DNA from: Candidatus Angelobacter sp.
GTDB lineage: Bacteria; Acidobacteriota; Terriglobia; Terriglobales; Acidobacteriaceae
Assembly: GCA_035279585.1 (NCBI GenBank)
Contig: DATEHN010000108.1
Coordinates: 11,554 to 75,553, forward strand
Length of the DNA stretch: 64,000 nucleotides
Direction of reading: 5' to 3'
The notes under the pieces were generated by a model, which saw only the letters and a program-made list of their open reading frames with translations, had not been told where the DNA came from and did not search any database. This document shows positions 1 through 64,000 of this stretch, in pieces; position 1 is the stretch's first letter; each line of letters opens with the position of its first letter. The position numbers and the translations under genes were made by a program.

Positions 1-50
1 CTTGCTCATCCATGCCCCAAACTTTTGACTTCCTTGTTATCCTGTAGCCA

Positions 51-1124
51 ATGCCTAATTGCTTGAAATGCGGCGCGGAACTGCCCGTAAATGAAGAGGG
101 AGTTGCGCCAGTCTTATGTGACCGCTGTGCCGGGGTGGCCTCTGGCCGGGCGCGGCGCACCATTGCCACCGGCACCATGCGCGACTACCCGGTAACAACT
201 GCGCTGACCGCCATCAATGTGGCCGTCTTTGTTGGCATGGTTGCCACCGGTGCGGGGTTCCTTGACTTCAGCGGCCAAGCAGCGCTGGCGTGGGGTGCAA
301 ACGTGGGACCGTACACCCTCAATGGTGAATGGTGGCGTCTGATTACCGCCGGGTTCGTTCACGGTGGGCTCATGCACATCGCCTTCAACATGTGGTGTCT
401 ATGGAGCCTGGGCCAGCTCTCAGAACGGCTGTTTGGAAGGTTCCAGACTTTATTCATCTATTTGCTCACCGGAGTTGGCGGCGCTTTGCTCAGCATCGCT
501 CATAATTCCAGGACTTTTGAAGTCGGCGCTTCGGGGGCCATATTTGGAATTGCGGGCGCTTTGCTGGCCGGCGTGAAGTTTGGCAATCTTGCCATCTCTG
601 CGGGGCAGAAGCGCAGCGTTGTGAGCAGCATGGTGTTCTTCGTCGGCATTAATTTCGCACTGGGCGCGGGCCTCATGGGCAACATTTTCGGCGCAAATAT
701 CGATAATTTCTGCCACCTCGGCGGCTTCATCACCGGATTGCTGATGGGCGTTCCCCTGGGCGGCTTTGCACAACGCCACAAGCTTTACCAGTGGTTTACG
801 ATCCTGGTGATGACCGTTGTGCTCGTCTTTGGTTACAACCAGCTCGAGCAAAAGTACGGTATTCCGGCAGACGTGAGGCAAGCTCTGCATGCACTCGATG
901 GCAAAGACTATGCGCGCGCGATTTATCTGTTAGAACACTACACAAAAAGCAATCCAGACGACGATCGCGTTTGGGGCCTCTTGGGGAGTCTATACGCTGA
1001 GAACAATCAGCGCGATAAAGCCGTAGCGGCATTTCAGCAGGCTTTAAAGGTCAATCCTGACTCTGAGGAAGCCAAACAGGCGCTGCAAGACCTTGGCGCT
1101 CCTGCCGCCCCGCAGGACAAATGA
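51..1124 (+). CDS. Rhomboid-family intramembrane serine protease with N-terminal zinc ribbon and C-terminal TPR-like repeats
   Basis: 357-aa ORF. The N-terminus carries CLKCG...CDRC. Rhomboid core WRLITAGFVHGGLMHIAFNMW, catalytic GASGAIFG and HLGGF motifs lie in a multi-TM region. The C-terminus has TPR-like helices (DKAVAAFQQALKVNP). Confidence 0.85.
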   Translation: MPNCLKCGAELPVNEEGVAPVLCDRCAGVASGRARRTIATGTMRDYPVTTALTAINVAVFVGMVATGAGFLDFSGQAALAWGANVGPYTLNGEWWRLITAGFVHGGLMHIAFNMWCLWSLGQLSERLFGRFQTLFIYLLTGVGGALLSIAHNSRTFEVGASGAIFGIAGALLAGVKFGNLAISAGQKRSVVSSMVFFVGINFALGAGLMGNIFGANIDNFCHLGGFITGLLMGVPLGGFAQRHKLYQWFTILVMTVVLVFGYNQLEQKYGIPADVRQALHALDGKDYARAIYLLEHYTKSNPDDDRVWGLLGSLYAENNQRDKAVAAFQQALKVNPDSEEAKQALQDLGAPAAPQDK

Positions 1125-1134
1125 AGAACGGGAT

Positions 1135-1983
1135 TTATCTTAGTTTTCGCGACTGGAAATATTCCACGACCGAAGGTATGCCTTCCACCCGGCCTTCTAT
1201 GATCGCCTGAAATTCCCTGAGCACTTCCGTGTGCAGGAGCGTGTTGCTGGCCAGCACCTCGCGGCTCGAAATTTCAAATGGCCCTCCGCTGAAGTTTGTT
1301 ACCTTGCCGCCGGCCTCTTCCACCAGCAGCACTCCTGCGGCGGTGTCCCAGGGATTGAGGTTGAACTCCCAATAAGCGTCAAAGCGGCCGCAGGCGGTGT
1401 AACAGAGATCAAGGGCCGCTGATCCGGCGCGGCGCACGCCATGCGAACGTAGCGTGATCTGGTGATAAAAGTTGATGTTCGGATTTTTATGGCGTTTATG
1501 GCTGGGAAATCCAGTGGCCACCAGGCTCTCCTTGAGCAGTGGCGTGGAAGAGACATGAGCGGGCTGCCCGTTCAATTGCGCGCCGCTTCCCTTCTCCGCG
1601 GCAAACATCTCATTGCGGTTCGGATCAAAGACCACTCCGGCAATGCGTTCACCTTTATATTCCAGCGCCATGGAAACGCCGAAAACAGGATAGCCATGAG
1701 CAAAATTCGTTGTGCCGTCCAGCGGGTCAACGTACCAGCGGAAGTCGCTGCCGGTTTCTCTGCGGCTGCCTTCTTCGGCCATCAAGTCATGCTCCGGCCA
1801 CTGCTTGCGGATACGCTCCACAATCATTTTTTCTGCAGCGCGGTCAGCCTTGGTTACCAGGTCAACCTCGCCCTTGTATTCAATGGAGACCTTGCCAAAA
1901 AACGACATCAGCAAAACGCCCGCTTCACGGGCCAGTTCCTGCATGGGTGTAAGGAAGTCTTCTTGGTGGCCCATTGCGGCCAT
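1135..1983 (-). CDS. suhB: Inositol monophosphatase family protein (SuhB-like)
   Basis: 282 aa with IMPase signature WYVDPLDGTTNF and metal-binding EE/DP motifs. Its ATG (1983-1981) overlaps the TGA of the upstream hfq-like ORF by 1 nt (TGATG), suggesting translational coupling. Confidence 0.85.
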   Translation of the reverse strand: MAAMGHQEDFLTPMQELAREAGVLLMSFFGKVSIEYKGEVDLVTKADRAAEKMIVERIRKQWPEHDLMAEEGSRRETGSDFRWYVDPLDGTTNFAHGYPVFGVSMALEYKGERIAGVVFDPNRNEMFAAEKGSGAQLNGQPAHVSSTPLLKESLVATGFPSHKRHKNPNINFYHQITLRSHGVRRAGSAALDLCYTACGRFDAYWEFNLNPWDTAAGVLLVEEAGGKVTNFSGGPFEISSREVLASNTLLHTEVLREFQAIIEGRVEGIPSVVEYFQSRKLR

Positions 1984-2258
1984 CAGCGGGCGCGGCGCCC
2001 GTTATCTTCTGCGATATACATGATTTCGTGCTTGAAGATGAAAAGATTAGGCTCGCCTTCGCGGGTCAGGCGAATCATGCCGATATCGTAGTATTCAATC
2101 CAGCCGTGAAAAACCTCGCCGGAAAGCAGCTTCACGGTTACAGGCGTCTGCTTCTCGCCCAGCGCCTTCAGGTAAGAAGATTCCATGCCTGTATCTTCAG
2201 GTGGAGGCGTTTTGGTCGTCTTTTTGGCAAAAGCTGGAGCAGGCGCACGGAAGGACAT
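1983..2258 (-). CDS. hfq: Hfq-like Sm-fold RNA chaperone
   Basis: The ORF track gives 131 aa, but its first 40 codons run through a palindromic repeat. From ATG 2258 the 91-aa product shows an Sm1-like pattern VTVKLLSGEVFHGWIEYYDIGMIRL and an Sm2-like FKHEI (canonical YKHAI). Confidence 0.5.
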   Translation of the reverse strand: MSFRAPAPAFAKKTTKTPPPEDTGMESSYLKALGEKQTPVTVKLLSGEVFHGWIEYYDIGMIRLTREGEPNLFIFKHEIMYIAEDNGRRAR

Positions 2259-2315
2259 GCGTTGTATTGTAGCGCAAAAATAGCAATCAGCACTCAGCAA
2301 TTTCGCTAAAGTTCT

Positions 2316-2460
2316 ATCCCGAGCGAAGCGAGAGAACCCTACCAGCACGAAGATCTGCAGGTCAGAATCAGAGGGCATGTAGTATTCAGCAGATTCGGCG
2401 CTTGCATGACTCCTCTACCCATGATCTTCAGGATAAAGTTTCCTTCGCTTTGCTCGGGAT
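2316..2460. repeat. Imperfect ~145-bp palindromic (REP/MITE-like) element
   Basis: ATCCCGAGCGAAGCGAGAGAA (2316-2336) has an inverted copy at 2440-2460 (18 of 21 identical by eye). An inner complementary pair is GAAGATC (2349-2355) / GATCTTC (2423-2429). Confidence 0.6.
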
Positions 2461-2464
2461 AACC

Positions 2465-3460
2465 TCACTTCGCCGCCGATGTGTAATATCCCGCGCGATG
2501 GCGGACCTGATAGTCGTGGCCCTGCGGGTCCTTCTTAAGCACATCCACCTCGATGCGGCGGAAGGAAGAGTCTGAGACCCGGCGCTTGGGATAAAACGCC
2601 AGCAGATATTGCGTGCGCAGCTCATCACTAATTTGCTGGAAAGCGCTTTCTATCTGCTCCGGACCTTCCGCGTAATAATATTTGCCGCCAGTATCGTCGG
2701 AAATCTGGATCAGAGCATGTTCTCCCCCGATATTGCGCCCTGCATCCGCCGCCACAGGAACAATGATAATGCTGTACACAATCGCTTCTGCCTGCTGTGC
2801 TCGGCGCAAGGCGCTGTTGTAGTCGGTTTTGCTGGTGGTATCGCCTCCATCCGTAATCAGCACCAGCACCTTGCGGCCTTCCCGGCCTATCAACGCTTCA
2901 GAGCATAGAAAAATCCCGTCATACAATGACGTTCCCGCGCCTGCTGTCAGGTGATCAATGCCGTGCTCAATGTCTTTTTCATTTGAGCTGAAGCGGGTCA
3001 CCTGGTCAACGTCTTCAGAAATCTGGAACACTGATAAATGATCCACCGGGCGCAGGATGGAATGCACAAACTTCTTGGCCGCTGATATTTCCAGCGTAAT
3101 GTCCCGCCGCGTGCTTCCGCTGGTATCAATGGCCAGCGCGATGCTCAGCGGCATGGCCGATTCTTTTTCAAAAATCCTGATGTCCTGCGGGACTCCATCT
3201 TCCAGGAGCCGAAAGTCATCTTTGTTCAGGTTGGCCACCGGCGCGCCGCGCGAATCCGTCACCGTGGTAAAAACGTTCACCAGCCGCACATCCACCCGAA
3301 ACGTAGGTTCTTCTCTTTGCGTCGGAGATCCGGGTTGAGAGCGGGTCCCCGGCGGAATCTGGTCGCCTTTTTGGGGATCCTGTGCAAGCGCAATTATGCC
3401 CAGCAGCGGCAGGCACAAAGCCAAATAGAACCACAGCGAAACAGCGCAAGTCCGTTTCAT
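2465..3460 (-). CDS. Secreted von Willebrand factor A domain protein (acidobacterial VWFA-related type)
   Basis: 331 aa with an N-terminal signal peptide (LALCLPLLGIIALAQD). MIDAS-like motif LAIDTSGST, and VLITDGGDT later in the domain. The layout matches the VWFA-related acidobacterial domain family. Confidence 0.8.
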   Translation of the reverse strand: MKRTCAVSLWFYLALCLPLLGIIALAQDPQKGDQIPPGTRSQPGSPTQREEPTFRVDVRLVNVFTTVTDSRGAPVANLNKDDFRLLEDGVPQDIRIFEKESAMPLSIALAIDTSGSTRRDITLEISAAKKFVHSILRPVDHLSVFQISEDVDQVTRFSSNEKDIEHGIDHLTAGAGTSLYDGIFLCSEALIGREGRKVLVLITDGGDTTSKTDYNSALRRAQQAEAIVYSIIIVPVAADAGRNIGGEHALIQISDDTGGKYYYAEGPEQIESAFQQISDELRTQYLLAFYPKRRVSDSSFRRIEVDVLKKDPQGHDYQVRHRAGYYTSAAK

Positions 3461-3537
3461 AGTTATAGAGTCAACGGGTATTCTGCAATGCTTAGATGCA
3501 AACGGCGGTAAAGAGTTATTTGTTAGTGTGAATTTCT

Positions 3538-4257
3538 TTACTGGTTCCCTGGCTTGGAGGTCAGATCTTCTGGAAACGGTTCACCATCGGCCCAGACAGC
3601 GCCGTCTTCAAAATATTCTTTCTTCCAGATTGGCACGGTCTTCTTGAGCATATCAATCAGCCAGCGGCACGCCTCAAAAGCCGCTGCTCGATGCGCCGAG
3701 GCCACGCCGATTAGCACGCTGGTCTCCCCAATCTGGAGCCGTCCCAGCCGATGTACCAGGCGCACATTTCGCACTTTAAAACGTTCAAGTACCGCTTGAG
3801 CAAGCTTCTCCATCTCGCTAAGTGCCATAGATTCATAAGCTTCATAGTCCAGATACAAAGTGCGTCGTCCGCGAGTGTTATTGCGTACCACGCCATCAAA
3901 GAACACCGCAGCACCATCTTCAGGATGTTCAAGCTCTTCTTTTATTCCTTCAAGATCAATTGGCTCGCGCACAATGGCGCAATGTTCAGAGCGCAGCTCC
4001 TCAACTTTCTGCTTGCCACCGCTGACCGGCGGCAAAAGTCCGACTTCATCCCCTTCTTTAAGGGTCGCGGTGCCTGCCGCGTACTCCTGATTGATGGAGC
4101 ACGCAATGGAGTTGCTGAGACCTTTGAACTTGGGATATCGATCCGCGTAGTGGGACATCACGGCGGCAAGCTGCGCACCGGGCTGTAGCTCCAGTGATTC
4201 TTCTGCCCTGCCAACGATATCTTTGAGCTGCCCAAACAGCAGCACTTTGACCCGCAT
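3538..4257 (-). CDS. Fused molybdopterin synthase MoaD-MoaE
   Basis: From ATG 4257 (MRVKVLLFGQL...) a MoaD-like ubiquitin fold ends in LPPVSGG. A short linker follows, then MoaE-like sequence (VFFDGVVRN..., VLIGVASAHRAAAFEACRWLIDMLKKTVPIWKKE). The upstream 64 codons of the ORF-track ORF look non-coding. Confidence 0.8.
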   Translation of the reverse strand: MRVKVLLFGQLKDIVGRAEESLELQPGAQLAAVMSHYADRYPKFKGLSNSIACSINQEYAAGTATLKEGDEVGLLPPVSGGKQKVEELRSEHCAIVREPIDLEGIKEELEHPEDGAAVFFDGVVRNNTRGRRTLYLDYEAYESMALSEMEKLAQAVLERFKVRNVRLVHRLGRLQIGETSVLIGVASAHRAAAFEACRWLIDMLKKTVPIWKKEYFEDGAVWADGEPFPEDLTSKPGNQ

Positions 4258-4518
4258 GAATATAAGGATAGCGGAACCCGTCTGCGGCTGTTCAATTAAG
4301 TTCGCTAACCGGGACAGCCGGCACTCACCTTCGCAATCCAGGATCGTCCAAATCCGTATCAGCTTATTAAGAGCTGAATGCACAGTATACGGAATGCATC
4401 CGGGGCGGGGTATCCACTCGCTCCGGATTTTTTTACTTTTCGAACCCAATCGTGGATTACCCTCCTGGTCGCGGGACGTCTCAAATACAACATCAACCGG
4501 CTATGCCCGGTTCAATTA

Positions 4519-4637
4519 AGATGGACCTCAACCGCCTGGCTCGATGCCATTGAGCATTCGGGCGAACACTATGGGCAATTGGTTGTCTATTACCGGTATC
4601 GGGCATGGTCCCGCCGGCATCGCGGCCAAAGAAGTAG
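4519..4637 (+). pseudogene. Frameshifted C-terminal relic of a DinB-family gene
   Basis: One frame reads AWLDAIEHSGEHYGQLVVYYR and the +1 frame continues SGMVPPASRPKK-stop. Together they resemble the DinB C-terminus (H..H.GQ...Y.R..G..PP). No N-terminal part is present. Confidence 0.35.
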
Positions 4638-4686
4638 TCTAAAGGCAGATTTTGCCGAAGCGAGCAAGTGGATGAGAAACAGATTA

Positions 4687-5229
4687 TCAGGTGCGAGCTT
4701 TCGTAACCGGCCGTTCCAAATATCCTGTGTCGTAGATAACGGCGCTCTGGAAACCGGGCTCGATTGCTGCCTGCAGATCGTCGTTACTCAACCATTCGTG
4801 CTCATCCGATCTGACTTTGTGGAAGCGCACGATTGGATTGTCGTATTGCGTGTAGTAGACGCGAAAACGATCATCTGGAAAGTCAATCTTCAGCTTTGCT
4901 GCCCACATCCTGGCAATTCTTGGCCCTAGCTCACATGCCCGGATGAAGTCTGGGTGCTTCTCGTCGTACGTCTCTTGAATTTCGTCGAGCGTTTCTGAGC
5001 AAAGTACTCTGCGCTGGACGGTTGCTTTGTTCTGGAATTCATCGAACAGATGAGTATGATTAATGAAGCACTCCATTTCGGTCTTGTCACGTGCTTCGCC
5101 TGCGTCCCCTCCATGCCAATTGAAAGCCGCAAAAATGCAGCCATCAACTTTGATAAAGTCAGGCCAAAAGATCCGTGCCACCTCATTTGCGGTGCGAATT
5201 GAAATCCGCTTCTGTATTCGCTTCGTCAT
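4687..5229 (-). CDS. Hypothetical protein
   Basis: 180-aa ORF with an ATG start filling an otherwise empty gap. I recognise no motif. Confidence 0.45.
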   Translation of the reverse strand: MTKRIQKRISIRTANEVARIFWPDFIKVDGCIFAAFNWHGGDAGEARDKTEMECFINHTHLFDEFQNKATVQRRVLCSETLDEIQETYDEKHPDFIRACELGPRIARMWAAKLKIDFPDDRFRVYYTQYDNPIVRFHKVRSDEHEWLSNDDLQAAIEPGFQSAVIYDTGYLERPVTKART

Positions 5230-5252
5230 TACATTGCTGCCTATGCTTCTTC

Positions 5253-6572
5253 TTATTTCTTCATCGCCGCTTCCACTTCTTCCGCCGTTCTTGGCAGATC
5301 GTGGGTAAGCATGATCAATTTTCCGTCCTGGCCCACGGTAAACATATCTTCTATGCGCACGCCCAGCCTTTCTTCAGGAATGTAAATCCCCGGTTCCAGG
5401 GTAAACACCATGCCTTTATCCAGCGGCACTGAAAGATCGCTTGCATCGTGGACGTTCAGCCCCACGTGGTGCCCCAGGCCATGGATAAAATACTTGCCCA
5501 GCGGTTCGCCGTGCAGGTCTTTGCCATGCGTGTTCAGGTAGTCAAACGCAACTTTGTAGAGTGAATCAGGATCGGTGCGGCTGGTGGCCAGCTTTGACTT
5601 CCCTGCCTGGAAAGCCTGCATGGCCGCTTCCTGCGCTCCCAGAACAATGTTGTAGATTTCGCGCTGGCGCGCAGTGAACTTGCCATTCACCGGAGCCGTA
5701 CGCGTGATGTCAGAGGCATACATTGAAAATTCGCCCGCCACGTCCATTACCACCAGGTCGCCGTCCTGCATTACGCGATCATCGTTCGAATAATGAAGCA
5801 CCGTGGAGTAGAAGCCGGAGCCAACAATCGGAGCATAAGCCGGGCGTTCGCAGCCTCGCTTGCCAAACTCATATTGCATCACCGCAGAGATTTCGCGCTC
5901 ACTCACTCCCGGATGAATTGCTTTCAGCGCGGCCCGATGCGCCGCCTCTGAAGCCTCCACGGCGCTGGTAATCAACTTAAGCTCGCCGGCATCTTTCACC
6001 ATGCGCAGCCGGGCAAGAAGCGGCTTGGCATCGCGAAACGCAATGTAATTGGGAAATGAATTACCCCGGCGCAGCCACTCCAGCGGGCCGGTGGAAGCCG
6101 TAGTCTGTCCGTTGGAGCCAAGATCGGAATAGACAACAGCGCGAGGCTGAGGCAGCAGTTTGAGCAGTTCGTCATGCATCTTGTCCAGGCTCTCAACTTT
6201 GTCAAAGCCAGTTTTCTGCGGTGCCTGCGGATCTTCGGGACCAAGCTTGGGGCCAGTCCACTTTTCCTGGGTCGCGTTGTGCTCGGCCAGAAAAAGAATC
6301 TCGACATAAGGATTGGCGTTGATGAGCACGGCTGCGCCCGGTTCGCCCCAGCCGCTGAGATAGTAAAAATTGTCGTCCTGGCGAAAACCATAGAGATCGT
6401 TTGGCCCTTCCGCTTCTGTGGGGGCAAACAACACCAGCGCTCCGCCTTCCATGGCTTTGGCCAGCGCAACGCGGCGGGCATGGTAGTCGGCATTGCTCTG
6501 GCGCTCTGTGGCGTTCGCACAAACTGACCAGACACAGGCACATAAGCCAAGCAGCAGTAACAATTTTCGCAT
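5253..6572 (-). CDS. Secreted Xaa-Pro aminopeptidase (M24B, aminopeptidase P family)
   Basis: Pita-bread metal ligand motifs VVMDVAGEF..., HGLGHHVGLNVHD, EPGIY and RIED. The likely start is ATG 6572 (MRKLLLLLGLCACVW signal peptide), preceded by GGAGA 5 nt upstream. Confidence 0.85.
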   Translation of the reverse strand: MRKLLLLLGLCACVWSVCANATERQSNADYHARRVALAKAMEGGALVLFAPTEAEGPNDLYGFRQDDNFYYLSGWGEPGAAVLINANPYVEILFLAEHNATQEKWTGPKLGPEDPQAPQKTGFDKVESLDKMHDELLKLLPQPRAVVYSDLGSNGQTTASTGPLEWLRRGNSFPNYIAFRDAKPLLARLRMVKDAGELKLITSAVEASEAAHRAALKAIHPGVSEREISAVMQYEFGKRGCERPAYAPIVGSGFYSTVLHYSNDDRVMQDGDLVVMDVAGEFSMYASDITRTAPVNGKFTARQREIYNIVLGAQEAAMQAFQAGKSKLATSRTDPDSLYKVAFDYLNTHGKDLHGEPLGKYFIHGLGHHVGLNVHDASDLSVPLDKGMVFTLEPGIYIPEERLGVRIEDMFTVGQDGKLIMLTHDLPRTAEEVEAAMKK

Positions 6573-6819
6573 CAGGTTTCTCCCCATAATTTTCGCTGCG
6601 GATTTTATCATGCGGTCTTGCGGGAAGGATTGGCTCTTGCACGGCGCGATGTACGTGGATACGCCGCGCACAATTACCAGGCTTGGCAATATTCGTCAGT
6701 CTGAAACTCGGCGATGGAATAGGGACGAAGTGCCAACAAATCTTAATTTTTCAGTTGATTTTCCTGTTGGTTTCTAAGAAGCTATCCGGTCTTCCTTTCT
6801 GACCTTTTCACTCCACTGT

Positions 6820-8202
6820 TTGAGGTGCACTGTGAAGAAATTACGTGTTGGGTTGCGGTTGTGCGTGTGCTTGTTGCTTCTGGCTGTTGTGGCATCCGCG
6901 CAAACCAAGCTTCCCAAAGTAGAGTTTACCGATACAACGCTGCCCAACGGGCTGCGCGTGATCATTGTGCCAGAGCATACTGCGCCGGTGTTCGCTATTT
7001 CGCTCACCTACAACACCGGATCGCGCAATGAAAAGCCGGGCCGCACCGGGTTTGCCCACCTCTTTGAGCACATGATGTTTGAAGGCTCTGCCAACGTGGG
7101 CAAGGGCGAGCACATGCTGCTGGTACAGAACTTTGGCGGCAGGCTGAACGGAAGCACCAACAATGACCAGACCAATTATTTTGAAGAGCTGCCCAGGAAC
7201 CAGTTGGATCTGGCATTGTTTCTGGAATCAGACCGCATGAAGGCGCTCAACATCACGCAGGCGAACCTGAATAACCAGCGCAATGCCGTGCAGGAAGAGC
7301 GCCGGTTGCGGGTGGACAACCAGCCGTATGGAAAATCGACGGAAGAGCTGGACGCCATGGCTTATGACAGCTTCCCCTATCACCACTCCGTGGTCGGCTC
7401 CATGGAAGACCTGAATGCGGCGAGCATTGATGATGTAAAGAACTTCTTCCGCATCTATTACGCGCCCAACAACGTGGTGATGGTGCTGGCGGGGGACCTT
7501 GATCCCAAGGAAACGCTGGTCAAAGTAAAGAAGTATTTTGGCGATATTCCTCGCCAGCCTGCCCCGCCTCCGGTGGATATGACGGAGCCGGCACATGATA
7601 AGGAGCGCCGCAAGACCATGGAAGATTCGCTGGCGCGCCTGCCGCAATATCATGCGGTCTATAACATCCCGCAGGGAAACACTCCAGACACGTATGCGCT
7701 GCAGGTGTTGGGCGCCGTTCTCTCCGGCGGACGTGGCGAACGCAGCTCCCGGTTCTATCAGCACCTGGTGCATGATAAACAACTGGCGCTCAACGCTATT
7801 GCCGGCGCGCAAGTCCGTCGCGGCCCTGGCTTGTTCAACGTGGTGGCCATCCCCCGGCCCGGAGTGAAAATGGAAGAGCTGGAAAAAGCCATTGACGATG
7901 AGATTGAAGCGGTAAAAAAAGACGGCATTACGCAGCAGGAGCTGGAAAAAGTTCGCACCCAATTCCTGCGCCAGGCGATTCAAACGCGGGGATCGGTCCT
8001 GTTTATGGCCAATCAAATTGGAACGTTCACCGTCTTCTATAACGACCCTAACCTGATCAACACGGCATACGATAAGCTGGCGGCGGTCACAGCCGACCAG
8101 GTCAAGCAGGCGGCGCAGAAGTATCTGGTGCCGGAGCATCGTTCTGTAATGATCACAATGCCGGGCGCGCGCGGCTCTGCCACCGCCGCGGGAATGCGGT
8201 AA
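6820..8202 (+). CDS. M16 (pitrilysin/insulinase) family zinc peptidase, catalytic subunit
   Basis: 460 aa with a signal peptide and the inverted zinc motif HLFEHMMFEG (HxxEH). The ORF begins at TTG 6820; GTG 6832 is an alternative start. Confidence 0.85.
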   Translation: MRCTVKKLRVGLRLCVCLLLLAVVASAQTKLPKVEFTDTTLPNGLRVIIVPEHTAPVFAISLTYNTGSRNEKPGRTGFAHLFEHMMFEGSANVGKGEHMLLVQNFGGRLNGSTNNDQTNYFEELPRNQLDLALFLESDRMKALNITQANLNNQRNAVQEERRLRVDNQPYGKSTEELDAMAYDSFPYHHSVVGSMEDLNAASIDDVKNFFRIYYAPNNVVMVLAGDLDPKETLVKVKKYFGDIPRQPAPPPVDMTEPAHDKERRKTMEDSLARLPQYHAVYNIPQGNTPDTYALQVLGAVLSGGRGERSSRFYQHLVHDKQLALNAIAGAQVRRGPGLFNVVAIPRPGVKMEELEKAIDDEIEAVKKDGITQQELEKVRTQFLRQAIQTRGSVLFMANQIGTFTVFYNDPNLINTAYDKLAAVTADQVKQAAQKYLVPEHRSVMITMPGARGSATAAGMR

Positions 8203-8211
8203 GGAGGAAGC

Positions 8212-9720
8212 ATGTTAAAAAAATTATTCGCACTGAACTTTATACTCGGCCTGAGCGGAGCGCTGCTCCTGGCGCAACAACCTCAAGGTCCCGGCGGTGA
8301 CAGCAAAGAGCTTCCTACAAAAGTTGAGCGGCTCAACAAAGCGCCGGTGAACAATGAGGTCCTGAAGGTAAAGCTGCCGCATCCGAAAGAATTAACGCTG
8401 CCAAACGGCCTTACCGTCCTGGTCCTGGAGCAGCATCGGCTGCCCACGGTCTATTACGATTTGTGGATCAAGTCCGGCGCGCTTGCCGATCCCAAGGACG
8501 CGCCCGGCCTGGCTTCATTCACTGCCGATCTTCTGCGCGACGGCACAGCCAGGCTCAACAGCACCCAGATTGCAACTGAACTGGATGAAATTGGCGGCAC
8601 CTTTGTGGCGGACGCCAACTTTGGCTCCAACCTGACCACCATTTCAAGCACCGGCCTGAGCCAGTCTGCGGACAAGCTCATGGAACTGATGAGCGACATG
8701 GTGCTCAACCCCAGCTACCCTGAAGACGAGTTGCAGAAATTCAAGCGGCAGGCAGGCGCGCGCCTGTTTCAGGAGCGCTCCAATCCCGGATTTTTGGCTC
8801 GGGAGCGTTTTGCCCGCGCCGTTTATGGCGATTTCGGAGCGGCCATTCAGTCGCCAACGATTGACTCGCTCAAGAAGACCACGCCGGAGGCGCTCAAGGC
8901 CTTTCATGATAAGTATTACGCTCCCAACAACGCCATCCTGGCCATCGCGGGCGATGTGACCATGGCCCAGGCAACCGCGCTGGCCAAAAAATATTTTGGC
9001 GAATGGAAAAATCATCCGGTGGAAGCAGTGGCCATGGGGAGCGTTGCCGGTCCTGCAGGAGCAAAGATTTATCTGGTTGACCGGCCAGGTTCGGTGCAGA
9101 GCAATATCCTGGCAGGCGGGCTTTCACTGCGCCGCTCCGATCCGGACTTTATTCCTCTCTCTGTCACCAACCGCATTTTGGGCGGGGGCGCGGCGGCTCG
9201 GCTCTTCTCCAACCTGCGTGAAGAGAAAGGCTATACCTACGGCGCTTACAGCCGCGTGAGCAGCGACCTTTTTCCCGGAACGTTTGTGGCCAATACCGAG
9301 GTGCGCAACAACGTCACCGATCCTTCTCTGCACGAGCTGATGTACGAGTTCAAGCGTATTCGTGATGAGAAGGTGCCGCAGGCTGAATTGGACGACGCCA
9401 AGCGCTCCATCGTCTCCAGCTTTGCACTTTCACTGGAGAATCCGGCCGGCATCATCAATAACTGGATGGCAGTGAAATATTACGGCCTTCCCAGCGATTA
9501 TTGGGACCATTATTCTGACGAAATAGCCAAGGTCAATGCCGATACCGTGCAACGCATGGCCAAAAAGTATATCGATCTCGATCATCTGCAGATCGTTGTA
9601 GTGGGCGATGCCAAGCAGGTGCGTGAAGGCGTAGCCAAGTACGGCACGCTTGAGATGTTTGACGCTGACGGCAAGCCGGTTGAGGCCAAGGCTGAAGGCG
9701 CCCCGGCGGGAAATAAATAG
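8212..9720 (+). CDS. M16 family peptidase, non-catalytic partner subunit
   Basis: 502 aa starting 9 nt after the preceding M16 gene. It has the M16 fold pattern, but LASFTADLLRDG replaces the HxxEH motif. It carries a signal peptide. Confidence 0.8.
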   Translation: MLKKLFALNFILGLSGALLLAQQPQGPGGDSKELPTKVERLNKAPVNNEVLKVKLPHPKELTLPNGLTVLVLEQHRLPTVYYDLWIKSGALADPKDAPGLASFTADLLRDGTARLNSTQIATELDEIGGTFVADANFGSNLTTISSTGLSQSADKLMELMSDMVLNPSYPEDELQKFKRQAGARLFQERSNPGFLARERFARAVYGDFGAAIQSPTIDSLKKTTPEALKAFHDKYYAPNNAILAIAGDVTMAQATALAKKYFGEWKNHPVEAVAMGSVAGPAGAKIYLVDRPGSVQSNILAGGLSLRRSDPDFIPLSVTNRILGGGAAARLFSNLREEKGYTYGAYSRVSSDLFPGTFVANTEVRNNVTDPSLHELMYEFKRIRDEKVPQAELDDAKRSIVSSFALSLENPAGIINNWMAVKYYGLPSDYWDHYSDEIAKVNADTVQRMAKKYIDLDHLQIVVVGDAKQVREGVAKYGTLEMFDADGKPVEAKAEGAPAGNK

Positions 9721-9737
9721 AAGACAAAATTCCAACA

Positions 9738-9768
9738 GGCCTGGAGCGATCCGGGCCTTTTATTTTTT
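9738..9768 (+). terminator. Rho-independent terminator after the M16 pair
   Basis: GGCCTGG-agcgat-CCGGGCC stem (one G-U pair) followed by TTTTATTTTTT, 18 nt after the stop codon. Confidence 0.7.
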
Positions 9769-9820
9769 GCGCGGTCAGTTACACTGCTGAACAAGCTTAG
9801 ATAATCTGGGCGCGGATAAC

Positions 9821-10675
9821 ATGATCTCGACTGAAAACTCATCGCTCTTGCAGGGCATCAGGATCGTAAGCCTGGCGCTGAACGCGCCGGGGCCGGTTGC
9901 GGCAGCAAGGCTTGCACGGATGGGCGCTGAGGTCACCAAAGTTGAGCCGCCAAGCGGCGATGCTCTGAGCCATGCCGCCCCTGAGTGGTATGCGCAGCTT
10001 TGCAAAAATCAGCGCGTGCTAAAGGTGGACTTGAAAGCTCCGGCGGGAAAGCAAGAGCTGGAAAATCTTTTGGCTAAGGCAGATTTGCTGCTGGCATCGT
10101 TTCGTCCGTCGGCACTAAAGCGGCTTGGGCTGGATTGGGAGGGCCTGCACGTGCGGCATCCAAAGCTGTGCTTTGTTGGGATCATCGGCCATCGCGGACC
10201 CGATGAAGAGCGCAGCGGTCACGATCTGACTTATCAAGCTGACTTCGCCTTGCTGCGGCCGCCGCAGATGCCGTCATCTTTGTTTATTGATCTGGCCGGC
10301 GCGGAGCGAGCGGTGAGCATGGCGCTGGCACTGCTGAATAAAACAGCCCGAACAGGAGAAGCTGGCTGTGCCTGGGTCTCTTTGCATGAATGTGCGCGAG
10401 ACCTGGCTGAACCCATGAACGCAGGCCTGACAAAACCCGGCGGGTTGCTGGGCGGCGGATATCCTCTGTATGGCTTTTACAAAACGAGCGATGGCTGGGT
10501 GGCGATTGCGGCGCTGGAACCGCATTTCGCAGAACGCCTGCTGGCAGAACTCAAGCTTAAACAAGCTGACCGCTCCGAACTCGAAAAGATCTTTCTCCAG
10601 CGCAGCGCAACTGAGTGGGAACGCTGGGCAGCGGAGAGGGATTTGCCGCTGGTGGCGGTAAAGCAAACTGGATGA
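9821..10675 (+). CDS. CoA-transferase family III (CaiB/BaiF-like), short form
   Basis: N-terminal LQGIRIVSLALNAPGPVAAARLARMGAEVTKVEPPSGD matches the family III signature. At 284 aa it is shorter than typical members. Confidence 0.65.
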   Translation: MISTENSSLLQGIRIVSLALNAPGPVAAARLARMGAEVTKVEPPSGDALSHAAPEWYAQLCKNQRVLKVDLKAPAGKQELENLLAKADLLLASFRPSALKRLGLDWEGLHVRHPKLCFVGIIGHRGPDEERSGHDLTYQADFALLRPPQMPSSLFIDLAGAERAVSMALALLNKTARTGEAGCAWVSLHECARDLAEPMNAGLTKPGGLLGGGYPLYGFYKTSDGWVAIAALEPHFAERLLAELKLKQADRSELEKIFLQRSATEWERWAAERDLPLVAVKQTG

Positions 10676-10733
10676 GGCAAGCCGCCTGCGTGTAGGATGC
10701 TCGGTCACTCCTCTACGAGCGAAAGGAATTACT

Positions 10734-11579
10734 GTGTTTCAAAAGAATTTACTCTCCGGCAAGAGAATCCTGGTCACCGGCGGTGCAACCGGCCTGGGCA
10801 AAAGCATGGGCAAGCGATTTCTGGAACTCGGCGCTTCGCTTTACATCTGCGGACGCCGTGAAGATGTTCTGCGTGAAGCCGCCGGCGAGCTGAGCAAGAC
10901 CACCAGCGGCACAGTGAAAACCTTTTCCTGTGACGTACGCGACAACCAGCGTGTAGAAGCGATGATCGAGAGCTTCTGGCAGGATGGCCCGCTGGATGGA
11001 CTGGTAAACAACGCTGCCGGAAATTTCCTTTGCCGGACGGAAGAGCTTTCCATCGGCGCGTTTGAAGCCGTGATCGGCATTGTGCTGATGGGATCCATCC
11101 ACTGCACCATGGCTTGCGGCAAGCGCTGGATCAAAGAGAATCGCAAAGCCACAGTCCTGAACATCACCACAACCTACGCGCAGTGGGGGTCGCCGTATGT
11201 GGTGCCATCGTCGGTGGCGAAGGCGGGTGTCCTGAATATGACGCGCAGCCTGGCCGTTGAGTGGGGTAAATATGGAATTCGGTTCAATGCCATCGCTCCC
11301 GGCCCGGTACCGACAGAAGGCGCATTTTCACGGCTTATGCCGGTGAAGTCGCTGGAAGAAGCAGCCAAGAAGAAAAATCCGCTGGGCCGCTTTGGCACGC
11401 ATGACGAACTGGCCGACCTGGCAGCCTTCCTGATGAGCGACCAGTCCGGCTACGTAAACGGCGAACAGATCGTTATGGACGGCGGCGAACAGCTCAAAGG
11501 CGCCAGTGAGTTCAGCCATATGGGCGATCTGCTGACTGAAGAGCAATGGCAGATGATGAAGCCGAGAAAGAAGAGCTAA
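10734..11579 (+). CDS. Short-chain dehydrogenase/reductase (2,4-dienoyl-CoA reductase-like)
   Basis: GTG start preceded by AAAGGA. Rossmann motif VTGGATGLGKSM and the SDR pattern NNAAGNF...; 281 aa. Confidence 0.8.
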   Translation: MFQKNLLSGKRILVTGGATGLGKSMGKRFLELGASLYICGRREDVLREAAGELSKTTSGTVKTFSCDVRDNQRVEAMIESFWQDGPLDGLVNNAAGNFLCRTEELSIGAFEAVIGIVLMGSIHCTMACGKRWIKENRKATVLNITTTYAQWGSPYVVPSSVAKAGVLNMTRSLAVEWGKYGIRFNAIAPGPVPTEGAFSRLMPVKSLEEAAKKKNPLGRFGTHDELADLAAFLMSDQSGYVNGEQIVMDGGEQLKGASEFSHMGDLLTEEQWQMMKPRKKS

Positions 11580-11735
11580 CGCCCCTCGGCACAGGATTCT
11601 GGACTACTGGAATCGGCGGTCCTTAAAAGACCGTCGAAGGCGATTGTTTCCTTGTAACCGCTGCGCGGTTCACACGTATCTCTTTTTTGGACGGAAAAAT
11701 TCCAAACGCTTTCGTTCACAAGGCAGAGACAAACA

Positions 11736-12440
11736 TTGGTCACCACCACAACCCCAATTCCCGATCAGCCGGCGCCTCGGCGCAAGCTTACGCCATGGCA
11801 GCGCGTATTGGCATGGGTTGTGCGCCTGGCATTGCTTTACGTGCTTTATAGAGTGGTAAGAAATCCGTGGCCGTTGCTTCACAGCAGAGTGTTCCCTGCC
11901 CTGCTTTTGTGGATTGGGTTCAGCGTGTACTGGGGTATTGCAGCGAAAAACCGTGCGCCGGACAAAAGCTCGGAAAGCAAGAAATCTACCGCGTTCCATC
12001 AAATCGTGCTGAATGCAGCGCTTCTTCTGCTCTTGATTCCAGTACCCGGGCTCAAAGGATGGTTCCTGCCTGAGCGGCTTCACTATCTTGTAGCTGCCGG
12101 CGCAATCATCCAGGCAGCGTTCATTCTCCTGGCTATTTGGGCGCGACGCCATTTGGGACGCAATTGGAGCGGAGCAGTAAGGATCGGAGTTGACCACGAG
12201 CTGGTCCGCACTGGACCGTACCGGCTTCTGCGACATCCCATTTACACAGCGATGCTCGGCATGTCCCTGGGAACCGCTATCTCCTCCAGCCAGTATCATG
12301 CGCTGCTTGGATTGGGGATCTTGCTCTTTGCTTACCTGCGAAAGACCCGCATAGAGGAGCAGATCCTGGGCCAGACGTTTGGCGCTGAGTACGAAGCATA
12401 TCGTCGTGACAGCTGGGCGCTGGTGCCGTTAGTATTTTGA
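11736..12440 (+). CDS. Isoprenylcysteine carboxyl / phospholipid methyltransferase family membrane protein
   Basis: Multi-TM protein with the C-terminal motif LVRTGPYRLLRHPIYTAMLGMSLGTAI. The TTG start is uncertain. Confidence 0.7.
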   Translation: MVTTTTPIPDQPAPRRKLTPWQRVLAWVVRLALLYVLYRVVRNPWPLLHSRVFPALLLWIGFSVYWGIAAKNRAPDKSSESKKSTAFHQIVLNAALLLLLIPVPGLKGWFLPERLHYLVAAGAIIQAAFILLAIWARRHLGRNWSGAVRIGVDHELVRTGPYRLLRHPIYTAMLGMSLGTAISSSQYHALLGLGILLFAYLRKTRIEEQILGQTFGAEYEAYRRDSWALVPLVF

Positions 12441-12474
12441 GCACACAATAAATCGGCCAACATTTGAAGATCAG

Positions 12475-13449
12475 CTATACCCCGAACCGCTGCCGGTATG
12501 CGTTGGGAGAAACCCCTGTGTGTCGCCGGAAGAGGCCGCGGAAAAACGCAACATCCTGATAGCCAACAGCGTCACTGATCTCCTGCACCGTCCGATGTCC
12601 GCCTTCCAGCAAGCGCTTGGCGGCGGCAATGCGCAGCTTCTGCAAATACATCAACGGGCTGTCTCCGGTTGCCTGCTTAAAGCGCCTGACGAAATTGCGC
12701 AGGCTCATGCCAACGCTCTGTGCCGGAGCTTCAAGTGGGAAGGTCTTATGAAAGTTGTGGTGCAACCACTCCTGTGCGTTGGAAATGCTCTCATCGTTAT
12801 GCTCGGTCTTGAGCGGGACAATGCCGAAGCCGGCCTGCCACGCGCGCGGTGTATCTATGAGCATGGCCTTGGCGCTTTGCATGGCAACCTCGTGGCCGCA
12901 GAATTTCTCCACCAGATACATGCTGAGATCGAGCGCTGCATGGACGCCCCCACCGCAATAGAAACCGCGGTCCTCAGTAACCATCAACTCCGGCATCCAC
13001 TTCACCCTGGGATACATTTTGCGAAAGCTCTCAGCCAGCCCCCAGTGCGTGGTGGCACGCTTGCCATCAAGCAAGCCGGTGGCGGCAACCAGGCCTACGC
13101 CGGAACAAACGCTGGCAATGGCTGCTCCGCGCTTGTGCCAGCGCCGCAGCCAGGGCATAACCGGTGCGTTGCGCTCCGCAACATGTTCAAGATCGATTCC
13201 GGTGGTGGGAATAAAGATGAGGTCGGCCTTGCGAATCTCTGAGATCGCTGCGTCAGGCTGGATTTTAATAGCTCCATCACAACTCACAGCGTGTCCATTG
13301 ATGGATGCTGTGGTTACGCGAAAGTAAGCAGCCTGGCACGTCCCGGTCAGCATGCCCCATAGCGTGCCGGTGTGGCGAAAGACCTCCATTGGACCAACTG
13401 CGGTGGAAGAAAAAGTTCCGTCAAGAAACAGCACCGTTACGTCTGTCAT
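12475..13449 (-). CDS. GlxA-family transcriptional regulator (DJ-1/PfpI domain + AraC HTH)
   Basis: N-terminal DJ-1/PfpI-like domain (ASVCSGVGLVAATGLLDGKRATTHW). C-terminal AraC-type HTH (LRIAAAKRLL..., VGYQDVAFFRGLFRRHTG). Divergent from the AhpD-like gene at 13611. Confidence 0.85.
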   Translation of the reverse strand: MTDVTVLFLDGTFSSTAVGPMEVFRHTGTLWGMLTGTCQAAYFRVTTASINGHAVSCDGAIKIQPDAAISEIRKADLIFIPTTGIDLEHVAERNAPVMPWLRRWHKRGAAIASVCSGVGLVAATGLLDGKRATTHWGLAESFRKMYPRVKWMPELMVTEDRGFYCGGGVHAALDLSMYLVEKFCGHEVAMQSAKAMLIDTPRAWQAGFGIVPLKTEHNDESISNAQEWLHHNFHKTFPLEAPAQSVGMSLRNFVRRFKQATGDSPLMYLQKLRIAAAKRLLEGGHRTVQEISDAVGYQDVAFFRGLFRRHTGVSPNAYRQRFGV

Positions 13450-13610
13450 GTCATCCTCCGAAGTATCAGAGTCACTTCATCCCACACGATGGCTTAATCA
13501 CCTATCTACAATGTCATATCTGCCACTATCTCGCAAGCCGGCGTAGCGTCTATTCTCAGTACATCGCAAGTACAATTCAAAAAGTTGCGCCCAAAAACAG
13601 GAGGACGTAA

Positions 13611-13943
13611 ATGAGCGAACACTATCATGACCCCGCTGATCTGCGCTTTATAAAAGAGATGGGAAAACTCGCACCCACTGACTTCCACGCCTGGCTTGGG
13701 CTGGACAACATTGTTCGCCGCGAAGACGGCGCCATCCCCAGAAAATACCGCGAGCTGATCGCACTGGCGGTTGCCTGCACCACGCAATGCCCTTACTGCA
13801 TTGAAGTGCATGTAAAAGGCGCGAAAACCGCAGGCGCATCGCGCGAAGAAATTGCCGAAAGCTCACTGGTTGCGGCAGCCCTTCGCGCAGGTGGAGCGGC
13901 AACGCATGGCGCCATGGCGTTGAAGTTCTATGACCAGCTCTGA
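13611..13943 (+). CDS. Carboxymuconolactone decarboxylase (AhpD-like) family protein
   Basis: 110 aa with the CxxC-containing motif ACTTQCPYCIEVH typical of the AhpD/CMD fold. Confidence 0.8.
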   Translation: MSEHYHDPADLRFIKEMGKLAPTDFHAWLGLDNIVRREDGAIPRKYRELIALAVACTTQCPYCIEVHVKGAKTAGASREEIAESSLVAAALRAGGAATHGAMALKFYDQL

Positions 13944-14199
13944 AATCCCGGTACCTCAACGCTGCTGTGTACGCCCTGCTCACGGTCGCAGGAAGTCGGG
14001 TTGTGCCTGGGAGCGCAGGCAGGCGAGAAACGCATTCGCGAGCTTGTAACCGCAGCGGGATTCACCCGCTTCCGGCGCGCTGCTGAAACACCTTTCAACA
14101 TTGTCTATGAGGCTCGGCCATAGATCTGCTGAGTAAACAAACACAGCGGGGATCGTTAAATCCTCGCTGTGTTTGTAACAAATCCGATCGGTACCTAAT

Positions 14200-15048
14200 C
14201 TACATGCCGTGCGCGCTCTGCGCCTGCTCTTCTTCTTTCCATCCCGGTCTTCCAAAAGCATAACGCATTTTAAGCCGCCATGTTGGCGCGTGGCGAAGAT
14301 CGTTCCAGATATCGATCCACTCATGAAACGCGATTCGCAGAGGGTTATAGCTGTTGATGTTTTTGGTCAGGCCGTAGATCACCTTTTCTCTTTCCGGTTC
14401 AAAGGTGCCAAAGAGACGGTCCCAGATGATGAGCACACCGGCATGGTTGCGATCGAGATATTGCTGGTTGGAGCCGTGATGCACGCGATGGTGCGAAGGA
14501 GTATTCATCACCCATTCCAATGGCCCCATGGTGCGGATAAGTTCTGTGTGCACCCAGAATTGGTAGAGCAGGCTGATGGCCTGCATGGTCATGACCATGA
14601 CTGGTTCAAACCCTATGAGAGGCAGCCACAGCCAGAAGATAAAGGACATGAAGCCGCCCGTCCATGTCTGGCGCAAGGCTGTGCCCAGGTTGAAGCGCTG
14701 CGACGAATGATGGATGACGTGCGAGGCCCAAAAGATCCGGCATTCATGGCTGGTGCGGTGAAACCAGTAATAGGTAAAATCTTCAGCAAAAAACAGGATC
14801 GCCCAGGCCCACCACTGGTATCCGATTTTAAAGATGGCAAAGCGGTGGACCGCGGTGTATACGCCAAACACCAAAGTCTTGCTGATGATGCCGAGGAGCA
14901 CGTTGCCGGTGCCCATGCTGAGGCTGGCTGCGGTGTCCTTAAGTTGATAAAGGTCGCGGCGCATGACGGCGTCAAGCACCACTTCCAGCAGCACCAGGGC
15001 AATAAAACCTGGGATAGCCAAATCAACCAGATTGGGAATTTGCGGCAT
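14200..15048 (-). CDS. Fatty acid hydroxylase / sterol desaturase family membrane protein
   Basis: Histidine boxes HRTSHE, HVIHHSS and HHRVHH in a TM protein. The likely start is ATG 15048 (MPQIPNLVDL...), which removes the overlap with the divergent qor gene. Confidence 0.8.
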   Translation of the reverse strand: MPQIPNLVDLAIPGFIALVLLEVVLDAVMRRDLYQLKDTAASLSMGTGNVLLGIISKTLVFGVYTAVHRFAIFKIGYQWWAWAILFFAEDFTYYWFHRTSHECRIFWASHVIHHSSQRFNLGTALRQTWTGGFMSFIFWLWLPLIGFEPVMVMTMQAISLLYQFWVHTELIRTMGPLEWVMNTPSHHRVHHGSNQQYLDRNHAGVLIIWDRLFGTFEPEREKVIYGLTKNINSYNPLRIAFHEWIDIWNDLRHAPTWRLKMRYAFGRPGWKEEEQAQSAHGM

Positions 15049-15226
15049 CTGATCAACTTCTAAAGATTCTGAGAGCAGTGTAGCCGAATTTGCACCTTGG
15101 AAGAAGAATTTCAGTACGCTGAGAAAGACCGCCGGGCTGCACGTTGCAAGTGATCGCCCGCACAAAATGCGCTTCAACCATTACAATTTCACTGCAGCCA
15201 TAATTTCCGGAATCACGGTGGGGCTA

Positions 15227-16195
15227 ATGAAAGCGATTCAAGTACAAAAAACCGGCGGACCTGAAGCTCTAATGCTTGTTGATCTGCTGGCGCCAAAGCC
15301 GAAGGCAAATGAAGTAATCGTGAAGATTGCCGCCTGCGGTGTGAACTTTATTGACATTTACTTCCGCGAAGGCCGGTATCCTTCGTCGCTGCCGTTTGTG
15401 GATGGGCAAGAAGCCGCAGGCACAGTGACCGAGGTGGGCAGCGATGTGAAAACGGTGAAGCCTGGCGATCGCGTGGCGTACACCGGCGCAATAGGCGCTT
15501 ACGCTGAATACTCTGCTGTGCCGGCAGACCGCGTGGTGCACGTGCCCGGCAAGATCACAGATCAGCAGGCGGCAGCGGCTATGCTTCAGGGAATGACGGC
15601 GCATTACCTGGTAAACAGCACGCATCCGCTCAAGAAAGGCGAGACCGCGCTGGTACATGCAGCGGCAGGGGGCGTTGGCCTGCTCTTGCTGCAAATGGGG
15701 CGGGAGATTGGCGCGCGCATGATCGGCACCGTGGGCACCGATGAGAAAGTAAAGCTGGCGCGCGAAGCCGGCGCTGATGCGGTGATCAATTACACCCAGC
15801 AGGATTTTGAAGCTGAGACCAAGCGACTGACTGACGGCAAGGGCGTGAACGTGGTGTATGACGGCGTTGGCCAGAGCACGTTTGAAAAGGGACTAAACGT
15901 GCTCCGCCCCAGGGGACACATGGTGCTCTTTGGCGGAGCAAGCGGCCCAGTGCCTCCGGTGGATCCAATCAAGCTGATGCAGAAAGGTTCGCTTACACTA
16001 ACGCGGCCCAGCCTGACGCACTATATCGCCACGCGCGAGGAGTTGGAGCAGCGCTCGAGTGATGTCTTTAAGATGATTGGCGCAGGCAAGCTCAATTTGC
16101 GGATTGCGCACGTGTACAAGCTTAGCGAAGTTCAGCAGGCGCATCGCGATCTGGAAGCCAGAAAGACCACGGGAAAGATTCTGCTGGCGCCGTAG
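15227..16195 (+). CDS. qor: NADPH:quinone oxidoreductase (zeta-crystallin/MDR family)
   Basis: From ATG 15227 the product reads MKAIQVQKTGGPEAL.... Cofactor motif AAAGGVGLLL, and the C-terminus ends GKILL as is typical of Qor. Confidence 0.8.
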   Translation: MKAIQVQKTGGPEALMLVDLLAPKPKANEVIVKIAACGVNFIDIYFREGRYPSSLPFVDGQEAAGTVTEVGSDVKTVKPGDRVAYTGAIGAYAEYSAVPADRVVHVPGKITDQQAAAAMLQGMTAHYLVNSTHPLKKGETALVHAAAGGVGLLLLQMGREIGARMIGTVGTDEKVKLAREAGADAVINYTQQDFEAETKRLTDGKGVNVVYDGVGQSTFEKGLNVLRPRGHMVLFGGASGPVPPVDPIKLMQKGSLTLTRPSLTHYIATREELEQRSSDVFKMIGAGKLNLRIAHVYKLSEVQQAHRDLEARKTTGKILLAP

Positions 16196-16299
16196 TCCCT
16201 CGATCAGCGGCAACGGTCTACACGCCGGGCCGCATCCAGGAGCCGCGGCATAACGGCTCCAGAATGTACCGGGCGGTTTGGAGCAAGTGACACTCAATT

Positions 16300-16593
16300 A
16301 TGGTCTATGCAATTGCGCAACTGAAGATCACGGACCGCACGGCCTACAACCGCTATCAGCAGCGGTTTATGAGCGTGATGAAGCAGTTCAAAGGTCGTGT
16401 GCTCGCAGCCGACGAGCGTCCACAGATCGTTGAAGGCCGTTGGGACCGCGAAAAGGTCGTGCTGCTCGAGTTCCCTGATGAGACTGCATTCCGCGAATGG
16501 GCGGAGTCGCCCGAATATGTGGAGATCGCGCGGGACCGCAAGGCCGGTTCGGATGCGGTAGTGCTGCTGGTGCAAGGAATCGGCAGCCGATAG
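16300..16593 (+). CDS. DUF1330 domain protein
   Basis: 97 aa. The pattern VYAIAQLKITD...YQQRF...VLLEFPD...AFREWAESPEY matches the DUF1330 layout. Confidence 0.7.
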   Translation: MVYAIAQLKITDRTAYNRYQQRFMSVMKQFKGRVLAADERPQIVEGRWDREKVVLLEFPDETAFREWAESPEYVEIARDRKAGSDAVVLLVQGIGSR

Positions 16594-16631
16594 CCCGACA
16601 CTAAACTTAGAATGGAAACTGAGGAGACATC

Positions 16632-17033
16632 ATGTCCACCTACGGATTCATTGAATATGAAAATGCAAGCCCGGAAGTGAAAGCTGTTTACGATGACATA
16701 AAGGCCACGCGCAAAATCGATAAGGTCACGAATTTCTGGAAGGCGCTGGCGCATGATCCGGCGCGACTGAAACGGACATGGGAAGACACCAAACAGATCA
16801 TGGCTGCCGGCTCGCTTGACGCGCTGACGAAAGAGCTGATTTATGTGGCGGTGAGCGTGAGCAACCAGTGCGATTACTGTGTCGCCGCACATGCCGCAGC
16901 CGCTCGCAAAAAAGGCATGACGGAACAACAGTTCAACGAGATGCTGGCGGTGGTGGGCCTGGCCAATCAAAATAATCGCCTGGTGGCGGGCCACCAGGTG
17001 GAGATTGACGAACAATTTAAAGCGCTGGGATAA
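16632..17033 (+). CDS. Carboxymuconolactone decarboxylase (AhpD-like) family protein
   Basis: 133 aa with the motif SNQCDYCVAAH (CxxC of the AhpD fold). Confidence 0.75.
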   Translation: MSTYGFIEYENASPEVKAVYDDIKATRKIDKVTNFWKALAHDPARLKRTWEDTKQIMAAGSLDALTKELIYVAVSVSNQCDYCVAAHAAAARKKGMTEQQFNEMLAVVGLANQNNRLVAGHQVEIDEQFKALG

Positions 17034-17302
17034 AATTCATTTCATCCTTTCGCAAAAGCCCTGAGCATTTTTTAAAACGTCACTCCATCTTTTCGCCAAA
17101 AGCTTGCAAAGATGGAGCACCTTCTTCTCCTCGCGAACAGCATCACCGATCAATCGCATAAGTGTTTGTTAATAAATTTTTCAGTGGCTTTGTTTTTTAC
17201 ACAATTTCCTCAGTCAGCAATTCTGCAAATCACTAAAATGAAACGTTGGCCTTCCGAAACTTCCGGACAGTCCATTGGGGCCAACATCAAAGGAGAAGAT
17301 CA

Positions 17303-17797
17303 ATGCCTACTTCTGTAAAACCAATTCCTGAGGGGTTCCACACTATCCAGCCAAGCCTGGTTGTACGCAATGCGGTACAGGCCATTGATTTTTACAAGAA
17401 AGCGCTCGGCGCGCAGGAGATTTCGCGTATGCCTGGCCCAGACGGAAAAATCATGCATGCTGAGCTGAGAATCGGGGACTCAGTCCTCTTTCTCTCTGAA
17501 GAGAGCCCAAACATGGGGTTCGCGAAATCACCGCAAACCCTGGGCGGTTGTACCGGTTCACTGAACGTCTATGTTCCTGACGTTGATCAGGTGTTCAAGC
17601 AGGCCATTTCTGCCGGAGCAAAAGAGACAATGCCGGTGGCTGACCAGTTCTGGGGCGACCGCTACGGCAGCATTACCGATCCTTTTGGTTATGTCTGGGG
17701 CATTGCCACACACAAAGAAAATCTCTCGAATGACGAAATCCAAAAACGCGCGCGGAACTTCTTTGCTGAGATGGCGCAGCAGAGAAAGACAGCCTAG
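17303..17797 (+). CDS. VOC/glyoxalase superfamily protein (PhnB-like)
   Basis: ATG 17303 is preceded by AAAGGAGAAG. The product reads MPTSVKPIPEGFHTIQPSLVVRNAVQAIDFYKKALGA...HAELRIGDS...DQFWGDRYG, typical of PhnB-like VOC proteins. Confidence 0.75.
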   Translation: MPTSVKPIPEGFHTIQPSLVVRNAVQAIDFYKKALGAQEISRMPGPDGKIMHAELRIGDSVLFLSEESPNMGFAKSPQTLGGCTGSLNVYVPDVDQVFKQAISAGAKETMPVADQFWGDRYGSITDPFGYVWGIATHKENLSNDEIQKRARNFFAEMAQQRKTA

Positions 17798-17964
17798 CCG
17801 TTTAAGTTCATGTAGATCTTTTGCGGGTGGTCAAAGCTCCAGCCTGGAGATCACCCGCAAAGCTGTTCCCTGCCTGATTCCAGTAATCAATTCCCTATGA
17901 TCAAAACGACCTGACCCTCTGATTCAAGCAGCGCCGATTAGTTTTCATCGGCACCTGATCCACA

Positions 17965-17996
17965 CAAAAAACGGCGCACCTCTTGCAAGATGCGCC
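17965..17996 (-). terminator. Rho-independent terminator after htrA
   Basis: On the minus strand GGCGCA-tcttgcaagagg-TGCGCC is followed by GTTTTTTGTG, about 25 nt after the htrA stop. Confidence 0.7.
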
Positions 17997-18019
17997 AATC
18001 ACCACATCAGGATGAATAC

Positions 18020-19564
18020 TTAGTCGCCGTTCTGGTTTGTGTGTTCAGGCGCGTGCATCACAACGAACGAGCTTCCGCCGTTTGCCCACACAAGCACCAT
18101 TGCGTCTTTGCCCGTCGGAATATTGCCCAGCTCGCTCTTGACTTCTGCAGCGCTCTGTACGGGTTTGCGGTTGACAGACAGAATCACGTCACCGCGCGAA
18201 AGCCCGGCAATATCCGCCGGACTGCCGGGCACAACGCTATCCACCACAACGCCCTTTACGTCAGAGGGCAGTTGCAGTTGATCGCGAAGATCGGGCGTGA
18301 GGTTCTCAAGGCTTACGCCCCAGCGCGCTTTGCCGTGAGCTTCGCCTGAGCCGGCGTTCGCTTGCTCAGAATTGTTGTTGATTGCCTCCAGGGTGATGGG
18401 AATGCTGGTGGTCTTGCCGTCACGGAAGACGCCGAGCGTGACTTTATCGCCAGGATGGCGGCCGCTGATGACAGCCTGAAGCTGGCCGGAGTTCTCCACT
18501 TTTTTGCCATCGAGTTCAGTGATTACATCACCCACCTTGACGCCGGCTTTGGCCGCAGGCGAATCGGGCTCAACCTGGCTGACCAGCGCGCCAGCCGCGT
18601 TATCCAGGTGGAAGAAGGTCGCGTTTTCCGGCGTCACGTCATTGATGCCGATGCCCATGCGCGCGTGCTCAATCTTGCCGTCTTTAAGCAGCGTGCTAAT
18701 TACAGGCCGCGCAATCTGGGTAGGAATTGCAAATCCCATGCCGGAAAAAGTGCCGGTACCCGAAATAAGGAATGTGTTGATGCCGACGATTTCTCCGTGC
18801 GCGTCGACCAATGGTCCGCCGGAGTTGCCCGGGTTAATGGCTGCGTCGGTTTGAATAAACTCGCCGGGCTTGCGCCGGTCTTGACTATCAGGGTTAGGAC
18901 GGTTCAGAGCGCTCACAATGCCGCGCGTCACGGTGAATCGGAAGTTGAATGGATTGCCGAAAGCCAGAACGGTTTGTCCAGGCTTTAGGGTGGTGGAATC
19001 GCCCCAGGGGAGGCTTGGGAAATTGCTGCCGTTGATCTTGATGACCGCGAGGTCGGTCATTGGATCGGCGCCAATTAACTTTGCCGGAAGCACGCGGCGA
19101 TCATTTAATGTCACCCTTATATCGGTCGCTCCCGCTATTACATGGTTGTTCGTGACAATGTATCCGTCCGGCGAGATGATGATTCCGCTTCCCAGCCCAT
19201 GTTCCACACTCGGGCCCTGGCGCATCTGCGGCCCAAAGTTGAAACCAAACGGCCCAAAGAAGCGCTGCATTTCTTGCTGCTGATCATCCGGCATCTGCTG
19301 TTGTTTTACCCGCGACGTCACAGTCACGTTCACAACCGCAGGGGTTACCCGCGCGGCCAGCGTTTCCATCGCATGGTCAAGCGCGCTGATTGCGCTTACG
19401 CTGCTGTCATCCAGCGGCGCTGCCGCGGGCGACATACTGGCCGCACTTGCGGCTGCAGGCTTAAGGATTTCATAGCTCCCAAAGCATCCTGCCAGCACCA
19501 GTGCCAACACTGTTGCCACAGTTTTGCGCTTCAGGAAAGGTTTCCATTGCTCAAGTTTTTTCAT
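18020..19564 (-). CDS. htrA: Periplasmic serine endoprotease DegP/HtrA (Do family, two PDZ domains)
   Basis: 514 aa with a signal peptide. Trypsin-like triad context (TNNHV..., D..LAVIK, GNSGGPLV) and two PDZ-like segments. Confidence 0.9.
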   Translation of the reverse strand: MKKLEQWKPFLKRKTVATVLALVLAGCFGSYEILKPAAASAASMSPAAAPLDDSSVSAISALDHAMETLAARVTPAVVNVTVTSRVKQQQMPDDQQQEMQRFFGPFGFNFGPQMRQGPSVEHGLGSGIIISPDGYIVTNNHVIAGATDIRVTLNDRRVLPAKLIGADPMTDLAVIKINGSNFPSLPWGDSTTLKPGQTVLAFGNPFNFRFTVTRGIVSALNRPNPDSQDRRKPGEFIQTDAAINPGNSGGPLVDAHGEIVGINTFLISGTGTFSGMGFAIPTQIARPVISTLLKDGKIEHARMGIGINDVTPENATFFHLDNAAGALVSQVEPDSPAAKAGVKVGDVITELDGKKVENSGQLQAVISGRHPGDKVTLGVFRDGKTTSIPITLEAINNNSEQANAGSGEAHGKARWGVSLENLTPDLRDQLQLPSDVKGVVVDSVVPGSPADIAGLSRGDVILSVNRKPVQSAAEVKSELGNIPTGKDAMVLVWANGGSSFVVMHAPEHTNQNGD

Positions 19565-19635
19565 TGCTTGCTCATCTCCTATAAAGTCAGATTTTTGCTG
19601 ATAAATTCGTTCTTGATTCCGCTGGCTTCTCGCTG

Positions 19636-19653
19636 CAACTAGTTATTTAGTTT
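19636..19653. promoter_or_regulatory. Candidate BlaI-type operator upstream of htrA
   Basis: CAACTAGTTATTTAGTTT lies between the blaR1-like stop (19704) and the htrA start (19564). It is 15 of 18 identical to the palindrome upstream of the blaI-like gene. Confidence 0.35.
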
Positions 19654-19703
19654 TTGCGACCACAAATTTTTGCAGACCAAAAATTGCTGGCCTGGCTGCT
19701 CTT

Positions 19704-21167
19704 TTAGATTTTTCTGGGAACTGTTTTTTGCTGAGTCTGGGCCGTCACCACGCTGATTTCTACCACGCGCAGTTGCCAGCTCTGCATAGCGGCCTGGGGC
19801 CCCTGTCCAACTACCATCACAAACTCTTCCCGCACGGTTACAAACTCAGGCGCGGGTAACACTGGCTGCTGCGCTTTTGCCATCAGCCTTGCCTGCTCTT
19901 CTCTCAAGGGATTCAATGCCGGCTTTTCCGGGACGCGTCTCTGCGGCTTTACGGTTGGTCTGCCGATCGCTGCTTTCTGCTGGTCTGCGCCTGACTTCAA
20001 TGTTGTATTCCAGGCGCGGACTTTAAGCTCATCCGAAGCGGAAGCATCGTCGAAATTCGCAGCCACAAATTTTGCTTTGCTTACTGCAACAGGCTGCGTT
20101 GGCTTGGTTGCTGCAGAGATTTGCAGGGCATGAGCGTTGTTTTGCATCGATTGAGCATTGCTAGCTGACTGCGCTGCCAGAACTCTGGCCGTAGAAGCCC
20201 CATCGGTAAAGCTGATCAGCATCGGCGCGTGCGATGCGGAGAACACGCAAAGTCCGGCAACCACAACAATTGTGGGAATCGCCGGCTTCCACAACTTGCT
20301 TGGCTGCGGACGGCTTGGGTCCAGGATCTTTGTCACTCGCGCAGTTAGCTGCCGTAAATGAGCGACTGCCGCCTGTGCCATCGCCAACTGCCGTCTCAAG
20401 AAACTTCTTTCCGCAACATGCGCCAGGCAATCAGCGTACTCGCGCGGCGTGCCGGAATGTGCCAGCACTGCATCGTCGCACGCCATCTCGCGGTCCAGGG
20501 AAAGCTTCTGCTCAATCCACCACACGCTGGGCAAGAAGAAGAGGAATGCTTTCACGAGCTGCTGCGCCAGGTTGGTCCAATCATCGCGACGGCGCAAATG
20601 CGCAAGCTCATGCAGGATGATGAATTGCAATTTTTCCGCCGGGGTCCCCTGCAACAACCACTCCGGCAACACGACCGCCGGCCTGAAGAACCCAATCGCC
20701 GTCGGCACTTCCAGTTGTTTTGACGCCAATAACTCTACCGGGCGTGAGAGCCTGAACTCGGTGATCAAAGCAGCAGATTCCGGACTGAGTGTCTGCAAAT
20801 CAACCGCAGTTGATTTCGATCTCAACCGATGTACCTGCAACAACGCCAGGGCCACTCGCGCAAGCCCAATCACGGTCACACTTGCCCATACAAAAAAGAT
20901 GCCCACTGCCCATGACGATGACACTGTAATCGCTGCATGTGCCGGCGTTGCGGCGCCACGTCCCCCACTCAGATACAAACCTGGCAACGGCAACAGCGCT
21001 GTAACCAGCAATGTCGAAAACCATACGGCAAAACTTGTTCTGGAATCTCGTTTCGGCAGCAGATAAAGCAGTAGCCAAACCATCACGGCCAGCAATGTGC
21101 CTATCCCCAGGCTAAACAGGAGCCGTTCAGCGGCAACCGGAGCAATCGTGTGAAGAGGAAGACTCAT
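19704..21167 (-). CDS. M56 family (BlaR1/MecR1-like) membrane metalloprotease sensor, no penicillin-binding domain
   Basis: 487 aa with N-terminal TM helices and the zinc motif HELAHLRRRDDW. The C-terminal ~200 aa are low-complexity and show no transpeptidase-like motifs. It overlaps the blaI-like gene by 4 nt. Confidence 0.8.
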   Translation of the reverse strand: MSLPLHTIAPVAAERLLFSLGIGTLLAVMVWLLLYLLPKRDSRTSFAVWFSTLLVTALLPLPGLYLSGGRGAATPAHAAITVSSSWAVGIFFVWASVTVIGLARVALALLQVHRLRSKSTAVDLQTLSPESAALITEFRLSRPVELLASKQLEVPTAIGFFRPAVVLPEWLLQGTPAEKLQFIILHELAHLRRRDDWTNLAQQLVKAFLFFLPSVWWIEQKLSLDREMACDDAVLAHSGTPREYADCLAHVAERSFLRRQLAMAQAAVAHLRQLTARVTKILDPSRPQPSKLWKPAIPTIVVVAGLCVFSASHAPMLISFTDGASTARVLAAQSASNAQSMQNNAHALQISAATKPTQPVAVSKAKFVAANFDDASASDELKVRAWNTTLKSGADQQKAAIGRPTVKPQRRVPEKPALNPLREEQARLMAKAQQPVLPAPEFVTVREEFVMVVGQGPQAAMQSWQLRVVEISVVTAQTQQKTVPRKI

Positions 21168-21550
21168 GGTTTTTCTTGCCCTTCCTGCACCAGTTTTTTC
21201 AGGCGGGTGATTTCGTCCGCGCTGATGTTCTTGTCTTCCAGAATATTCAGCAGCAACAGCTCGTGCGAGTTCTTAAAGAACCTGCCCACCAGGTTCTTAA
21301 TCTCAAACCGCGTCGCTTCTTCCCTTCCTACCAGCGGCATGTAAACATGCGCTCGCCCTTCTTTAGCGTGCTGCACATATCCTTTTTTTTCCAGGATCCT
21401 GATGGTGGTAAGCACAGAGTTGTATGCCAGAGCCGGCTTGATAGGAAGCTCTTCCAAAATGGCGTGCACAGTTGCCGGCCCTTTCTGCCACAGAACCTCC
21501 ATCAGGCGAAGTTCAGCTTCTGTGAGCGTAGGCGATTTCTTCGGCGGCAA
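21164..21550 (-). CDS. BlaI/MecI/CopY family transcriptional repressor
   Basis: 128 aa with a winged-helix N-terminus (LTEAELRLMEVLWQKGPATVHAILEEL...YNSVLTTIRILEKKGYV). It is directly upstream of, and coupled to, the M56 gene. Confidence 0.85.
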   Translation of the reverse strand: MPPKKSPTLTEAELRLMEVLWQKGPATVHAILEELPIKPALAYNSVLTTIRILEKKGYVQHAKEGRAHVYMPLVGREEATRFEIKNLVGRFFKNSHELLLLNILEDKNISADEITRLKKLVQEGQEKP

Positions 21551-21620
21551 GTCTGTGCTCCTCGCTTACTCTTGAGAGATTTTCCCTTTGTTTAATTAGA
21601 CGCGGAAACCCCCAAAATAG

Positions 21621-21638
21621 TAACTAATTATTTAGTTA
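21621..21638. promoter_or_regulatory. Candidate BlaI-type operator upstream of the blaI-blaR1-like operon
   Basis: Palindrome TAACTAA-TTAT-TTAGTTA in an AT-rich spacer about 70 nt upstream of the blaI-like start codon. Confidence 0.4.
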
Positions 21639-21766
21639 TTTTTTATTGAAAAGCAAGCCAGAAGGATAAATTATTAATAAGTCTTGTATTTTCAAATACT
21701 TACTTTGATTTTAAAGAGATTCTTGTGGTCATACGATCTGAGAAGTAGCGCAGGCTCAAGCGCTTG

Positions 21767-22213
21767 CTATCTTCCCGCTTCGTGCACCTTTTCAAACCGT
21801 GTCCGATGCTCGTCTATAAGCTTGATTAGTTGCACCTGCAACTGCTTCACTGTATCAAAAAGGCTTTGGATACCGTGAGTTTGCCAGGTAACGCCCTCTT
21901 GTTCAATATCGGCGCACAAATCTTTCAGCATCTGGTTCGCGCGGCGGAGCCTCTCCGCCACCACAAATGATATGACCTTGGCGGGATCCTGTTGTCTTTC
22001 GCGTGCGTTCAGCAGCTCGCTCACCGTCCATGCCGTCAGACGCGCGTTGTCCAGCACATGGCGGAAGTCCTGCAAGAGCAGGGTTTCCGGTGGTTTGCCC
22101 GATTTGAGTTCAACCTCAAGTGTTCTCAGTTCAACTGACAACCGGCGCAAGCGTTCTGAGATAGGGTCTGAAGAACCATCCGTCATAGTTCTGAGTACCT
22201 CGTTATATGACAC
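21767..22213 (-). CDS. Hypothetical helical protein
   Basis: 148-aa ORF with an ATG start. It is predicted all-helical and charged, with no recognisable motif. Confidence 0.45.
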   Translation of the reverse strand: MSYNEVLRTMTDGSSDPISERLRRLSVELRTLEVELKSGKPPETLLLQDFRHVLDNARLTAWTVSELLNARERQQDPAKVISFVVAERLRRANQMLKDLCADIEQEGVTWQTHGIQSLFDTVKQLQVQLIKLIDEHRTRFEKVHEAGR

Positions 22214-22421
22214 GGTAACCCATGACTGCCTTCAAGAAATAAGGAAAACTGAAGGGAGAGCCTTATTAGTGATTACTCTTGTCACATCCCCTTGGGTGCA
22301 TTTCCGGGGCAGAGTTGCCCAAATTTAGGAATGACAATGGTCTTTGTGACAAAACTTTTGCAACATGGCGGTGCTGGGCAGCTTGCCTCTACAAACCGGG
22401 CACCACCTCCAGGGCGATTTG

Positions 22422-23990
22422 CTAAATCTTGTAATCAATTGCCACAATGGTCAAATCGTCATGCGCCTCTCTTCCGCCGCGATTGCACCACATTTCTATT
22501 CGCCTGGCCAGAGCTTCGCAAAAGCTGTTTGCCGGTAAATTGGCGTTTTCCGCCAGAAAGGTCTGCAGACGGTCCATCCCAAATTCTTCTTCGGCTTCGT
22601 TGGGCGCTTCAATCACTCCATCTGTGTACATCAGGCAGCGATCACCGGGCCCGAACCCGGCCTTGGCGTTCGTATACCTGCATTCTGGAAATGCACCCAG
22701 AAAAAGCCCGTTCTCTTCAATCCTTTCAACTCTTCTCTCTTGCGCCCGCCACACCAGCAACGGAGGATGCCCTGCTCCGGCATAGCTCAACTCTCGATCG
22801 GCCGCGTTCAGAAACAAGTAGCCTGCGGTAACAAATTGCCCTTCCATGTTGCCGAACAGCACAGAGTTCAGGCCGCTCAACACCTCTGCTGGACTTTCAG
22901 CCCGACCGGCTTGCGAGCGTATGGCAATCTTCACCATGGAAGCGGAAAGCGCCGCCGGCACGCCATGTCCAGAGACATCAGCCACAAGTGCTCCCAGCCC
23001 CCGGTCATCGCGGATTAGGAAATCATAAAAGTCTCCAGCCACTGAAGATGCGGGCACATACTTTGCCGCAATCTCCAGCCCAGGCACCCGAACATCACGC
23101 TCCGGCAGCAACCCTGACTGAATACGCTGCGCAATCTCCAGTTCTTTGTTGATGGAGAGAAGCCGTTCTTCATTGCGGAACATCTGGCTTGCAGCAACGT
23201 AGCCCAGGCAACACAGAAAGAACACAAATCCAATGTATTCGATGTTGGGATTCCCGCGGACCATCCCCAGGTCCACGGCGTTGGTGTAAAGCGCAAACAA
23301 AGCAAACACCACCGTGCCTGTCCGCACAATCCACAGCGAGCGATCCGCTTTTTGTTGCGGAAAAAAAAGCATGAAAAGCAGCAGTGGCATCAACAGCAGG
23401 ACGACTGCGCTGTTTACCTTGTCAGCCAACTCTCTTTTTATATCCAGCAGGCGCCCGGCCAGCACCAGCATCTCCACGACCAGTCCTGCAATCACAATCC
23501 AGAGTGCCGTCACTCGCCATTGCGGCGTGACCGTCTCCACAAAAAACAAAATGAACGGGAAAACGATCAGGCTGGTAATCACCCAATCCGTGCGCTGCCA
23601 GAGCAGCGCGTGTTCCGGCGCCAGGTATCCGACCGTGGCTGAATTTACAATCAGGCGTATCCCATACATAAAGGACGCAATACCGAAGTAGAAAAGGGCC
23701 AGTTCGCGGCGCTTTGAACGAAGCAGCCACAACAGAAACGCCGCCGCTCCTGACACCGCTACCACCACGCCCAGAAACAGCCGAAACATATCTGCTTCCA
23801 ACAACTTCACCGGTACAGAGTCATTCATTTGATCGAAATGATACCAACTAAATCGCCGCGCCATCAGCGGCCTGGCATTTGGGTGTCTTGTCCTGAAAAA
23901 TTGAATCGCGTTGAACCACCTGACGTGTGCCTTGGCGCAAAATGGCGGGTCTGCCAGTTTTCTCCAATTCAATCTCTGCGTCCCGCGCAC
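22422..23990 (-). CDS. Membrane-anchored PP2C-type (SpoIIE/RsbU-like) protein phosphatase
   Basis: An N-terminal block of ~7 TM helices precedes a C-terminal PP2C domain (AGDFYDF, VADVSGHGVPAA, YAGAGHPP, LMYTDGV, DDLT). The start is uncertain: GTG 23990, ATG 23864 or ATG 23828. Confidence 0.8.
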   Translation of the reverse strand: MRGTQRLNWRKLADPPFCAKAHVRWFNAIQFFRTRHPNARPLMARRFSWYHFDQMNDSVPVKLLEADMFRLFLGVVVAVSGAAAFLLWLLRSKRRELALFYFGIASFMYGIRLIVNSATVGYLAPEHALLWQRTDWVITSLIVFPFILFFVETVTPQWRVTALWIVIAGLVVEMLVLAGRLLDIKRELADKVNSAVVLLLMPLLLFMLFFPQQKADRSLWIVRTGTVVFALFALYTNAVDLGMVRGNPNIEYIGFVFFLCCLGYVAASQMFRNEERLLSINKELEIAQRIQSGLLPERDVRVPGLEIAAKYVPASSVAGDFYDFLIRDDRGLGALVADVSGHGVPAALSASMVKIAIRSQAGRAESPAEVLSGLNSVLFGNMEGQFVTAGYLFLNAADRELSYAGAGHPPLLVWRAQERRVERIEENGLFLGAFPECRYTNAKAGFGPGDRCLMYTDGVIEAPNEAEEEFGMDRLQTFLAENANLPANSFCEALARRIEMWCNRGGREAHDDLTIVAIDYKI

Positions 23991-24037
23991 ATATCTTGGC
24001 TTTGTTGTAACGTATCAATAGATGGAGAAACTTACGG

Positions 24038-24547
24038 ATGACTCAAAACGATTTGCCCGAGCCGTGGCTGCGCGGCACTCTCACTGACGTTCCGGCGTTG
24101 CAACGCGCGGTGCTGCATGCACTGGAGTTGGCCAAGGAAGACCTCGATAAGTGGTGTTACGGCTTGAGCGATGATGAGCTGAACGAACGCCCGGACGGCA
24201 TTGCTCCGGTGGCCTTTCATCTGCGCCATATCGCGCGCAGTATGGATCGGCTTCTGACCTATGCGGAAGGCCGGCAGCTTTCGGCCGAGCAGGTCGGCGA
24301 GATGAAGCAGGAAATGGATCCCGGCGCGACGCGCAATGAACTCACCGCTGAACTTGTGGTTGCTTTTGCCAAGAACGGCAAAAGAATTCGCAGCTTCTCT
24401 CCCCAGCAGATGGAAGAGGAGCGTAAGGTTGGCAAGAAGCAACTGCCCACATCGGTAGGGGGGCTTCTGGTCCACGTTGCCGACCACACATTGCGGCACG
24501 TCGGACAAGCCATCACCACCGCAAAAATCGTGATAGCGCAGCGTTAG
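24038..24547 (+). CDS. DinB family protein
   Basis: 169 aa, four-helix DinB pattern with His triad contexts (AFHLRHIARSMDRLL, LLVHVADHTLRHVGQAI). Confidence 0.75.
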   Translation: MTQNDLPEPWLRGTLTDVPALQRAVLHALELAKEDLDKWCYGLSDDELNERPDGIAPVAFHLRHIARSMDRLLTYAEGRQLSAEQVGEMKQEMDPGATRNELTAELVVAFAKNGKRIRSFSPQQMEEERKVGKKQLPTSVGGLLVHVADHTLRHVGQAITTAKIVIAQR

Positions 24548-24719
24548 ACAAGGCTGAATCGCACCTCAATCCCTGGCGTGTACGGCGTTCTGCCGCTTGG
24601 ATATTGGTTATAGCCATTACCAAAGGACAATGTCCCGGTTAACTTCCGTCAGGATATAGCTACAGCTGATCGAAGTTAAAATTTGAGGTAGCAATCAAAT
24701 TTCATACAAGTTCAGGGCC

Positions 24720-25115
24720 ATGATCGCCAATTCGTCAAGACCGTTTTTCGCCGTTAAGCTGGTTTTCTGCATTTTGATTACAATGCTCTGCTCTGTTTTG
24801 TTCGCGCAGACCGTGAGTACGTCCTCGCAGCAGTCGCAGCCGCAACAGCAGCAAACTCAGTCCAGTTCGCGTAAACACAAATCCAACCCGCCGCCGGAGT
24901 ATCCCGAGCTGGCCCGCAAGATGAACATCAGCGGGACAGCGCGCGTCCTGGTGACAGTGGCCCCCGATGGCAGCGTAACCAGCGTAAAAGAGTTAGGTGG
25001 GAACCCGGTACTGGTGGCCGCGCTGGTCAAGGCAGCAAAGAAATGGAAGTACGAGCCCGCCGACCGCGAAAGTGAGGTTGAGGAAAAGTACGTGTTTACC
25101 CTGAACCAATCGTAG
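24720..25115 (+). CDS. TonB C-terminal domain protein
   Basis: 131 aa: TM/signal segment, Q/S-rich linker, then PPEYPELARKMNISGTARVLVTVAPDGSVTSV, typical of the TonB_C fold. Confidence 0.75.
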   Translation: MIANSSRPFFAVKLVFCILITMLCSVLFAQTVSTSSQQSQPQQQQTQSSSRKHKSNPPPEYPELARKMNISGTARVLVTVAPDGSVTSVKELGGNPVLVAALVKAAKKWKYEPADRESEVEEKYVFTLNQS

Positions 25116-25123
25116 CGTTCAGC

Positions 25124-26161
25124 TTACCAGGCTGGCGATCCTTTGAACCGTATTCTGGCTTCCTCTGAGCTCTCGATAATTTCACCGATTGGGTAACACT
25201 CACAGCCATGCTGTGTGAGATGTTGCTGAATGGCAAGCGCATCTCCGGCGCTCACTACCGCCGCAATCCCAACACCCATATTGAATGTTCTGAGCATGTC
25301 CTTGTCTGTGGCTTCGGCTGCATCGTGAATCACCCGCATCACGGTCGGGATCTTAAGCGATGGCAGATCGATCACGGCCTGCAATCCCGCTGGAATAATG
25401 CGGCACAAGTTCCCTTCAATCCCGCCGCCGGTAATGTGGGCCAGACCGTGAAGGCCTGAATTGGTGTAGAGGCCGCGTAGCGCTTGGTAATAACAAAGAT
25501 GTGGACGCAGGACCACGTCGAGGAATGTGCTGCCGTCCACCGGCCGCTGCGCCATCTCCGGATCATTGCTCAGCAGCTTGCGCACCAGAGAATATCCATT
25601 GGTGTGAAGGCCGTTTGAAGCAATAGCAAACACCTTGTCGCCGGCTTTGATTTTGGCGCCATCAATAATGTGCTCGCGCTCGGCGATTCCTACCACGCTC
25701 GCCGTCAGCACATAAGTCCCGGCTTCCAGAACTCCGGGCTGCTCTGAAGTTTCGCCGCCCGTCAGCGTGCACTCCTGCTCACGGCACGCCTTGGCGATGG
25801 CCTTCACCATCCCGGTCACAATTTCCGGCTCCAGCTTGCCGCAGATGATGGCGTCCTGCACGGAGAGCGGCGTTGCCCCCATCACAGCGATGTCATTGAT
25901 CAGGTGATTGATAAGATCGTAAGCCAGCGACTCAACCCGGCCATGCTGGATGGCAAGCTTTTGCTTGGTTCCGGGCTCTTCTGTTTTGAGCACCAGCACC
26001 GGATCGCGGTATTCCTTGAATGGCACGGCAAACAGCGAGGCAAAAGCTCCCAGTTGATTGAGCACGCGGCTATCTCCGCGGGCTACCCAGGAACTCATCT
26101 GTTCTTTGGCGCGATCGGCAGCGTTAATGTCTACTCCGGCTTTTTCGTAGGAAAGGGCCAT
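25124..26161 (-). CDS. purM: Phosphoribosylformylglycinamidine cyclo-ligase (AIR synthetase)
   Basis: From ATG 26161 the product reads MALSYEKAGVDINAADRAKE.... PurM motifs include DGVGTK-equivalent and GGETSEQPG regions. The upstream 119 codons of the ORF-track ORF are non-coding extension. Confidence 0.9.
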   Translation of the reverse strand: MALSYEKAGVDINAADRAKEQMSSWVARGDSRVLNQLGAFASLFAVPFKEYRDPVLVLKTEEPGTKQKLAIQHGRVESLAYDLINHLINDIAVMGATPLSVQDAIICGKLEPEIVTGMVKAIAKACREQECTLTGGETSEQPGVLEAGTYVLTASVVGIAEREHIIDGAKIKAGDKVFAIASNGLHTNGYSLVRKLLSNDPEMAQRPVDGSTFLDVVLRPHLCYYQALRGLYTNSGLHGLAHITGGGIEGNLCRIIPAGLQAVIDLPSLKIPTVMRVIHDAAEATDKDMLRTFNMGVGIAAVVSAGDALAIQQHLTQHGCECYPIGEIIESSEEARIRFKGSPAW

Positions 26162-26260
26162 CCCTATCTTTATAACAAAAATAAAGACCAGGCAGAGGCA
26201 CGGACGGCGCTTTATACTGGCCGGGCATTGCGAACCGGAGGGTTGAAAGTGAAAACATGC

Positions 26261-27300
26261 ATGGTGAGAAAGACGATGGCGGCTATCCTTGTTCTTTTGG
26301 GAGCCGCTACGCTGGCGATGACAGCAGAGGGTGGCTACCACCAACTCAAGAAGTATCCGTTCGGAGCGGCTGCGGGTAGCACACGCGAATACTTTGACTA
26401 CATCACGGTCGATTCCTCTGCGCGCCGCGTCTACCTCTCGCACGGCACAGAGATCAAAGTTCTTGACGCCGATAGCGGCGCGGTGGTTGGCAATATTGCC
26501 GGATTGAAACAAGACCATGGCGTGGCGCTTGCCCCGGAATTTGGACGCGGCTTCATCACCGATGGCGGTCAGGGCAAAGTCGTCATTTTTGACCTTAAGA
26601 CTTTCAAGACCCTGGGTGAAGCAAAGGCCGACAAGGATGCCGACAGCATTGTTTACGATCCGGTGTCAAAACGTGTCTTTGCCATGAATGGCGATCCGAA
26701 CAGCTGCACGGTGATTGATGCCAAGACGGGGACCATTGTGGAAACCATCAATCTGGGCGGCGGTCCGGAATTCGCGGTTGCCGACGGCAAGGGAACGATC
26801 TACGTCAATATCGAAGACAAGAACGAACTGGTGGCCATTGACAGTAAAACTCTCAAAATCAAGTCGCGCTGGCCGGTGGCGCCTGCCGGCGGGCCGACCG
26901 CTCTCGCCATCGACCACGAGCACAGGTGGCTGTTTAGCGCCGGCCGCAACCCCCAGATGCTGGTGGTGATCAATGCTGACAATGGCAAAGTCATTCAGTC
27001 ATTTCCATCTCCGGTGGAGTTGATGCGGCTGCGTATGACCCCGGGACGGGTTTGATCTTCGCCTCGACCCGCGAAGGGATGATCCATATCTTTCATGAAG
27101 ACTCGCCGGACAAGTTCCGGGAAGTCGAAAGCGTGAAGACCGAGTACGGCGCCAAGACCATGGGCCTGGACACAAAGACGCATCACCTATTTGTGGATAC
27201 AGCAGACTTTGCCGCTCCAACAGCTCCGACGGCCGAGCGCCCGCACCCACAGCGTACGGCGATTCCGGGGACCTTCCATGTCTTGGTTTACGGCCAGTGA
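26261..27300 (+). pseudogene. YVTN/YncE-like beta-propeller repeat protein, interrupted by a -1 frameshift near 27007
   Basis: Signal peptide MVRKTMAAILVLLGAATLA (ATG 26261; GTG 26249 is an alternative). Propeller repeats continue (RVYLSHG..., RVFAMNG..., GTIYVNI...). Frame 2 ends at TGA 27053, while frame 1 continues the same repeat logic (ISGGVDAAAYDPGTGLIFASTREGMIHIF...) to 27300. Confidence 0.6.
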
Positions 27301-27635
27301 AGCCAATTTTAGGTAAAGACAACGGCTCCCATGTTGAGGTAGCTGTTGCGTTTTTTTGGGGATTTTGCGCGTAGGTATTCTCCGCGAAATACCTCCGCCC
27401 AGGTGGCTCCGTTGTCAGTTGATTTTGGATACAGTACTCCAAGCGCGTTTATTTCGATGTTCAGGAAAGCTTTGGGCACCACGCCGGACAGCGTATTTTA
27501 AGACCCCAAGAGGTACGTAAACGCAGCCGTTCCAAAATGGTAATTCCTTAGCCACCGCAATTTCTTTTTTGCTTGCTTATTCGCTTTCCTGTCAACACAA
27601 TGCAAGCACATCCCTGATCTACGTGAGAAACCCTT

Positions 27636-30368
27636 ATGCTCGGTCGTTCCTGCAGGGCCGTTGTTGCGAAGCACTGTTCCCTCGGCATTTTCATTTTGGC
27701 TTGCGCTCTAAGCCAGGCAAAAGCACAGAACATTCCTAATCCTTGCCCGAATGCGCAGCCAATCCCCACGGAGTTGCGCCTGCCGCCCAACCTGCCGACC
27801 GGTGAGCCAGTAGCTTTTGAGAAACAGGTGCTGGCGTATCTAAGCACGCTCAACTATCGCAAGCTCGGCTGGTGTGAAGACAAGTGGGTGCGCGATACAG
27901 GCCCTTATATGAATGGGAAAGACGCAATCGTGCATCCGCCGGTGCGCATCTTCTATTCGCCTGAAGTCTCCAAGTGGCTGCTCGGTGACCGTCAGGGCGA
28001 GATTCCGGACGGTGCGGTCATCATCAAGGAGCAATTTGGTCCTGCTCCGGCTGCGCGCTTTGCAAATATTCCGCCGGACAAGCTGGGATGCTCAAACGAC
28101 TGGACCTTCATGATCAAGAATTCAGCCGCATCCCGCGACGGCTGGTTCTGGGGCGAGGTCTGGAACAGTGATCAATTTCCCATGAATTTTTCTGATCCGT
28201 TCCAGTATCCCAATGCCGGATATGGGCTCTACTGCCTGCGCTGCCATTCGTCGGCGGAGAAAGAACATACTTTCTCGACGCTGAACAACATCAAGAACGC
28301 GCCGGGATGGCCGCTGCAATACCGGGTTGACGATTCCTGGATGACGATCAAGGCCGATCCTCCAGGCGCCTGTGGCCATGGCAAGAGCGGCGCTGATCCG
28401 ACGGCCAATGAAGGTTTTCCCCAGCACGCACAGAATGCGCTGCTGGCAACCGAACATGTTCATCCTCTGGCAAAGCTGCTGGCAGCACCTCCCGTTCTGC
28501 AAAGGATGCCGCCGGAGCCGCTGGACAACTTTGTGCAGAAGTATCCCAAATCACTCGATCCGCTTACGAGCCCACAATTCGTCACCTCAGCGCAGTGTCT
28601 GGGATGCCATGGCGGTCTTGGCAATACCGGATTTGGACCCAGCATGGTCATTCTTCCGGACATGAATGTCTCGCCTTATGGTGAGTGGCGCTGGTCGCCC
28701 ATGGGGCTTGCTGGACGCGACCCGGTTTTCTATTCGCAACTGGATAGCGAGCTTGCTTTCCTGAAAAGCCAGCCGAAAACACAGCAGAACGTAGTGGATA
28801 CGTGCATGAGCTGCCACGGAGTCATGGGCAAAAGGTCTTTTGCGGCGGAGCATCCAACGGAAAATTTCAAGGTGGATTTTGTCTATGACACCGATCAATC
28901 TTCTGACGCCTTCCGCTATGGAGGCCTCTCACGCGATGGCATCAGTTGCATGGCGTGCCACCAGATGGCAGCGCCCAAAGACGGCCGCCTGAGCTATTTT
29001 CTGCAAAACAAGATCAACGGCCAATTTGATCTCACGCCGAACGACCAACTCAACGGGCCCTTCAAAGACGCGGAGATCACGACTTATCCCATGGACACAG
29101 CGATGGGAGTGAAGCCAAAATTTAATTCCTATATTCAGTCGCCGCAGATGTGTGGAAGCTGCCACACGATTGTCCTTCCGATTGTGGACAGCCCGAAGCC
29201 CGGAGAAACAGAGGTAGAACAGGCGACCTATCCGGAGTGGCTGAACAGCCAGTATCGCAATGAATATGGATCGGTGGGCACCACGCCCAAGACGTGCCAG
29301 GAATGCCACATGCCCACCGGCTACGTCGATCAGAAACAGAAAATCGATGTAACCCAGATCAAGACGCGCATAGCTACTGTGCAGGACCTTACGCTCCCGC
29401 AAACCGAACACCTGGCAACGCCGGAGCAAATCGACGTCCGCTACCGCGATGAAGGCTATCGCCGCCACGAATTGCTGGGAGCCAATGGGTTCCTTCAGGA
29501 GATGTTCCTGCTGCCGATCAACGATAGCGGAAACAACACGGTTCTTGGCGTGCGAACGAAAGACTACATGACCGGTTTCACCACCGACCTGAACAAAGCA
29601 GTGGACAACGTGGTGAAACAGGCGCAGAGCATTACGGCAACAGTTGGGATCTATAGCCTCCACGCGCAAGGAAATAAGCTTACAGTTGATGTAATTGTTA
29701 ACAACTTGGCTGGACATCGCTTTCCCAGCGGAGTTGGATTCCGGCGCGCCCTCCTTGAATTTCGGGCGATGGCTAACGGGCAGACCTTCTTTACCTCTGG
29801 AACCACCAACAGCATGGGACAGATCACAGACTCCAACGGCAAGGTGTTGCCCACGGAATCATTCGCGGGGGGAAAATATCAGCCTCATTTCAACCAGAAA
29901 AACCCCATCACCTCTTCTGACCAGGTGCAGATCTATGAGGAGCTCACCGAGGATGCGAACCATCAAATTACAACCAGCTTCACGCGGCGCGATCATGAAA
30001 TCAAAGACAATCGGCTGCTGCCCGCAGGGTGGTCTTTCACCGGTCCGCCCGACCTGAAGATTCCGGAGTTCTTTCTGGAAGCTACGCGTCCGAAGGGAGA
30101 TGCAGCAAATGATCCGGTATACCTTGCCGGCAAAGGACAGTCGATTGTGCGCTATGAAATTGCCATTCCGCCCAACCTGCAGAACCAGCCTGTAACCGTA
30201 AGAGTGTCACTCTATCTGCAAACTCTGCCGCCGTACTTCCTGGCGGACCGTTACCAGACGGCAACACCGGCAACCGGCCGGCTGAAATATTTAACAGGTT
30301 CCCTGGGAACGCTCAAGGACACGGAGTTGGCGAACTGGAAGTTGCTGGTGGCAACAGCAACGAAATAG
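27636..30368 (+). CDS. Secreted hexaheme c-type cytochrome family protein (910 aa)
   Basis: Signal peptide, then six CxxCH motifs read directly from the translation: CLRCH, CLGCH, CMSCH, CMACH, CGSCH, CQECH. Confidence 0.8.
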   Translation: MLGRSCRAVVAKHCSLGIFILACALSQAKAQNIPNPCPNAQPIPTELRLPPNLPTGEPVAFEKQVLAYLSTLNYRKLGWCEDKWVRDTGPYMNGKDAIVHPPVRIFYSPEVSKWLLGDRQGEIPDGAVIIKEQFGPAPAARFANIPPDKLGCSNDWTFMIKNSAASRDGWFWGEVWNSDQFPMNFSDPFQYPNAGYGLYCLRCHSSAEKEHTFSTLNNIKNAPGWPLQYRVDDSWMTIKADPPGACGHGKSGADPTANEGFPQHAQNALLATEHVHPLAKLLAAPPVLQRMPPEPLDNFVQKYPKSLDPLTSPQFVTSAQCLGCHGGLGNTGFGPSMVILPDMNVSPYGEWRWSPMGLAGRDPVFYSQLDSELAFLKSQPKTQQNVVDTCMSCHGVMGKRSFAAEHPTENFKVDFVYDTDQSSDAFRYGGLSRDGISCMACHQMAAPKDGRLSYFLQNKINGQFDLTPNDQLNGPFKDAEITTYPMDTAMGVKPKFNSYIQSPQMCGSCHTIVLPIVDSPKPGETEVEQATYPEWLNSQYRNEYGSVGTTPKTCQECHMPTGYVDQKQKIDVTQIKTRIATVQDLTLPQTEHLATPEQIDVRYRDEGYRRHELLGANGFLQEMFLLPINDSGNNTVLGVRTKDYMTGFTTDLNKAVDNVVKQAQSITATVGIYSLHAQGNKLTVDVIVNNLAGHRFPSGVGFRRALLEFRAMANGQTFFTSGTTNSMGQITDSNGKVLPTESFAGGKYQPHFNQKNPITSSDQVQIYEELTEDANHQITTSFTRRDHEIKDNRLLPAGWSFTGPPDLKIPEFFLEATRPKGDAANDPVYLAGKGQSIVRYEIAIPPNLQNQPVTVRVSLYLQTLPPYFLADRYQTATPATGRLKYLTGSLGTLKDTELANWKLLVATATK

Positions 30369-30641
30369 GATTGCGCGCCCCCTGCATAACAGGACGCGCT
30401 CAGCGGAAAATGCAGACAATTAAGGACTTGGTGGACCTGGTCGGGATCGGTCTTACATGGGGTATTGATAATACGTAAGTTCCGTATGCCCAAAAGGTCC
30501 CAAATGCCTAGTTTGTCGGATCGGTTGTACGATTTTTGTGCGGTGAATTTTCAAAATCGCGTTTTATCATTTGCTCCAACATTCCCCGTTTAACCTTCCG
30601 ATCGAAGTCTCGAAAGTGTACGCTCATAGCTAATGAAAACG

Positions 30642-30677
30642 CGTCCGAAAATGGACACGGAAGTCCATAATTGGACA
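30642..30677 (+). promoter_or_regulatory. Tandem palindromic sites (candidate enhancer/UAS for the NtrC-type regulator)
   Basis: CGTCCGAAAATGGACA (30642-30657) and AGTCCATAATTGGACA (30662-30677) sit 20 bp centre to centre. The same TGTCCA-N4-TGGACA motif recurs at 36284-36320. Confidence 0.45.
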
Positions 30678-30739
30678 CCAATGCGAGCCAGGGTTTGCCT
30701 TTAGCCTTTTGTTTTTAAGAAATTTTGCGAAAAATAGAT

Positions 30740-30755
30740 TGGCTCTAGGAATGCA
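30740..30755 (+). promoter_or_regulatory. Candidate sigma54 (-24/-12) promoter upstream of the ADOP permease operon
   Basis: TGGCTC-TAGGA-ATGCA has GG and GC at the exact consensus spacing of TGGCAC-N5-TTGCW. It lies ~130 nt upstream of ATG 30885. Confidence 0.45.
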
Positions 30756-30884
30756 TCAACACAGGTCAGGCCTTTAGCGGGGTACGTCGATCCAAAGATA
30801 ATGTGATGAATACTTGGAAGATCGCGAGTGAGGCTTAGCTCGCTCAGGATGGGAAAGCGGTTCGTAATGGCGAGCCATCGATTG

Positions 30885-33326
30885 ATGTCAACACTCTTTC
30901 AAGACTTCTCTTACTGCATTCGTTCTCTGAGGAAAACACCGGGATTCACATTCGTGTCCGTGGCCACCTTGGCGTTTGCTATCGCCGCTAACATAGTGGT
31001 TTTCAGCATTCTCGATGCGATAGCCCTACAGCCACCACCTTATCGCAATGCCGGCCGCATTTCGGTGCTTCGCTGGTCTGATCGTAAGCTTCAACCCCAA
31101 GCAGAGGTTTCGGCCGCCGTTTTCTTTATGTTGCAGAAACATGCCCAATCTTTTGCAACAGTCGCTGCATCATATCCGCAAGACGTGGGTATAAACCTTG
31201 CCGGATCGGGTGTTCCACGTTATGTCAAAGCCCTACGCGTGTCGCAGAGCTATTTCGAAACGCTCGGCGTAGAACCGATCCTCGGACGCTCCTTTTTGCC
31301 AGAAGAAGATCGGGCCGGCTCTCCGGGAACGGTTATCCTCAGTTATCGATTGTGGGAAACCGGTTTCAATCGGGAGCCTGCCATTCTCGGAGAGCAACTT
31401 AGGATCAATGGCGCCCAATTCTCGGTTATCGGTGTGATGCCTTCCGGATTTTATTCGTATCCCAATGCCGATGTTTGGGTTCCTCTACAACTCAATGACG
31501 CAAATGCCGATCCAGGTAGTGACTACTTAGTACTTGCTTCTTTGAAAGACACTGTGGTTCCCTCCCAGGCGGAACAGGAACTGTCGACACTTTCTCGTAA
31601 TTATCCTATGTCTTACCTTCCTGGCATGACAGCAGGAACGGCACAACTCAGCCTCGAAGATTTGCAGAAATTCCGTACTGCCAGGGTTCGCAGACAACTC
31701 ACTTTATTGTTCTTTGCAGTTGCCACAGTGCTTCTGGTCACTTGCACCAATGTAACTGTATTGCTTCTGGTGCGCGGACTTGCCCGAACACAAGAAATGG
31801 CGCTGCGAGCTGCTCTAGGCTCGTCAAAATGGAGGTTGGTCCAAATTGTTTTGACCGAAAGCGCGCTCGTTGCCGCATGCGGAGGGATCCTCGGGATTGC
31901 TTTGGGCAAGGAGCTGTTGCAGTTGGCTGTATCAATTCTGCCCCATCCTTTGTTGGAAGGCGCAAGAATTGACATGAACCGACAATCATTGCTTTTCGGT
32001 CTAGCGCTTTCAGCTTTAACCCTTGTCGTCCTCGGGTTCCTGCCTGCCATTAAATTGGACCTGAAGAGCATTACCGCCAGCTTGAGGCCGGCGAACCGGG
32101 GTATAACAGCCGGCGTTGGCCAGACCCGGCTGGCTCAACTCCTGGTAACGACGGAAGCAGCGCTGACGGTTGTTCTTCTTGGGTTCGGACTACTTCTATT
32201 GCAGAGCTTTATAAATCTGTGTTCGGTGAGTCCTGGCTTCAATCCGACGTCTGTATCCGTTATCCAGGTATCGCTTGCCGGTGCACGGTATCAAACCACA
32301 GCAGCCACATGTCGTCTGGTAGATTCGGTTGTCGATCAACTTGCGAGAACGGCAGGGGTCGAAACCGTAGGAACCAGCAATGGCCTGCCACTCGAAACCG
32401 GCCTGAATCTGCCTGTCTATCCAATGGATTCACCCCGCAATATCGACCACGCGGTCCAATATCGAATGGTCAAAGGCAGTTATTTCAAAGCCTTGCGCAT
32501 CCAGCTGTTATCTGGGCGATTGTTTTCCCAGCAAGACGGCGCAAAGGGGCAGCCCGTTGCAATCATCAATGAAGTACTGGCCCGTCGCTGGTGGCCGAAC
32601 GAGAGCGCGATTGGTCATTACCTCCATGCCGGCGAGGAATACGGTCCGGAGTTCAACGATCATCCACGCCAGGTCATCGGCGTTGTTGCCAACGTGCATG
32701 AACTAGGGTTGAGGTACGATTCTCCACCCACAGTCTTTGTGCCTGATGACCAGGTATCGGACAGCCTGACTGCGTTTACGAACAAGCTGTTTTTACTTTC
32801 CATCCTCGTTCGAACCAAGCAGGATCTGGAGATGTCCGAACAAATCAAGTCCGTCCTCGCCTCTGCTGACCCCGATCTTCCAATCGCATCTTCACGTCCC
32901 ATGACAGTCGTGATGAACGGATCTCTTGCTCGTCCACGCTTCTATACCCAGATTGCGGGGCTCTTCGCTGTTTTCGCATTGCTTCTGACAGCGATCGGGC
33001 TGTATGGGTTACTCAGCTATCAAGTACAGCTCAGGATGCCAGAACTCGGTGTCCGAATTGCCCTTGGAGCGACCCGGCCGCAGATAGTTTGGCTTATCAT
33101 CAGACAAGGCATACGTCTTTCCGCAACGGCTCTTTTCTTAGGGCTCATCGGTTCGATTTTTGTAAGCCGGGCTCTGAGTGGGATGCTTTATAATACCGAC
33201 CATGTCTTCTTACGGTTATTGATTGGGGAGGGTGCATTACTTGGGTTCGTTACGATAATGGTTACTTCCCTCGCTGCTGCTCGCATTTCCGCTATCGAAC
33301 CATTGACGGTCCTGCGCAGCCAGTAA
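30885..33326 (+). CDS. ADOP-family (MacB/FtsX-like duplicated) ABC transporter permease
   Basis: The N-terminus MSTLFQDFSYCIRSLRKTPGFTFVSVATLAFAIAANI is typical of acidobacterial duplicated orphan permeases. It has two MacB-periplasmic-core plus FtsX 4-TM halves and no adjacent ATPase gene. The ORF track starts at GTG 30828. Confidence 0.85.
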   Translation: MSTLFQDFSYCIRSLRKTPGFTFVSVATLAFAIAANIVVFSILDAIALQPPPYRNAGRISVLRWSDRKLQPQAEVSAAVFFMLQKHAQSFATVAASYPQDVGINLAGSGVPRYVKALRVSQSYFETLGVEPILGRSFLPEEDRAGSPGTVILSYRLWETGFNREPAILGEQLRINGAQFSVIGVMPSGFYSYPNADVWVPLQLNDANADPGSDYLVLASLKDTVVPSQAEQELSTLSRNYPMSYLPGMTAGTAQLSLEDLQKFRTARVRRQLTLLFFAVATVLLVTCTNVTVLLLVRGLARTQEMALRAALGSSKWRLVQIVLTESALVAACGGILGIALGKELLQLAVSILPHPLLEGARIDMNRQSLLFGLALSALTLVVLGFLPAIKLDLKSITASLRPANRGITAGVGQTRLAQLLVTTEAALTVVLLGFGLLLLQSFINLCSVSPGFNPTSVSVIQVSLAGARYQTTAATCRLVDSVVDQLARTAGVETVGTSNGLPLETGLNLPVYPMDSPRNIDHAVQYRMVKGSYFKALRIQLLSGRLFSQQDGAKGQPVAIINEVLARRWWPNESAIGHYLHAGEEYGPEFNDHPRQVIGVVANVHELGLRYDSPPTVFVPDDQVSDSLTAFTNKLFLLSILVRTKQDLEMSEQIKSVLASADPDLPIASSRPMTVVMNGSLARPRFYTQIAGLFAVFALLLTAIGLYGLLSYQVQLRMPELGVRIALGATRPQIVWLIIRQGIRLSATALFLGLIGSIFVSRALSGMLYNTDHVFLRLLIGEGALLGFVTIMVTSLAAARISAIEPLTVLRSQ

Positions 33327-33344
33327 GTCCTTGCACGACCGGCA

Positions 33345-34802
33345 ATGCTGCGGGGAATTATTGAGAAGCCTGGGCACCCTTGGCTCAGTTCTGCTCATAT
33401 GCGAAATTTCGAGAATCAATACCGCATTCTGGCTGCCGATGATCAACCCGCCGTGCTTGAAGCCCTGAAGATGCTGCTCCGGTCGGAAGGCTTTGAAGTA
33501 GAAACGGCCCGTTCACCCCAGGTCGCTCTGGAAGCAGTAAAAACGCGTGAATTCGATACTCTGATCCTGGACCTCAACTATGCCCGCGATACCACTTCGG
33601 GGAAGGAAGGCATTGAGCTTCTTGAAAGCATTCGTGAAGTGGATAACCAGGTACCGATCATCGTGATGACGGCCTGGGGCACGATTGATCTCGCTGTAGA
33701 GGCGGTACGCAGAGGTGCGCGCGATTTTGTCCAAAAGCCCTGGAACGACGACCACTTGATAGCTACGGTCCGAACCACTGCGGAACTGTACCGTGCCCTG
33801 CGCCAGGGACAACGCCTTGAAGCAGAGAACCGGCTATTTCGCAGCTATGGTGCGCCAAGTTTTGTCGCTACAGCTCCTGCCATGCGCCCCATAGTAGAAG
33901 CCATTTCGCAGATTGGCCCATCGGACGCCAATGTTCTTATTACGGGCGAACACGGCGCCGGGAAAGAGGTGGTGGCTTTGATGTTACATGCGGTTTCACG
34001 TCGCGCAGACAAACCGCTCATTGCCGTCAACACCGGGGGCTTGCCGGAGGGCACTTTTGAAAGCGAATTGTTTGGTCACGTCAGAGGGGCCTTTACCGAT
34101 GCCAAGGCGGACCGGATCGGGCGATTTGAAATGGCTGATCAGGGAACATTGTTCTTGGATGAAATTGCCAATGTTCCGCTGAGGCAGCAGGCCAAACTCC
34201 TGCGCGTTTTGGAGAGTGGGCAGATGGAGCGTGTAGGGTCCTCACGCACACGCCAGGTGAATGTGCGTGCTCTCTCTGCGACAAATGCGGACCTTCAAGC
34301 CAAATGCAATGCGGGTGAATTTCGTGAAGACCTTCTGTTTCGGCTTAATACTGTTGAAATTCACATTCCATCGCTGCGGGAGCGCCCTGAGGATATTCCG
34401 CCTCTGGCTGCACATTTCTTGAATAAACACGCCAGCCGTTATCATAAGGCGCTTCAGGGACTCAGCCCTGAAGCAGTGGAGAAACTCGTAACCTTTCCCT
34501 GGCCGGGAAATGTACGGCAGCTGGACCACGTTATTGAACGCGCCACGATCATGTGCAAAGGAAATTTCATTCAACCCGGCGACCTGGGGCTTCAAGTTTC
34601 CTCCGAACATCATCCAGCAGACCTGAGTGAGATGAGCCTCGAACAGGCGGAAAAGCTCCTGATCAAGAAGGCTTTAGCGCGTTATAAAGGGAGTGTGAAG
34701 CTGGCGGCTGAAGCGCTGGGTCTCAGCCGCGGCACATTTTATCGCCGGATGGAGAAGCACGGGCTACATGAATCCACGTCCGCCAGGAAACAGCAGCAAT
34801 AA
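33345..34802 (+). CDS. Sigma54-dependent response regulator (NtrC family bEBP: REC-AAA+-Fis HTH)
   Basis: REC domain (RILAADDQP...LILDLNY). AAA+ domain with Walker A GEHGAGKE, the loop ELFGHVRGAFTDA (GAFTGA variant), Walker B LFLDEI and R-finger region. C-terminal HTH AAEALGLSRGTFYRRM. ATG 33399 is an alternative start. Confidence 0.9.
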   Translation: MLRGIIEKPGHPWLSSAHMRNFENQYRILAADDQPAVLEALKMLLRSEGFEVETARSPQVALEAVKTREFDTLILDLNYARDTTSGKEGIELLESIREVDNQVPIIVMTAWGTIDLAVEAVRRGARDFVQKPWNDDHLIATVRTTAELYRALRQGQRLEAENRLFRSYGAPSFVATAPAMRPIVEAISQIGPSDANVLITGEHGAGKEVVALMLHAVSRRADKPLIAVNTGGLPEGTFESELFGHVRGAFTDAKADRIGRFEMADQGTLFLDEIANVPLRQQAKLLRVLESGQMERVGSSRTRQVNVRALSATNADLQAKCNAGEFREDLLFRLNTVEIHIPSLRERPEDIPPLAAHFLNKHASRYHKALQGLSPEAVEKLVTFPWPGNVRQLDHVIERATIMCKGNFIQPGDLGLQVSSEHHPADLSEMSLEQAEKLLIKKALARYKGSVKLAAEALGLSRGTFYRRMEKHGLHESTSARKQQQ

Positions 34803-36189
34803 AGGAATGGGACGGCTATCGCTGTCCTTTGAGCGCCGCCTGTTTCTTTCCGTACTGTTCGCCGGACTTCCTGGAGTCGGACTCGCCCTCTTTCTGCTTT
34901 GGTCAGGCCAGTATTCCCTCTACCATAAGACCCTGGGCACCGTTGTTCTGGCTCTTCTGTGGTCCTTATTGGCGGTGTCCGCTTGTGGGAGCGTCACCAG
35001 CGCATTGCGGGTCTTGTCAAATGTAATCGAATCTCTCAAGGAGGAAGACTTTTCCTTTCGGGCTGCGCATGCAATTAAGGGTGATGCACTGGGCGATCTA
35101 GCAATCGAGGTCAATAAACTTGCTCAAGCGCTCAACGAAGAGCGCCTGGCATCATTGGAAACCGTGAATCTATTTCGCCGCATCATGTCGGAAGCTGGAG
35201 CGGTGATGTTTGCCTTTTCCGATGACCGCTGCGTGCGCCTCATGAATCGAGATGCAGCCCGCTTGTTGGGCCATAGCGAAGAACAGCTGCTGCATCGCAG
35301 CGCGCAAGAGCTGGGTATTACTGATCTCATCGAGGGCCCACCCGCGGAAACAATAACCCGCATGTTCGGTGGTCTTGAACGTCGATGGATCGTTCGTCGC
35401 TCTCATTTCCGGTTCCATGGCATTCAACATACGTTAATCGTGATGTCGGAAGCATCCGAGGCGCTTCGCGCGGAAGAGAGATCAGCTTGGCAAAAACTTA
35501 TCCGCGTTCTCGGCCATGAGATTAATAATTCGCTTGCACCAATTAAGTCGATTGCATATACGTTGGCCCGAACGTCGGCAAGCGAAAATTTGCCGGCACC
35601 GTTGAAAGTTAACCTGAAACAAGGGTTGGAAGTCATTGCTGATCGTTCCGATTCCCTGAACCGATTTCTTCAGGCCTATACCCAAATCGCAAAACTTCCT
35701 CCGCCGTCACCCATGGTAAGTTCGTTGCCGGCCATTGTCTCCAATGTTGTTGCCTTGGAGCACAGACTTCCCATTGCCACTCTTTCGGATGGCTGTCTCG
35801 ATGTTCTTGTTGATCGTGACCAACTGGAGCACGCTATCATCAATTTGGTTCGTAACGCTGTCGAGGCGGTACTGATGAACTCAGAAGTGGTGCAGGATGA
35901 CGCCGTGACAATATCATGGCATTCACATGCAGGCGATCTCGAACTATGGATACGGGACCGCGGCATTGGCCTTCCCGAAACTCAGAACCTATTTGTTCCT
36001 TTTTACACCACTAAGCAGAATGGGACCGGCATTGGCCTTGTGCTGAGCCGCCAAATCATTGAAGCGCATAATGGCCGTCTCTCCATCCAAAACCGCCAGG
36101 ATGGGCCCGGTTGTGAAGTTAGGCTTTTCCTGCCTCGCTGTGTAGTCGCTCGCAAGCCGCTGGGACGTATGCCATCCACCGGAAAATGA
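34768..36189 (+). CDS. Sensor histidine kinase (2 TM, HAMP/PAS-like, HisKA, HATPase_c)
   Basis: H-box LGHEINNSLAPIKS, N-box LVRNAVEA, G-boxes DRGIGLP and GTGIGLVLSRQI. It overlaps or abuts the regulator gene (alternative start ATG 34807). Confidence 0.9.
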   Translation: MNPRPPGNSSNKGMGRLSLSFERRLFLSVLFAGLPGVGLALFLLWSGQYSLYHKTLGTVVLALLWSLLAVSACGSVTSALRVLSNVIESLKEEDFSFRAAHAIKGDALGDLAIEVNKLAQALNEERLASLETVNLFRRIMSEAGAVMFAFSDDRCVRLMNRDAARLLGHSEEQLLHRSAQELGITDLIEGPPAETITRMFGGLERRWIVRRSHFRFHGIQHTLIVMSEASEALRAEERSAWQKLIRVLGHEINNSLAPIKSIAYTLARTSASENLPAPLKVNLKQGLEVIADRSDSLNRFLQAYTQIAKLPPPSPMVSSLPAIVSNVVALEHRLPIATLSDGCLDVLVDRDQLEHAIINLVRNAVEAVLMNSEVVQDDAVTISWHSHAGDLELWIRDRGIGLPETQNLFVPFYTTKQNGTGIGLVLSRQIIEAHNGRLSIQNRQDGPGCEVRLFLPRCVVARKPLGRMPSTGK

Positions 36190-36283
36190 ATCTTTGCTTC
36201 CGTGCTTTAATGTAATCCGAGCCTCCAGAGGTTTTTATCCCCGTGAATACATCGGGACATCCTGCACCACACTTGCGCTCTCA

Positions 36284-36320
36284 TGTCCGCTACTGGATTC
36301 GATTTGTCCATAACTGGACA
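36284..36320 (+). promoter_or_regulatory. Tandem palindromic sites (candidate enhancer/UAS) upstream of the lanthipeptide operon
   Basis: TGTCCGCTACTGGATT (36284-36299) and the perfect palindrome TGTCCATAACTGGACA (36305-36320) sit 21 bp centre to centre. A third, weaker site TGTCCAAGTTTGGCGG lies at 36416-36431. Confidence 0.5.
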
Positions 36321-36474
36321 CGCAAACCGTAATTTTTCCTGAGATTGATCTAGGGACCGGAAATCAATTCAACACATCTATTGTTTTTCCATATACGAGA
36401 AGCACATACATCTCATGTCCAAGTTTGGCGGCTGCGAGTATTAAGGCAGTTTAGTACCATAGCGGCAATAACTA

Positions 36475-36490
36475 TGGCACAACACTTGCT
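36475..36490 (+). promoter_or_regulatory. Sigma54 (-24/-12) promoter
   Basis: TGGCAC-AACAC-TTGCT matches TGGCAC-N5-TTGCW at every specified position. It ends 48 nt upstream of the precursor-peptide ATG. Confidence 0.65.
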
Positions 36491-36537
36491 TACCTAGGAT
36501 GTACCCGATTTTAAATCTAAAGCTATGGAGAAAGTCG

Positions 36538-36678
36538 ATGCCCCAAGTTCTTAACTTTCAACGCCTGGGATTTAATGGATCACGGATTGATGATATTGAA
36601 CCATTGTTTCTTATCAGCAGTACCAGCAGCATCTGCTCAACCGTTCCAACAACCGGCAGCGGGATCCCAGCCAACTAG
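36538..36678 (+). CDS. Class III lanthipeptide precursor peptide (46 aa; not in ORF track)
   Basis: ATG 36538 is preceded by GGAGAAAGTCG. The product is MPQVLNFQRLGFNGSRIDDIEPLFLISSTSSICSTVPTTGSGIPAN. It has a leader motif VLNFQ (compare the ILELQ-type class III leader motif). The Ser/Thr-rich core contains S-x-x-S-x-x-C. It lies 130 nt upstream of the LanKC gene. Confidence 0.7.
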   Translation: MPQVLNFQRLGFNGSRIDDIEPLFLISSTSSICSTVPTTGSGIPAN

Positions 36679-36686
36679 GCCGATAT

Positions 36687-36730
36687 GCGGGGCTGCTCAC
36701 GGTTCGAAAACCAGCCGCCCCGCCATTTTT
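36687..36730 (+). terminator. Hairpin plus T-run between precursor and synthetase genes (candidate attenuator / partial terminator)
   Basis: GCGGGGCTG (36687-36695) pairs with CAGCCGCCCCGC (36712-36723) with one bulge, followed by CATTTTT (T5 at 36726-36730). Confidence 0.4.
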
Positions 36731-36808
36731 CCCAGGAAACCCAGTTTTCAATCTACTTTGACTATATAGAAAGCTAGTCGAGTTTTATGTTGTAACTGGA
36801 AGGAAATC

Positions 36809-39547
36809 ATGCGCAGCAGACCGACCCTCTTGTACGAACTGCTCGATCGAGATTACTACGAGACATTCGATGCCTACGTGCCGGAGAAGGCGGATTTTTA
36901 TCATGCTGTCGATTCCAGGCTTCCCGCGGGATGGGAAATTCAGCGCCAAAATGTCTGGTTCCAATGCGGATCACCCGACAATGTGGTGCCGCAACAGGGC
37001 TGGAAAATCCATGTCTCCGCAACCTGCAAGGATGCCCGTGGCACTCTCGAGCGTGTCGTCACCGTGCTGTTTCGGAGAAAGGACACGGCCTTCAAATTTG
37101 CGCTCGACCGGGTTTCGCTTGCTCTCCTCAACAGCAAAGGCTGGACGCGTGGCGGAGCGGGCAAATTCATTACCATTTATCCGAAAGATATTCAATGTTT
37201 CTTGGAGCTGCTGGAAGAACTCCATAGCGTAACGCGCGGTCAAGCCGGCCCCTATATCTTGTCTGACTATCGATATGGCGCCGACGGCGTCGTCTTCTAT
37301 CGTTATGGTGGAATGCGCGCACGTTACAGTCTCAACGTAAGAGGAGAGCTCGTCCCCGTGCTGCTCGCCCCTGACGGTACAGAAACTCCGGACCGCCGCC
37401 TTCCCTTTCCCGTGACGCCCCCTTGGGCTGACGTTCCATTTCCTGCAGTCTCCGGTGAGGATACTCAATCAGGGGAGCTGATGCTCCTGCAAAACGGCAG
37501 ATACGAGATCCAAAATGTGATGGCGTTTTCCAATGCCGGCGGAGTGTATCGTGCTATCGACCGGCACACTGGGCTCCATGTAGTCCTAAAGGAGGCCCGT
37601 CCGCATGTTGGTCCTGCTAACTGTGGTATTGATGCAATAGAGCTATTGAAAAAAGAACACCGCTTGCTGACGATCCTGAGCGATAGCGGCATTGCACCCA
37701 GGCCCAATGACCTTTTTCAGGAATGGGAACACTGGTTCTTGGTCGAGGAATTCATCGAGGGAGTGACTCTGGCGAATCATTCCTTACAGCATAATATTCT
37801 GCTGCGCACCAGACCATGCTCTGACGATCTACAGCAGTGGTTAACTACGTTTTCGAGTGTCGCCTTGAATCTCATCAAGACCATTGAAATCTTGCATGAC
37901 CATGGAATTGTATTCGGCGACCTTTCCCCCAATAACCTGATCGTCAAACCAGGCACCAATGACTTGTGCGTGATTGATTTCGAAGCAGCGCAGCAGATAG
38001 GCATAGACGCGCCCCTCGTGCTCTACACTCCCGGCTTCGCCTCTAAGCAGCGAATGTCCAGCGGAGCTGCCACTTTTGCCGAAGATTATTATGCCTTGGG
38101 GGCCGTCCTGAGTTCATATCTTCTGCCATTGAATGGTCTGTTCCAGTTCCGTCCTGAAGCCAAAACGGATGTTCTCCGTTCCATTGCAATTGACCTTCAT
38201 CTGCCGGCCAATATTGTTGATGCCATTCTGCGGCTCCTCAGCTCGGAGCCTGCCGAGCGCCCAACACCGAAAATGCTCACGCAACTCTTCACCACTCCAT
38301 GTGAACCCATGAATGTTCCTTCCAACGCGGCGCGCATCGACTACGGCGCATTGATAGGAGATATTGAGGGCCATATCCTCAATTCAGCAACTTACAAGCG
38401 CCATGACAGGCTGTTTCCCGCCGATGCGTCACTGTTCGCGACAAATCCTCTAAGCTTGTCCCATGGGGCGGCCGGGGTCGCCTACGCGTTGCATCGGATT
38501 TCTGATCAGTTTCCCGAGCGGGCCGTTGACTGGATCCTTCAGCATAAGATTACGAACAACGCGTATCCGCCTGGCTTATACATTGGGTCCTCGGGAATAG
38601 CTTGGTGTCTGCTTGAACTTGGCCTTCAAAAGGAAGCCGAGAAGATATTTCAGCTCACATTGTCCAGCCCTCTTCGATATAAGGCCGCAGACTTGTTTTA
38701 TGGCATGGCCGGCAACGGATTAACCGCATTGCGTTTCTTCATGGATACTCAAAATGAGTCATACCTGGATTGTGCAATCGGCGCTGGTGAAGAGCTGCTA
38801 CGAACAGGCTGCAGAAGCGGCAACGGGCTTTACTGGCCGGATGGTTCGGAAATACGGCTAGGCATGGCACATGGCGCGAGCGGAATAGCACTCTTTTTGC
38901 TTTATCTCTTCATGATAACTGAGGATGCTCGTTTCCTCGCCGCAGGGCAGGGCGCTCTGAATTTCGATTTAAGTTTCGCGCGTGAGACCAGGGATGAAGG
39001 ACTTTCCTGGGCACATTCCGATCATGTTGCATCTCCCCTCTATCCATACTGGCGCTTTGGGAGCGCCGGCGTGGGCGCCGTTGTATTGCGCTACTACAGG
39101 TTGCTTAGAGACCCCCAGTATCGATCCCTCCTCGAACAGATTTTCATCGAGGTGGATCGGAAGTATGCCGTTTTAACAGGGCAGTTCATGGGATTGTCCG
39201 GGCTTGGCGAGTTCTCGCTTGATCTTTACGAGTATTTTGGCGAGGAGAGATTTTTGAACAGCGCCAGAAAGGCTGCGGAGGGAATCATGCTCTTTCGCGT
39301 CGACCGCGCTGGCATCGCATTTCCGGGCGATCAACTTCTACGCCTTTCCTGCGACTATGGGACGGGAAGTGCCGGTGTTGCTTTGTTCTTGAACCGTCTC
39401 GCAGGCCGCCAGGGCAACAATTTCATGTTGGATTCTCTTTTCCATCTTCCCGCCGGCCTGCCCGAAAATACCCTGTCACCTTCGCAGCAACATTCCATTG
39501 CTCTTTATGATGTCATGCATCATCAATACATCCATTCCGGATGGTAG
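36809..39547 (+). CDS. Class III lanthipeptide synthetase LanKC (lyase - Ser/Thr kinase - zinc-ligand-less LanC-like cyclase)
   Basis: The RBS GGAAGGA precedes the ATG. N-terminal lyase motif QGWKIHVSA. Kinase motifs VVLKEARPHVG, GIVFGDLSPNNLIV and VIDFEAA. The C-terminal LanC-like repeats carry GMAHGASGIALFL, but YWRFGSAG replaces WCxG and SCDYGTGSAG replaces CHG, so the Zn ligand set is incomplete. That points to class III rather than class IV. Confidence 0.85.
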   Translation: MRSRPTLLYELLDRDYYETFDAYVPEKADFYHAVDSRLPAGWEIQRQNVWFQCGSPDNVVPQQGWKIHVSATCKDARGTLERVVTVLFRRKDTAFKFALDRVSLALLNSKGWTRGGAGKFITIYPKDIQCFLELLEELHSVTRGQAGPYILSDYRYGADGVVFYRYGGMRARYSLNVRGELVPVLLAPDGTETPDRRLPFPVTPPWADVPFPAVSGEDTQSGELMLLQNGRYEIQNVMAFSNAGGVYRAIDRHTGLHVVLKEARPHVGPANCGIDAIELLKKEHRLLTILSDSGIAPRPNDLFQEWEHWFLVEEFIEGVTLANHSLQHNILLRTRPCSDDLQQWLTTFSSVALNLIKTIEILHDHGIVFGDLSPNNLIVKPGTNDLCVIDFEAAQQIGIDAPLVLYTPGFASKQRMSSGAATFAEDYYALGAVLSSYLLPLNGLFQFRPEAKTDVLRSIAIDLHLPANIVDAILRLLSSEPAERPTPKMLTQLFTTPCEPMNVPSNAARIDYGALIGDIEGHILNSATYKRHDRLFPADASLFATNPLSLSHGAAGVAYALHRISDQFPERAVDWILQHKITNNAYPPGLYIGSSGIAWCLLELGLQKEAEKIFQLTLSSPLRYKAADLFYGMAGNGLTALRFFMDTQNESYLDCAIGAGEELLRTGCRSGNGLYWPDGSEIRLGMAHGASGIALFLLYLFMITEDARFLAAGQGALNFDLSFARETRDEGLSWAHSDHVASPLYPYWRFGSAGVGAVVLRYYRLLRDPQYRSLLEQIFIEVDRKYAVLTGQFMGLSGLGEFSLDLYEYFGEERFLNSARKAAEGIMLFRVDRAGIAFPGDQLLRLSCDYGTGSAGVALFLNRLAGRQGNNFMLDSLFHLPAGLPENTLSPSQQHSIALYDVMHHQYIHSGW

Positions 39548-39654
39548 TAGAAAGCAGCTTCTATCCACAAACGCAGCTCCGGCTATTAGAGTGACAACTG
39601 ATTGGGTGCGATCAGGATTTTGTCGAGGCCGAAGCCGGATGGAGTTTCTCGCCA

Positions 39655-40059
39655 TCAATCATTAAGGCCTTCCCCAACCAACGCGAGCATGTCTAAAAAG
39701 TCCCACAGTTCCGCAATTCGGCCATCAGCAAATCGGTAGATGCTGGCGCCGTCAATGCGTTTCTTCTTGCCCGAGGGCGGGATCCCCATAAAATCATTGG
39801 TATGTGTGCCAACAAGCTGATATCGGACCGCAACCTTGTCTCCCTCCCACAGCCAGTCTTTTGAAAGGAACTGGGCGTCCGGAAAAGCCGCCAGGAAATG
39901 CCTTACGTACGCCTTGAAAGAGGCTACTCCTTTGAATGAGCCCGAGCTGCCGTGACGCGTAAAATCCTGGTGCAACACGTCCCCGGCTTGCTCCACCCGG
40001 TCAACGTGCCAAAGCTTGTTGTATTGCATTAGCAAAGATGCATTAATACTTTCGCTCAT
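39655..40059 (-). CDS. SnoaL-like polyketide cyclase / predicted ester cyclase family protein
   Basis: 134 aa with the pattern DFTRHGS...AFPDAQF...VRYQLVGTHTNDFMGIPPSGKKKRIDGASIYRFADGRIAELWDFLD, typical of the SnoaL/ester-cyclase fold. Confidence 0.7.
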   Translation of the reverse strand: MSESINASLLMQYNKLWHVDRVEQAGDVLHQDFTRHGSSGSFKGVASFKAYVRHFLAAFPDAQFLSKDWLWEGDKVAVRYQLVGTHTNDFMGIPPSGKKKRIDGASIYRFADGRIAELWDFLDMLALVGEGLND

Positions 40060-40080
40060 TTGTAGGCCTTGCTCCTGCTA

Positions 40081-40419
<339 letters not shown>

Positions 40420-40466
40420 AGTTCCTAGGGAACAGATTCCTAATCATTAATCTCTCTTTGAGTTGG

Positions 40467-41069
40467 TTATCCTTGCCGGACCGCTATACCAGACTTGCGA
40501 TATTTGCGAGCGCACCAGTGAACAAAGCGGCTCGTCAATAAAACAAGCCCACAGCCCAGGGCCAGGCCGATCGGTACGACCCACCAACCGAGAAGGTCTC
40601 GGCCGCCGGCAGGTGGGCTGCCAAAGCCGAGACGAAAAGATATGTCGCCGTTCGAAAGCACCCATACTCCCGCGCTGCGATGGAGTGGTTTCAGTAGCGC
40701 GCAAAGAACAAGGACCAATCCCAAAAAGTACATGGAGATTAATCCTATCAGTGCAAGAAGACCGTTGATGCTCAAAGGGGCCCAACAAAGAAGAACTGGA
40801 AAGAGCCAGGCCGGTGACCGGCTGACAGCCTGCCGGCTCAAGATGCCTGCGAGATACTGGCTAGCCACTTCTTCCGGTGGTCCTATCGATGCCAGCACCT
40901 GGTCTACGGCGTCGGCAGAGACCTCTCCTTTCTCAGCCAGCTTGGCCATGATCTCGCTGCGCACTTCGCTGATCATCTTCTCCACGTCCTGGCTCTTCAA
41001 TTTTCGCAAGTGAGAGCGCAATCTTGAAAGAAACGCTTCTATCTTTTGTTGCGCATCGTCTTTCATCAT
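40467..41069 (-). CDS. DUF1700/HAAS-like membrane protein
   Basis: From ATG 41069 the product reads MMKDDAQQKIEAFLSRLRSHLRKLKSQDVEKMISEVRSEI...VLASIGPPEEVASQY, a DUF1700-type N-terminal helical domain. About 4 TM helices follow. The longer ORF-track start would overlap the halogenase gene. Confidence 0.5.
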   Translation of the reverse strand: MMKDDAQQKIEAFLSRLRSHLRKLKSQDVEKMISEVRSEIMAKLAEKGEVSADAVDQVLASIGPPEEVASQYLAGILSRQAVSRSPAWLFPVLLCWAPLSINGLLALIGLISMYFLGLVLVLCALLKPLHRSAGVWVLSNGDISFRLGFGSPPAGGRDLLGWWVVPIGLALGCGLVLLTSRFVHWCARKYRKSGIAVRQG

Positions 41070-41152
41070 CAATTCGAACCTGTTCCCTTTCTCAAAAATC
41101 CGACCCGCAGGCTGCTCGGGGTTCAGTTGGATTGTATTGCATGGCAATCCAT

Positions 41153-42865
41153 TCATTTTGGCTGCAGAACGCAAAGGCCATTTGAATTACCATTGCTGTA
41201 CAGTGGCGGCAGAGTGGCCGGCGGGAGTCCGGCCTTTTCGATAGGATCAGACCCGCGATACGGCGCCTTGGTTCCACCATAACGTGTACTGAGGTAATCG
41301 TAGACATGCGGCAGTGTTTTGACCAGGTTCTCAGACCGCCTGCGAAGCTCGTCGAAGGCTGCAAAAACCTGAGCTGTGGGCAAATGATCCAGGATCGCCA
41401 GTCCGCGCTTTGGCGCTGCGCCCAGTCCAATCAACATCGAACTGTAGGAATATGCGGTGAAACCGTGGAAATTAGGATTGATGGTTCGGTCGGTTGGCAG
41501 ACGTTCTTTCCACAACTGCAACCGTTCTTTCAGGCCATCGGGTACGACCAGATCGTGCTTTGTGGCTTTCCAGAAGTCGGTATCATCCCTGGTCCCAATT
41601 ACATAATGCATGGTCAGAAATTCGCGAACGCCATCAATGCAATCCGCAACCGCCTTGTTGTAGCTCTTGACGCTGGCCTCGTCGTAGCCGTGTCTGGGAA
41701 AATAATTCACAAGTTGCTCGATCCCGTGGTGAATAAAGAAAATGCCCGTTGACTCCAGGGGTTCTACGAAACCGCTGGCAAGCCCGATTGCCACACAGTT
41801 CTTCACCCATGATCTTGCCGACCTGCCGACTCTCATCTTGATATGCGATGCGCGGCACCCATCGGCCTTCTTGCCTAGATGGTTACGGAACTCCTGCTCC
41901 GCAGCTTCAGGGCTGGTAAAAGCGCTCGAATATACGTACCCTGTGCCGGTTCGATGATAAAGGGGGATCTTCCAGACCCAGCCTGAACTCAAGGCTGTGG
42001 CGGTGGTGTAAGGCTCCATAATATGGTCCGCATGATCGCCGGACACCTGCATGGCAATGGCGCTGTCACAAGGCAGCGACTCGTTGAACGAAATGAAGGG
42101 CTCCTTGAGCGCCCGATTAATCAGCAATCCGCGGAACCCGGTACAGTCAATGAACAGATCACCTTCAATTTCGCCATGGTCTTTGGTCACAATCGACAGA
42201 ATTCGGCCGTCCTCCCCGAGTCTTACGTCTACAACATCATCGAGTACTTGCCGCACACCCTGCTTTTGCGCATAGCCGGTCAAGTATCTCGCGAGTAAAG
42301 AGGCGTCGAAATGATAGGCATAGGGATACTGGATCCTGAGGTCATCCACAAACAATGATTCGTTGTTTGTCTCTGACCCGTTGATGTATCCATCCACCTT
42401 CCGATCAAAAGAATAGCCGTTGAAGTAACGGGGCGACCTTTGCGCATCACAGATTGCCGGGATAGAAAAACATGCATAATCGAACGGCGCGCCCAGTTGA
42501 TCTCTCAGTTTGAGCCACCATTCAATGGTGCTCCATCCCTGCACCAGATCGAATTTCTGAAATGGGTGGTAAAAGTGGCGCCGTTCGCGGTTCCAATTTT
42601 CAAACCGGATCGCGAGTTTGTAGCCGGCGTGGCACTCCGGCATCCAGTCTTCCTCGCGTAAGCCGAGGAACTCGAAAAACAAGTGGATGTAGCTGAAAGT
42701 TGCTTCGCCCACGCCGATGCTGTGGATGTCAGGCGACTCTACGAGTGAAATATCCACCTTGCGGCCGAAGGCTTTGCCGAGGAAAGATGCGGTCATCCAA
42801 CCAGACGAGCCTCCTCCCACGATGACGACTTTGAATTTTCTTTCACTTCCATTGCTGATATCCAT
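41153..42865 (-). CDS. Flavin-dependent (tryptophan-halogenase family) halogenase
   Basis: ATG 42865 is preceded by AAGGATGGAAG. FAD motif VVIVGGGSSGWMTA, then SIGVGEAT. The catalytic-Lys context is AGYKLAIRF and the WxWxIP motif reads GWVWKIPL. Confidence 0.85.
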   Translation of the reverse strand: MDISNGSERKFKVVIVGGGSSGWMTASFLGKAFGRKVDISLVESPDIHSIGVGEATFSYIHLFFEFLGLREEDWMPECHAGYKLAIRFENWNRERRHFYHPFQKFDLVQGWSTIEWWLKLRDQLGAPFDYACFSIPAICDAQRSPRYFNGYSFDRKVDGYINGSETNNESLFVDDLRIQYPYAYHFDASLLARYLTGYAQKQGVRQVLDDVVDVRLGEDGRILSIVTKDHGEIEGDLFIDCTGFRGLLINRALKEPFISFNESLPCDSAIAMQVSGDHADHIMEPYTTATALSSGWVWKIPLYHRTGTGYVYSSAFTSPEAAEQEFRNHLGKKADGCRASHIKMRVGRSARSWVKNCVAIGLASGFVEPLESTGIFFIHHGIEQLVNYFPRHGYDEASVKSYNKAVADCIDGVREFLTMHYVIGTRDDTDFWKATKHDLVVPDGLKERLQLWKERLPTDRTINPNFHGFTAYSYSSMLIGLGAAPKRGLAILDHLPTAQVFAAFDELRRRSENLVKTLPHVYDYLSTRYGGTKAPYRGSDPIEKAGLPPATLPPLYSNGNSNGLCVLQPK

Positions 42866-42994
42866 AGAATTCTTCCATCCTTTTATAAACACAAGTTGAA
42901 ATATCTGGCCGGCGTTGAAAACGCCGTGCACTATCCGGTTTGCCAGGATCAAGCGGACTTCTGGCAGGGAAATTTTGTGGAGGTGGCTTCGGGT

Positions 42995-44542
42995 CTAACT
43001 GCGGAGATGCCCGCTTCCATGGTTGTGGGAAGAAGGTCCCGCCTCGACCAGTCCCGATTCCAGTTCCGGCTCAAGGCAAAACCTCCTGACCGCTTGTTCC
43101 AGCCGTTCCTGCGCTGTTGCCCAGCAACCGGCCTGGCGCCGGACCGCCCGATATTGGTCGAGCCATGTTTCACGAAGTTTTGCAATCTCCGATGCCAAGT
43201 TTTCTGCGGCGGGGCCACCACCATATCTGGCCCTCGCCACACACGACTTCGGATCAAGGTCATCTGGGACATTTTTGAGAATTCCGGTTTCTGACGAGGC
43301 AAGCTGTTTAAGAGAAGTCATGCCGCGTGCAGCCGCTTCAGACACGGCTCTTCCTACGAAATGATGCGCGGAGCGGAAATCCATTCCGCTTTCCAACACC
43401 ATCTGCACTGCCAGGGCCGTCGCATTGGTGAATCCCTCTTCGGCGCGGCGGAGCATCCGTTCAGGGCAGGGACGCGCCCGAGAAACTATCAGCCGCAGCA
43501 ACGTGGTTGCATCAATAATGTCTCGTATGGCGCCCCAAAGAAACCGCACCGACTCGGTGCCTGTGGCGATGGAGTTCGTAAAAGGTGAATTGCGCATGGC
43601 TGTCGCCGCGGTCACAAATGCCCCCAGCGCCGACGCGGTGCGCCCCTGAACGTGTTCCAGGAGAAATGGATTTCTCTTTTGCGGCATGGCTGAACTTGAG
43701 CCCACTAGTTCGTCAGGAAGCTGCAGGAACTGAAATTCGCCGGTGAGCCACAAAAACAAGTCAGTCGAGACTCGACTCAAGGTGACACCCAGGACCGTTG
43801 CTGCAGAGAGAAAGTGCAGGACCAGGTCGCGGGATGCTACCGCATCTACTGAATTGGGGCGTGACGAAGTGAAACCCAGCAACTCGGCCGTTCGCGCAGT
43901 ACTGATTGGAACAGAGGTGCCGGCTACGGCAGCAGCTCCCAGCGGAGATACGTTCACATCACGCGCTGCGTAAATGATTGCATCCAGGTCCCGGCAAACT
44001 GCTTCGGCCACGCCCGCCAGATAGTGCCCATAGGAAATGGGTTCAGCAGGTTGTCCATGAGTGTAAGCCGGCATCACCGTCGCCGAGTGGGCGGTGGCTT
44101 TGCGAATGAGCACCGCCTGCAGCCGCAACACGGCGTTCACTAGCTGAATATAGGGCTGACGCAGTTTCATGCGGATCAGTGTTGCGTTCAGGTCATTGCG
44201 GGATCGCCCCATCTGCAGCATGCCCCCGGCATTATGCCCTTCTCTTTCGATCAAGTAACCTTCATACATCAGAAACAATCCGCGCCATGAAACCGCTTGC
44301 CTGAGCGGACTGAAATTCAGTTGCCGCAGACGCAGGATCGCCTGCAACAAACACCTGGCCGGATCTGCTTGTACGATTCCTCTTTCAGCCAGCATCAGCA
44401 CATGAGCCATGTCAATGGAACTCATGTCAGGGAGATCAGCGTCAATTTGCTGGCTAAGTTCACCCTGGAATAGAATTCGCCGGGCCGTTGCCGATAACGG
44501 TTTCTGAATTCGCCCCGTGCTGGCGTTTGCGAGCGGCATCAC
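42995..44542 (-). CDS. Argininosuccinate lyase-like (fumarase/aspartase superfamily) lyase
   Basis: 515 aa with three superfamily signatures: GRSRNDL, YTHGQPAEP and GSSSAMPQKRNP. Confidence 0.8.
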   Translation of the reverse strand: MMPLANASTGRIQKPLSATARRILFQGELSQQIDADLPDMSSIDMAHVLMLAERGIVQADPARCLLQAILRLRQLNFSPLRQAVSWRGLFLMYEGYLIEREGHNAGGMLQMGRSRNDLNATLIRMKLRQPYIQLVNAVLRLQAVLIRKATAHSATVMPAYTHGQPAEPISYGHYLAGVAEAVCRDLDAIIYAARDVNVSPLGAAAVAGTSVPISTARTAELLGFTSSRPNSVDAVASRDLVLHFLSAATVLGVTLSRVSTDLFLWLTGEFQFLQLPDELVGSSSAMPQKRNPFLLEHVQGRTASALGAFVTAATAMRNSPFTNSIATGTESVRFLWGAIRDIIDATTLLRLIVSRARPCPERMLRRAEEGFTNATALAVQMVLESGMDFRSAHHFVGRAVSEAAARGMTSLKQLASSETGILKNVPDDLDPKSCVARARYGGGPAAENLASEIAKLRETWLDQYRAVRRQAGCWATAQERLEQAVRRFCLEPELESGLVEAGPSSHNHGSGHLRS

Positions 44543-44650
44543 ATTTCTCTCTTGGGCCCGGAAGACGAAGGCGCAGCGCGATTCGTGCGGTTACGTCAAT
44601 GGGCATCGTGTTCGGACTGGAGTTGCTTCAAAGCTCCGTCAACAACACAG

Positions 44651-46243
44651 TTATTGCAGGAGGATTTCTTTCTCACCAAAAAGCCGTTCCGCAATGACGC
44701 CGCGATCCCGGCAGTACTCGATTAAACGATTCGACTCGACAATCGGTCTGGACTCATCGGTGTACTTGATGCTCATGATGTAGTTCAGCCACGGTTCCTG
44801 GCCCATGGCATAGACGTAAGCTTCCCGGCAGTTGTATTGGTCCACAATGCTTTTCGCCTGCTCAAAATTCGATCCAGAGAGGCGGCGCGATTCATCCAGC
44901 GAGCGCTCGAGCCGTTGAGTCAACAGGGGACCATATAACCAGCTTAGCGGCGCTCCGTCACATTCCATTCCAAGAAAAACGGCATCTATGTCTCCGGTTT
45001 CACGGTGCAAATGCGAGTAGAGCCGCGGCTCGACGTTGCACGAATCAGCTGCGAACAAAAGCGAGCGCCTTCCCGCCTTGACCAGATATGCAAGCTTACT
45101 CGCTATATCAAGGTCGGAGTGTTCTCCCAGAAAGGGAAGTCCCACGATGTCCCCATTGGGGGTGGCGATTTGCTGCATCTGGTCAAGCGATATGACCTGT
45201 TTAAAGCCCGCGTTTCTCAACATGAGTTCCAGCGATGGGTCCTGCAAAGAACCGATTGAATTTCTTGGCACCACAACACATTTCACCTTGTGCCGGATCT
45301 GCAGAAGCGTTTCAAAAAGGACATGGTCCTGGTGATTGTGCGTGATCAGGACGTAGTCAATTGAGTCTGGCAGGTCGCAGTAGGTATAGCGAGAAATATC
45401 GCTCTCATACGTGTAACTCAGCACCGGATCGAACATCATACTGACGCCGCCTGTTTCAATCAGAATGCAGGCGTGCCCGAAATAGCGCCAGCGCACCCCC
45501 TGGCCGGTATAAGGCTCATACCTCGGCGGTGGTTCCTCGGTCAGGAATGACCGCAACAGCTTTTCGTCTTCACCCCCCTTGATGCCAAGCATCTCTTTGA
45601 TCTGGCCAAACGGCTTAGGCGATATTTTTGCCTGAAAGAGCGCGTCGACAGACTCATGGTCAAAGGGAAGACGGACATGCAGCAGGCCATCACCTTCCAG
45701 ACGTGGTGTGCTGAGAACGAACGGACGATCGTCGCCACCAGTGAGCGACAGCATCAGACTCTGGGCTGAGCGGTCGTAATACCTGGAACGGTATAACAAT
45801 GGCTCAAGCAATTTGAAGGATGGCTGGTTGTTCAGGTCATAAACGAGTTCTACATAACCTTTCAGTATGTCAGGAACGTCCTTATATAGTGGTTGAAGAG
45901 ATTGACCTTTCGCTTTGCTCCGCAGACATGTGTCGAGGTTCTGTATGGCTTGCGAGAGCTCAACCAGATGCGAGCGCTCACACCGGATGCGGTCCCGCAG
46001 GGCCCGAATCTCGGCCACTCTCTCCCCTCCATAATCAATGAAAGGCCCACCCGACATTTTTGGATTCTTGACAGCTTTTGCATGCACTTGTGGGGCGCTG
46101 ATGTAGGACTCCATTATTTTCATATGCCGCTCAGTTAGATTGCGCGAGGCAGTGGCCGGCGGAATCAGATGCGCCCACGCATACCATTGATCAATGAGCG
46201 GCTCTACTTGAATGTTCTTTTTTAAATAAAGGAGTTGCTCCAT
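44651..46243 (-). CDS. MBL-fold protein with ~250-aa N-terminal domain; candidate CmlA-like diiron amino-acid beta-hydroxylase
   Basis: 530 aa, RBS GGAGA. The MBL core FGHACILIE...VLITHNHQDH lies in the C-terminal half. Size and two-domain layout resemble the NRPS-associated CmlA family. Confidence 0.5.
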   Translation of the reverse strand: MEQLLYLKKNIQVEPLIDQWYAWAHLIPPATASRNLTERHMKIMESYISAPQVHAKAVKNPKMSGGPFIDYGGERVAEIRALRDRIRCERSHLVELSQAIQNLDTCLRSKAKGQSLQPLYKDVPDILKGYVELVYDLNNQPSFKLLEPLLYRSRYYDRSAQSLMLSLTGGDDRPFVLSTPRLEGDGLLHVRLPFDHESVDALFQAKISPKPFGQIKEMLGIKGGEDEKLLRSFLTEEPPPRYEPYTGQGVRWRYFGHACILIETGGVSMMFDPVLSYTYESDISRYTYCDLPDSIDYVLITHNHQDHVLFETLLQIRHKVKCVVVPRNSIGSLQDPSLELMLRNAGFKQVISLDQMQQIATPNGDIVGLPFLGEHSDLDIASKLAYLVKAGRRSLLFAADSCNVEPRLYSHLHRETGDIDAVFLGMECDGAPLSWLYGPLLTQRLERSLDESRRLSGSNFEQAKSIVDQYNCREAYVYAMGQEPWLNYIMSIKYTDESRPIVESNRLIEYCRDRGVIAERLFGEKEILLQ

Positions 46244-46335
46244 GCCATATCTCCTTCCCAGGAGGATTCAAGAGGCCCAGGCGGACGTTAGCTAGTGCGC
46301 GCAGCATTCCTGAAATTCGCCCGCACTGCCTCCTG

Positions 46336-47595
46336 TCATGCCAGTGCCAGCGTACCAATATTCATTTTTACTTCGATCTTGCCAATTGCATTCCCGGCCG
46401 CCTGAACGGCTTCGCGTTCACTCCTGGCGCAGGAAATGATATGGCCAATTCTGTCGCGAAAGTCGTGATGAGCAGTAAGGGAATCTCCGGGGCTTTTGTA
46501 TGCCTGCACATCAACGATTGCCGGCAAACGTGTGGCTTGGCTCAAGCCCCTAAAACCTTCAAGAATCCCGCCCGATGGCGGACAGATGAAGCGAATACTG
46601 GCATGCAGATAATGGGCCGCTGAAGCTGCGGTCTGTTGGCCGGTAACCAGCCGAATGGTCTGCTCCACGAGGTCAGTGCCGGTCGAGAGACGTACTAGTT
46701 CAGGTATGAACCCGCCTGCGAGGCGTGGATTGATTTCCATAATGCAGAACCTGTGATTGTCGGTGCGAAACTCAACGTGCACGGGTCCCCAGACCATTCC
46801 AGTCACCCGCAAGGCACGCTGAATGGATGCAATCAGGAACTCTGTGCAATGTGAGGAAAAGACCGCAGGAAAATCGTGCCCTGTTTCCACGAAGTAAGGC
46901 TCACTGGAAACGTACTTGCGGGTAATACCGATGACTTGGCCCTGAAAAACTTCCGCTGAGAATTCCGGCCAGCGAACGTATTCCTGCACGATCGCTTCCT
47001 GACGAACAGTCATGCCTCTTTCATTGGTCTTGACCGCCAACAATTTCTGCGCATGGCTTTCCACCTCAAACGGAGTACGGCATAATTTGACACCCACACT
47101 GCCGGTACCGAATACCGGCTTCAGCACCACCGGCAGAGGCAAATCCTGCAAGCTGCCCAGCGCTTCTTCCACTGAGCCAATGCGCCGTGAAGCAGGCGTC
47201 TCTACGCCTCCGTCCCGCAGGCATTTGTACTGGCGCCACTTGTTCCGACAGGTGCCAACCCTCTCGGGTTCCGCCCCCGGAAGTCCGTGGCGACGAGCCA
47301 ATTCAGACGCAGTCTCAATGAAATACTCCGAACTGCTATAGATACCTGCTATCACCTGCCCTTCCCTCGTCCGGCTGATCGCATCATCCAGGGACTCCAC
47401 ATCACTGGTGCAGGGATGCAGCAGAGTTTCAACTTTGTCCTTGTGCACATAGGAATAGCGCTCAGGATTTTGTGTAATCAAGAGCGGATCAAATCCCAGC
47501 CGCCGCGCGGTAGAGATAAAAATCCTTCCCGTCCCACTCGTATTGCTTTCAATCAGGACGATTCTTGGATGTGCGCTTTTCATGGATTTCATCAC
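46336..47595 (-). CDS. ATP-grasp domain ligase
   Basis: 419 aa with ATP-grasp motifs PVVLKPVFGTGSVGVKLC, IVQEYV and MEINPRLAGG. Confidence 0.8.
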   Translation of the reverse strand: MMKSMKSAHPRIVLIESNTSGTGRIFISTARRLGFDPLLITQNPERYSYVHKDKVETLLHPCTSDVESLDDAISRTREGQVIAGIYSSSEYFIETASELARRHGLPGAEPERVGTCRNKWRQYKCLRDGGVETPASRRIGSVEEALGSLQDLPLPVVLKPVFGTGSVGVKLCRTPFEVESHAQKLLAVKTNERGMTVRQEAIVQEYVRWPEFSAEVFQGQVIGITRKYVSSEPYFVETGHDFPAVFSSHCTEFLIASIQRALRVTGMVWGPVHVEFRTDNHRFCIMEINPRLAGGFIPELVRLSTGTDLVEQTIRLVTGQQTAASAAHYLHASIRFICPPSGGILEGFRGLSQATRLPAIVDVQAYKSPGDSLTAHHDFRDRIGHIISCARSEREAVQAAGNAIGKIEVKMNIGTLALA

Positions 47596-47644
47596 TCCAG
47601 AAAATTTTCTCAGGCGATCATAGATGCGGGGCCACCCGCACAGA

Positions 47645-48931
47645 TCACGTCACTGCCGACCGGGCTAAAGCAGTTTCCAATTGCTCTTGTTCTCTTTTCT
47701 GCATGAGATACCGAAGTGCAGGGGCGGTCATGAAATTCGTCACCAAGGCCATCACTGTAAGAACAAAGAAAGAAGATTGCGGAACAATGCCGAGATCATA
47801 GCCTGCGTTCAGGACAATCAATTCCATCAGGCCTCGTGTATTCATCATCGCGCCGATCGCCCCCGCTTCCTGCCATGAAAACCCGCTCAGTTTTGCGACT
47901 GTTGCACAGGCCCCGATCTTGCCAGCTGAAGCTGTGGCCACCACTACGCAACAAACAAGCCATACCGAGGCGCCCCCGGCGGCGATATCAGTGCGCAGTC
48001 CTGTACATGTAAAAAAAATCGGCAGAAAAAATATTGAGACGAAGTCACGCATGCGGCTGTTGATTGCCGCGCGAAGATCCGCCTGATCATAGAGGATCGC
48101 TCCCATGACAAATGCGCCAAAGAGGGAAAATATGCCGATCAGGTTGGTAATTGCGGCAGAAGCAAGAAGAAATATGATCAACTGCGTTAAAGCATTCCAC
48201 GACAATTCTCTCCCCTGATTGCGCATGACTCGCTGAGTCCACCGGATTACGAGTGGCCTGACTACCAACAGCATCACAAGCAGATAGGCCAGGGTCCCGA
48301 GGGCAGCCATGCCAATCCGCAGCAGGTTAAGCTGCGCAGTTACTACTGCGGAAACCAGAGCTAACAGAAGCCATCCAACGACATCACTTATGGCCGCAGC
48401 CGACATCGTAAGGGCTCCCAGCCGCGTCCTGGTGATGTTGAATTCAATCATGATGCGGCCGAGCACAGGCATGGCAGTTATGGTCAAGGCGGTGGCCAGG
48501 AAAAGAACAAATCCTTTCAAACTGACCCGCAATTCCATTTCCTTCCAAACCCAAGGCCCGACAAAAAGCCCCAGCGCAAAAGGAACGACGATGCCGGCAG
48601 CGGCAATGAAAAATGTAAGACGTTGGGAACTGCGAAGGTGCGTGAAATCGAACTCTAATCCGATCAAGAACATGACGAAGATTAGGCCCACATGACTCAG
48701 AACATTGAGGTACGCCACAGTCGCTGAATTGAAAACCAGGCTTTCAAGATGCGGGGCGAGTGCTCCGAGACATGATGGTCCAAGCAGCATGCCAGCTGCG
48801 ATTTCGCCGCACACCTGCGGCTGTCCCATGCGCCGAAACAAACTGCCAACCAACCGTGCAGCGAGCAAGATCAAAATAAGCTGGATAATGATCCTCAACG
48901 ATAGTAATTCCATGGGATTGATAATCGTCAT
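47645..48931 (-). CDS. Cation:proton antiporter (CPA2 / Kef-NapA type)
   Basis: From ATG 48931 the product reads MTIINPMELLSLRIIIQLILILLAARLVGSLFRRMGQPQVCGEIAAGMLLGPS, a typical CPA2 N-terminus, with ~12 TM helices. Confidence 0.8.
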   Translation of the reverse strand: MTIINPMELLSLRIIIQLILILLAARLVGSLFRRMGQPQVCGEIAAGMLLGPSCLGALAPHLESLVFNSATVAYLNVLSHVGLIFVMFLIGLEFDFTHLRSSQRLTFFIAAAGIVVPFALGLFVGPWVWKEMELRVSLKGFVLFLATALTITAMPVLGRIMIEFNITRTRLGALTMSAAAISDVVGWLLLALVSAVVTAQLNLLRIGMAALGTLAYLLVMLLVVRPLVIRWTQRVMRNQGRELSWNALTQLIIFLLASAAITNLIGIFSLFGAFVMGAILYDQADLRAAINSRMRDFVSIFFLPIFFTCTGLRTDIAAGGASVWLVCCVVVATASAGKIGACATVAKLSGFSWQEAGAIGAMMNTRGLMELIVLNAGYDLGIVPQSSFFVLTVMALVTNFMTAPALRYLMQKREQEQLETALARSAVT

Positions 48932-48980
48932 AGTAGGTTCTTTAAGAGAAAGTAAGACTTTTCCGGGGGCAGTTCCTTCG

Positions 48981-50102
48981 TCAGGCAAACTGTTCCACGA
49001 AGTCAGGCTTGATGCCATCCCCAGGGCCCAACTGCATAATATTCACGACGATGCGGATGGCAGCTTCAACCTCATTACTTGTGATCCCATGATGGGTAAC
49101 GGCCCTAATGCGGCCATATTCAAATTCACTCACATGTAGCCCGTAGCGCCACGCAGCGGCAATAAAGCTATCACAATCAAATCTCTTGTCTGTCACTTGA
49201 AACACAACCGTATTTGTCTGGACCGTGTTCAAATCGACCTGAATTCCCGGTATCCGAGCCAGGCCTTCTGCAAGGGCCTTCGCATGGACGTGGTCTTCTT
49301 CCAGGCGGCCTGCCATTTGTTCCAAGGCCACAATGCCGGCCGCCGCGACGATACCAGCCTGGCGCATATCACCGCCTAGAATTTTTCTTTGCCGGCGCAC
49401 CTCTTGAATAAATGCGGAACGGCCGGCCACCATCGAACCTACTGGTGCAGCGAGGCCTTTTGACAGACAGAACTGCAGAGAGTCCGAACATTGGGCGATC
49501 TCGGCCGGCGAGAGCTGCAGTCTGGCGGCAGCATTGAAGATTCGCGCACCATCCATATGCACAGCCACGTCTTGCACACGAAGTGCTTCAGCAACCTCTT
49601 TCAGGTATTCCATGCCGAGAACAATGCCGCCCTTGAGATTATGTGGGTTTTCCAGACACAATACTGCTTTCAAAGCGCCTTGCGCATCGAACTCCCGCAG
49701 TTTCCTGCGAATGTCTTCCAACAAAAGAGTCCCACCCGGCTGTGTAAGCAATGCGTGATATCGAATGCCGGCCCACTCAGGAATGGTGTGGTCTTCGTAA
49801 ACGAAGATGTCGGATTGGTCACCCACCAGGACGTCTTTTCTTCCCAGATTGCGCCATGCCAACAGGCAGCATTGATTCGCCATCGTCCCGCTCACAACCA
49901 GGCAAGCCGCCTCTTTCCGCAGCATGCCTGCGGCGAGTTCTTCGAGATGGTTGACGGTCGGGTCCTCACCATATTGGTCATTGCCCAACTCGGCGTTGGC
50001 AATTGCTTGGCGCATTGCCGAAGTGGGCAGCGTGAAGGTATCGCTGCGTAGCTCGATCTCTCCTCTCGCCCCTCCGGGATTCCCTTTCGTTAAAAAATTC
50101 AT
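48981..50102 (-). CDS. Low-specificity L-threonine aldolase family PLP enzyme
   Basis: IELRSDTFTLPT..., GEDPTVNHLEE, SGTMANQ and the PLP-lysine motif FCLSKGLAAPVGS. Confidence 0.85.
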   Translation of the reverse strand: MNFLTKGNPGGARGEIELRSDTFTLPTSAMRQAIANAELGNDQYGEDPTVNHLEELAAGMLRKEAACLVVSGTMANQCCLLAWRNLGRKDVLVGDQSDIFVYEDHTIPEWAGIRYHALLTQPGGTLLLEDIRRKLREFDAQGALKAVLCLENPHNLKGGIVLGMEYLKEVAEALRVQDVAVHMDGARIFNAAARLQLSPAEIAQCSDSLQFCLSKGLAAPVGSMVAGRSAFIQEVRRQRKILGGDMRQAGIVAAAGIVALEQMAGRLEEDHVHAKALAEGLARIPGIQVDLNTVQTNTVVFQVTDKRFDCDSFIAAAWRYGLHVSEFEYGRIRAVTHHGITSNEVEAAIRIVVNIMQLGPGDGIKPDFVEQFA

Positions 50103-50160
50103 GCTTGCCTCGTTGCCGGATCTTATCTCGCACTGCCTTTTTTCATAACATGCTTACTTT

Positions 50161-50727
50161 TCAAAGAGCTGTTTCTGAAGGAATCCTTCCAGTTCCCCCC
50201 TGTGCCTGAACAATCGCGATCTGCTCCTGCGCTTTGGCGCTCGTATAAGCCTCGGTCCCATATGACCTCCGCAGATAGAGGAGCGGCAATCTTTCAGAAG
50301 TTGACGTGTACAACACACGGCCAACGATGACAACATGATCTCCTGCCGGAACTTTCGTCACGATCTGACATTCAAATACTGCGGTGGCATCATTCAGGAC
50401 CGGAACGCCTGCCCGCCCGGAATACCATTCCACGCCGGCAAAGCGGTCAGCCCAGTTTCGGGCAAAACGCCGCGAAAGTTCCTGCTGCTCCTGGTTCAGA
50501 ATATTGACGCCAAAACATTGATCCACGCACAGATCGTCCTGAATCTGCGATCTGTGATCAATGCAGACAAGCACCAGGGGCGGGTCCAAAGAAACACTGG
50601 TAAAGGAACTCACGGTGACCCCATGGGGCATACCGTCCTTTGAAATTACCGTGGTGACAGTTACTCCCGTAGGAAAGTTGCCGCAGGCATAGCAAAAATC
50701 TTCTTTATTCATGGAATAATCGCTCAT
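50161..50727 (-). CDS. Flavin reductase (HpaC-like flavin reductase domain)
   Basis: FPTGVTVTTV...PHGVTVSSFTSVSLDPPLVLVCIDHRS. The likely start is ATG 50727 (AGAGGA upstream); the ORF-track start is TTG 50772. Confidence 0.8.
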   Translation of the reverse strand: MSDYSMNKEDFCYACGNFPTGVTVTTVISKDGMPHGVTVSSFTSVSLDPPLVLVCIDHRSQIQDDLCVDQCFGVNILNQEQQELSRRFARNWADRFAGVEWYSGRAGVPVLNDATAVFECQIVTKVPAGDHVVIVGRVLYTSTSERLPLLYLRRSYGTEAYTSAKAQEQIAIVQAQGGTGRIPSETAL

Positions 50728-50768
50728 CTGATTCTTGTCCTCTTTTTGCATGGTTCCGGGAGAAGATT

Positions 50769-51851
50769 TCAAACATCTTTCTTGCCTGTGGCAACCAGCG
50801 CGACTCGCGGAAACTCCACGACATACTTACCGCGGATGTACGCTACTGTAGGCTGCGAGACGGCATCGACTCCCCGAGGAAGATCCGTCGGGAGGAAGGT
50901 CCCATAGGGACGCAGGACCTCGTGGACTTTCTGCCAGAACTTTTCGTCACGCTGCTCCGGCGGTACCAGGAGTTTTTCCAGGCCAAACAAGGAACAGACG
51001 TGCTCGGCAAGACCGCGGCATGCCTCCGTTGGGTCATCGCCGGTTACAACAAATGGATCGTAGACATATTGGACCTTCACTTCCTCGAATCCAGCTTCCT
51101 GCACCAGTGCTTTCATTCCTTCCGGCGTGAAGTGCTCGCACTTGTGTCCGGTAAGCGTATACCGATCCAGGAGATCGCTATACCAGCGGGCTGTCGGAGT
51201 GCCTTCTTCAAAATCCTGGACGACGATACGGCCGCCTGGTTTGAGAATGCGCCAGGCCTCCATGAATGCACCCACCCTGTCACCCGGCGCAATATGGTGC
51301 GTACCGTAGGCAAAAATTGTTTTGTCGACAGACCGATTTTTCAGTAACAAAAAGTGTGCGGGCTCCCGGATCGCTGGCAGGCATTGCAAGAGGGCATCGT
51401 GCACCATGCTGGATGCGGCATCACTGGTAATGATAGTCGGCGTCGTGTGCGGGCTGTTCAGCTTCGTCATGGCTCTAGTCAGTGTTCCATTGCCGCCCAG
51501 CACGTCAACAACGACATCGGATGGGGAAAACGATTCTTCCGGCTCTTTTAGTAAGTCGAATAACTTTTGGATGCCGCGAGCGCGGAGCAAAGGGTTACGG
51601 TTCTGGCCCTGGCGATAGGCCTCACCTCGTCCCCCAACTTCTTTGGACTCGAAATGAGCTGACATCGCGCCCAGTTCGACAAGCAACCTGCTGAACTCGC
51701 TGCTGGATATGCGGAGAAAATCCAGACGATCATAGAGCACAGGATGTTGCGTGCGGCAGATTTCCGCAAAATCGCCAAAGGTCATACCCGGCAAATAGGG
51801 CATCGTTTCGAGTTCAGTGAGGACTTCATGTTCTGCAAATAAAGTTGGCAT
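50769..51851 (-). CDS. Class I SAM-dependent methyltransferase with N-terminal extension
   Basis: Motif I VVDVLGGNGTLT and post-I/II GGRIVVQDF. The likely start is ATG 51851 (GGAAAGGA upstream); the ORF-track start is TTG 51920. Confidence 0.75.
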   Translation of the reverse strand: MPTLFAEHEVLTELETMPYLPGMTFGDFAEICRTQHPVLYDRLDFLRISSSEFSRLLVELGAMSAHFESKEVGGRGEAYRQGQNRNPLLRARGIQKLFDLLKEPEESFSPSDVVVDVLGGNGTLTRAMTKLNSPHTTPTIITSDAASSMVHDALLQCLPAIREPAHFLLLKNRSVDKTIFAYGTHHIAPGDRVGAFMEAWRILKPGGRIVVQDFEEGTPTARWYSDLLDRYTLTGHKCEHFTPEGMKALVQEAGFEEVKVQYVYDPFVVTGDDPTEACRGLAEHVCSLFGLEKLLVPPEQRDEKFWQKVHEVLRPYGTFLPTDLPRGVDAVSQPTVAYIRGKYVVEFPRVALVATGKKDV

Positions 51852-51951
51852 GGTAGGCAGGTCCTTTCCAGTTAGAAAATGGCCCGGTCCGCTGTTCAAG
51901 CGTTCGCTATCACCGATCAAGTTCTTCGATCAAATTCCGGAGTAGTACCCC

Positions 51952-52845
51952 TTAAAGGCCGGCAGACTGCTGTGTCGAGGCATCTTGGCCCGGGCGGACA
52001 ATTTCCGCCGCGGTTGTTTGGTTACGTGTGGAATTGCCCAACTGACGCATGGCGCCCACAAGTTGCTGTGCAATGCAGGCTAAAAGTTGCGCGCGCGACT
52101 GGGTCATGAAGAAATGATCTCCAGGCAGAATCTTCATGGAAAAAGAGTCAATTGTGTGGTTCTTCCACGGGCTTATTGCTTTAGGCGTCGTTTCGGAATC
52201 GTTGAGGCCGCCGAATGCTGTGATGGGACAACTCAGCGGCTTGTCCGCGTGGTAGACATAGGTCTGACACACCTGAAAATCGGCCCTCACAATCGGTAAC
52301 AGGAATTCCATCGCTTCAGGATTGTCGAGGATTTCTTGCGGCGTCCCATTTAACCGGCGCAGCATGGCCACGAATTGATCTTGCGGTAAATCGTATTCCC
52401 TCTTCAGTTCGATAACATCAGGAGACCGCCACGCGGAAATAAACAAATGCACAGGTCCAAGGCCATATTTCGCTCGCAAAAGCCGCGACAACTCGAATGC
52501 GATCAAGGCGCCCATGCTGTGTCCAAAGAACGCAAAGGGACGGTCCAAGTACGGCAATAACGCAGTCCCCAAGGACTCAACCATGGGTGTGACGTGCGTC
52601 ATCAAGGGCTCGCGTAATCGGTTGCCGCGGCCAGGCAGTTGCACCGGACAGATCTCTACACCTTCAGGCATTTCATGGGACCAGTCACGATAAATGGAAC
52701 TGTTGCCGCCGGCGTAAGGGAAACAGAACAACCGGAGAACCGAGTTGCAGGCCAATCTATGACTCGAAAATGCAGGTATCGAATTTGCTGTCACGTGGTC
52801 GTCCTTATTGAGGAAAGCTGTCAGGAGATGAATGGATTTGGGCAT
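51952..52845 (-). CDS. Type II (editing) thioesterase
   Basis: LFCFPYAGGNSSIYRDW, nucleophile elbow GHSMGALIAFE and C-terminal GDHFF, the classic NRPS/PKS TEII pattern. Confidence 0.85.
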   Translation of the reverse strand: MPKSIHLLTAFLNKDDHVTANSIPAFSSHRLACNSVLRLFCFPYAGGNSSIYRDWSHEMPEGVEICPVQLPGRGNRLREPLMTHVTPMVESLGTALLPYLDRPFAFFGHSMGALIAFELSRLLRAKYGLGPVHLFISAWRSPDVIELKREYDLPQDQFVAMLRRLNGTPQEILDNPEAMEFLLPIVRADFQVCQTYVYHADKPLSCPITAFGGLNDSETTPKAISPWKNHTIDSFSMKILPGDHFFMTQSRAQLLACIAQQLVGAMRQLGNSTRNQTTAAEIVRPGQDASTQQSAGL

Positions 52846-52900
52846 TGCAGGCCGCGTTCCAGTCGCTTTTGAGCAGGTGCCTGTGGGCTGGATCTCATCT

Positions 52901-53899
52901 TCAGTTTGCTAGCAGCGCTAATTCTGGCGTATTGTCCTTTTCTGCAAATGGATTGTGTTCGACCCAGTGCCTGTAGGCTTGGTTTCGGCCCGTGGTGATT
53001 TTTTGAAATGCCTGCTGAATCCGCTTGGTCACGAAGCGTTCAGCGTTTGGCGTTCCAATAAGCACACCATCAACTTCGCGAATGGGCACGATCTCCACCG
53101 CGGTACCGGTGAAGAATGCTTCCTGCGCACTGAAGAGGTCATTCGGGACGAGCGGTCGAATTTCAACGTCGATGTTGAGGTCCGTTGCAATCGTAATAAT
53201 GGATTGCCTCGTAATGCCCATGAGAATGGAAGAGCGCTGGTCATTGGTGAGCAACCGGTTGTCCTTGACCAAAAAGATATTTTCTCCAGGCCCTTCAGCG
53301 ATATTGCCGTGAATGTCCAGCAACAGCGCTTCGTCGTAGCCGCGTTCGACCGCATACTGCGCGGCCAGCAATGAGTTGAGATACTGCCCACAACCCTTCG
53401 CGGTTGTGGGTAGCATGGAAGAATGGATCTTTTTCCATGGAGCGATCGCAACGCGGATTCCTTCCTTTGTTTTCTCTTCACCAAAAATACTTCCCCATTC
53501 CCAGGCGACTACGGCAACCTGCATGGGCCACTTCCGGGAAGTGAGTCCTAGGTCGTGAGCTCCATACCAGCACAGAGGACGTATATAACTGTTACCGAAG
53601 AGAGAATTCGCCTCCATGACCTGAAACACAGCCTCCGCCAGACGTTGCTTGGAATAGGGGAGTTGCATACCATAAGAGGCGGCTGATTCAAAAAGCCGGT
53701 CCAAGTGGGCCTGAAGACGGAAGACGCCTGGTCCTTTAGCAGTTTTGTAAGCGCGAATACCCTCAAAGACGCCGCTGCCATAGTGAAGACCATGCGAAAA
53801 AACATTGGTTGTGCCCGCATTCCAGGGAACAATTCCGCCATTTAGCCATAGCCGGTGTGCCTGGCTGAATAACGGTGGTTTGCTCGGAATATTTTCCAT
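52901..53899 (-). CDS. Class IV (branched-chain amino acid) aminotransferase
   Basis: ATG 53899 is preceded by AAGGAGAA. Motifs include HYGSGVFEGIRAY and other fold-type IV patterns (ERGYDEALLLD, FTGTAVEIVPI). Confidence 0.85.
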   Translation of the reverse strand: MENIPSKPPLFSQAHRLWLNGGIVPWNAGTTNVFSHGLHYGSGVFEGIRAYKTAKGPGVFRLQAHLDRLFESAASYGMQLPYSKQRLAEAVFQVMEANSLFGNSYIRPLCWYGAHDLGLTSRKWPMQVAVVAWEWGSIFGEEKTKEGIRVAIAPWKKIHSSMLPTTAKGCGQYLNSLLAAQYAVERGYDEALLLDIHGNIAEGPGENIFLVKDNRLLTNDQRSSILMGITRQSIITIATDLNIDVEIRPLVPNDLFSAQEAFFTGTAVEIVPIREVDGVLIGTPNAERFVTKRIQQAFQKITTGRNQAYRHWVEHNPFAEKDNTPELALLAN

Positions 53900-54034
53900 C
53901 TCCGTATTCTCCTTTGCGTTGAACGCATGATCGGCAGAGAGAAGCTCATGGAACAGCGTCATTTGCCGGGTCCTGACACGAGCAGACCACGCGAACGCGC
54001 CAGCGCTGAAATCAAAGAGCCGATGTCTAAAGGA

Positions 54035-56488
54035 TTATTCGATTCTGAGTGTGATATTCGGATCTATCTGGACTGCGCGAAACGTGGGTACAGCGCTGGC
54101 AGCCAGCGCCACAAGGCTCAGGAGGACCGAAACTCCGGTAAATGCCAGGGGATCGGTGGCGCCGACTCCAATCAGCAAACTCCTGATCGCATGGCTCACG
54201 AAGAATGCAAGCAGTAAGCCAGTCGACACTCCGGCAGCTACCAGCCTCGAGGTTTGCTTCAAAATCATCAACAAAACGGCGGACCTTTGCGCCCCCAAGG
54301 CCATCCGGATGCCGATTTCCTGTGTGCGCTGGGTCACGCCGTGGGAAACGACGCCGTAGACACCCACTATGGCCAGAATTAGCCCCAGCAGGCCAAATGT
54401 TGCGGCCAAACCTGCTCCCAAACGGAAGATGAAGAATCCGTTCGGTCCATTCATTGCATCCTTCATTTCCCGCACATCAAATACTGGCATGGCGGGCGCC
54501 AGCGACGATATTGCTTTTTGCACCTCCGTCATCACAGGACCCGCCAGGCTGGTGGTACGAACCTGCAAAGTCCGCACTGAGACATAATGTTGGTCGAGCG
54601 GCAGGAAGAAATAAGCTTCTACATCGTCTGTAATGTCTACGTATTGAGCGTCTTTTGTAATCCCGACAACTTCAATCAGCGGCGCTGAGGCGCTGTTCAG
54701 GGAAAACCGCTTGCCGATTGCATCGCCGTTGGGCCAGAGCTGACGTGCCATGGTTTCATTCACGAGGGCGACCGCTGGTTCCGTCAAAGTGTCCGTATGT
54801 GTGAATGTTCTTCCTCGCAGAAGTGAAATCTGCAGGTTCTTGAAGTATTCAGGGTCTACGGTGTTGTAATAGATAGGTGATGGGCGCCCACCCTTCACTG
54901 GCACCTGTCCTTCCGCATAAACGCTGGCTGTCTGATGAATATAGCCGAACGGGACTGACGAACATAAACTTGCCGACTGCACGCCTGGAAGCGCGCGGAC
55001 TCGTGACAGAAGATCTTGATAGAAAGCGTTTCCGCGCGTGTCGTCATAACCGACCTCGCGTGGGTCCATGGTGAAGTTAACCAGGTTCTCAGATTGAAAT
55101 CCCATCTGCATATGCTGAGCTTTGTTGAGGCTCCTTACAAAAAGCCCAGCCACGATCAGCAGAACCAGTGAAATAGCAATTTGTGAAACCACCAGCCCAT
55201 TTCGAAGCACACGCACCCATCCACCGGAAGAAGTTCCCCGCCCGCCTTCGTGCAGTATCTTGGCGAGATTCGCTTTAGGGACGCCTAGCGCGGGTGTGAT
55301 GCCCACTAAAATCCCTGTGAGAAGCGTAACGATAAAGGTGTAGGCAAGGACCCTCCAGTCCATGGTGAAATCCAGGTGGACCGGCAAATCAAGCTGTGCG
55401 CGCAGTGACTGGAGAGTGTCACAAGCAAGGCGGCCAAGGGCAATACCAACAATCCCGCCCAGCACCGCCAGTGGCACACTCTCAGATAGCGATAACCATA
55501 TAGTGGCCGACCGCTGGGCGCCCAGGGCCGTTCGGATGGCAACTTCTCTCTGACGGCCAACCGCGCGAACCAAGAGCATATTCAACACGTTCACGCTTGC
55601 CACAAGCAGAACCAGCCCGGCGAGCGCGAGAAAAAATGTACCCAGAACCGGCAGGACACTAGAGGAACCCGGCCCGATACGCGCCCGCAACTCCGGGAAC
55701 AAACGCACGCTGATGTTGGCGTTCGATTCCGGATACTGCTGCTCCAGACGTCGTGAAACTACATTCAGAGCAGCCTGTGCCTCGGCAACATTCACGTTCG
55801 CTTTCAATCGTCCGAGAACCTTCAGGTTACGAATATCACGCTTGGTCCAGAACGAATTGCTGTCGGTCCCGATTCCCGCAGTGCTGAGCGGCAGATATGC
55901 ATCGGGCTCCAGTGTGAAAGAGGGGCCGTGAAAGCTTTCCGCCGCTACGCCGATGATTGTAAAAATACGGCCATTGACGGTTACGCCCTTTCCAACAATG
56001 CCGGGGTCCCGATTAAAGCGCCGGTTCCAGTAAGAATAGGCAAGCACAATCAGATTGTCTGCCCCGAGCTGCTCCCCTTCTCCTGGCAACAGGAGACGTC
56101 CCGTCGCCGGCTTGATCCCCAGCATTGAGAAAAAATTACCTGTCACGTAATCGATCACCACTCGGTCTGCCCTGCCACCACTGCTGAGCCCCACTAGGCT
56201 TGGTTGATAGGCGGCCATGTCTTTCAAGGCCTCCGATTGCTTTCGCAGATCAAGGAAGTCGGAATAGGAGGTGCTCAAAAAGTCTGAGGTGTCCTTCTTC
56301 TGTTCGACGAGGACGACGATATGGCCGGGATCTTCCACCGGCAATGGACGGAGGAGAACAGAGTTCACCACACTGAACATGGCCGTATTGACCCCGACTC
56401 CCAGGGCAATCGTTATGATGATCAGACCTGAGAACCAGGGGTTCGTCATCAGCATTCGTATCACAGGCCGCAAATTTCGACGTATCAT
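54035..56488 (-). CDS. ADOP-family (MacB/FtsX-like duplicated) permease, second copy
   Basis: ATG 56488 is preceded by AAGAGGA, 23 nt after the upstream stop. The N-terminus reads MIRRNLRPVIRMLMTNPWFSGLIIITIALGVGVNTAMFSV. Two FtsX-type halves and no ATPase gene adjacent. Confidence 0.85.
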   Translation of the reverse strand: MIRRNLRPVIRMLMTNPWFSGLIIITIALGVGVNTAMFSVVNSVLLRPLPVEDPGHIVVLVEQKKDTSDFLSTSYSDFLDLRKQSEALKDMAAYQPSLVGLSSGGRADRVVIDYVTGNFFSMLGIKPATGRLLLPGEGEQLGADNLIVLAYSYWNRRFNRDPGIVGKGVTVNGRIFTIIGVAAESFHGPSFTLEPDAYLPLSTAGIGTDSNSFWTKRDIRNLKVLGRLKANVNVAEAQAALNVVSRRLEQQYPESNANISVRLFPELRARIGPGSSSVLPVLGTFFLALAGLVLLVASVNVLNMLLVRAVGRQREVAIRTALGAQRSATIWLSLSESVPLAVLGGIVGIALGRLACDTLQSLRAQLDLPVHLDFTMDWRVLAYTFIVTLLTGILVGITPALGVPKANLAKILHEGGRGTSSGGWVRVLRNGLVVSQIAISLVLLIVAGLFVRSLNKAQHMQMGFQSENLVNFTMDPREVGYDDTRGNAFYQDLLSRVRALPGVQSASLCSSVPFGYIHQTASVYAEGQVPVKGGRPSPIYYNTVDPEYFKNLQISLLRGRTFTHTDTLTEPAVALVNETMARQLWPNGDAIGKRFSLNSASAPLIEVVGITKDAQYVDITDDVEAYFFLPLDQHYVSVRTLQVRTTSLAGPVMTEVQKAISSLAPAMPVFDVREMKDAMNGPNGFFIFRLGAGLAATFGLLGLILAIVGVYGVVSHGVTQRTQEIGIRMALGAQRSAVLLMILKQTSRLVAAGVSTGLLLAFFVSHAIRSLLIGVGATDPLAFTGVSVLLSLVALAASAVPTFRAVQIDPNITLRIE

Positions 56489-56511
56489 AAATCTGTCCTC
56501 TTGATTCTTTC

Positions 56512-57555
56512 TCAACCGGTAACACTCAAGCTGGCAAAACCTGCCACTTCGGCATAGGTGCGCTGACCCCATTCCATCCATGACCATCCCGGCCCGGCTT
56601 CGAGAGGGCTCTCCACCTGGCGCGGGGCGGTCGGCAGCACCGATAAATTCAAATTGTTCTGAGCGAGATACTCGTCGTTATAGATCGTATCGACATAGCG
56701 GTGGCCGTCGTCCGGGAAAATGCACACCACTTTGGCCTTCTTGTTCTTTCTCGCCCACTCTGAGGCAATTAACCAGGCGGCGCCGCTAGTGCCGCCGCAG
56801 AACAGAGATGTCTGCCGGTGCAGCTCGCGCGTGGCCTTGTAGGCCTCGGCTGCTGTGACCCAGTGGACCTCGTCGAAAATGGTGTGGTCCAGGTTTTCAG
56901 GCAGCAGGCTGTTGCCGAGCCCCCGCAACTGCCTCGGGCCTTCGGGCTGGCCAAACAACACGCTGCCGAACGTATCAACGCCCACTGCTTTCAAATCGGG
57001 GTAAAGCATGCGTAAATAGCTCGTTGTGCCACACATCGACCCTCCTGATCCCACTGTGCCTACCAGGCAATCGATCTGCCCGAGGGATTCCACCAGTTGT
57101 CCTGCAAATTGACCATAGGCTCCTGGATTACAGGGATTGTGGTACTGGCTAACCCACCAGGTATTCTTCTCTTCCGCTCGGATCTTTTCCAGGCAATCGA
57201 GACGAGCCCTCTGATAGCCGCCTGCAGCCGCCGGACCGCTCACAATCTCTACGCGGGCTCCAAGGTCTTCCAACCGCTTTCGTAACGCGCCTTCGCAGGC
57301 GTAATCCGATACGATCACGAGCCGGTATTTCCTGAGATTGCAGATGATCGCCAGCCCCAAAGCCATATTTCCAGATGAGCTTTCAACAATCAGAGACTGG
57401 GATTGGATCCAGCCTTCTTCCTGTGCGCGCCGTATGCAGAACTCTGCGGGAAAGAGTTTCATGAACGGAAAAACTGCAGCATACAGATTGTGCTCAAGTG
57501 GAACAAGCCGTGGCTGATAGCAGCTGAGAATTGCGGATTCTTTTTGATCACTCAT
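56512..57555 (-). CDS. Fold-type II PLP enzyme of the cysteine synthase family, SbnA-like
   Basis: Lys context FMKLFPA, ESSSGNMALGLA, phosphate loop GTVGSGGSMCG, GGTSGAA and C-terminal IFPDDGHRYVDTIY. From memory, the overall layout parallels SbnA-type beta-replacement enzymes. Confidence 0.7.
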   Translation of the reverse strand: MSDQKESAILSCYQPRLVPLEHNLYAAVFPFMKLFPAEFCIRRAQEEGWIQSQSLIVESSSGNMALGLAIICNLRKYRLVIVSDYACEGALRKRLEDLGARVEIVSGPAAAGGYQRARLDCLEKIRAEEKNTWWVSQYHNPCNPGAYGQFAGQLVESLGQIDCLVGTVGSGGSMCGTTSYLRMLYPDLKAVGVDTFGSVLFGQPEGPRQLRGLGNSLLPENLDHTIFDEVHWVTAAEAYKATRELHRQTSLFCGGTSGAAWLIASEWARKNKKAKVVCIFPDDGHRYVDTIYNDEYLAQNNLNLSVLPTAPRQVESPLEAGPGWSWMEWGQRTYAEVAGFASLSVTG

Positions 57556-57590
57556 GGTATCGACCGTTGGGAATAAAAGTGGAAGTTAAG

Positions 57591-58580
57591 TCAGGTCTGG
57601 AATCTGATGATTTCCTTAATATCCAATGTGCCCAGATCATGCCGTATCCGGTTCACCTTGGTTTCAAGCTGGTGATCGTGAGGATTCAACAGAATACTGG
57701 CCACGGTACCGGAGTGGGCTACTGCCACGCCGAGCGCGTTTGCTGCCCGCGCAATGGCGCGGATTTCAGGAAACATAGGCTTGGGCAGGAATTCCTGATT
57801 GATGGCGGCGCTCGCCATCGCCACCTGTCCAATTACGGCAATGTCCTGGTCGCGGAAGCCTCTGCGCAAACCGGCAACCAGTGCATGAAAACACTGGATC
57901 TGACGCCACGTGTATACCGCGGGCGGAAAGTCCAGCGTATTGACAGCGCCATCGACCTCGGTATCGAACCCCAACACCTCGATCTTCGGTAGTTCCGCGC
58001 CGAATTTCTCGAGAACGACGCCTTCCCGGTGGGCGAACAGAACACTCTGTTTAAACATGACGTTGTCACTTGCAATCTCCGCTTCGACAACAATCCTGGC
58101 CAGATCTTCCTCACTGAGCACCTGACCAATTGAGTCCAAGATGGCAAGAGACGCAGCAGCGCAGTCAGCCGTGGAGCTGCCACACCCCTTCGCTTCATCA
58201 ATATTACTTTCAATTGTCAGTCGCCCTCCCAATGTCTCCAGGCCAAAACGGCTAAGCGTAATTTCAGCAACCCTCCTGGCTTTATTCTTGTGGGCGGGCT
58301 CAATCTCCAGGCCGCCTTCATCCGATGGGATAAAGGTTGCTGTTGAATAGAGGACATTGCACCGCAGGCTAAGCAGAAACCGGCGCTTTTGAAAATTCCT
58401 GTCCTCAAGCTGGCCCTGCAGTATCTCGCCATACTGGCCAATACAAACGCCGGCGCCGATGGCCGGAGGAGAATAGGCAGCCCGTTCGATCAGATGCGTC
58501 CTCTCCAGGATCTCAGAGGAAACCATGGTTCCTGCGCCATTCGTCGAGCCAACACTGAAGTATTTCGCGGCCTGGTTCAT
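57591..58580 (-). CDS. GHMP-superfamily kinase (PduX/ThrB-like small-molecule hydroxyl kinase)
   Basis: N-terminal GQYGEILQGQ (compare GELLQG of PduX-type kinases). GHMP motif II-like EAKGCGSSTADCAAASLA. 329 aa. Confidence 0.6.
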   Translation of the reverse strand: MNQAAKYFSVGSTNGAGTMVSSEILERTHLIERAAYSPPAIGAGVCIGQYGEILQGQLEDRNFQKRRFLLSLRCNVLYSTATFIPSDEGGLEIEPAHKNKARRVAEITLSRFGLETLGGRLTIESNIDEAKGCGSSTADCAAASLAILDSIGQVLSEEDLARIVVEAEIASDNVMFKQSVLFAHREGVVLEKFGAELPKIEVLGFDTEVDGAVNTLDFPPAVYTWRQIQCFHALVAGLRRGFRDQDIAVIGQVAMASAAINQEFLPKPMFPEIRAIARAANALGVAVAHSGTVASILLNPHDHQLETKVNRIRHDLGTLDIKEIIRFQT

Positions 58581-58694
58581 AGAGTTTTTCCTAGTTGAAA
58601 ACGGGATTTGGTAATTCTTTGTTCGTGTCTCCGCTGGGATTTTTTGGGGCCGGAAGGACCCTTCGCGTTATGGCGCTGAAATAAGATAGGGGCT

Positions 58695-60347
58695 TTAAAC
58701 AACCATCTCGCTGGCATTGTCTTTCTGAAGCTGCCGATCGTCGACCACCTGTCCAGTGTCGAGCTTGATGATTCGATCGGCAATGTGGTAATAGCGTTCA
58801 TCGTGACTTATTACAAAGACTGTCTTGCCCATGAGCTTCATTTCAGGCACAAGCTGGCAATAAAACACCTCTCGGAATGCCGCATCCTGGTCCGCAGCCC
58901 ATTCATCCAGAATTACGATGGGCCGGTTCTCCAGATAGGAGACCAGCAAAGCAAGCCGCTTGCGCTGCCCTTGGGACAGGTTCAGGGTCGAAAGAACGCC
59001 GTCCTTGATCTGGACTTTTTCGTCGAGTTGCAACTCACGCAAGTGCGCTGAGACCCGGTAATCGAGAGCGGTTTTTTGAATTCCCAGCAGGCTCTCAAAC
59101 AGATAGAAATCCGCAAAGATCGCGGAAAAATATTGCCGAAAGTTGTCCCTGTTCTGATCGTCGATGGCTTGGCCATCCAATAGGATCGTTCCCTGTTCGG
59201 GTTGATACAATCCGCAGAGCACCTTCGCCAGGGTTGTCTTTCCGCTTCCATTGCCGCCGCTAAGAAAGACCACTTCGCCGGCTGTGAAGCTGAGATCAAT
59301 GGGCCCCAGCACAAACCTTCCGGCTCCATCATCTCTCTGGTATGAAAATCCCACATTGACCAGTTCCAGGCTGTTCCACTTTATCGTTGGCTCCAGTTGC
59401 ACAAACGGTTCTTCCTCTGAATTTCTGGCGGCGAGTGTCAGCCCCATTTGCTCAACCACTTTCACAGCCACATTGGCTTTCCCTATGGCTGGAGCCTGGT
59501 TCATGAGATATCCCACCGGCTCCAGCACATACATCACTACGAAGACGAATGTCGTCAGTTCTTTGTCACTGACGTGCGCCAGGTGCGGAGCAGTAAAAAC
59601 CAGCAGACCAATGGTGAAGAATGCCATCAACTCCCCCCAGGCGTTCCCCAGCACATAAGTTTTCATCGCGGACATGGCATGGCGCTGAAAGCGTGCGGCG
59701 CTTTCCTGCACACCCGTGAAGAACGCCTGGCGTCGTCCACGGTTCAATTTCAGCTCTTTGATGCCGCTGACCAACGACCGCACATGGCCCAGGACATTGT
59801 TATGCTCCATTCTGCCTTTGGCCAAGTGGCGCGCAGCGATCATCATCGGGAGTTGATAGGTGATCAGCCCTACCGTGATTGCCCCAGCCACAACCAGAAA
59901 AAGAATGGGTGAAAGCCAAGCCAGAAAGACCAGACAGGTAATCATGGCAGACAGGTTCACACACCATTGGGGAAAATTCGAGACAGCATTCAGAATACTC
60001 ACGGCATCATCGGTAAGAACGCCGATGAGCCGGGGCAATCCGATTTCTTCCAATTGCCGCAAGGGAACTCCCAGAATCTGGCGGCATAATTCCATCCGGC
60101 ACTTGAACAAAGCCTGTTGTCCGATATGTTGCAGGAGAACCGCAGAGGCCGCCCGCGCAGCCAGCGCCACGCCAGTCAAGGCAACGAACATGAGGATGAG
60201 CCTGCCGGCGCTGCTTGTGTCGTGTTTCAACCCTGCGCTAATGACAACCAGCAGTGCCGCGGAAGCGGCGCCGCCTACAACTCCAGCAATAACGGCCAGA
60301 ATCAGCGAGTGCCGTGAGTGTTGTAGCATAAATCTGACAAGTTTCAT
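58695..60347 (-). CDS. Cyclic-peptide-type ABC exporter (fused TMD-NBD, SyrD/PvdE-like)
   Basis: 550 aa with six TM helices. Walker A GGNGSGKTT, signature LSQGQRKRL and Walker B VILDEWAADQD. This architecture is typical of NRPS-linked cyclic peptide transporters. Confidence 0.85.
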   Translation of the reverse strand: MKLVRFMLQHSRHSLILAVIAGVVGGAASAALLVVISAGLKHDTSSAGRLILMFVALTGVALAARAASAVLLQHIGQQALFKCRMELCRQILGVPLRQLEEIGLPRLIGVLTDDAVSILNAVSNFPQWCVNLSAMITCLVFLAWLSPILFLVVAGAITVGLITYQLPMMIAARHLAKGRMEHNNVLGHVRSLVSGIKELKLNRGRRQAFFTGVQESAARFQRHAMSAMKTYVLGNAWGELMAFFTIGLLVFTAPHLAHVSDKELTTFVFVVMYVLEPVGYLMNQAPAIGKANVAVKVVEQMGLTLAARNSEEEPFVQLEPTIKWNSLELVNVGFSYQRDDGAGRFVLGPIDLSFTAGEVVFLSGGNGSGKTTLAKVLCGLYQPEQGTILLDGQAIDDQNRDNFRQYFSAIFADFYLFESLLGIQKTALDYRVSAHLRELQLDEKVQIKDGVLSTLNLSQGQRKRLALLVSYLENRPIVILDEWAADQDAAFREVFYCQLVPEMKLMGKTVFVISHDERYYHIADRIIKLDTGQVVDDRQLQKDNASEMVV

Positions 60348-60492
60348 CTGCCCCCTCCATGGCCAGTCGATTGCTTCTCAACGACCTTGGTGGATACCTT
60401 TATCGGATGGTTTGGTATGTGATTACAGAAGCGCCGCCGGGGACTGTTTCTCGCCGGTTTGTTTCAGGCTGCAGTCTGACAACGCGCGATGA

Positions 60493-63400
60493 TCAAGCTG
60501 TGAAAGATGCAAGTTTTTTCAATGTGCCCGCATACTGCACCAAAGCATCCTGGGCGCGGTCCTTTGATACTAGGGCGGGATCATACCCTACATGCAGGAA
60601 CCCGCCCTGCCGGAGTGCGCCCACAAGCGCGGAGCAAACGATTGGAAACGAGAAACGGTCAAACGCGCGCATGTTTTTCAGTTTTAAGTTTGCCGTTGCC
60701 GGAAGGTCCTTCATGTTCCAGAAATTCAGGTAGCGAAAGACCGAGGTAAAAGCTTCGCGCCCGGCCCGATCCGCCAAAAGTTGCGGCAGCGGGTAGGCTG
60801 CATAGGGCTCAATGTCCAGAATATCCTTCTGCACCACTTCTGCCTGCTCTAGAAGCGGCCGCCGCTGCCGGGAAACAATCGGCACGATGTTCCAGAAAAG
60901 CCCTACGGCAGAAAGCGGGTCCGAAAGATATTCTGAGCGCCCGTTCATAAGAACGCCCGTACACACCTGTTCCTGTCCGAGCCAGGCGCGCAGGCTCTCA
61001 AGCCATGCGGTCAGCATGAGGGCCTGCATGGAAACTGCCCGTTTACGTGCCAATTGCACCAATGCCTGGGTCAGATCTGGTTCGATCGGATGCAAAATGC
61101 CAGGGTCGTCGGGCCCAGAATCGCTTGCATCTGGCTGTAAACGTTCCGGCGCGTCAATTCCAGAAAGGTAGTTCTGCCAGAACTGTGCGGCTTTTGCCGA
61201 GCGTCGCACTAATTCCTGCACTGCCACAAATTCGCGGTAAGTCGTGTCCGGTGCCCCGAAGTCGGGTTTTTGACCTAATTTGATTTTTGTATAAGCCTCC
61301 AGAAGCTGGTTGGTGAAAACCCGGTGACCCCAGCCGTCCATGATTGCGTGATGGAAGGAAAACAAGAGATCAAATTCGACAGCGGACCGCAAGAACGCGG
61401 TAACCCTGAACAACGGCACGCTGCGGTTGCCGATATCAAAAAGCCGTGCCCGGTCGGCCAGTAAGGCAGCAGAAATGTGCTCCTCCTGCTCCTCTGCCTT
61501 GAGCTGCGCGATGTCTTCTGTTGCTATCTTGTAGTTCAGGTTGCGGCGTACCCATTGCATCGGCTCGGCACCGTCAAGATGGAAGACGGTCCGCAATGCT
61601 GCGTGCCGGTCCACAACCACACGAAGAGCGGCCTCCAGAGCTTCCGGAGAAAACTGCGGATCTGACAGATGCATGCACTCCTGGATGTGATATACACCTT
61701 GGCTTCCCTGGTTCTCGGCATATTTCTCCAGCATGAACTTCTGCATGCCTGCCACCGGGTAGGCATCAATGACGTCCTCCGGCAGCCCCGGAATCGTCTC
61801 AGGCGCTGGAAATGCCGGTAAAGAAATTCCCTCTGGAAACAAACTTTGGCGGCGTTTCGCTTGAATTGCCTTGCGCAGCCGCCGGATTGTTTGATTGCGC
61901 AGAATATCGGTGGCCGCGATCCCCAGTCCGTAACGGCGCGTTTCCTGGACTAGTTGGACCACCCGCAAGGAATCGCCTCCGAGCGAGAAGTAATTATCGT
62001 CTACGCTGATTCGCTCAATTCCCAGGACTTCTTGCCACACGGCCAGGAGCTTTTCTTCAATCTCATCCAGCGGCTCCCGCAGTTCTGCCGGTTCGGTGGC
62101 CGGAACAGTTGTGGGCAAGGCTTGACGGTCGATCTTTCCATTGGGCGTCAGTTTGAGTTTGTCAACGCAGAAAAGGTTCCTGGGAATCATGTAGTAAGGC
62201 AGGCTTTTTTCCAGAAACTGTCTCAGCTCTTCTGCGGAGGTCCGGGAATGCCCTGTGACCACCCATGCTGTGAGATAGTTGCTCTGCATCTGGTCTTGCG
62301 TGGTGATCACGGCAGCATTACTCACATTGGGATGCCCGCATAATACCGCCTCAATCTCGCCCGGCTCCACACGATAGCCATTGATTTTTACCTGCACATC
62401 CCGTCGGCCCAGGAACTGCATGGTTCCATCGCTCCGGTACCGCGCTATGTCGCCCGTGCGATACATGCGTGCACCCGGCTTTGCGGAAAACGGATCGGGA
62501 ATGAAAGCGTTCGCCGTCAAGGCGGCGTTCGCAGTGTATCCTCGGCCTACGAATTCGCCGCCGACATACAACGCTCCAGAAGTCCAGACCGGGACTGGCT
62601 GCAGCTCTTCGTCGAGCAAATAGGCCCTTGCGCCGATGAAAGGTTGCCCGATTGGGACCGCGTCTCCCGCAAAGCGTTCTGTCTCAGGCCGTGCGGCGCC
62701 GCAAACCACACCGATTGTCGTTTCAGTGGGCCCATAGTGGTTGAACACTGTGCATTCGGGGGCCAGTCGATGCACCTGTTCCACCACTTTCCATTTCAGT
62801 TGCTCTCCCCCGGCGAGAACGTAGCGCCACCGCAATTTTGCGGATTGCGGAAAGGAGTTGCACAGCGCTTCCAAGTGGGCAGGAACAATCTTGATAAAGT
62901 CGATCGGGTGTTGTTGAAAATATTCCGCCAAAGCATCAACGTCTTTCGCTTTCCAAGCGGGTATGACGTGCAGGCATCCACCTGATGTCAGCGCGCCAAA
63001 TACGGCGGTGTAAGCGAGATCGGCCGCCAGGGTAGACACCACAGCGAAATTACTGGTGCTTCGCAAATCAATGTTGGCGTGCTCAGCGCGTATGTAGGCC
63101 GCAATTTGCCCGTGCTCGATGGCTACCCCCTTGGGGTGGCCGGTTGATCCTGAAGTAAAAATCACATATGCGAGTTGGCGCGAATGCGTGCGGGCATGCC
63201 GCGGGCGTTTAGAGGAAATGGCGCCAGGCCGATGATCTTCCAGATAGAGGACCGGGAGCGCGCCGTGGTTGAACGACGAAGAGAGCCCTTGCTGCGTCAG
63301 CACAGCGACGGCCCCGGCCGCTCTCGTCATGTACTCGATGCGCTCGATCGGCATATCAGGCTCGATCGGCAGCCAGGCCCCGCCCGCTTTCATCACGGCA

Positions 63401-64000
63401 AGCATGCCCACGATGAAGTCCGGCGACCTCTCAGCCAGAAGTGCAATAACGGAATCCGCGGTGACGCCGGCTTCCTGCAGACGCTCGCCCAAGATGATCG
63501 CTCGCCGGTTCAGTTCATCATAGGTTAGCTGTTCCGTTTCACCTACGACGGCCAATTTGCCGGGATTGCGGCGCGCCTCGTCTTCAATGATCTCGTGAAT
63601 TGCGCGCCATTCGCTTTTCTGCTCCAAGGGAGCTTCAGCGATTCGTTCTGCAGCAGGAGTCGCGGCGCCCATGACAAATTCACACGCGCGGGTTCCTGGA
63701 TTGGCCGCGATTTCTTCAAGAATAGCCACCAGAGAATCTCCGAGCAGCCTGATGTCCGTCACGGAGAATACCCCGGCGTCCCACGCGAATTCGAGGCGTA
63801 TGGTTTCTTTTCCTGTCACCGATGTCAACCCGAGTTCAAATGGTTCAACTTGTTCAACGACAGAAGTCACTGTCCAGGCATTGCGGTCGTCTACGCCAAT
63901 GAATGGCTGCTCGCGGTTCGCAAATTGTATTGGAAAAAGACAACGGCGTTGAGAAGGGGGCGGGACGCCAAAGGGCTCCCAGGCAAACAGGAACTGGTCG
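60493..64000 (-). CDS. Non-ribosomal peptide synthetase, 3' part (…C-A-T-C), 5' end outside the window
   Basis: I translated the frame upstream of the ORF-track start (GTG 63870) and it stays open to position 64000. The end of a C domain is visible. The A domain carries LTYDELN, MKAGGAWLPIE, YVIFTSGSTGHPKG, NHYGPTETT, YRTGD, GRRDVQVKINGYRVEPGEIE and NGKIDR. The T domain has LGGDSL. A full terminal C domain has HHAIMDGWG. No TE domain is present. Confidence 0.9.
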   Translation of the reverse strand, partial: DQFLFAWEPFGVPPPSQRRCLFPIQFANREQPFIGVDDRNAWTVTSVVEQVEPFELGLTSVTGKETIRLEFAWDAGVFSVTDIRLLGDSLVAILEEIAANPGTRACEFVMGAATPAAERIAEAPLEQKSEWRAIHEIIEDEARRNPGKLAVVGETEQLTYDELNRRAIILGERLQEAGVTADSVIALLAERSPDFIVGMLAVMKAGGAWLPIEPDMPIERIEYMTRAAGAVAVLTQQGLSSSFNHGALPVLYLEDHRPGAISSKRPRHARTHSRQLAYVIFTSGSTGHPKGVAIEHGQIAAYIRAEHANIDLRSTSNFAVVSTLAADLAYTAVFGALTSGGCLHVIPAWKAKDVDALAEYFQQHPIDFIKIVPAHLEALCNSFPQSAKLRWRYVLAGGEQLKWKVVEQVHRLAPECTVFNHYGPTETTIGVVCGAARPETERFAGDAVPIGQPFIGARAYLLDEELQPVPVWTSGALYVGGEFVGRGYTANAALTANAFIPDPFSAKPGARMYRTGDIARYRSDGTMQFLGRRDVQVKINGYRVEPGEIEAVLCGHPNVSNAAVITTQDQMQSNYLTAWVVTGHSRTSAEELRQFLEKSLPYYMIPRNLFCVDKLKLTPNGKIDRQALPTTVPATEPAELREPLDEIEEKLLAVWQEVLGIERISVDDNYFSLGGDSLRVVQLVQETRRYGLGIAATDILRNQTIRRLRKAIQAKRRQSLFPEGISLPAFPAPETIPGLPEDVIDAYPVAGMQKFMLEKYAENQGSQGVYHIQECMHLSDPQFSPEALEAALRVVVDRHAALRTVFHLDGAEPMQWVRRNLNYKIATEDIAQLKAEEQEEHISAALLADRARLFDIGNRSVPLFRVTAFLRSAVEFDLLFSFHHAIMDGWGHRVFTNQLLEAYTKIKLGQKPDFGAPDTTYREFVAVQELVRRSAKAAQFWQNYLSGIDAPERLQPDASDSGPDDPGILHPIEPDLTQALVQLARKRAVSMQALMLTAWLESLRAWLGQEQVCTGVLMNGRSEYLSDPLSAVGLFWNIVPIVSRQRRPLLEQAEVVQKDILDIEPYAAYPLPQLLADRAGREAFTSVFRYLNFWNMKDLPATANLKLKNMRAFDRFSFPIVCSALVGALRQGGFLHVGYDPALVSKDRAQDALVQYAGTLKKLASFTA

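Follow-up and report, generated by a model that had tools for sequence, protein, structure and literature searches.

Predicted 2,3-diaminobutyrate supply, beta-hydroxylation and tryptophan halogenation in the 3' part of an NRPS gene cluster from an uncultured soil Acidobacterium

The window analysed here, a stretch of 64,000 nucleotides from the MAG of an uncultured soil Acidobacterium (Candidatus Angelobacter), contains the 3' portion of an NRPS gene cluster that is collinear and spans at least 40 kb. Identical proteins at NCBI carry the name Ca. Angelobacter sp. As judged from its domains, the part of the assembly line that can be seen has the order ...-Val-(N-Me)Dab-like-X-Asp (Dab, 2,3-diaminobutyrate). 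With good probability, the region combines this line with a supply of Dab, a beta-hydroxylated Asp and chlorotryptophan. An NRPS biosynthetic cluster had already been proposed for this DNA and is borne out by the domains and genes found.

Extent and organization of the gene string

Sixteen minus-strand open reading frames occupy positions 40467-64000, all of them where the original prediction had placed them; unless otherwise indicated, the genes described below lie on this strand. Intergenic distances, computed with the gene starts of an identical public contig, were 145, 114, 35, 23, 72, 55, 100, 41, 58, -38, 49, 92, 108, 42 and -22 nt. With a measured range of -38 to 145 nt, the claim that all gaps were at most 145 nt therefore stands. 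Families were checked by Pfam and NCBIfam profile searches, which returned those named before in every case.

The last NRPS gene had been said to run past the window. Its frame is indeed open to base 64000 and continues on a 100 % identical metagenome contig (overlap of 7968 nt, no mismatches). This contig displays at least five more co-directional genes upstream: a TauD gene, two NRPSs, a second CmlA-like gene and the end of a fourth NRPS. The sixteen genes are co-directional as described, but the single-strand string is longer than claimed at both ends, since a co-directional SnoaL-like gene (39655-40059) lies downstream. A doubtful ORF of 112 codons, also downstream and co-directional, includes (ACA)14, a perfect microsatellite. 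When terminators and promoters were searched for by consensus, neither was enriched, and no stop codon was directly followed by a terminator-like site; this is compatible with co-transcription without being proof of it.

The comparison set consisted of about 40 related soil loci, and counts given below refer to the 40 loci of at least 10 kb. The membrane protein of HAAS/DUF1700 type (40467-41174; Pfam HAAS, 7.6e-10) had no homolog in any related locus, and on L007, a locus from another MAG, a different gene stands in its place after the halogenase. It is probably outside the cluster.

The visible assembly line

At least four NRPS proteins could be read in gene order from domain motifs, A-domain codes and an alignment of six C-like domains. 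The first is a 1460-aa C-A(MT)-T protein, of which the end alone was seen. NRPS_A is composed of C-A(Val)-T-C-A(Dab-like, with an embedded methyltransferase)-T and NRPS_B of C-A-T-C, with a code (DAEHIGAIT) whose residue is noted as X. NRPS_C (1496 aa) displays a dead C-like domain followed by A(Asp)-T-C. The second CmlA-like gene precedes NRPS_B, while the TauD gene sits between NRPS_B and NRPS_C. Motifs of epimerisation domains were not found in the line.

The second A domain of NRPS_A carries the acidic code DIWEINTDD, for which a literature search gave no match. Variants of it (DIWEINADD, DVWEVNADD or DIWQSTADD) were encountered on five further loci with an ASL-like lyase (L022/L023, L048, L071 and L072), L072 showing this lyase without the rest of the cassette described below. 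Acidic codes are known for diamino acids; taken with the co-occurrence of code and cassette, this is the basis for reading the domain as Dab-like. It would load Dab, which would then be N-methylated.

NRPS_C and the probable end of the line

The gene of NRPS_C starts about 983 nt beyond the window and is complete on L005. The 3' end of its N-terminal C-like 'interface' domain (63666-64000) is followed by an adenylation domain (62134-63585; Pfam AMP-binding and AMP-binding_C), a thiolation domain (61873-62055; Pfam PP-binding, LGGDSL motif) and, at the very end of the protein, a condensation domain with an intact HHAIMDG (60496-61863). The N-terminal domain lacks HHxxxDG, and GSALCADAAS stands at its position in the alignment. 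A 52 % identical ortholog on L006, from another MAG, has lost the motif as well and keeps both this dead domain and the terminal C domain. The code DLTKLGHIG(K), DLTKFGHVG in the L006 ortholog (both extracted by alignment), reads as Asp by its likeness to DLTKVGHIGK, the published Stachelhaus code for this residue.

From the dead interface domain together with the stand-alone TauD, a beta-hydroxy-Asp is predicted: TauD, docked through the interface domain, would hydroxylate the Asp held on NRPS_C. The terminal C domain would end the line, either passing the chain on or, less certainly, dehydrating the beta-hydroxy-Asp and releasing the chain. It resembles the dehydrating C_modAA type, its best solved relatives being McyA2-C (8jbr, 1e-44) and the dehydrating C domain of AmbE (7r9x, 5e-29). 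Against both, it scored above the cluster's five other C-like domains, with an alignment score of 426 versus 216-323 for the four catalytic C domains and 116 for the dead one. Precedents exist: in the Amb system, TauD-type hydroxylation (AmbC/D) precedes a dehydrating C domain (AmbE), and in AlbB-C3 a terminal C domain both dehydrates and hydrolyses (PMC10880069).

The terminal domain might also be an ordinary elongating C domain that hands the chain to an NRPS elsewhere, the beta-hydroxy-Asp being kept and release left to another thioesterase or to the stand-alone one. We regard this as less likely than not. In its favour, NRPS_B likewise ends in a C domain, which clearly serves the next protein, so that a C domain at a protein end is not proof of termination in this cluster. 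The string does encode a stand-alone thioesterase, about 7.9 kb of known contig upstream are still unread, and the margin of likeness to dehydrating domains is moderate. However, NRPS_C is the last NRPS gene on this strand, where gene order is otherwise collinear with the domain logic. The terminal domain moreover shares no more than 13-20 % identity with the remaining five C-like domains, its nearest relatives are those of McyA2 and AmbE, and it was C-terminal in all seven of the closest representative proteins (38-55 % identity).

The predicted 2,3-diaminobutyrate cassette

A GHMP kinase, an SbnA-like PLP enzyme, an ATP-grasp protein, an ASL-like lyase and a threonine aldolase together correspond to the known Dab cassette in its aldolase-containing, pacidamycin-type form. 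The cassette was published as dabABC, and the aldolase-containing form occurs in the pacidamycin, napsamycin and mureidomycin clusters (PMC10906522). The original prediction had called this precursor-supply set unusual; its five genes are in fact recognisable from the literature.

The DabA-like GHMP kinase (57591-58580; Pfam GHMP_kinases_N) is a predicted L-threonine kinase, a function assigned after PMC10906522. The DabB/SbnA-like protein (56512-57555), a fold-type II PLP enzyme, is predicted to perform beta-replacement of O-phospho-Thr with L-Asp. SbnA was its best solved relative, its score against the SbnA family (229 bits) lies under the equivalog cut-off, and Lys33, aligned to the Schiff-base lysine of SbnA, was invariant in 35 homologs. 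The ATP-grasp protein (46336-47595) and the argininosuccinate-lyase-like enzyme (42995-44542) match the two halves of NF002563, an 890-residue model of a fused ATP-grasp/ASL protein, at positions 5-394 (1.5e-104) and 407-884 (1.8e-126), respectively, and thus correspond to the N- and C-terminal halves of DabC. The ASL signature GSSSAMPQKRNPF and the YTHxQ motif of the lyase were invariant in 24 homologs. The PLP-dependent threonine aldolase (48981-50102; NF041359, 374 bits) belongs to the GntG family, and in P0212 and P0214 it is joined to the ASL-like lyase in a single fusion protein.

In the proposed route, the kinase would phosphorylate L-Thr, or allo-Thr equilibrated by the aldolase; the PLP enzyme would swap the phosphate for the amine of L-Asp, and the ASL-like lyase would expel fumarate to leave Dab. 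By analogy with aldolase-containing operons, the isomer would probably be (2S,3S). These genes recur across the related loci (ATP-grasp in 34 of 40, PLP enzyme in 32, kinase in 24 and aldolase in 15), the kinase adjoining the PLP enzyme in 24 of 40, and a subset also displays the ADOP, branched-chain aminotransferase, type II thioesterase and CmlA-like genes.

It is rather unlikely that the product of the cassette is instead L-2,3-diaminopropionate or some other beta-amino acid, derived for instance from a different beta-hydroxy amino acid built by the aldolase. DabB and DabC do accept O-phosphoserine and yield L-Dap from it (PMC10906522). The kinase, for which no solved relative was found, could not be matched to any characterised Thr kinase in the libraries searched, and the conserved extra partners in these Acidobacteria (IlvE-type aminotransferase, CmlA-like protein, ADOP) lie outside the published operon. 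A kinase gene is, however, a constant and exclusive feature of Dab producers, and an aldolase is associated with (2S,3S)-Dab operons (PMC10906522), while the aldolase of the window is closest to L-allo-threonine aldolases (solved ones, 5e-76). Dab is the more probable product of the cassette.

Predicted hydroxylation, editing and export

CmlA1 (44651-46243) is a CmlA-type diiron beta-hydroxylase (CmlA_N 2e-94, metallo-beta-lactamase domain, HNHQDH motif) with CmlA structures (1e-128) and 8a90 (2e-143) as solved relatives. Homologs 73-85 % identical to it occur on nine loci (L007, L009, L010, L012, L013, L021, L034, L037 and L049), and a CmlA-like gene on 10 of 40. Its predicted substrate is an amino acid held on a carrier domain. 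The two CmlA-like enzymes would beta-hydroxylate two carrier-bound residues other than the Asp, one of them probably on NRPS_B.

The stand-alone type II thioesterase (51952-52845; Pfam Thioesterase, GHSMG motif) recurs in 13 of 40 loci and is predicted to edit carrier domains, or possibly to release the chain in trans. The fused TMD-NBD ABC exporter (58695-60347) is of the cyclic-peptide, SyrD/PvdE-like type (TIGR01194, 469 bits versus a cut-off of 286), with homologs in eight of the loci. The ADOP-family duplicated MacB-like permease (54035-56488; TIGR03434, 819 bits versus 622) is embedded in the Dab cassette and stands in the same place on L012, L013, L021, L092 and L093, among others. The exporter, perhaps with ADOP and the CPA2 antiporter, may serve export or self-protection. 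An IlvE-type branched-chain aminotransferase of class IV (52901-53962; NF005146, 359 bits versus 279) recurs in the sub-cluster on L012, L013 and L021, and on L092 a class IV aminotransferase (Pfam Aminotran_4) occupies its position.

Predicted halogenation and sparsely distributed genes

The flavin-dependent tryptophan halogenase (41153-42952; Trp_halogenase 3e-141) had 6nsd (deposited as 'Tryptophan halogenase'), SttH, Th-Hal and PyrH as best solved relatives (1e-169 to 1e-176). In the alignment it retains the GGGSSGW and GWVWKIP motifs as well as the catalytic Lys and Glu. By sequence, it belongs to the PyrH/SttH/Th-Hal clade, whose members act on free L-Trp at C5 or C6. An HpaC/StyB-type flavin reductase (50161-50727; Pfam Flavin_Reduct 5.9e-40, NCBIfam reductase components) is its predicted supplier of FADH2. 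Together they would make 5- or 6-chloro-L-Trp for a module upstream of the sequence seen. The string also contains a lineage-specific SAM-dependent methyltransferase (50769-51851), with weak Methyltransf_11/25 matches and weak solved relatives (MitM, DnrK), and a CPA2 cation:proton antiporter (47645-49018; Pfam Na_H_Exchanger, TIGR00932).

Among the related loci, halogenase and CPA2 recur only on L007; the methyltransferase and the flavin reductase were found in none, the latter being absent where the halogenase is absent. With so sparse a recurrence, these four genes are linked to the peptide by position only. They could have been inserted into an older NRPS/Dab cluster, serving something else or nothing, and the 7.2 kb between halogenase and reductase and the lack of a Trp-specific domain among the visible A domains agree with this. 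Such a juxtaposition nevertheless appears quite unlikely: the four genes lie among the core genes on the same strand, separated by at most 100 nt, halogenase (81 % identical) and CPA2 (66 %) hold unchanged positions on L007, and upstream modules are still unread.

Product class and conservation

A metallophore or siderophore, instead of an antibiotic-like product, is improbable: beta-hydroxy-Asp made by a stand-alone hydroxylase with an interface domain is characteristic of assembly lines for siderophores and the exporter is of PvdE/SyrD type, but the same hydroxylation occurs in toxins too (syringomycin), no TonB-dependent receptor, ferric-siderophore uptake, N-hydroxylase or catechol genes were found in the 64-kb window or its upstream extension, the visible modules contain one chelating residue only, and chlorotryptophan and N-methylation are atypical of siderophores.

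As proposed, the gene set does predict a peptide that is halogenated, hydroxylated and methylated and that includes a non-proteinogenic amino acid supplied by the cluster itself. No close match to a characterised cluster was found either, the best named NRPS relatives being about 40-43 % identical; none of the Ca. Angelobacter BGCs had been linked to MIBiG (Crits-Christoph et al. 2022). The tailoring set, in turn, is less unusual than suggested: halogenase with flavin reductase, CmlA-like hydroxylase, type II thioesterase and SyrD-type exporter are standard NRPS accessories. Since most of the supposedly unusual genes are building-block or tailoring modules already described, this large uncharacterised cluster is a good target for genome mining and not a new kind of system.

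Nor do the sixteen genes form one indivisible unit, given the restricted occurrence of halogenase, CPA2, methyltransferase and flavin reductase and the position of the HAAS gene. Related loci consist of a conserved core with lineage-specific insertions. L006 preserves the order NRPS_B-TauD-NRPS_C-ABC-kinase-PLP-ADOP, and L007 the order aldolase-CPA2-ATP-grasp-CmlA-ASL-halogenase.

Extent of the gene string

Between 40467 and 64000, the ORF list contained 16 minus-strand ORFs, in agreement with the sixteen consecutive minus-strand genes of the original prediction. The gaps between them, which had been put at no more than 145 nt, measured -38 to 145 nt with gene starts taken from an identical public contig, and every family name proposed earlier was backed by Pfam and NCBIfam. 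The strongest family calls were TIGR01194 (cyclic-peptide ABC exporter), TIGR03434 (ADOP permease, 819 bits) and NF005146 (IlvE-type aminotransferase, above cut-off); NF041359 (GntG-family aldolase), CmlA_N (2e-94) and Trp_halogenase (3e-141) were strong as well. A scan of the string for promoters and terminators returned hits at chance level.

The NRPS gene was also expected to run past the window, and its frame was indeed open through the last base. The corresponding protein, NRPS_C, continued on L005, a public contig that overlapped the window over 7968 nt with 0 mismatches and added 16.7 kb upstream. ABC exporter and NRPS sequences were present on three public contigs. All genes of the extension lay on the same strand as the string: beyond base 64000, the remainder of NRPS_C (1496 aa) was preceded by a TauD gene (346 aa, Pfam TauD), NRPS_B (1573 aa), a second CmlA-like gene (564 aa), NRPS_A (2589 aa) and the end of a 1460-aa NRPS whose N-terminus bears a docking domain. 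The last 129 residues of the latter, used as a query, retrieved short carrier-protein fragments only.

At the other extremity, the cluster most likely ends after the halogenase gene. The HAAS gene was followed by two further minus-strand ORFs, a SnoaL-like ORF and a 112-codon ORF. The latter (40081-40419, minus strand), located between the HAAS and SnoaL genes, displayed no family match and contained a perfect (ACA)14 trinucleotide microsatellite (40313-40354) translating to 14 valines; a genuine gene is unlikely here. The remaining part of the window (1-36 kb) was composed of housekeeping and regulatory genes, among which no siderophore-uptake genes were found.

The predicted diamino-acid cassette

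The precursor-supply set, described at first as unusual, turned out to match a known 2,3-diaminobutyrate (Dab) cassette of which the kinase (57591-58580), PLP enzyme (56512-57555), aldolase (48981-50102), ATP-grasp protein (46336-47595) and ASL-like lyase (42995-44542) were all encoded on the minus strand of the window. The route to (2S,3R)-2,3-diaminobutyrate was worked out with the dabABC operon of Burkholderia thailandensis (Li et al. 2024, PMC10906522). There, DabA is a GHMP-family L-Thr kinase, DabB is a CysK/SbnA-like PLP enzyme joining O-phospho-Thr to L-Asp, and DabC is an ATP-grasp/ASL-like protein, fumarate being eliminated. [quoted passage not shown]

At the family level, the cassette displayed the same GHMP kinase, CysK/SbnA-like PLP enzyme, ATP-grasp protein and ASL-like lyase as dabABC. 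Its ATP-grasp and lyase genes were separate, as in some other Dab operons, and it shared the threonine aldolase with the (2S,3S)-Dab operons. In contrast to dabABC, it was split, with seven other genes between the kinase/PLP enzyme and the aldolase/ATP-grasp/lyase genes, its companions in Acidobacteria included an ADOP permease, a CmlA-like hydroxylase and an aminotransferase of the IlvE type, and aldolase and lyase were fused in some relatives.

The kinase belonged to GHMP_kinases_N (Pfam) and yielded only weak homoserine-kinase matches in NCBIfam; no relative was found among solved structures. The PLP enzyme matched the SbnA family at 7.5e-68, under the equivalog cut-off, with SbnA as top solved match, and Lys33, which aligns with the Schiff-base lysine of SbnA (expected near residue 40 in DabB-type enzymes), was invariant in 35 homologs. 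The ATP-grasp protein and the lyase covered residues 5-394 (E 1.5e-104) and 407-884 (E 1.8e-126), respectively, of the fused model NF002563 (890 residues). Since they match two halves of one model, the pair reproduces the DabC architecture. The ASL signature loop was invariant in the alignment of lyase homologs. The aldolase was a GntG-family member whose nearest solved relatives are L-allo-threonine aldolases, and its fusion to the lyase in P0212 and P0214, two proteins of Angelobacter relatives, provided independent evidence of joint function. On family membership, the cassette is predicted to synthesize Dab from O-phospho-Thr and L-Asp with release of fumarate.

Several variants of the cassette were encountered in related loci. 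P0214 (L011 10001-12610, from another Angelobacter MAG), like P0212, combined lyase and threonine aldolase in one protein of ~869 aa. Its gene lay downstream of kinase, PLP enzyme and ATP-grasp genes in a cluster that also included a radical SAM/B12 enzyme, a nicotianamine-synthase-like gene and M20 peptidases, with no NRPS within 10 kb. Loci L095 (8654-11488) and L096 (3580-6414) displayed an ATP-grasp and ASL-like pair, 63 % identical to the lyase of the window, that was accompanied by neither kinase, PLP enzyme nor NRPS. Its neighbours were an EamA transporter and a GntR-aminotransferase regulator, and it may serve a purpose other than the synthesis of Dab. On a 442-kb contig (L093 10001-11095 and L094 757-2229), the ASL-like gene came in pieces of 364 aa and 111 aa within a kinase-PLP-ATP-grasp-ADOP cassette and is either frameshifted or a decaying copy.

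The ADOP gene, an 'orphan' MacB-like permease, was found within the Dab cassette of the window (54035-56488) and of six related loci (L009, L012, L013, L021, L092 and L093). It was placed between the PLP enzyme and the next biosynthetic gene and had no adjacent ATPase partner. This repeated position suggests that the permease serves the pathway, in export or self-protection, rather than being there by chance.

Conservation in related loci

Two MAG loci displayed parts of the string in the same order as the window, with protein identities of 60-85 %. L006 carried NRPS_B-TauD-NRPS_C-ABC-kinase-PLP-ADOP, and L007 carried aldolase-CPA2-ATP-grasp-CmlA-lyase-halogenase. The alignment of lyase homologs, used as query, gathered 80 soil-metagenome loci, and the tblastn survey considered 40 lyase-carrying loci of at least 10 kb. 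ATP-grasp, PLP enzyme and kinase genes were found in 34, 32 and 24 of these 40 loci, respectively, the kinase gene adjoining the PLP gene in all 24 as it did in the window. Lower incidences were displayed by the aldolase (15), thioesterase (13), ADOP (11) and CmlA1-type (10) genes, the latter being 73-85 % identical on nine loci in all. The IlvE-type aminotransferase was present in three loci (L092 carried a Pfam Aminotran_4 gene at the same position), CPA2 in two and the halogenase in one, while methyltransferase, flavin reductase, HAAS and SnoaL genes were each encountered in none of the 40. When L006 was included, NRPS genes were present in 21 of 41 loci of at least 10 kb. Judged by these counts, the string is a conserved acidobacterial NRPS/Dab core that gained the halogenation genes, the methyltransferase and CPA2 in this lineage.

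The CPA2 cation:proton antiporter gene (window 47645-49018; L007 942-2234) lay between the aldolase and ATP-grasp genes. An insertion at that position was found only in the window and L007, the two loci with a tryptophan halogenase.

The NRPS assembly line

Domain layouts were obtained from motif scans and alignments, and substrate readings from manually extracted A-domain codes compared with reference codes. NRPS_A displayed a C-A-T-C-A(MT)-T layout. Its first code, DAFWLGGTF, is the classical Val code, and its second, DIWEINTDD, contained three acidic positions. Between A8 and A10 of the second A domain, an insertion of ~420 residues with a SAM-binding motif looked typical of an N-methylation domain. 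The layout of NRPS_B was C-A-T-C; its code DAEHIGAIT was identical in the L006 ortholog, with Glu at position 239 as a hint of a cationic side chain. The NRPS_C code DLTKLGHIG was read as an Asp code.

Codes of the DIWEINTDD type recurred as DIWEINADD, DVWEVNADD and DIWQSTADD on five further loci with an ASL-like lyase (L022/L023, L048, L071 and L072). As they recur beside this lyase, the pattern supports their tentative reading as a diamino-acid code; no reference was found in a literature search for A-domain codes.

Motif scans of NRPS_A, NRPS_B and NRPS_C detected no epimerisation-domain motifs. As these motifs were missing and C-type motifs were aligned, an assignment of the terminal 'C' domains as epimerisation domains was rejected. 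Likewise rejected was a daptomycin/friulimicin-type calcium-dependent lipopeptide in which methyltransferase and aminotransferase would produce 3-methyl-Glu: a single Asp module was visible and no series of DXDG-type modules, and the methyltransferase was missing from all relatives that retained the aminotransferase, which shows that the two are not an obligate pair.

Predicted hydroxylation of aspartate

The N-terminal C-like domain of NRPS_C displayed GSALCADAAS where HHxxxDG is expected, a loss shared by the L006 ortholog, and this non-catalytic domain directly preceded the A domain with the presumed Asp code. It was itself preceded by the C-terminal C domain of NRPS_B, which displayed the functional-type motif HHIAFDA. 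The TauD gene lies between NRPS_B and NRPS_C; the closest solved relatives of its product were At3g21360 and 9yut, and the HNE...H residues were present.

Stand-alone aspartyl beta-hydroxylases such as SyrP (syringomycin) and DelD (delftibactin), reportedly the subject of work by Reitz et al. in 2019, are said to dock on a non-catalytic 'interface' domain. The SyrP/DelD systems and the present one have in common a TauD/TfdA-family gene beside an Asp module that follows a C-like domain lacking the catalytic histidines. They differ in that the real C domain and the interface-like domain are here distributed over two proteins, with the hydroxylase gene between them, and in that the surroundings do not obviously form a siderophore cluster. 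As the arrangement matches a stand-alone aspartyl beta-hydroxylase with its interface domain, beta-hydroxy-Asp is predicted on NRPS_C by analogy.

The terminal C domain

The C-terminal C domain of NRPS_C shared only 13-20 % identity with the five other C-like domains. Its first motif was of the YPxxxxQ type and its HHxxxDG motif was intact. Its best solved relatives were McyA2-C, from module 2 of McyA (1e-44), and AmbE-C, a dehydrating domain (5e-29), and alignment scores against these two were 426 and 293, compared to 116-323 and 136-254 for the other five C-like domains, a moderate margin. Among 1.8 billion representatives searched, the seven closest proteins (38-55 % identity) all carried the domain at their extreme C-terminus, and several of them shared a length of ~1500 aa. 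No downstream acceptor carrier or TE was found, NRPS_C ending two to three residues past the domain, likewise on L006.

In AMB synthesis, TauD-type hydroxylation by AmbC/D is followed by dehydration through the C_modAA domain of AmbE, and AlbB-C3 of albopeptide is a terminal C domain that both dehydrates and hydrolyses (reviewed in PMC10880069). The terminal domain of NRPS_C, whose closest solved structures are McyA2-C and AmbE-C, follows a module with a predicted TauD-type hydroxylated residue, as in AmbC/AmbD-AmbE, and shares its end-of-line position with AlbB-C3, the sole precedent fitting the missing acceptor and TE. Unlike the donors of C_modAA domains, the donor here would be beta-OH-Asp, with no downstream T or TE. 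These likenesses suggest a dehydrating C domain of the C_modAA type, at which dehydration and/or release would be possible. The plain alternative is that this domain simply elongates the chain to an unseen partner protein.

If the dehydrating assignment holds, the docked TauD enzyme would beta-hydroxylate carrier-bound Asp, and the C_modAA-like domain would then dehydrate beta-OH-Asp to a 2,3-dehydroaspartyl end and release the chain. The C-terminal enamide so formed could hydrolyse to a peptide amide and oxaloacetate. A joint reading would add to this last module, hydroxylating and then eliminating, an 'extended' diamino-acid sub-cluster conserved in soil Acidobacteria (kinase, PLP enzyme, ADOP permease, IlvE-type aminotransferase, ATP-grasp protein, CmlA-like hydroxylase, aldolase and lyase), the additional genes of which would modify the building block beyond plain Dab; we regard this combination as rather improbable. 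To our knowledge, neither a dehydrating C domain for a beta-OH-Asp donor nor a 2,3-dehydroaspartyl end with such a release logic has been described, the latter two as regards bacterial non-ribosomal peptides.

Halogenase, CmlA-like and other tailoring genes

The halogenase aligned over its full length with four flavin-dependent halogenases of the free-tryptophan clade, 6nsd, SttH, Th-Hal and PyrH (1e-169 to 1e-176), including the motifs GGGSSGW and GWVWKIP, the Lys in GYKLA and the Glu in VEPLES. We take 6nsd to be Tar14 of taromycin, a C6 halogenase. The substrate loop, which reportedly governs regioselectivity according to mutagenesis of SttH, read HGFTAYSY and was intermediate between that of the C5 enzyme PyrH (HGFETYSW) and that of SttH, Th-Hal and 6nsd (HGLPPYSY). 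With FTA at this site, compared to FET in PyrH and LPP in the other three, the predicted position of halogenation is 5 or 6. The listed ORF contained ~35 extra N-terminal residues before the homology and the L007 homolog was 566 aa long, so the true start may lie downstream. As in the PyrH, SttH, Th-Hal and 6nsd systems, a flavin reductase was encoded in the cluster; it was of the HpaC/StyB type and located 7.2 kb from the halogenase gene.

Both CmlA-like paralogs, CmlA1 (44651-46243, minus strand) and the one preceding NRPS_B, displayed CmlA_N and a metallo-beta-lactamase fold with the HxHxDH diiron motif. They thereby share the two-domain architecture and the metal motif of CmlA, the diiron beta-hydroxylase acting on a PCP-bound amino acid in chloramphenicol synthesis. 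The two paralogs of the cluster were only ~39 % identical to one another across related loci, and one of them was linked to the Dab sub-cluster and conserved at 73-85 %, above the Dab enzymes themselves. The best solved relative of CmlA1 was PDB 8a90.

The free-standing methyltransferase displayed weak matches only (MitM and DnrK), retrieved no match when used alone as metagenome query, and gave a single-sequence AlphaFold model with a mean pLDDT of 40. The aminotransferase passed the IlvE equivalog threshold.

Comparison with known clusters

That the gene combination was not recognised as matching any characterised cluster agreed with the searches made: named NRPSs reached at most ~43 % identity and literature searches retrieved no report of such a cluster. 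NRPS_B homologs of at least 62 % identity were restricted to uncultured Acidobacteria, named NRPSs remaining at ~40-43 %. Compared to one genome per species, a set that does not include the source genome, NRPS_B displayed only unrelated matches (22-35 % identity). The best 120 matches of the lyase were without name or generically named.

Candidatus Angelobacter is an abundant soil genus with an unusual wealth of biosynthetic clusters. The BGC-rich genomes of Crits-Christoph et al. (2018/2022) belong to the same genus and likewise abound in NRPS clusters, whereas a gene-level account of the present cluster is absent there; in the 2022 study, no Angelobacter BGC was linked to MIBiG. No characterised natural product from Candidatus Angelobacter was found in the literature searched.

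Every sub-module thus far considered has a described counterpart, while the whole cluster is without a close characterised relative. It carries two mildly unusual enzymological features and reveals no new kind of genetic system. The product is predicted to be an N-methylated peptide that contains chlorotryptophan, 2,3-diaminobutyrate and a number of beta-hydroxy residues. This concrete prediction, together with ~40 related soil loci carrying the same diamino-acid sub-cluster, makes the cluster a sensible candidate for synthesis-based or heterologous discovery and genome mining. It also offers a test case for two questions, the role of the ATP-grasp half of DabC and C_modAA-type action on beta-hydroxy-Asp.

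Neighbouring features

Outside the string, a 910-aa protein (27636-30368, plus strand) displayed weak cytochrome P460, cbb3-type and MtrC-like multihaem matches and may be a large extracytoplasmic multihaem cytochrome. The region 30828-36189 harbored a second ADOP-type duplicated permease (30828-33326, plus strand), directly followed by a sigma-54-dependent response regulator and a PAS histidine kinase (33345-36189, plus strand).

A class III lanthipeptide synthetase LanKC (36809-39547, plus strand; NF038151, 764 bits for a cut-off of 575) converged on the NRPS string. Just upstream of it, a 59-codon ORF (36499-36678, plus strand) encoded a product ending in ...VLNFQRL...SSTSSICSTVPTTGSGIPAN, plausibly a precursor with leader motif and a Ser/Ser/Cys core. 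If so, a second, ribosomal peptide cluster would abut the NRPS cluster.

Follow-up and report, generated by a model that had tools for sequence, protein, structure and literature searches.

A probable dabABC-type 2,3-diaminobutyrate module in an NRPS cluster of Candidatus Angelobacter

Introduction

A route to 2,3-diaminobutyrate (Dab) encoded by the dabABC genes has been published for Burkholderia thailandensis E264 (Li et al. 2024, iScience; PMC10906522). It consists of a PduX-like L-threonine kinase (DabA), an SbnA-like enzyme that adds L-aspartate (DabB) and an ATP-grasp/argininosuccinate-lyase protein that frees fumarate (DabC), the argininosuccinate-lyase-like enzyme taking the place of SbnB (PMC10906522). 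DabC is described as a two-domain protein that also occurs in split forms, and dab operons with a threonine aldolase have been linked to (2S,3S)-Dab (PMC10906522). The activity of DabB has been demonstrated in vitro and that of DabC in vivo, while the threonine specificity of DabA comes from genetics, motifs and context. DabB rejects L-Glu. Together, DabB and DabC can also turn O-phosphoserine and L-Asp into L-2,3-diaminopropionate (L-Dap), both in vitro and in vivo, and in known clusters the kinase is present always and only in Dab producers, being absent from Dap producers (PMC10906522).

Here we compare this and other described systems with two adjacent genes in a window of 64,000 nucleotides (the whole stretch of DNA that was analysed) from Candidatus Angelobacter sp. 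We consider it very probable that these genes encode the first two enzymes of a dabABC-type Dab module lying in a large NRPS cluster. Like dabABC of E264, the window encodes a GHMP kinase resembling PduX, an SbnA-like PLP enzyme whose Schiff-base lysine is N-terminal (Lys40 in DabB, Lys33 here), the ATP-grasp and argininosuccinate-lyase-like functions, and a linked NRPS with a two-aspartate adenylation pocket, a likeness drawn from gene content, motifs and the published description rather than from sequence identity (BK065153). The two differ in that E264 has one three-gene operon with a fused DabC, whereas the window has a split DabC and an interrupted module; additionally, the host here is an acidobacterium and the product not a monobactam.

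Several other systems share parts of this set. The clusters for pacidamycin/napsamycin/mureidomycin and friulimicin and the lavendomycin-like cluster also hold a cysteine-synthase-like gene alongside those for a lyase and a kinase within NRPS clusters, and in the lavendomycin-like case this set has been assigned to DABA; the uridyl-peptide clusters add a threonine aldolase, and the window has an aldolase-like gene too. In some clusters of these types the ATP-grasp is fused to the PLP enzyme, whereas in the window it is a separate gene. Fold-type II PLP β-replacement in which the substrate is an O-phospho amino acid and the amine comes from an amino acid is also found in SbnA/SbnB/SbnI of staphyloferrin B, in CmnB/CmnK and in SulH/SulG, but there O-phosphoserine and L-Glu are used, followed by NAD-dependent oxidation by SbnB to give Dap. 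SbnI itself is a member of an unrelated kinase family. The PduX/BluE L-threonine kinases belong to the same GHMP subfamily as the window kinase, with the same four motif blocks, and O-phospho-L-threonine would in both cases pass to a PLP enzyme, which for PduX/BluE is the decarboxylase CobD and not a β-replacement enzyme. ThrB/ThrC likewise pair a GHMP kinase that turns a hydroxyl into a phosphate with a PLP enzyme that eliminates it, but act on homoserine (a γ-hydroxyl), and ThrC is of another PLP subfamily.

Results

The adjacent kinase and PLP enzyme

The two genes lie on the minus strand, 35 nt apart, and contain all the motifs quoted in an earlier note on this DNA. The first encodes a DabA-like GHMP kinase of the PduX type (57591–58580, 329 aa; assigned by Pfam, motifs and synteny), and the second a DabB-like fold-type II PLP β-replacement enzyme (56512–57555, 347 aa; assigned by PALP, the SbnA model and a tree). 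Both genes are real and conserved, since they have hundreds of full-length homologues at 50–84% identity. In one public annotation (P0122, 316 aa) the PLP enzyme begins at Met32, one residue ahead of the catalytic lysine; we regard the 347-aa start as correct because homologues conserve P15, R16, L24 and F29.

The PLP enzyme carries the motifs FMKLFPA (with Lys33), ESSSGN, GTVGSGGS and IFPDDGHRYVDTIY, and matches PALP in Pfam (2e-37). The earlier description of it as SbnA-like survives in that its best NCBIfam match is the SbnA family model TIGR03945. The score of 228.8 bits nevertheless falls below the cutoff of 349.95, compared to 397 and 385 bits for the true SbnA-family representatives P0360 and P0370, and in the tree the enzyme lies outside the SbnA/CysK clade (split support 100/99), together with the PLP enzymes encoded in four-gene operons. 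Its identity to the enzyme of a Streptomyces operon is 46%, and to that of an Azospirillum operon about 49% (alignment) to 51% (tblastn). The TIGR03945 alignment begins only at model position 37, so that the window enzyme lacks the first ~36 model positions of SbnA, and it has a C-terminal extension of ~45 residues with conserved tryptophans. SbnA is the closest solved structure (8e-38), and the residues matching its Arg132 and Tyr152, which bind O-phosphoserine, are conserved as Arg118 and Tyr138; where SbnA has Ser185, the subfamily of the window enzyme always has Gly (G169). The enzyme is predicted to join O-phospho-threonine and L-aspartate, with the Schiff base formed on Lys33. In public databases its homologues are annotated as “cysteine synthase”.

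The kinase matches GHMP_kinases_N (2e-11) and contains GEILQG (G51–G56) and GCGSSTAD (G132–D139); a PDB search with it gave no significant match (best E 0.014). Its invariant residues are G51, E52, Q55 and G56, G132, S135, S136, T137 and D139, E168 and D172, and A288, H289, S290 and G291, and the motifs GE(I/L)xQG, GxxSSTxD, ExxxD and AHSG are invariant in the DabA-like kinases and in a cobD-adjacent kinase of a cobalamin operon. What we take to be the critical residues of PduX were mapped onto the window kinase from this motif conservation. The window kinase shares only 27% identity with the cobalamin-operon kinase, and 40–53% with the kinases heading contiguous kinase–PLP–ATP-grasp–lyase operons. 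JGI labels homologues of the kinase as “involved in propanediol utilization” (the PduX COG), and more distant relatives are found in quite different contexts. Our prediction is that the kinase is an L-threonine (or L-allo-threonine) O-kinase.

The earlier note had likened the pair to ThrB/ThrC, and the general scheme of phosphorylation followed by PLP chemistry stands; however, the thrB models give the kinase only 34.5 and 40.1 bits against cutoffs of 168 and 194, ThrC is of another subfamily, and a ThrB/ThrC analogue was rejected. Its broader idea, of an SbnA-like β-replacement enzyme that receives its O-phospho amino acid from the kinase, holds as a prediction through the match to dabABC. 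It had also raised the idea that the kinase is a non-orthologous replacement for SbnI that provides phosphoserine, which is unlikely, the pair matching DabA/DabB, where the kinase is assigned L-threonine (PMC10906522).

Conservation of the gene set in related loci

We used a five-sequence alignment to list 80 related loci, among which B. thailandensis does not appear, and took as a co-occurrence sample the 50 species-representative loci that are flanked on each side by 8 kb or more. The kinase was present in 44 of these 50, the ATP-grasp in 47 and the lyase in 46; all four genes were found in 40 and an NRPS adenylation (A) domain in 37. The module is present in at least 289 species-representative genomes from many phyla. 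The four genes are contiguous on plasmids of Streptomyces (L008) and Azospirillum (L009) as well as in two acidobacterial contigs (L001, L002), with proteins 40–68% identical to those of the window. Four Streptomyces loci lack the kinase and retain the genes for the PLP enzyme, lyase, ATP-grasp and A domain, consistent with the kinase being a Dab-specific addition.

The earlier note had proposed co-occurrence statistics for the gene pair; in 42 of the 80 listed loci no more than 1.5 kb separates the kinase from the PLP gene, and in 65 no more than 10 kb. This linkage bears on another reading of the pair, that an ordinary cysteine synthase happens to lie beside an unrelated small-molecule kinase, for instance a threonine kinase of the cobalamin pathway. 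Such a reading would fit the “cysteine synthase” annotation of the homologues and the PduX-type relative in a cobalamin operon, but the cysK, cysM and cysKM models score 104–154 bits against cutoffs of 344–394, and among the window ORFs scanned we found no cobalamin genes, the neighbours of the kinase being genes of an NRPS cluster. We give it almost no credence, and an ordinary cysteine synthase was ruled out by the model scores together with the kinase linkage.

A probable split DabC downstream of the pair

The genes for the kinase, PLP enzyme, ATP-grasp and lyase form part of one minus-strand gene string, in which the last two, overlooked in the earlier note and contiguous with the pair in related loci, lie 9–14 kb downstream of the pair, at gaps of 9 kb and 12 kb from the PLP gene. 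The ATP-grasp protein (46336–47595; ATP-grasp_4, LAL_C2) aligns to the fusion model PRK02186, 890 residues long, over model positions 5–394 (351 bits) and would be the equivalent of the DabC N-terminal domain, and the argininosuccinate-lyase-like enzyme (42995–44542; Lyase_1, ASL_C2), which contains the signature GSSSAMPQKRNP, aligns to residues 407–884 of the same model (423.6 bits) and would be the equivalent of the C-terminal domain. Identities to the corresponding proteins of the Streptomyces operon are 40% for the ATP-grasp and 49% for the lyase, and the lyase is predicted to release fumarate to give Dab. Unrelated genes lie in between, and the module is interrupted by genes for a permease, an aminotransferase, a thioesterase, a methyltransferase, a flavin reductase, an aldolase, an antiporter and a hydroxylase. 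Promoter and terminator sites were no more frequent than in shuffled sequence, so that the operon structure is judged only from strand and short gaps.

No SbnB- or ornithine-cyclodeaminase-like gene was found among the roughly 40 larger window ORFs scanned. The earlier view that the route is not the canonical one through ACEGA and SbnB agrees with this, and dabABC uses the lyase instead; judging from the sequence, the missing SbnB is replaced by the split DabC of the same gene string. One could still suppose SbnA-type chemistry with L-glutamate, followed by a cleavage that does not involve SbnB, with the pair independent of the distant ATP-grasp and lyase genes. The closeness to SbnA, both as solved structure and as NCBIfam model, and the alignment of Arg118 and Tyr138 with the O-phosphoserine-binding residues of SbnA would speak for it. 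However, the enzyme misses the SbnA cutoff and groups in a separate clade, the window ORFs scanned lack SbnB, DabB rejects L-Glu, Ser185 is replaced by the invariant G169, and the linkage of an argininosuccinate-lyase-like gene to nearly all relatives implies an aspartate adduct. We regard the glutamate route as highly improbable, and SbnA with L-glutamate was ruled out on the cutoff, the separate clade, the lack of SbnB in the window and the lyase linkage.

Between the ATP-grasp and PLP genes, a PLP enzyme of the GntG family or threonine-aldolase type is encoded on the minus strand (48981–50102); it passes the cutoff of the GntG family model NF041359 (374 bits) and falls below that for low-specificity L-threonine aldolase (235 bits). 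Homologues at 35–48% identity directly follow the lyase gene in four related loci (L016, L077, L081 and L087). The enzyme is a possible fifth member of the module, setting the C3 stereochemistry, its tie to the module being our inference.

The NRPS and its diamino acid pocket

Upstream of the kinase are a gene for a cyclic-peptide export ABC transporter (58695–60347; TIGR01194, 468.8 bits, above cutoff) and, likewise on the minus strand, an NRPS gene that runs off the window (60493–64000; part of C, then A-T-C, by Pfam AMP-binding, PP-binding and Condensation). We extended the locus past the window using identical Logan contigs; L092 is identical to it across 9005 nt, and on L004/L092 the full NRPS gene encodes 1496 aa. 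We extracted the A-domain codes manually, using a GrsA (GrsA-PheA) segment as reference, the numbering of which was checked by recovery of the known code DAWTIAAIC. The code of the NRPS in the window is DLTKLGHIGK (Asp). About 11 kb past the window end, on L092, an A domain has the code DIWEINTDDK, which resembles DVWEMNADDK of SulM-A3. SulM-A3 activates 2,3-diamino acids, and pockets of this type tolerate a C3 substituent no bigger than methyl (PMC12042044). The two-aspartate signature recurs in 24 of 54 A domains adjoining DabB-like genes.

In vitro, SulM-A3 and E264-A3 favour L-Dap over Dab, so the A-domain code cannot tell the two apart. The same enzymes might then make L-Dap, either because the kinase acts on L-serine or because the PLP enzyme takes cellular O-phosphoserine and L-Asp, with the lyase freeing Dap. 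Besides the kinetic preference of A domains with a similar code, this would fit the production of L-Dap from O-phosphoserine and L-Asp by DabB and DabC, and a DabA specificity that rests on genetics, motifs and context. A dedicated kinase would however be needless, because primary metabolism already provides O-phosphoserine; among known clusters only those of Dab producers have the kinase, the four kinase-less Streptomyces loci keep the remaining genes, and the kinase motifs are common to the threonine-kinase-type protein of the cobalamin operon. We therefore judge an L-Dap product unlikely.

A TauD enzyme and CmlA-type hydroxylases are encoded in the window and on the extending contig. Together with the aldolase, and with the quite different contexts of the distant kinase relatives, they could suggest that the pair acts on another β-hydroxy amino acid, for instance the product of the GntG-type aldolase from glycine and another aldehyde, and that the outcome is a new 2,3-diamino acid. 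Hydroxylases of the CmlA and TauD types usually work on carrier-bound residues, though, the SulM-A3-type pocket allows at most a methyl at C3, and the window proteins group tightly with those of standard four-gene operons; we hold such a substrate to be improbable.

Discussion

In the Dab pathway that we favour, the PduX-type GHMP kinase would phosphorylate L-threonine on its β-hydroxyl, or L-allo-threonine should the linked aldolase be involved. By analogy with DabB, the SbnA-like PLP enzyme would bind O-phospho-threonine via Lys33 and eliminate the phosphate to leave an amino-crotonate intermediate, to which the α-amine of L-aspartate would then be added. As with DabC, the lyase would eliminate fumarate from this adduct, the amine staying on C3, to give 2,3-Dab, and the A domain ~11 kb past the window, with its SulM-A3-like two-aspartate pocket, would load the diamino acid on the NRPS.

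A more elaborate version, which is speculative and which we think rather doubtful, is that with the aldolase the product would be (2S,3S)-Dab or another C3-substituted 2,3-diamino acid rather than plain (2S,3R)-Dab, that the ATP-grasp would add a step absent from the published three-step scheme, and that the final compound would be the first 2,3-diamino-acid-containing, halogenated and β-hydroxylated peptide from Acidobacteria.

The kinase/PLP pair is a new, acidobacterial example of a four-gene system and not a new system, because the four-gene pathway from threonine to Dab has already been described, and no new mechanism follows from it. In annotation, these four genes are to be read jointly as a Dab supply module, and not as a “cysteine synthase”, an “argH” and a stray kinase. 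From the module, one building block can be predicted for a Candidatus Angelobacter peptide that is itself uncharacterised, and, as the module often occurs along with the two-aspartate A-domain pocket, the combination could be a mining marker for peptides containing 2,3-diamino acids.

The gene pair and its surroundings

The PLP enzyme (P0002; 56512-57555, 347 aa, Pfam PALP) and the GHMP kinase (P0001; 57591-58580, 329 aa, Pfam GHMP_kinases_N) are both encoded on the minus strand with a 35-nt spacer between their ORFs, and all the motifs that had been quoted for the two proteins are there. One public gene call for the PLP enzyme is shorter (316 aa), starting at Met32, one residue ahead of the catalytic Lys33, though conservation of the N-terminus shows that the 347-aa start is correct. 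Homologues of both proteins are many, full-length and 50-84% identical, with top named matches in Candidatus Angelobacter, Candidatus Solibacter and Terriglobales. When the two match lists were compared, many homologues sat on size-matched contigs, which gave a first hint that the genes are inherited as a pair.

The pair is part of one long minus-strand gene string. From the window end downward this contains an NRPS (60493 to the window end), a cyclic-peptide ABC exporter, the kinase and PLP genes, an ADOP permease, an IlvE-like aminotransferase (52901-53962), a type II thioesterase, a SAM methyltransferase (50769-51920), a flavin reductase, a GntG-family/threonine-aldolase-like PLP enzyme (48981-50102), a CPA2 antiporter, an ATP-grasp protein (46336-47595), a CmlA-like beta-hydroxylase (44651-46243), an argininosuccinate-lyase-like protein (42995-44542) and a tryptophan-halogenase-type enzyme (41153-42952). 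Against the NCBIfam model PRK02186 (890 residues), the ATP-grasp protein aligns with positions 5-394 and the lyase with positions 407-884; between them they make up both halves of a fusion protein that is already known. A scan of the roughly 40 larger window ORFs turned up nothing like SbnB/ornithine cyclodeaminase, which bears out the absence of SbnB remarked on in the earlier note.

The SAM methyltransferase shares the string with the IlvE-like aminotransferase, a pairing that elsewhere gives beta-methyl amino acids via a keto-acid intermediate (e.g. beta-methylarginine in a lavendomycin-like cluster).

Families of the two enzymes

The resemblance of the PLP enzyme to SbnA holds in that its best NCBIfam model is the SbnA family (TIGR03945), but the score of 228.8 bits misses the 349.95 cutoff, and its scores on the cysK and cysM models are far under theirs. 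Representatives of its group reach 180-230 bits on the SbnA model, with alignments that start only at model position 37, against 385-397 bits for true SbnA relatives. A maximum-likelihood tree groups the window protein with its operon-linked counterparts, apart from an SbnA/CysK-like clade (support 100/99). SbnA Arg132 and Tyr152, which bind O-phosphoserine, align with Arg118 and Tyr138, and the position of SbnA Ser185 is an invariant glycine in the subfamily of the window enzyme.

For the kinase, NCBIfam returned only homoserine, mevalonate and CDP-ME kinase models, all far under cutoff, and no threonine-kinase model matched. A distant relative in Acetoanaerobium (27% identity by tblastn) is encoded directly after a threonine-phosphate-decarboxylase (CobD-like) gene in the order cobB-cbiB-cobD-kinase-cbiC-cbiD, which is the setting expected for a cobalamin threonine kinase. 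Aligned with the window kinase and with the kinases of the operons, this protein has all four motif blocks unchanged. Searched at E <= 1e-10, the same Acetoanaerobium noterae kinase beside cobD (L093:6971-7873) had no match among the NCBIfam models. A naming model for PduX-type threonine kinases seems to be missing, which would account for annotations as bare "kinase" or "hypothetical protein".

Kinase homologues also occur in other settings. On a Paraburkholderia sabiae plasmid (L007) one adjoins a DabB-like PLP enzyme of 541 aa, whose extended C-terminus by eye resembles an acetyltransferase (GNAT) domain, and on a Rhizobium leguminosarum plasmid (L090) the order is NTP-transferase, kinase homologue, CDP-alcohol phosphatidyltransferase and asparagine-synthase-like protein.

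Relation to the dabABC pathway

A pathway of this kind is known from the dabABC operon of Burkholderia thailandensis (Li et al. 2024, PMC10906522). There DabA, a PduX-like GHMP kinase, has been given the role of L-threonine kinase and is indispensable in vivo, though the insoluble protein was without an in vitro assay. DabB, an SbnA/SulH-like PLP enzyme, joins L-aspartate to O-phospho-threonine or O-phosphoserine in vitro and refuses L-glutamate. The two-domain ATP-grasp/argininosuccinate-lyase protein DabC converts the aspartate adduct in vivo to (2S,3R)-2,3-diaminobutyrate (Dab) and fumarate; elsewhere its domains are separate proteins, or the ATP-grasp is joined to the PLP enzyme (PMC10906522). 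In a lavendomycin-like cluster, lyase, kinase and cysteine-synthase genes have also been assigned to Dab synthesis (2026 paper). The phosphorylate-then-beta-replacement logic and the lack of SbnB are both explained by this published pathway. The chemistry put forward in the earlier note stands, its novelty does not, and phosphoserine is probably not the substrate.

The same genes recur together elsewhere. Two acidobacterial metagenome contigs (L001, L002) carry kinase, PLP, ATP-grasp and lyase genes without intervening genes, adjoining NRPS, CmlA-like, halogenase and ADOP genes; a closer relative (L003) has the interrupted layout of the window. A Streptomyces plasmid (L008) carries these four genes as an operon adjoining an NRPS; the four encoded proteins are 40% (kinase), 46% (PLP), 40% (ATP-grasp) and 49% (lyase) identical to those of the window over near full length, and an Azospirillum plasmid (L009) has the operon with a transporter gene inserted. 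Scanning one genome per prokaryotic species gave 289 relatives of the PLP enzyme, the best 80 of which were analysed. Among the 50 of these loci flanked by 8 kb or more on each side, the kinase lies within 10 kb of the PLP gene in 44, the lyase in 46, all four genes in 40 and an NRPS adenylation domain in 37; the ATP-grasp, a protein to which the published Dab scheme gives no step, is present in 47 (94%). Model scores, tree and gene linkage contradict three other readings: a ThrB/ThrC analogue, an ordinary cysteine synthase, and glutamate as the partner in SbnA-type chemistry.

A distant variant on Bacillus thuringiensis plasmid pLM1 (L091) has, in this order, the kinase, an alanyl-tRNA-editing-like protein, a cysteine-synthase-like enzyme that falls in the SbnA/CysK clade of the tree, a MalY/PatB C-S lyase and a DMT transporter, without ATP-grasp or ASL-like lyase. 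A complete four-gene module (PLP enzyme 55% identical) is also found on a 66-kb contig of a MAG labelled Candidatus Woesearchaeota (L019), reflecting either horizontal transfer or a binning error.

Adenylation domains and the likely product

A Logan contig identical to the window across 9005 shared nt (L004/L092) reaches further upstream. Read by hand against GrsA-PheA, the module within the window has the code DLTKLGHIGK (Asp), the next DAEHIGAITK, and an A domain about 11 kb past the window end (L092:932-1258) DIWEINTDDK. The last can be compared with DVWEMNADDK of SulM-A3, a Dap/methyl-Dap activating domain of solved structure in which the aspartates at positions 8 and 9 bind the C3 amine, and whose homologues have Ile at position 2 (PMC12042044). 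This two-aspartate signature is present in 24 of 54 A domains beside DabB-like genes (among the loci analysed, including L014 and L037-L089). One of the 24 is the A domain lying inside a conserved PLP-lyase-ATP-grasp-A-kinase operon of some 20 Streptomyces species (e.g. S. canus, S. tendae, Kitasatospora aureofaciens). The corresponding "mode 3" pocket (FD[IV]S.W ... YGATE..DD) has been reported absent from known clusters other than sulfazecin.

The main rival reading is that the locus makes 2,3-diaminopropionate (Dap) instead, as DabB and DabC are able to use O-phosphoserine (PMC10906522) and SulM-type A domains prefer Dap. However, the dedicated kinase speaks for Dab: a threonine kinase accompanies Dab production "consistently and exclusively" and is absent from Dap producers (PMC10906522). 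Four Streptomyces loci (L064, L075, L084, L089) still have the two-aspartate A-domain gene and those for PLP enzyme, lyase and ATP-grasp, with no kinase within 10 kb; their product may be Dap and not Dab, which would agree with the rule that the kinase marks Dab.

For the window locus we infer four steps from homology, synteny and the literature. Most likely, the kinase would make O-phospho-L-threonine, the PLP enzyme would remove the phosphate and attach L-aspartate, the lyase would release fumarate to leave 2,3-Dab, and the two-aspartate A domain would load this onto the NRPS. A GntG-type aldolase gene recurs right after the lyase in L016, L077, L081 and L087, which hints at the (2S,3S) isomer, since threonine aldolase in dab-like operons of the pacidamycin type goes with (2S,3S)-Dab (PMC10906522).

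The cluster also holds two CmlA-like diiron beta-hydroxylases (one in the window, one on L092), a TauD-type oxygenase adjoining the Asp module, and both a flavin-dependent halogenase and the reductase that goes with it; the oxygenase/hydroxylase genes on the extending contig are at L092:3530-5224 and L092:10001-11041. Together these predict a heavily hydroxylated, halogenated peptide.

With the window locus, the dabABC-type module, itself already published, gains a new member that is acidobacterial and split.
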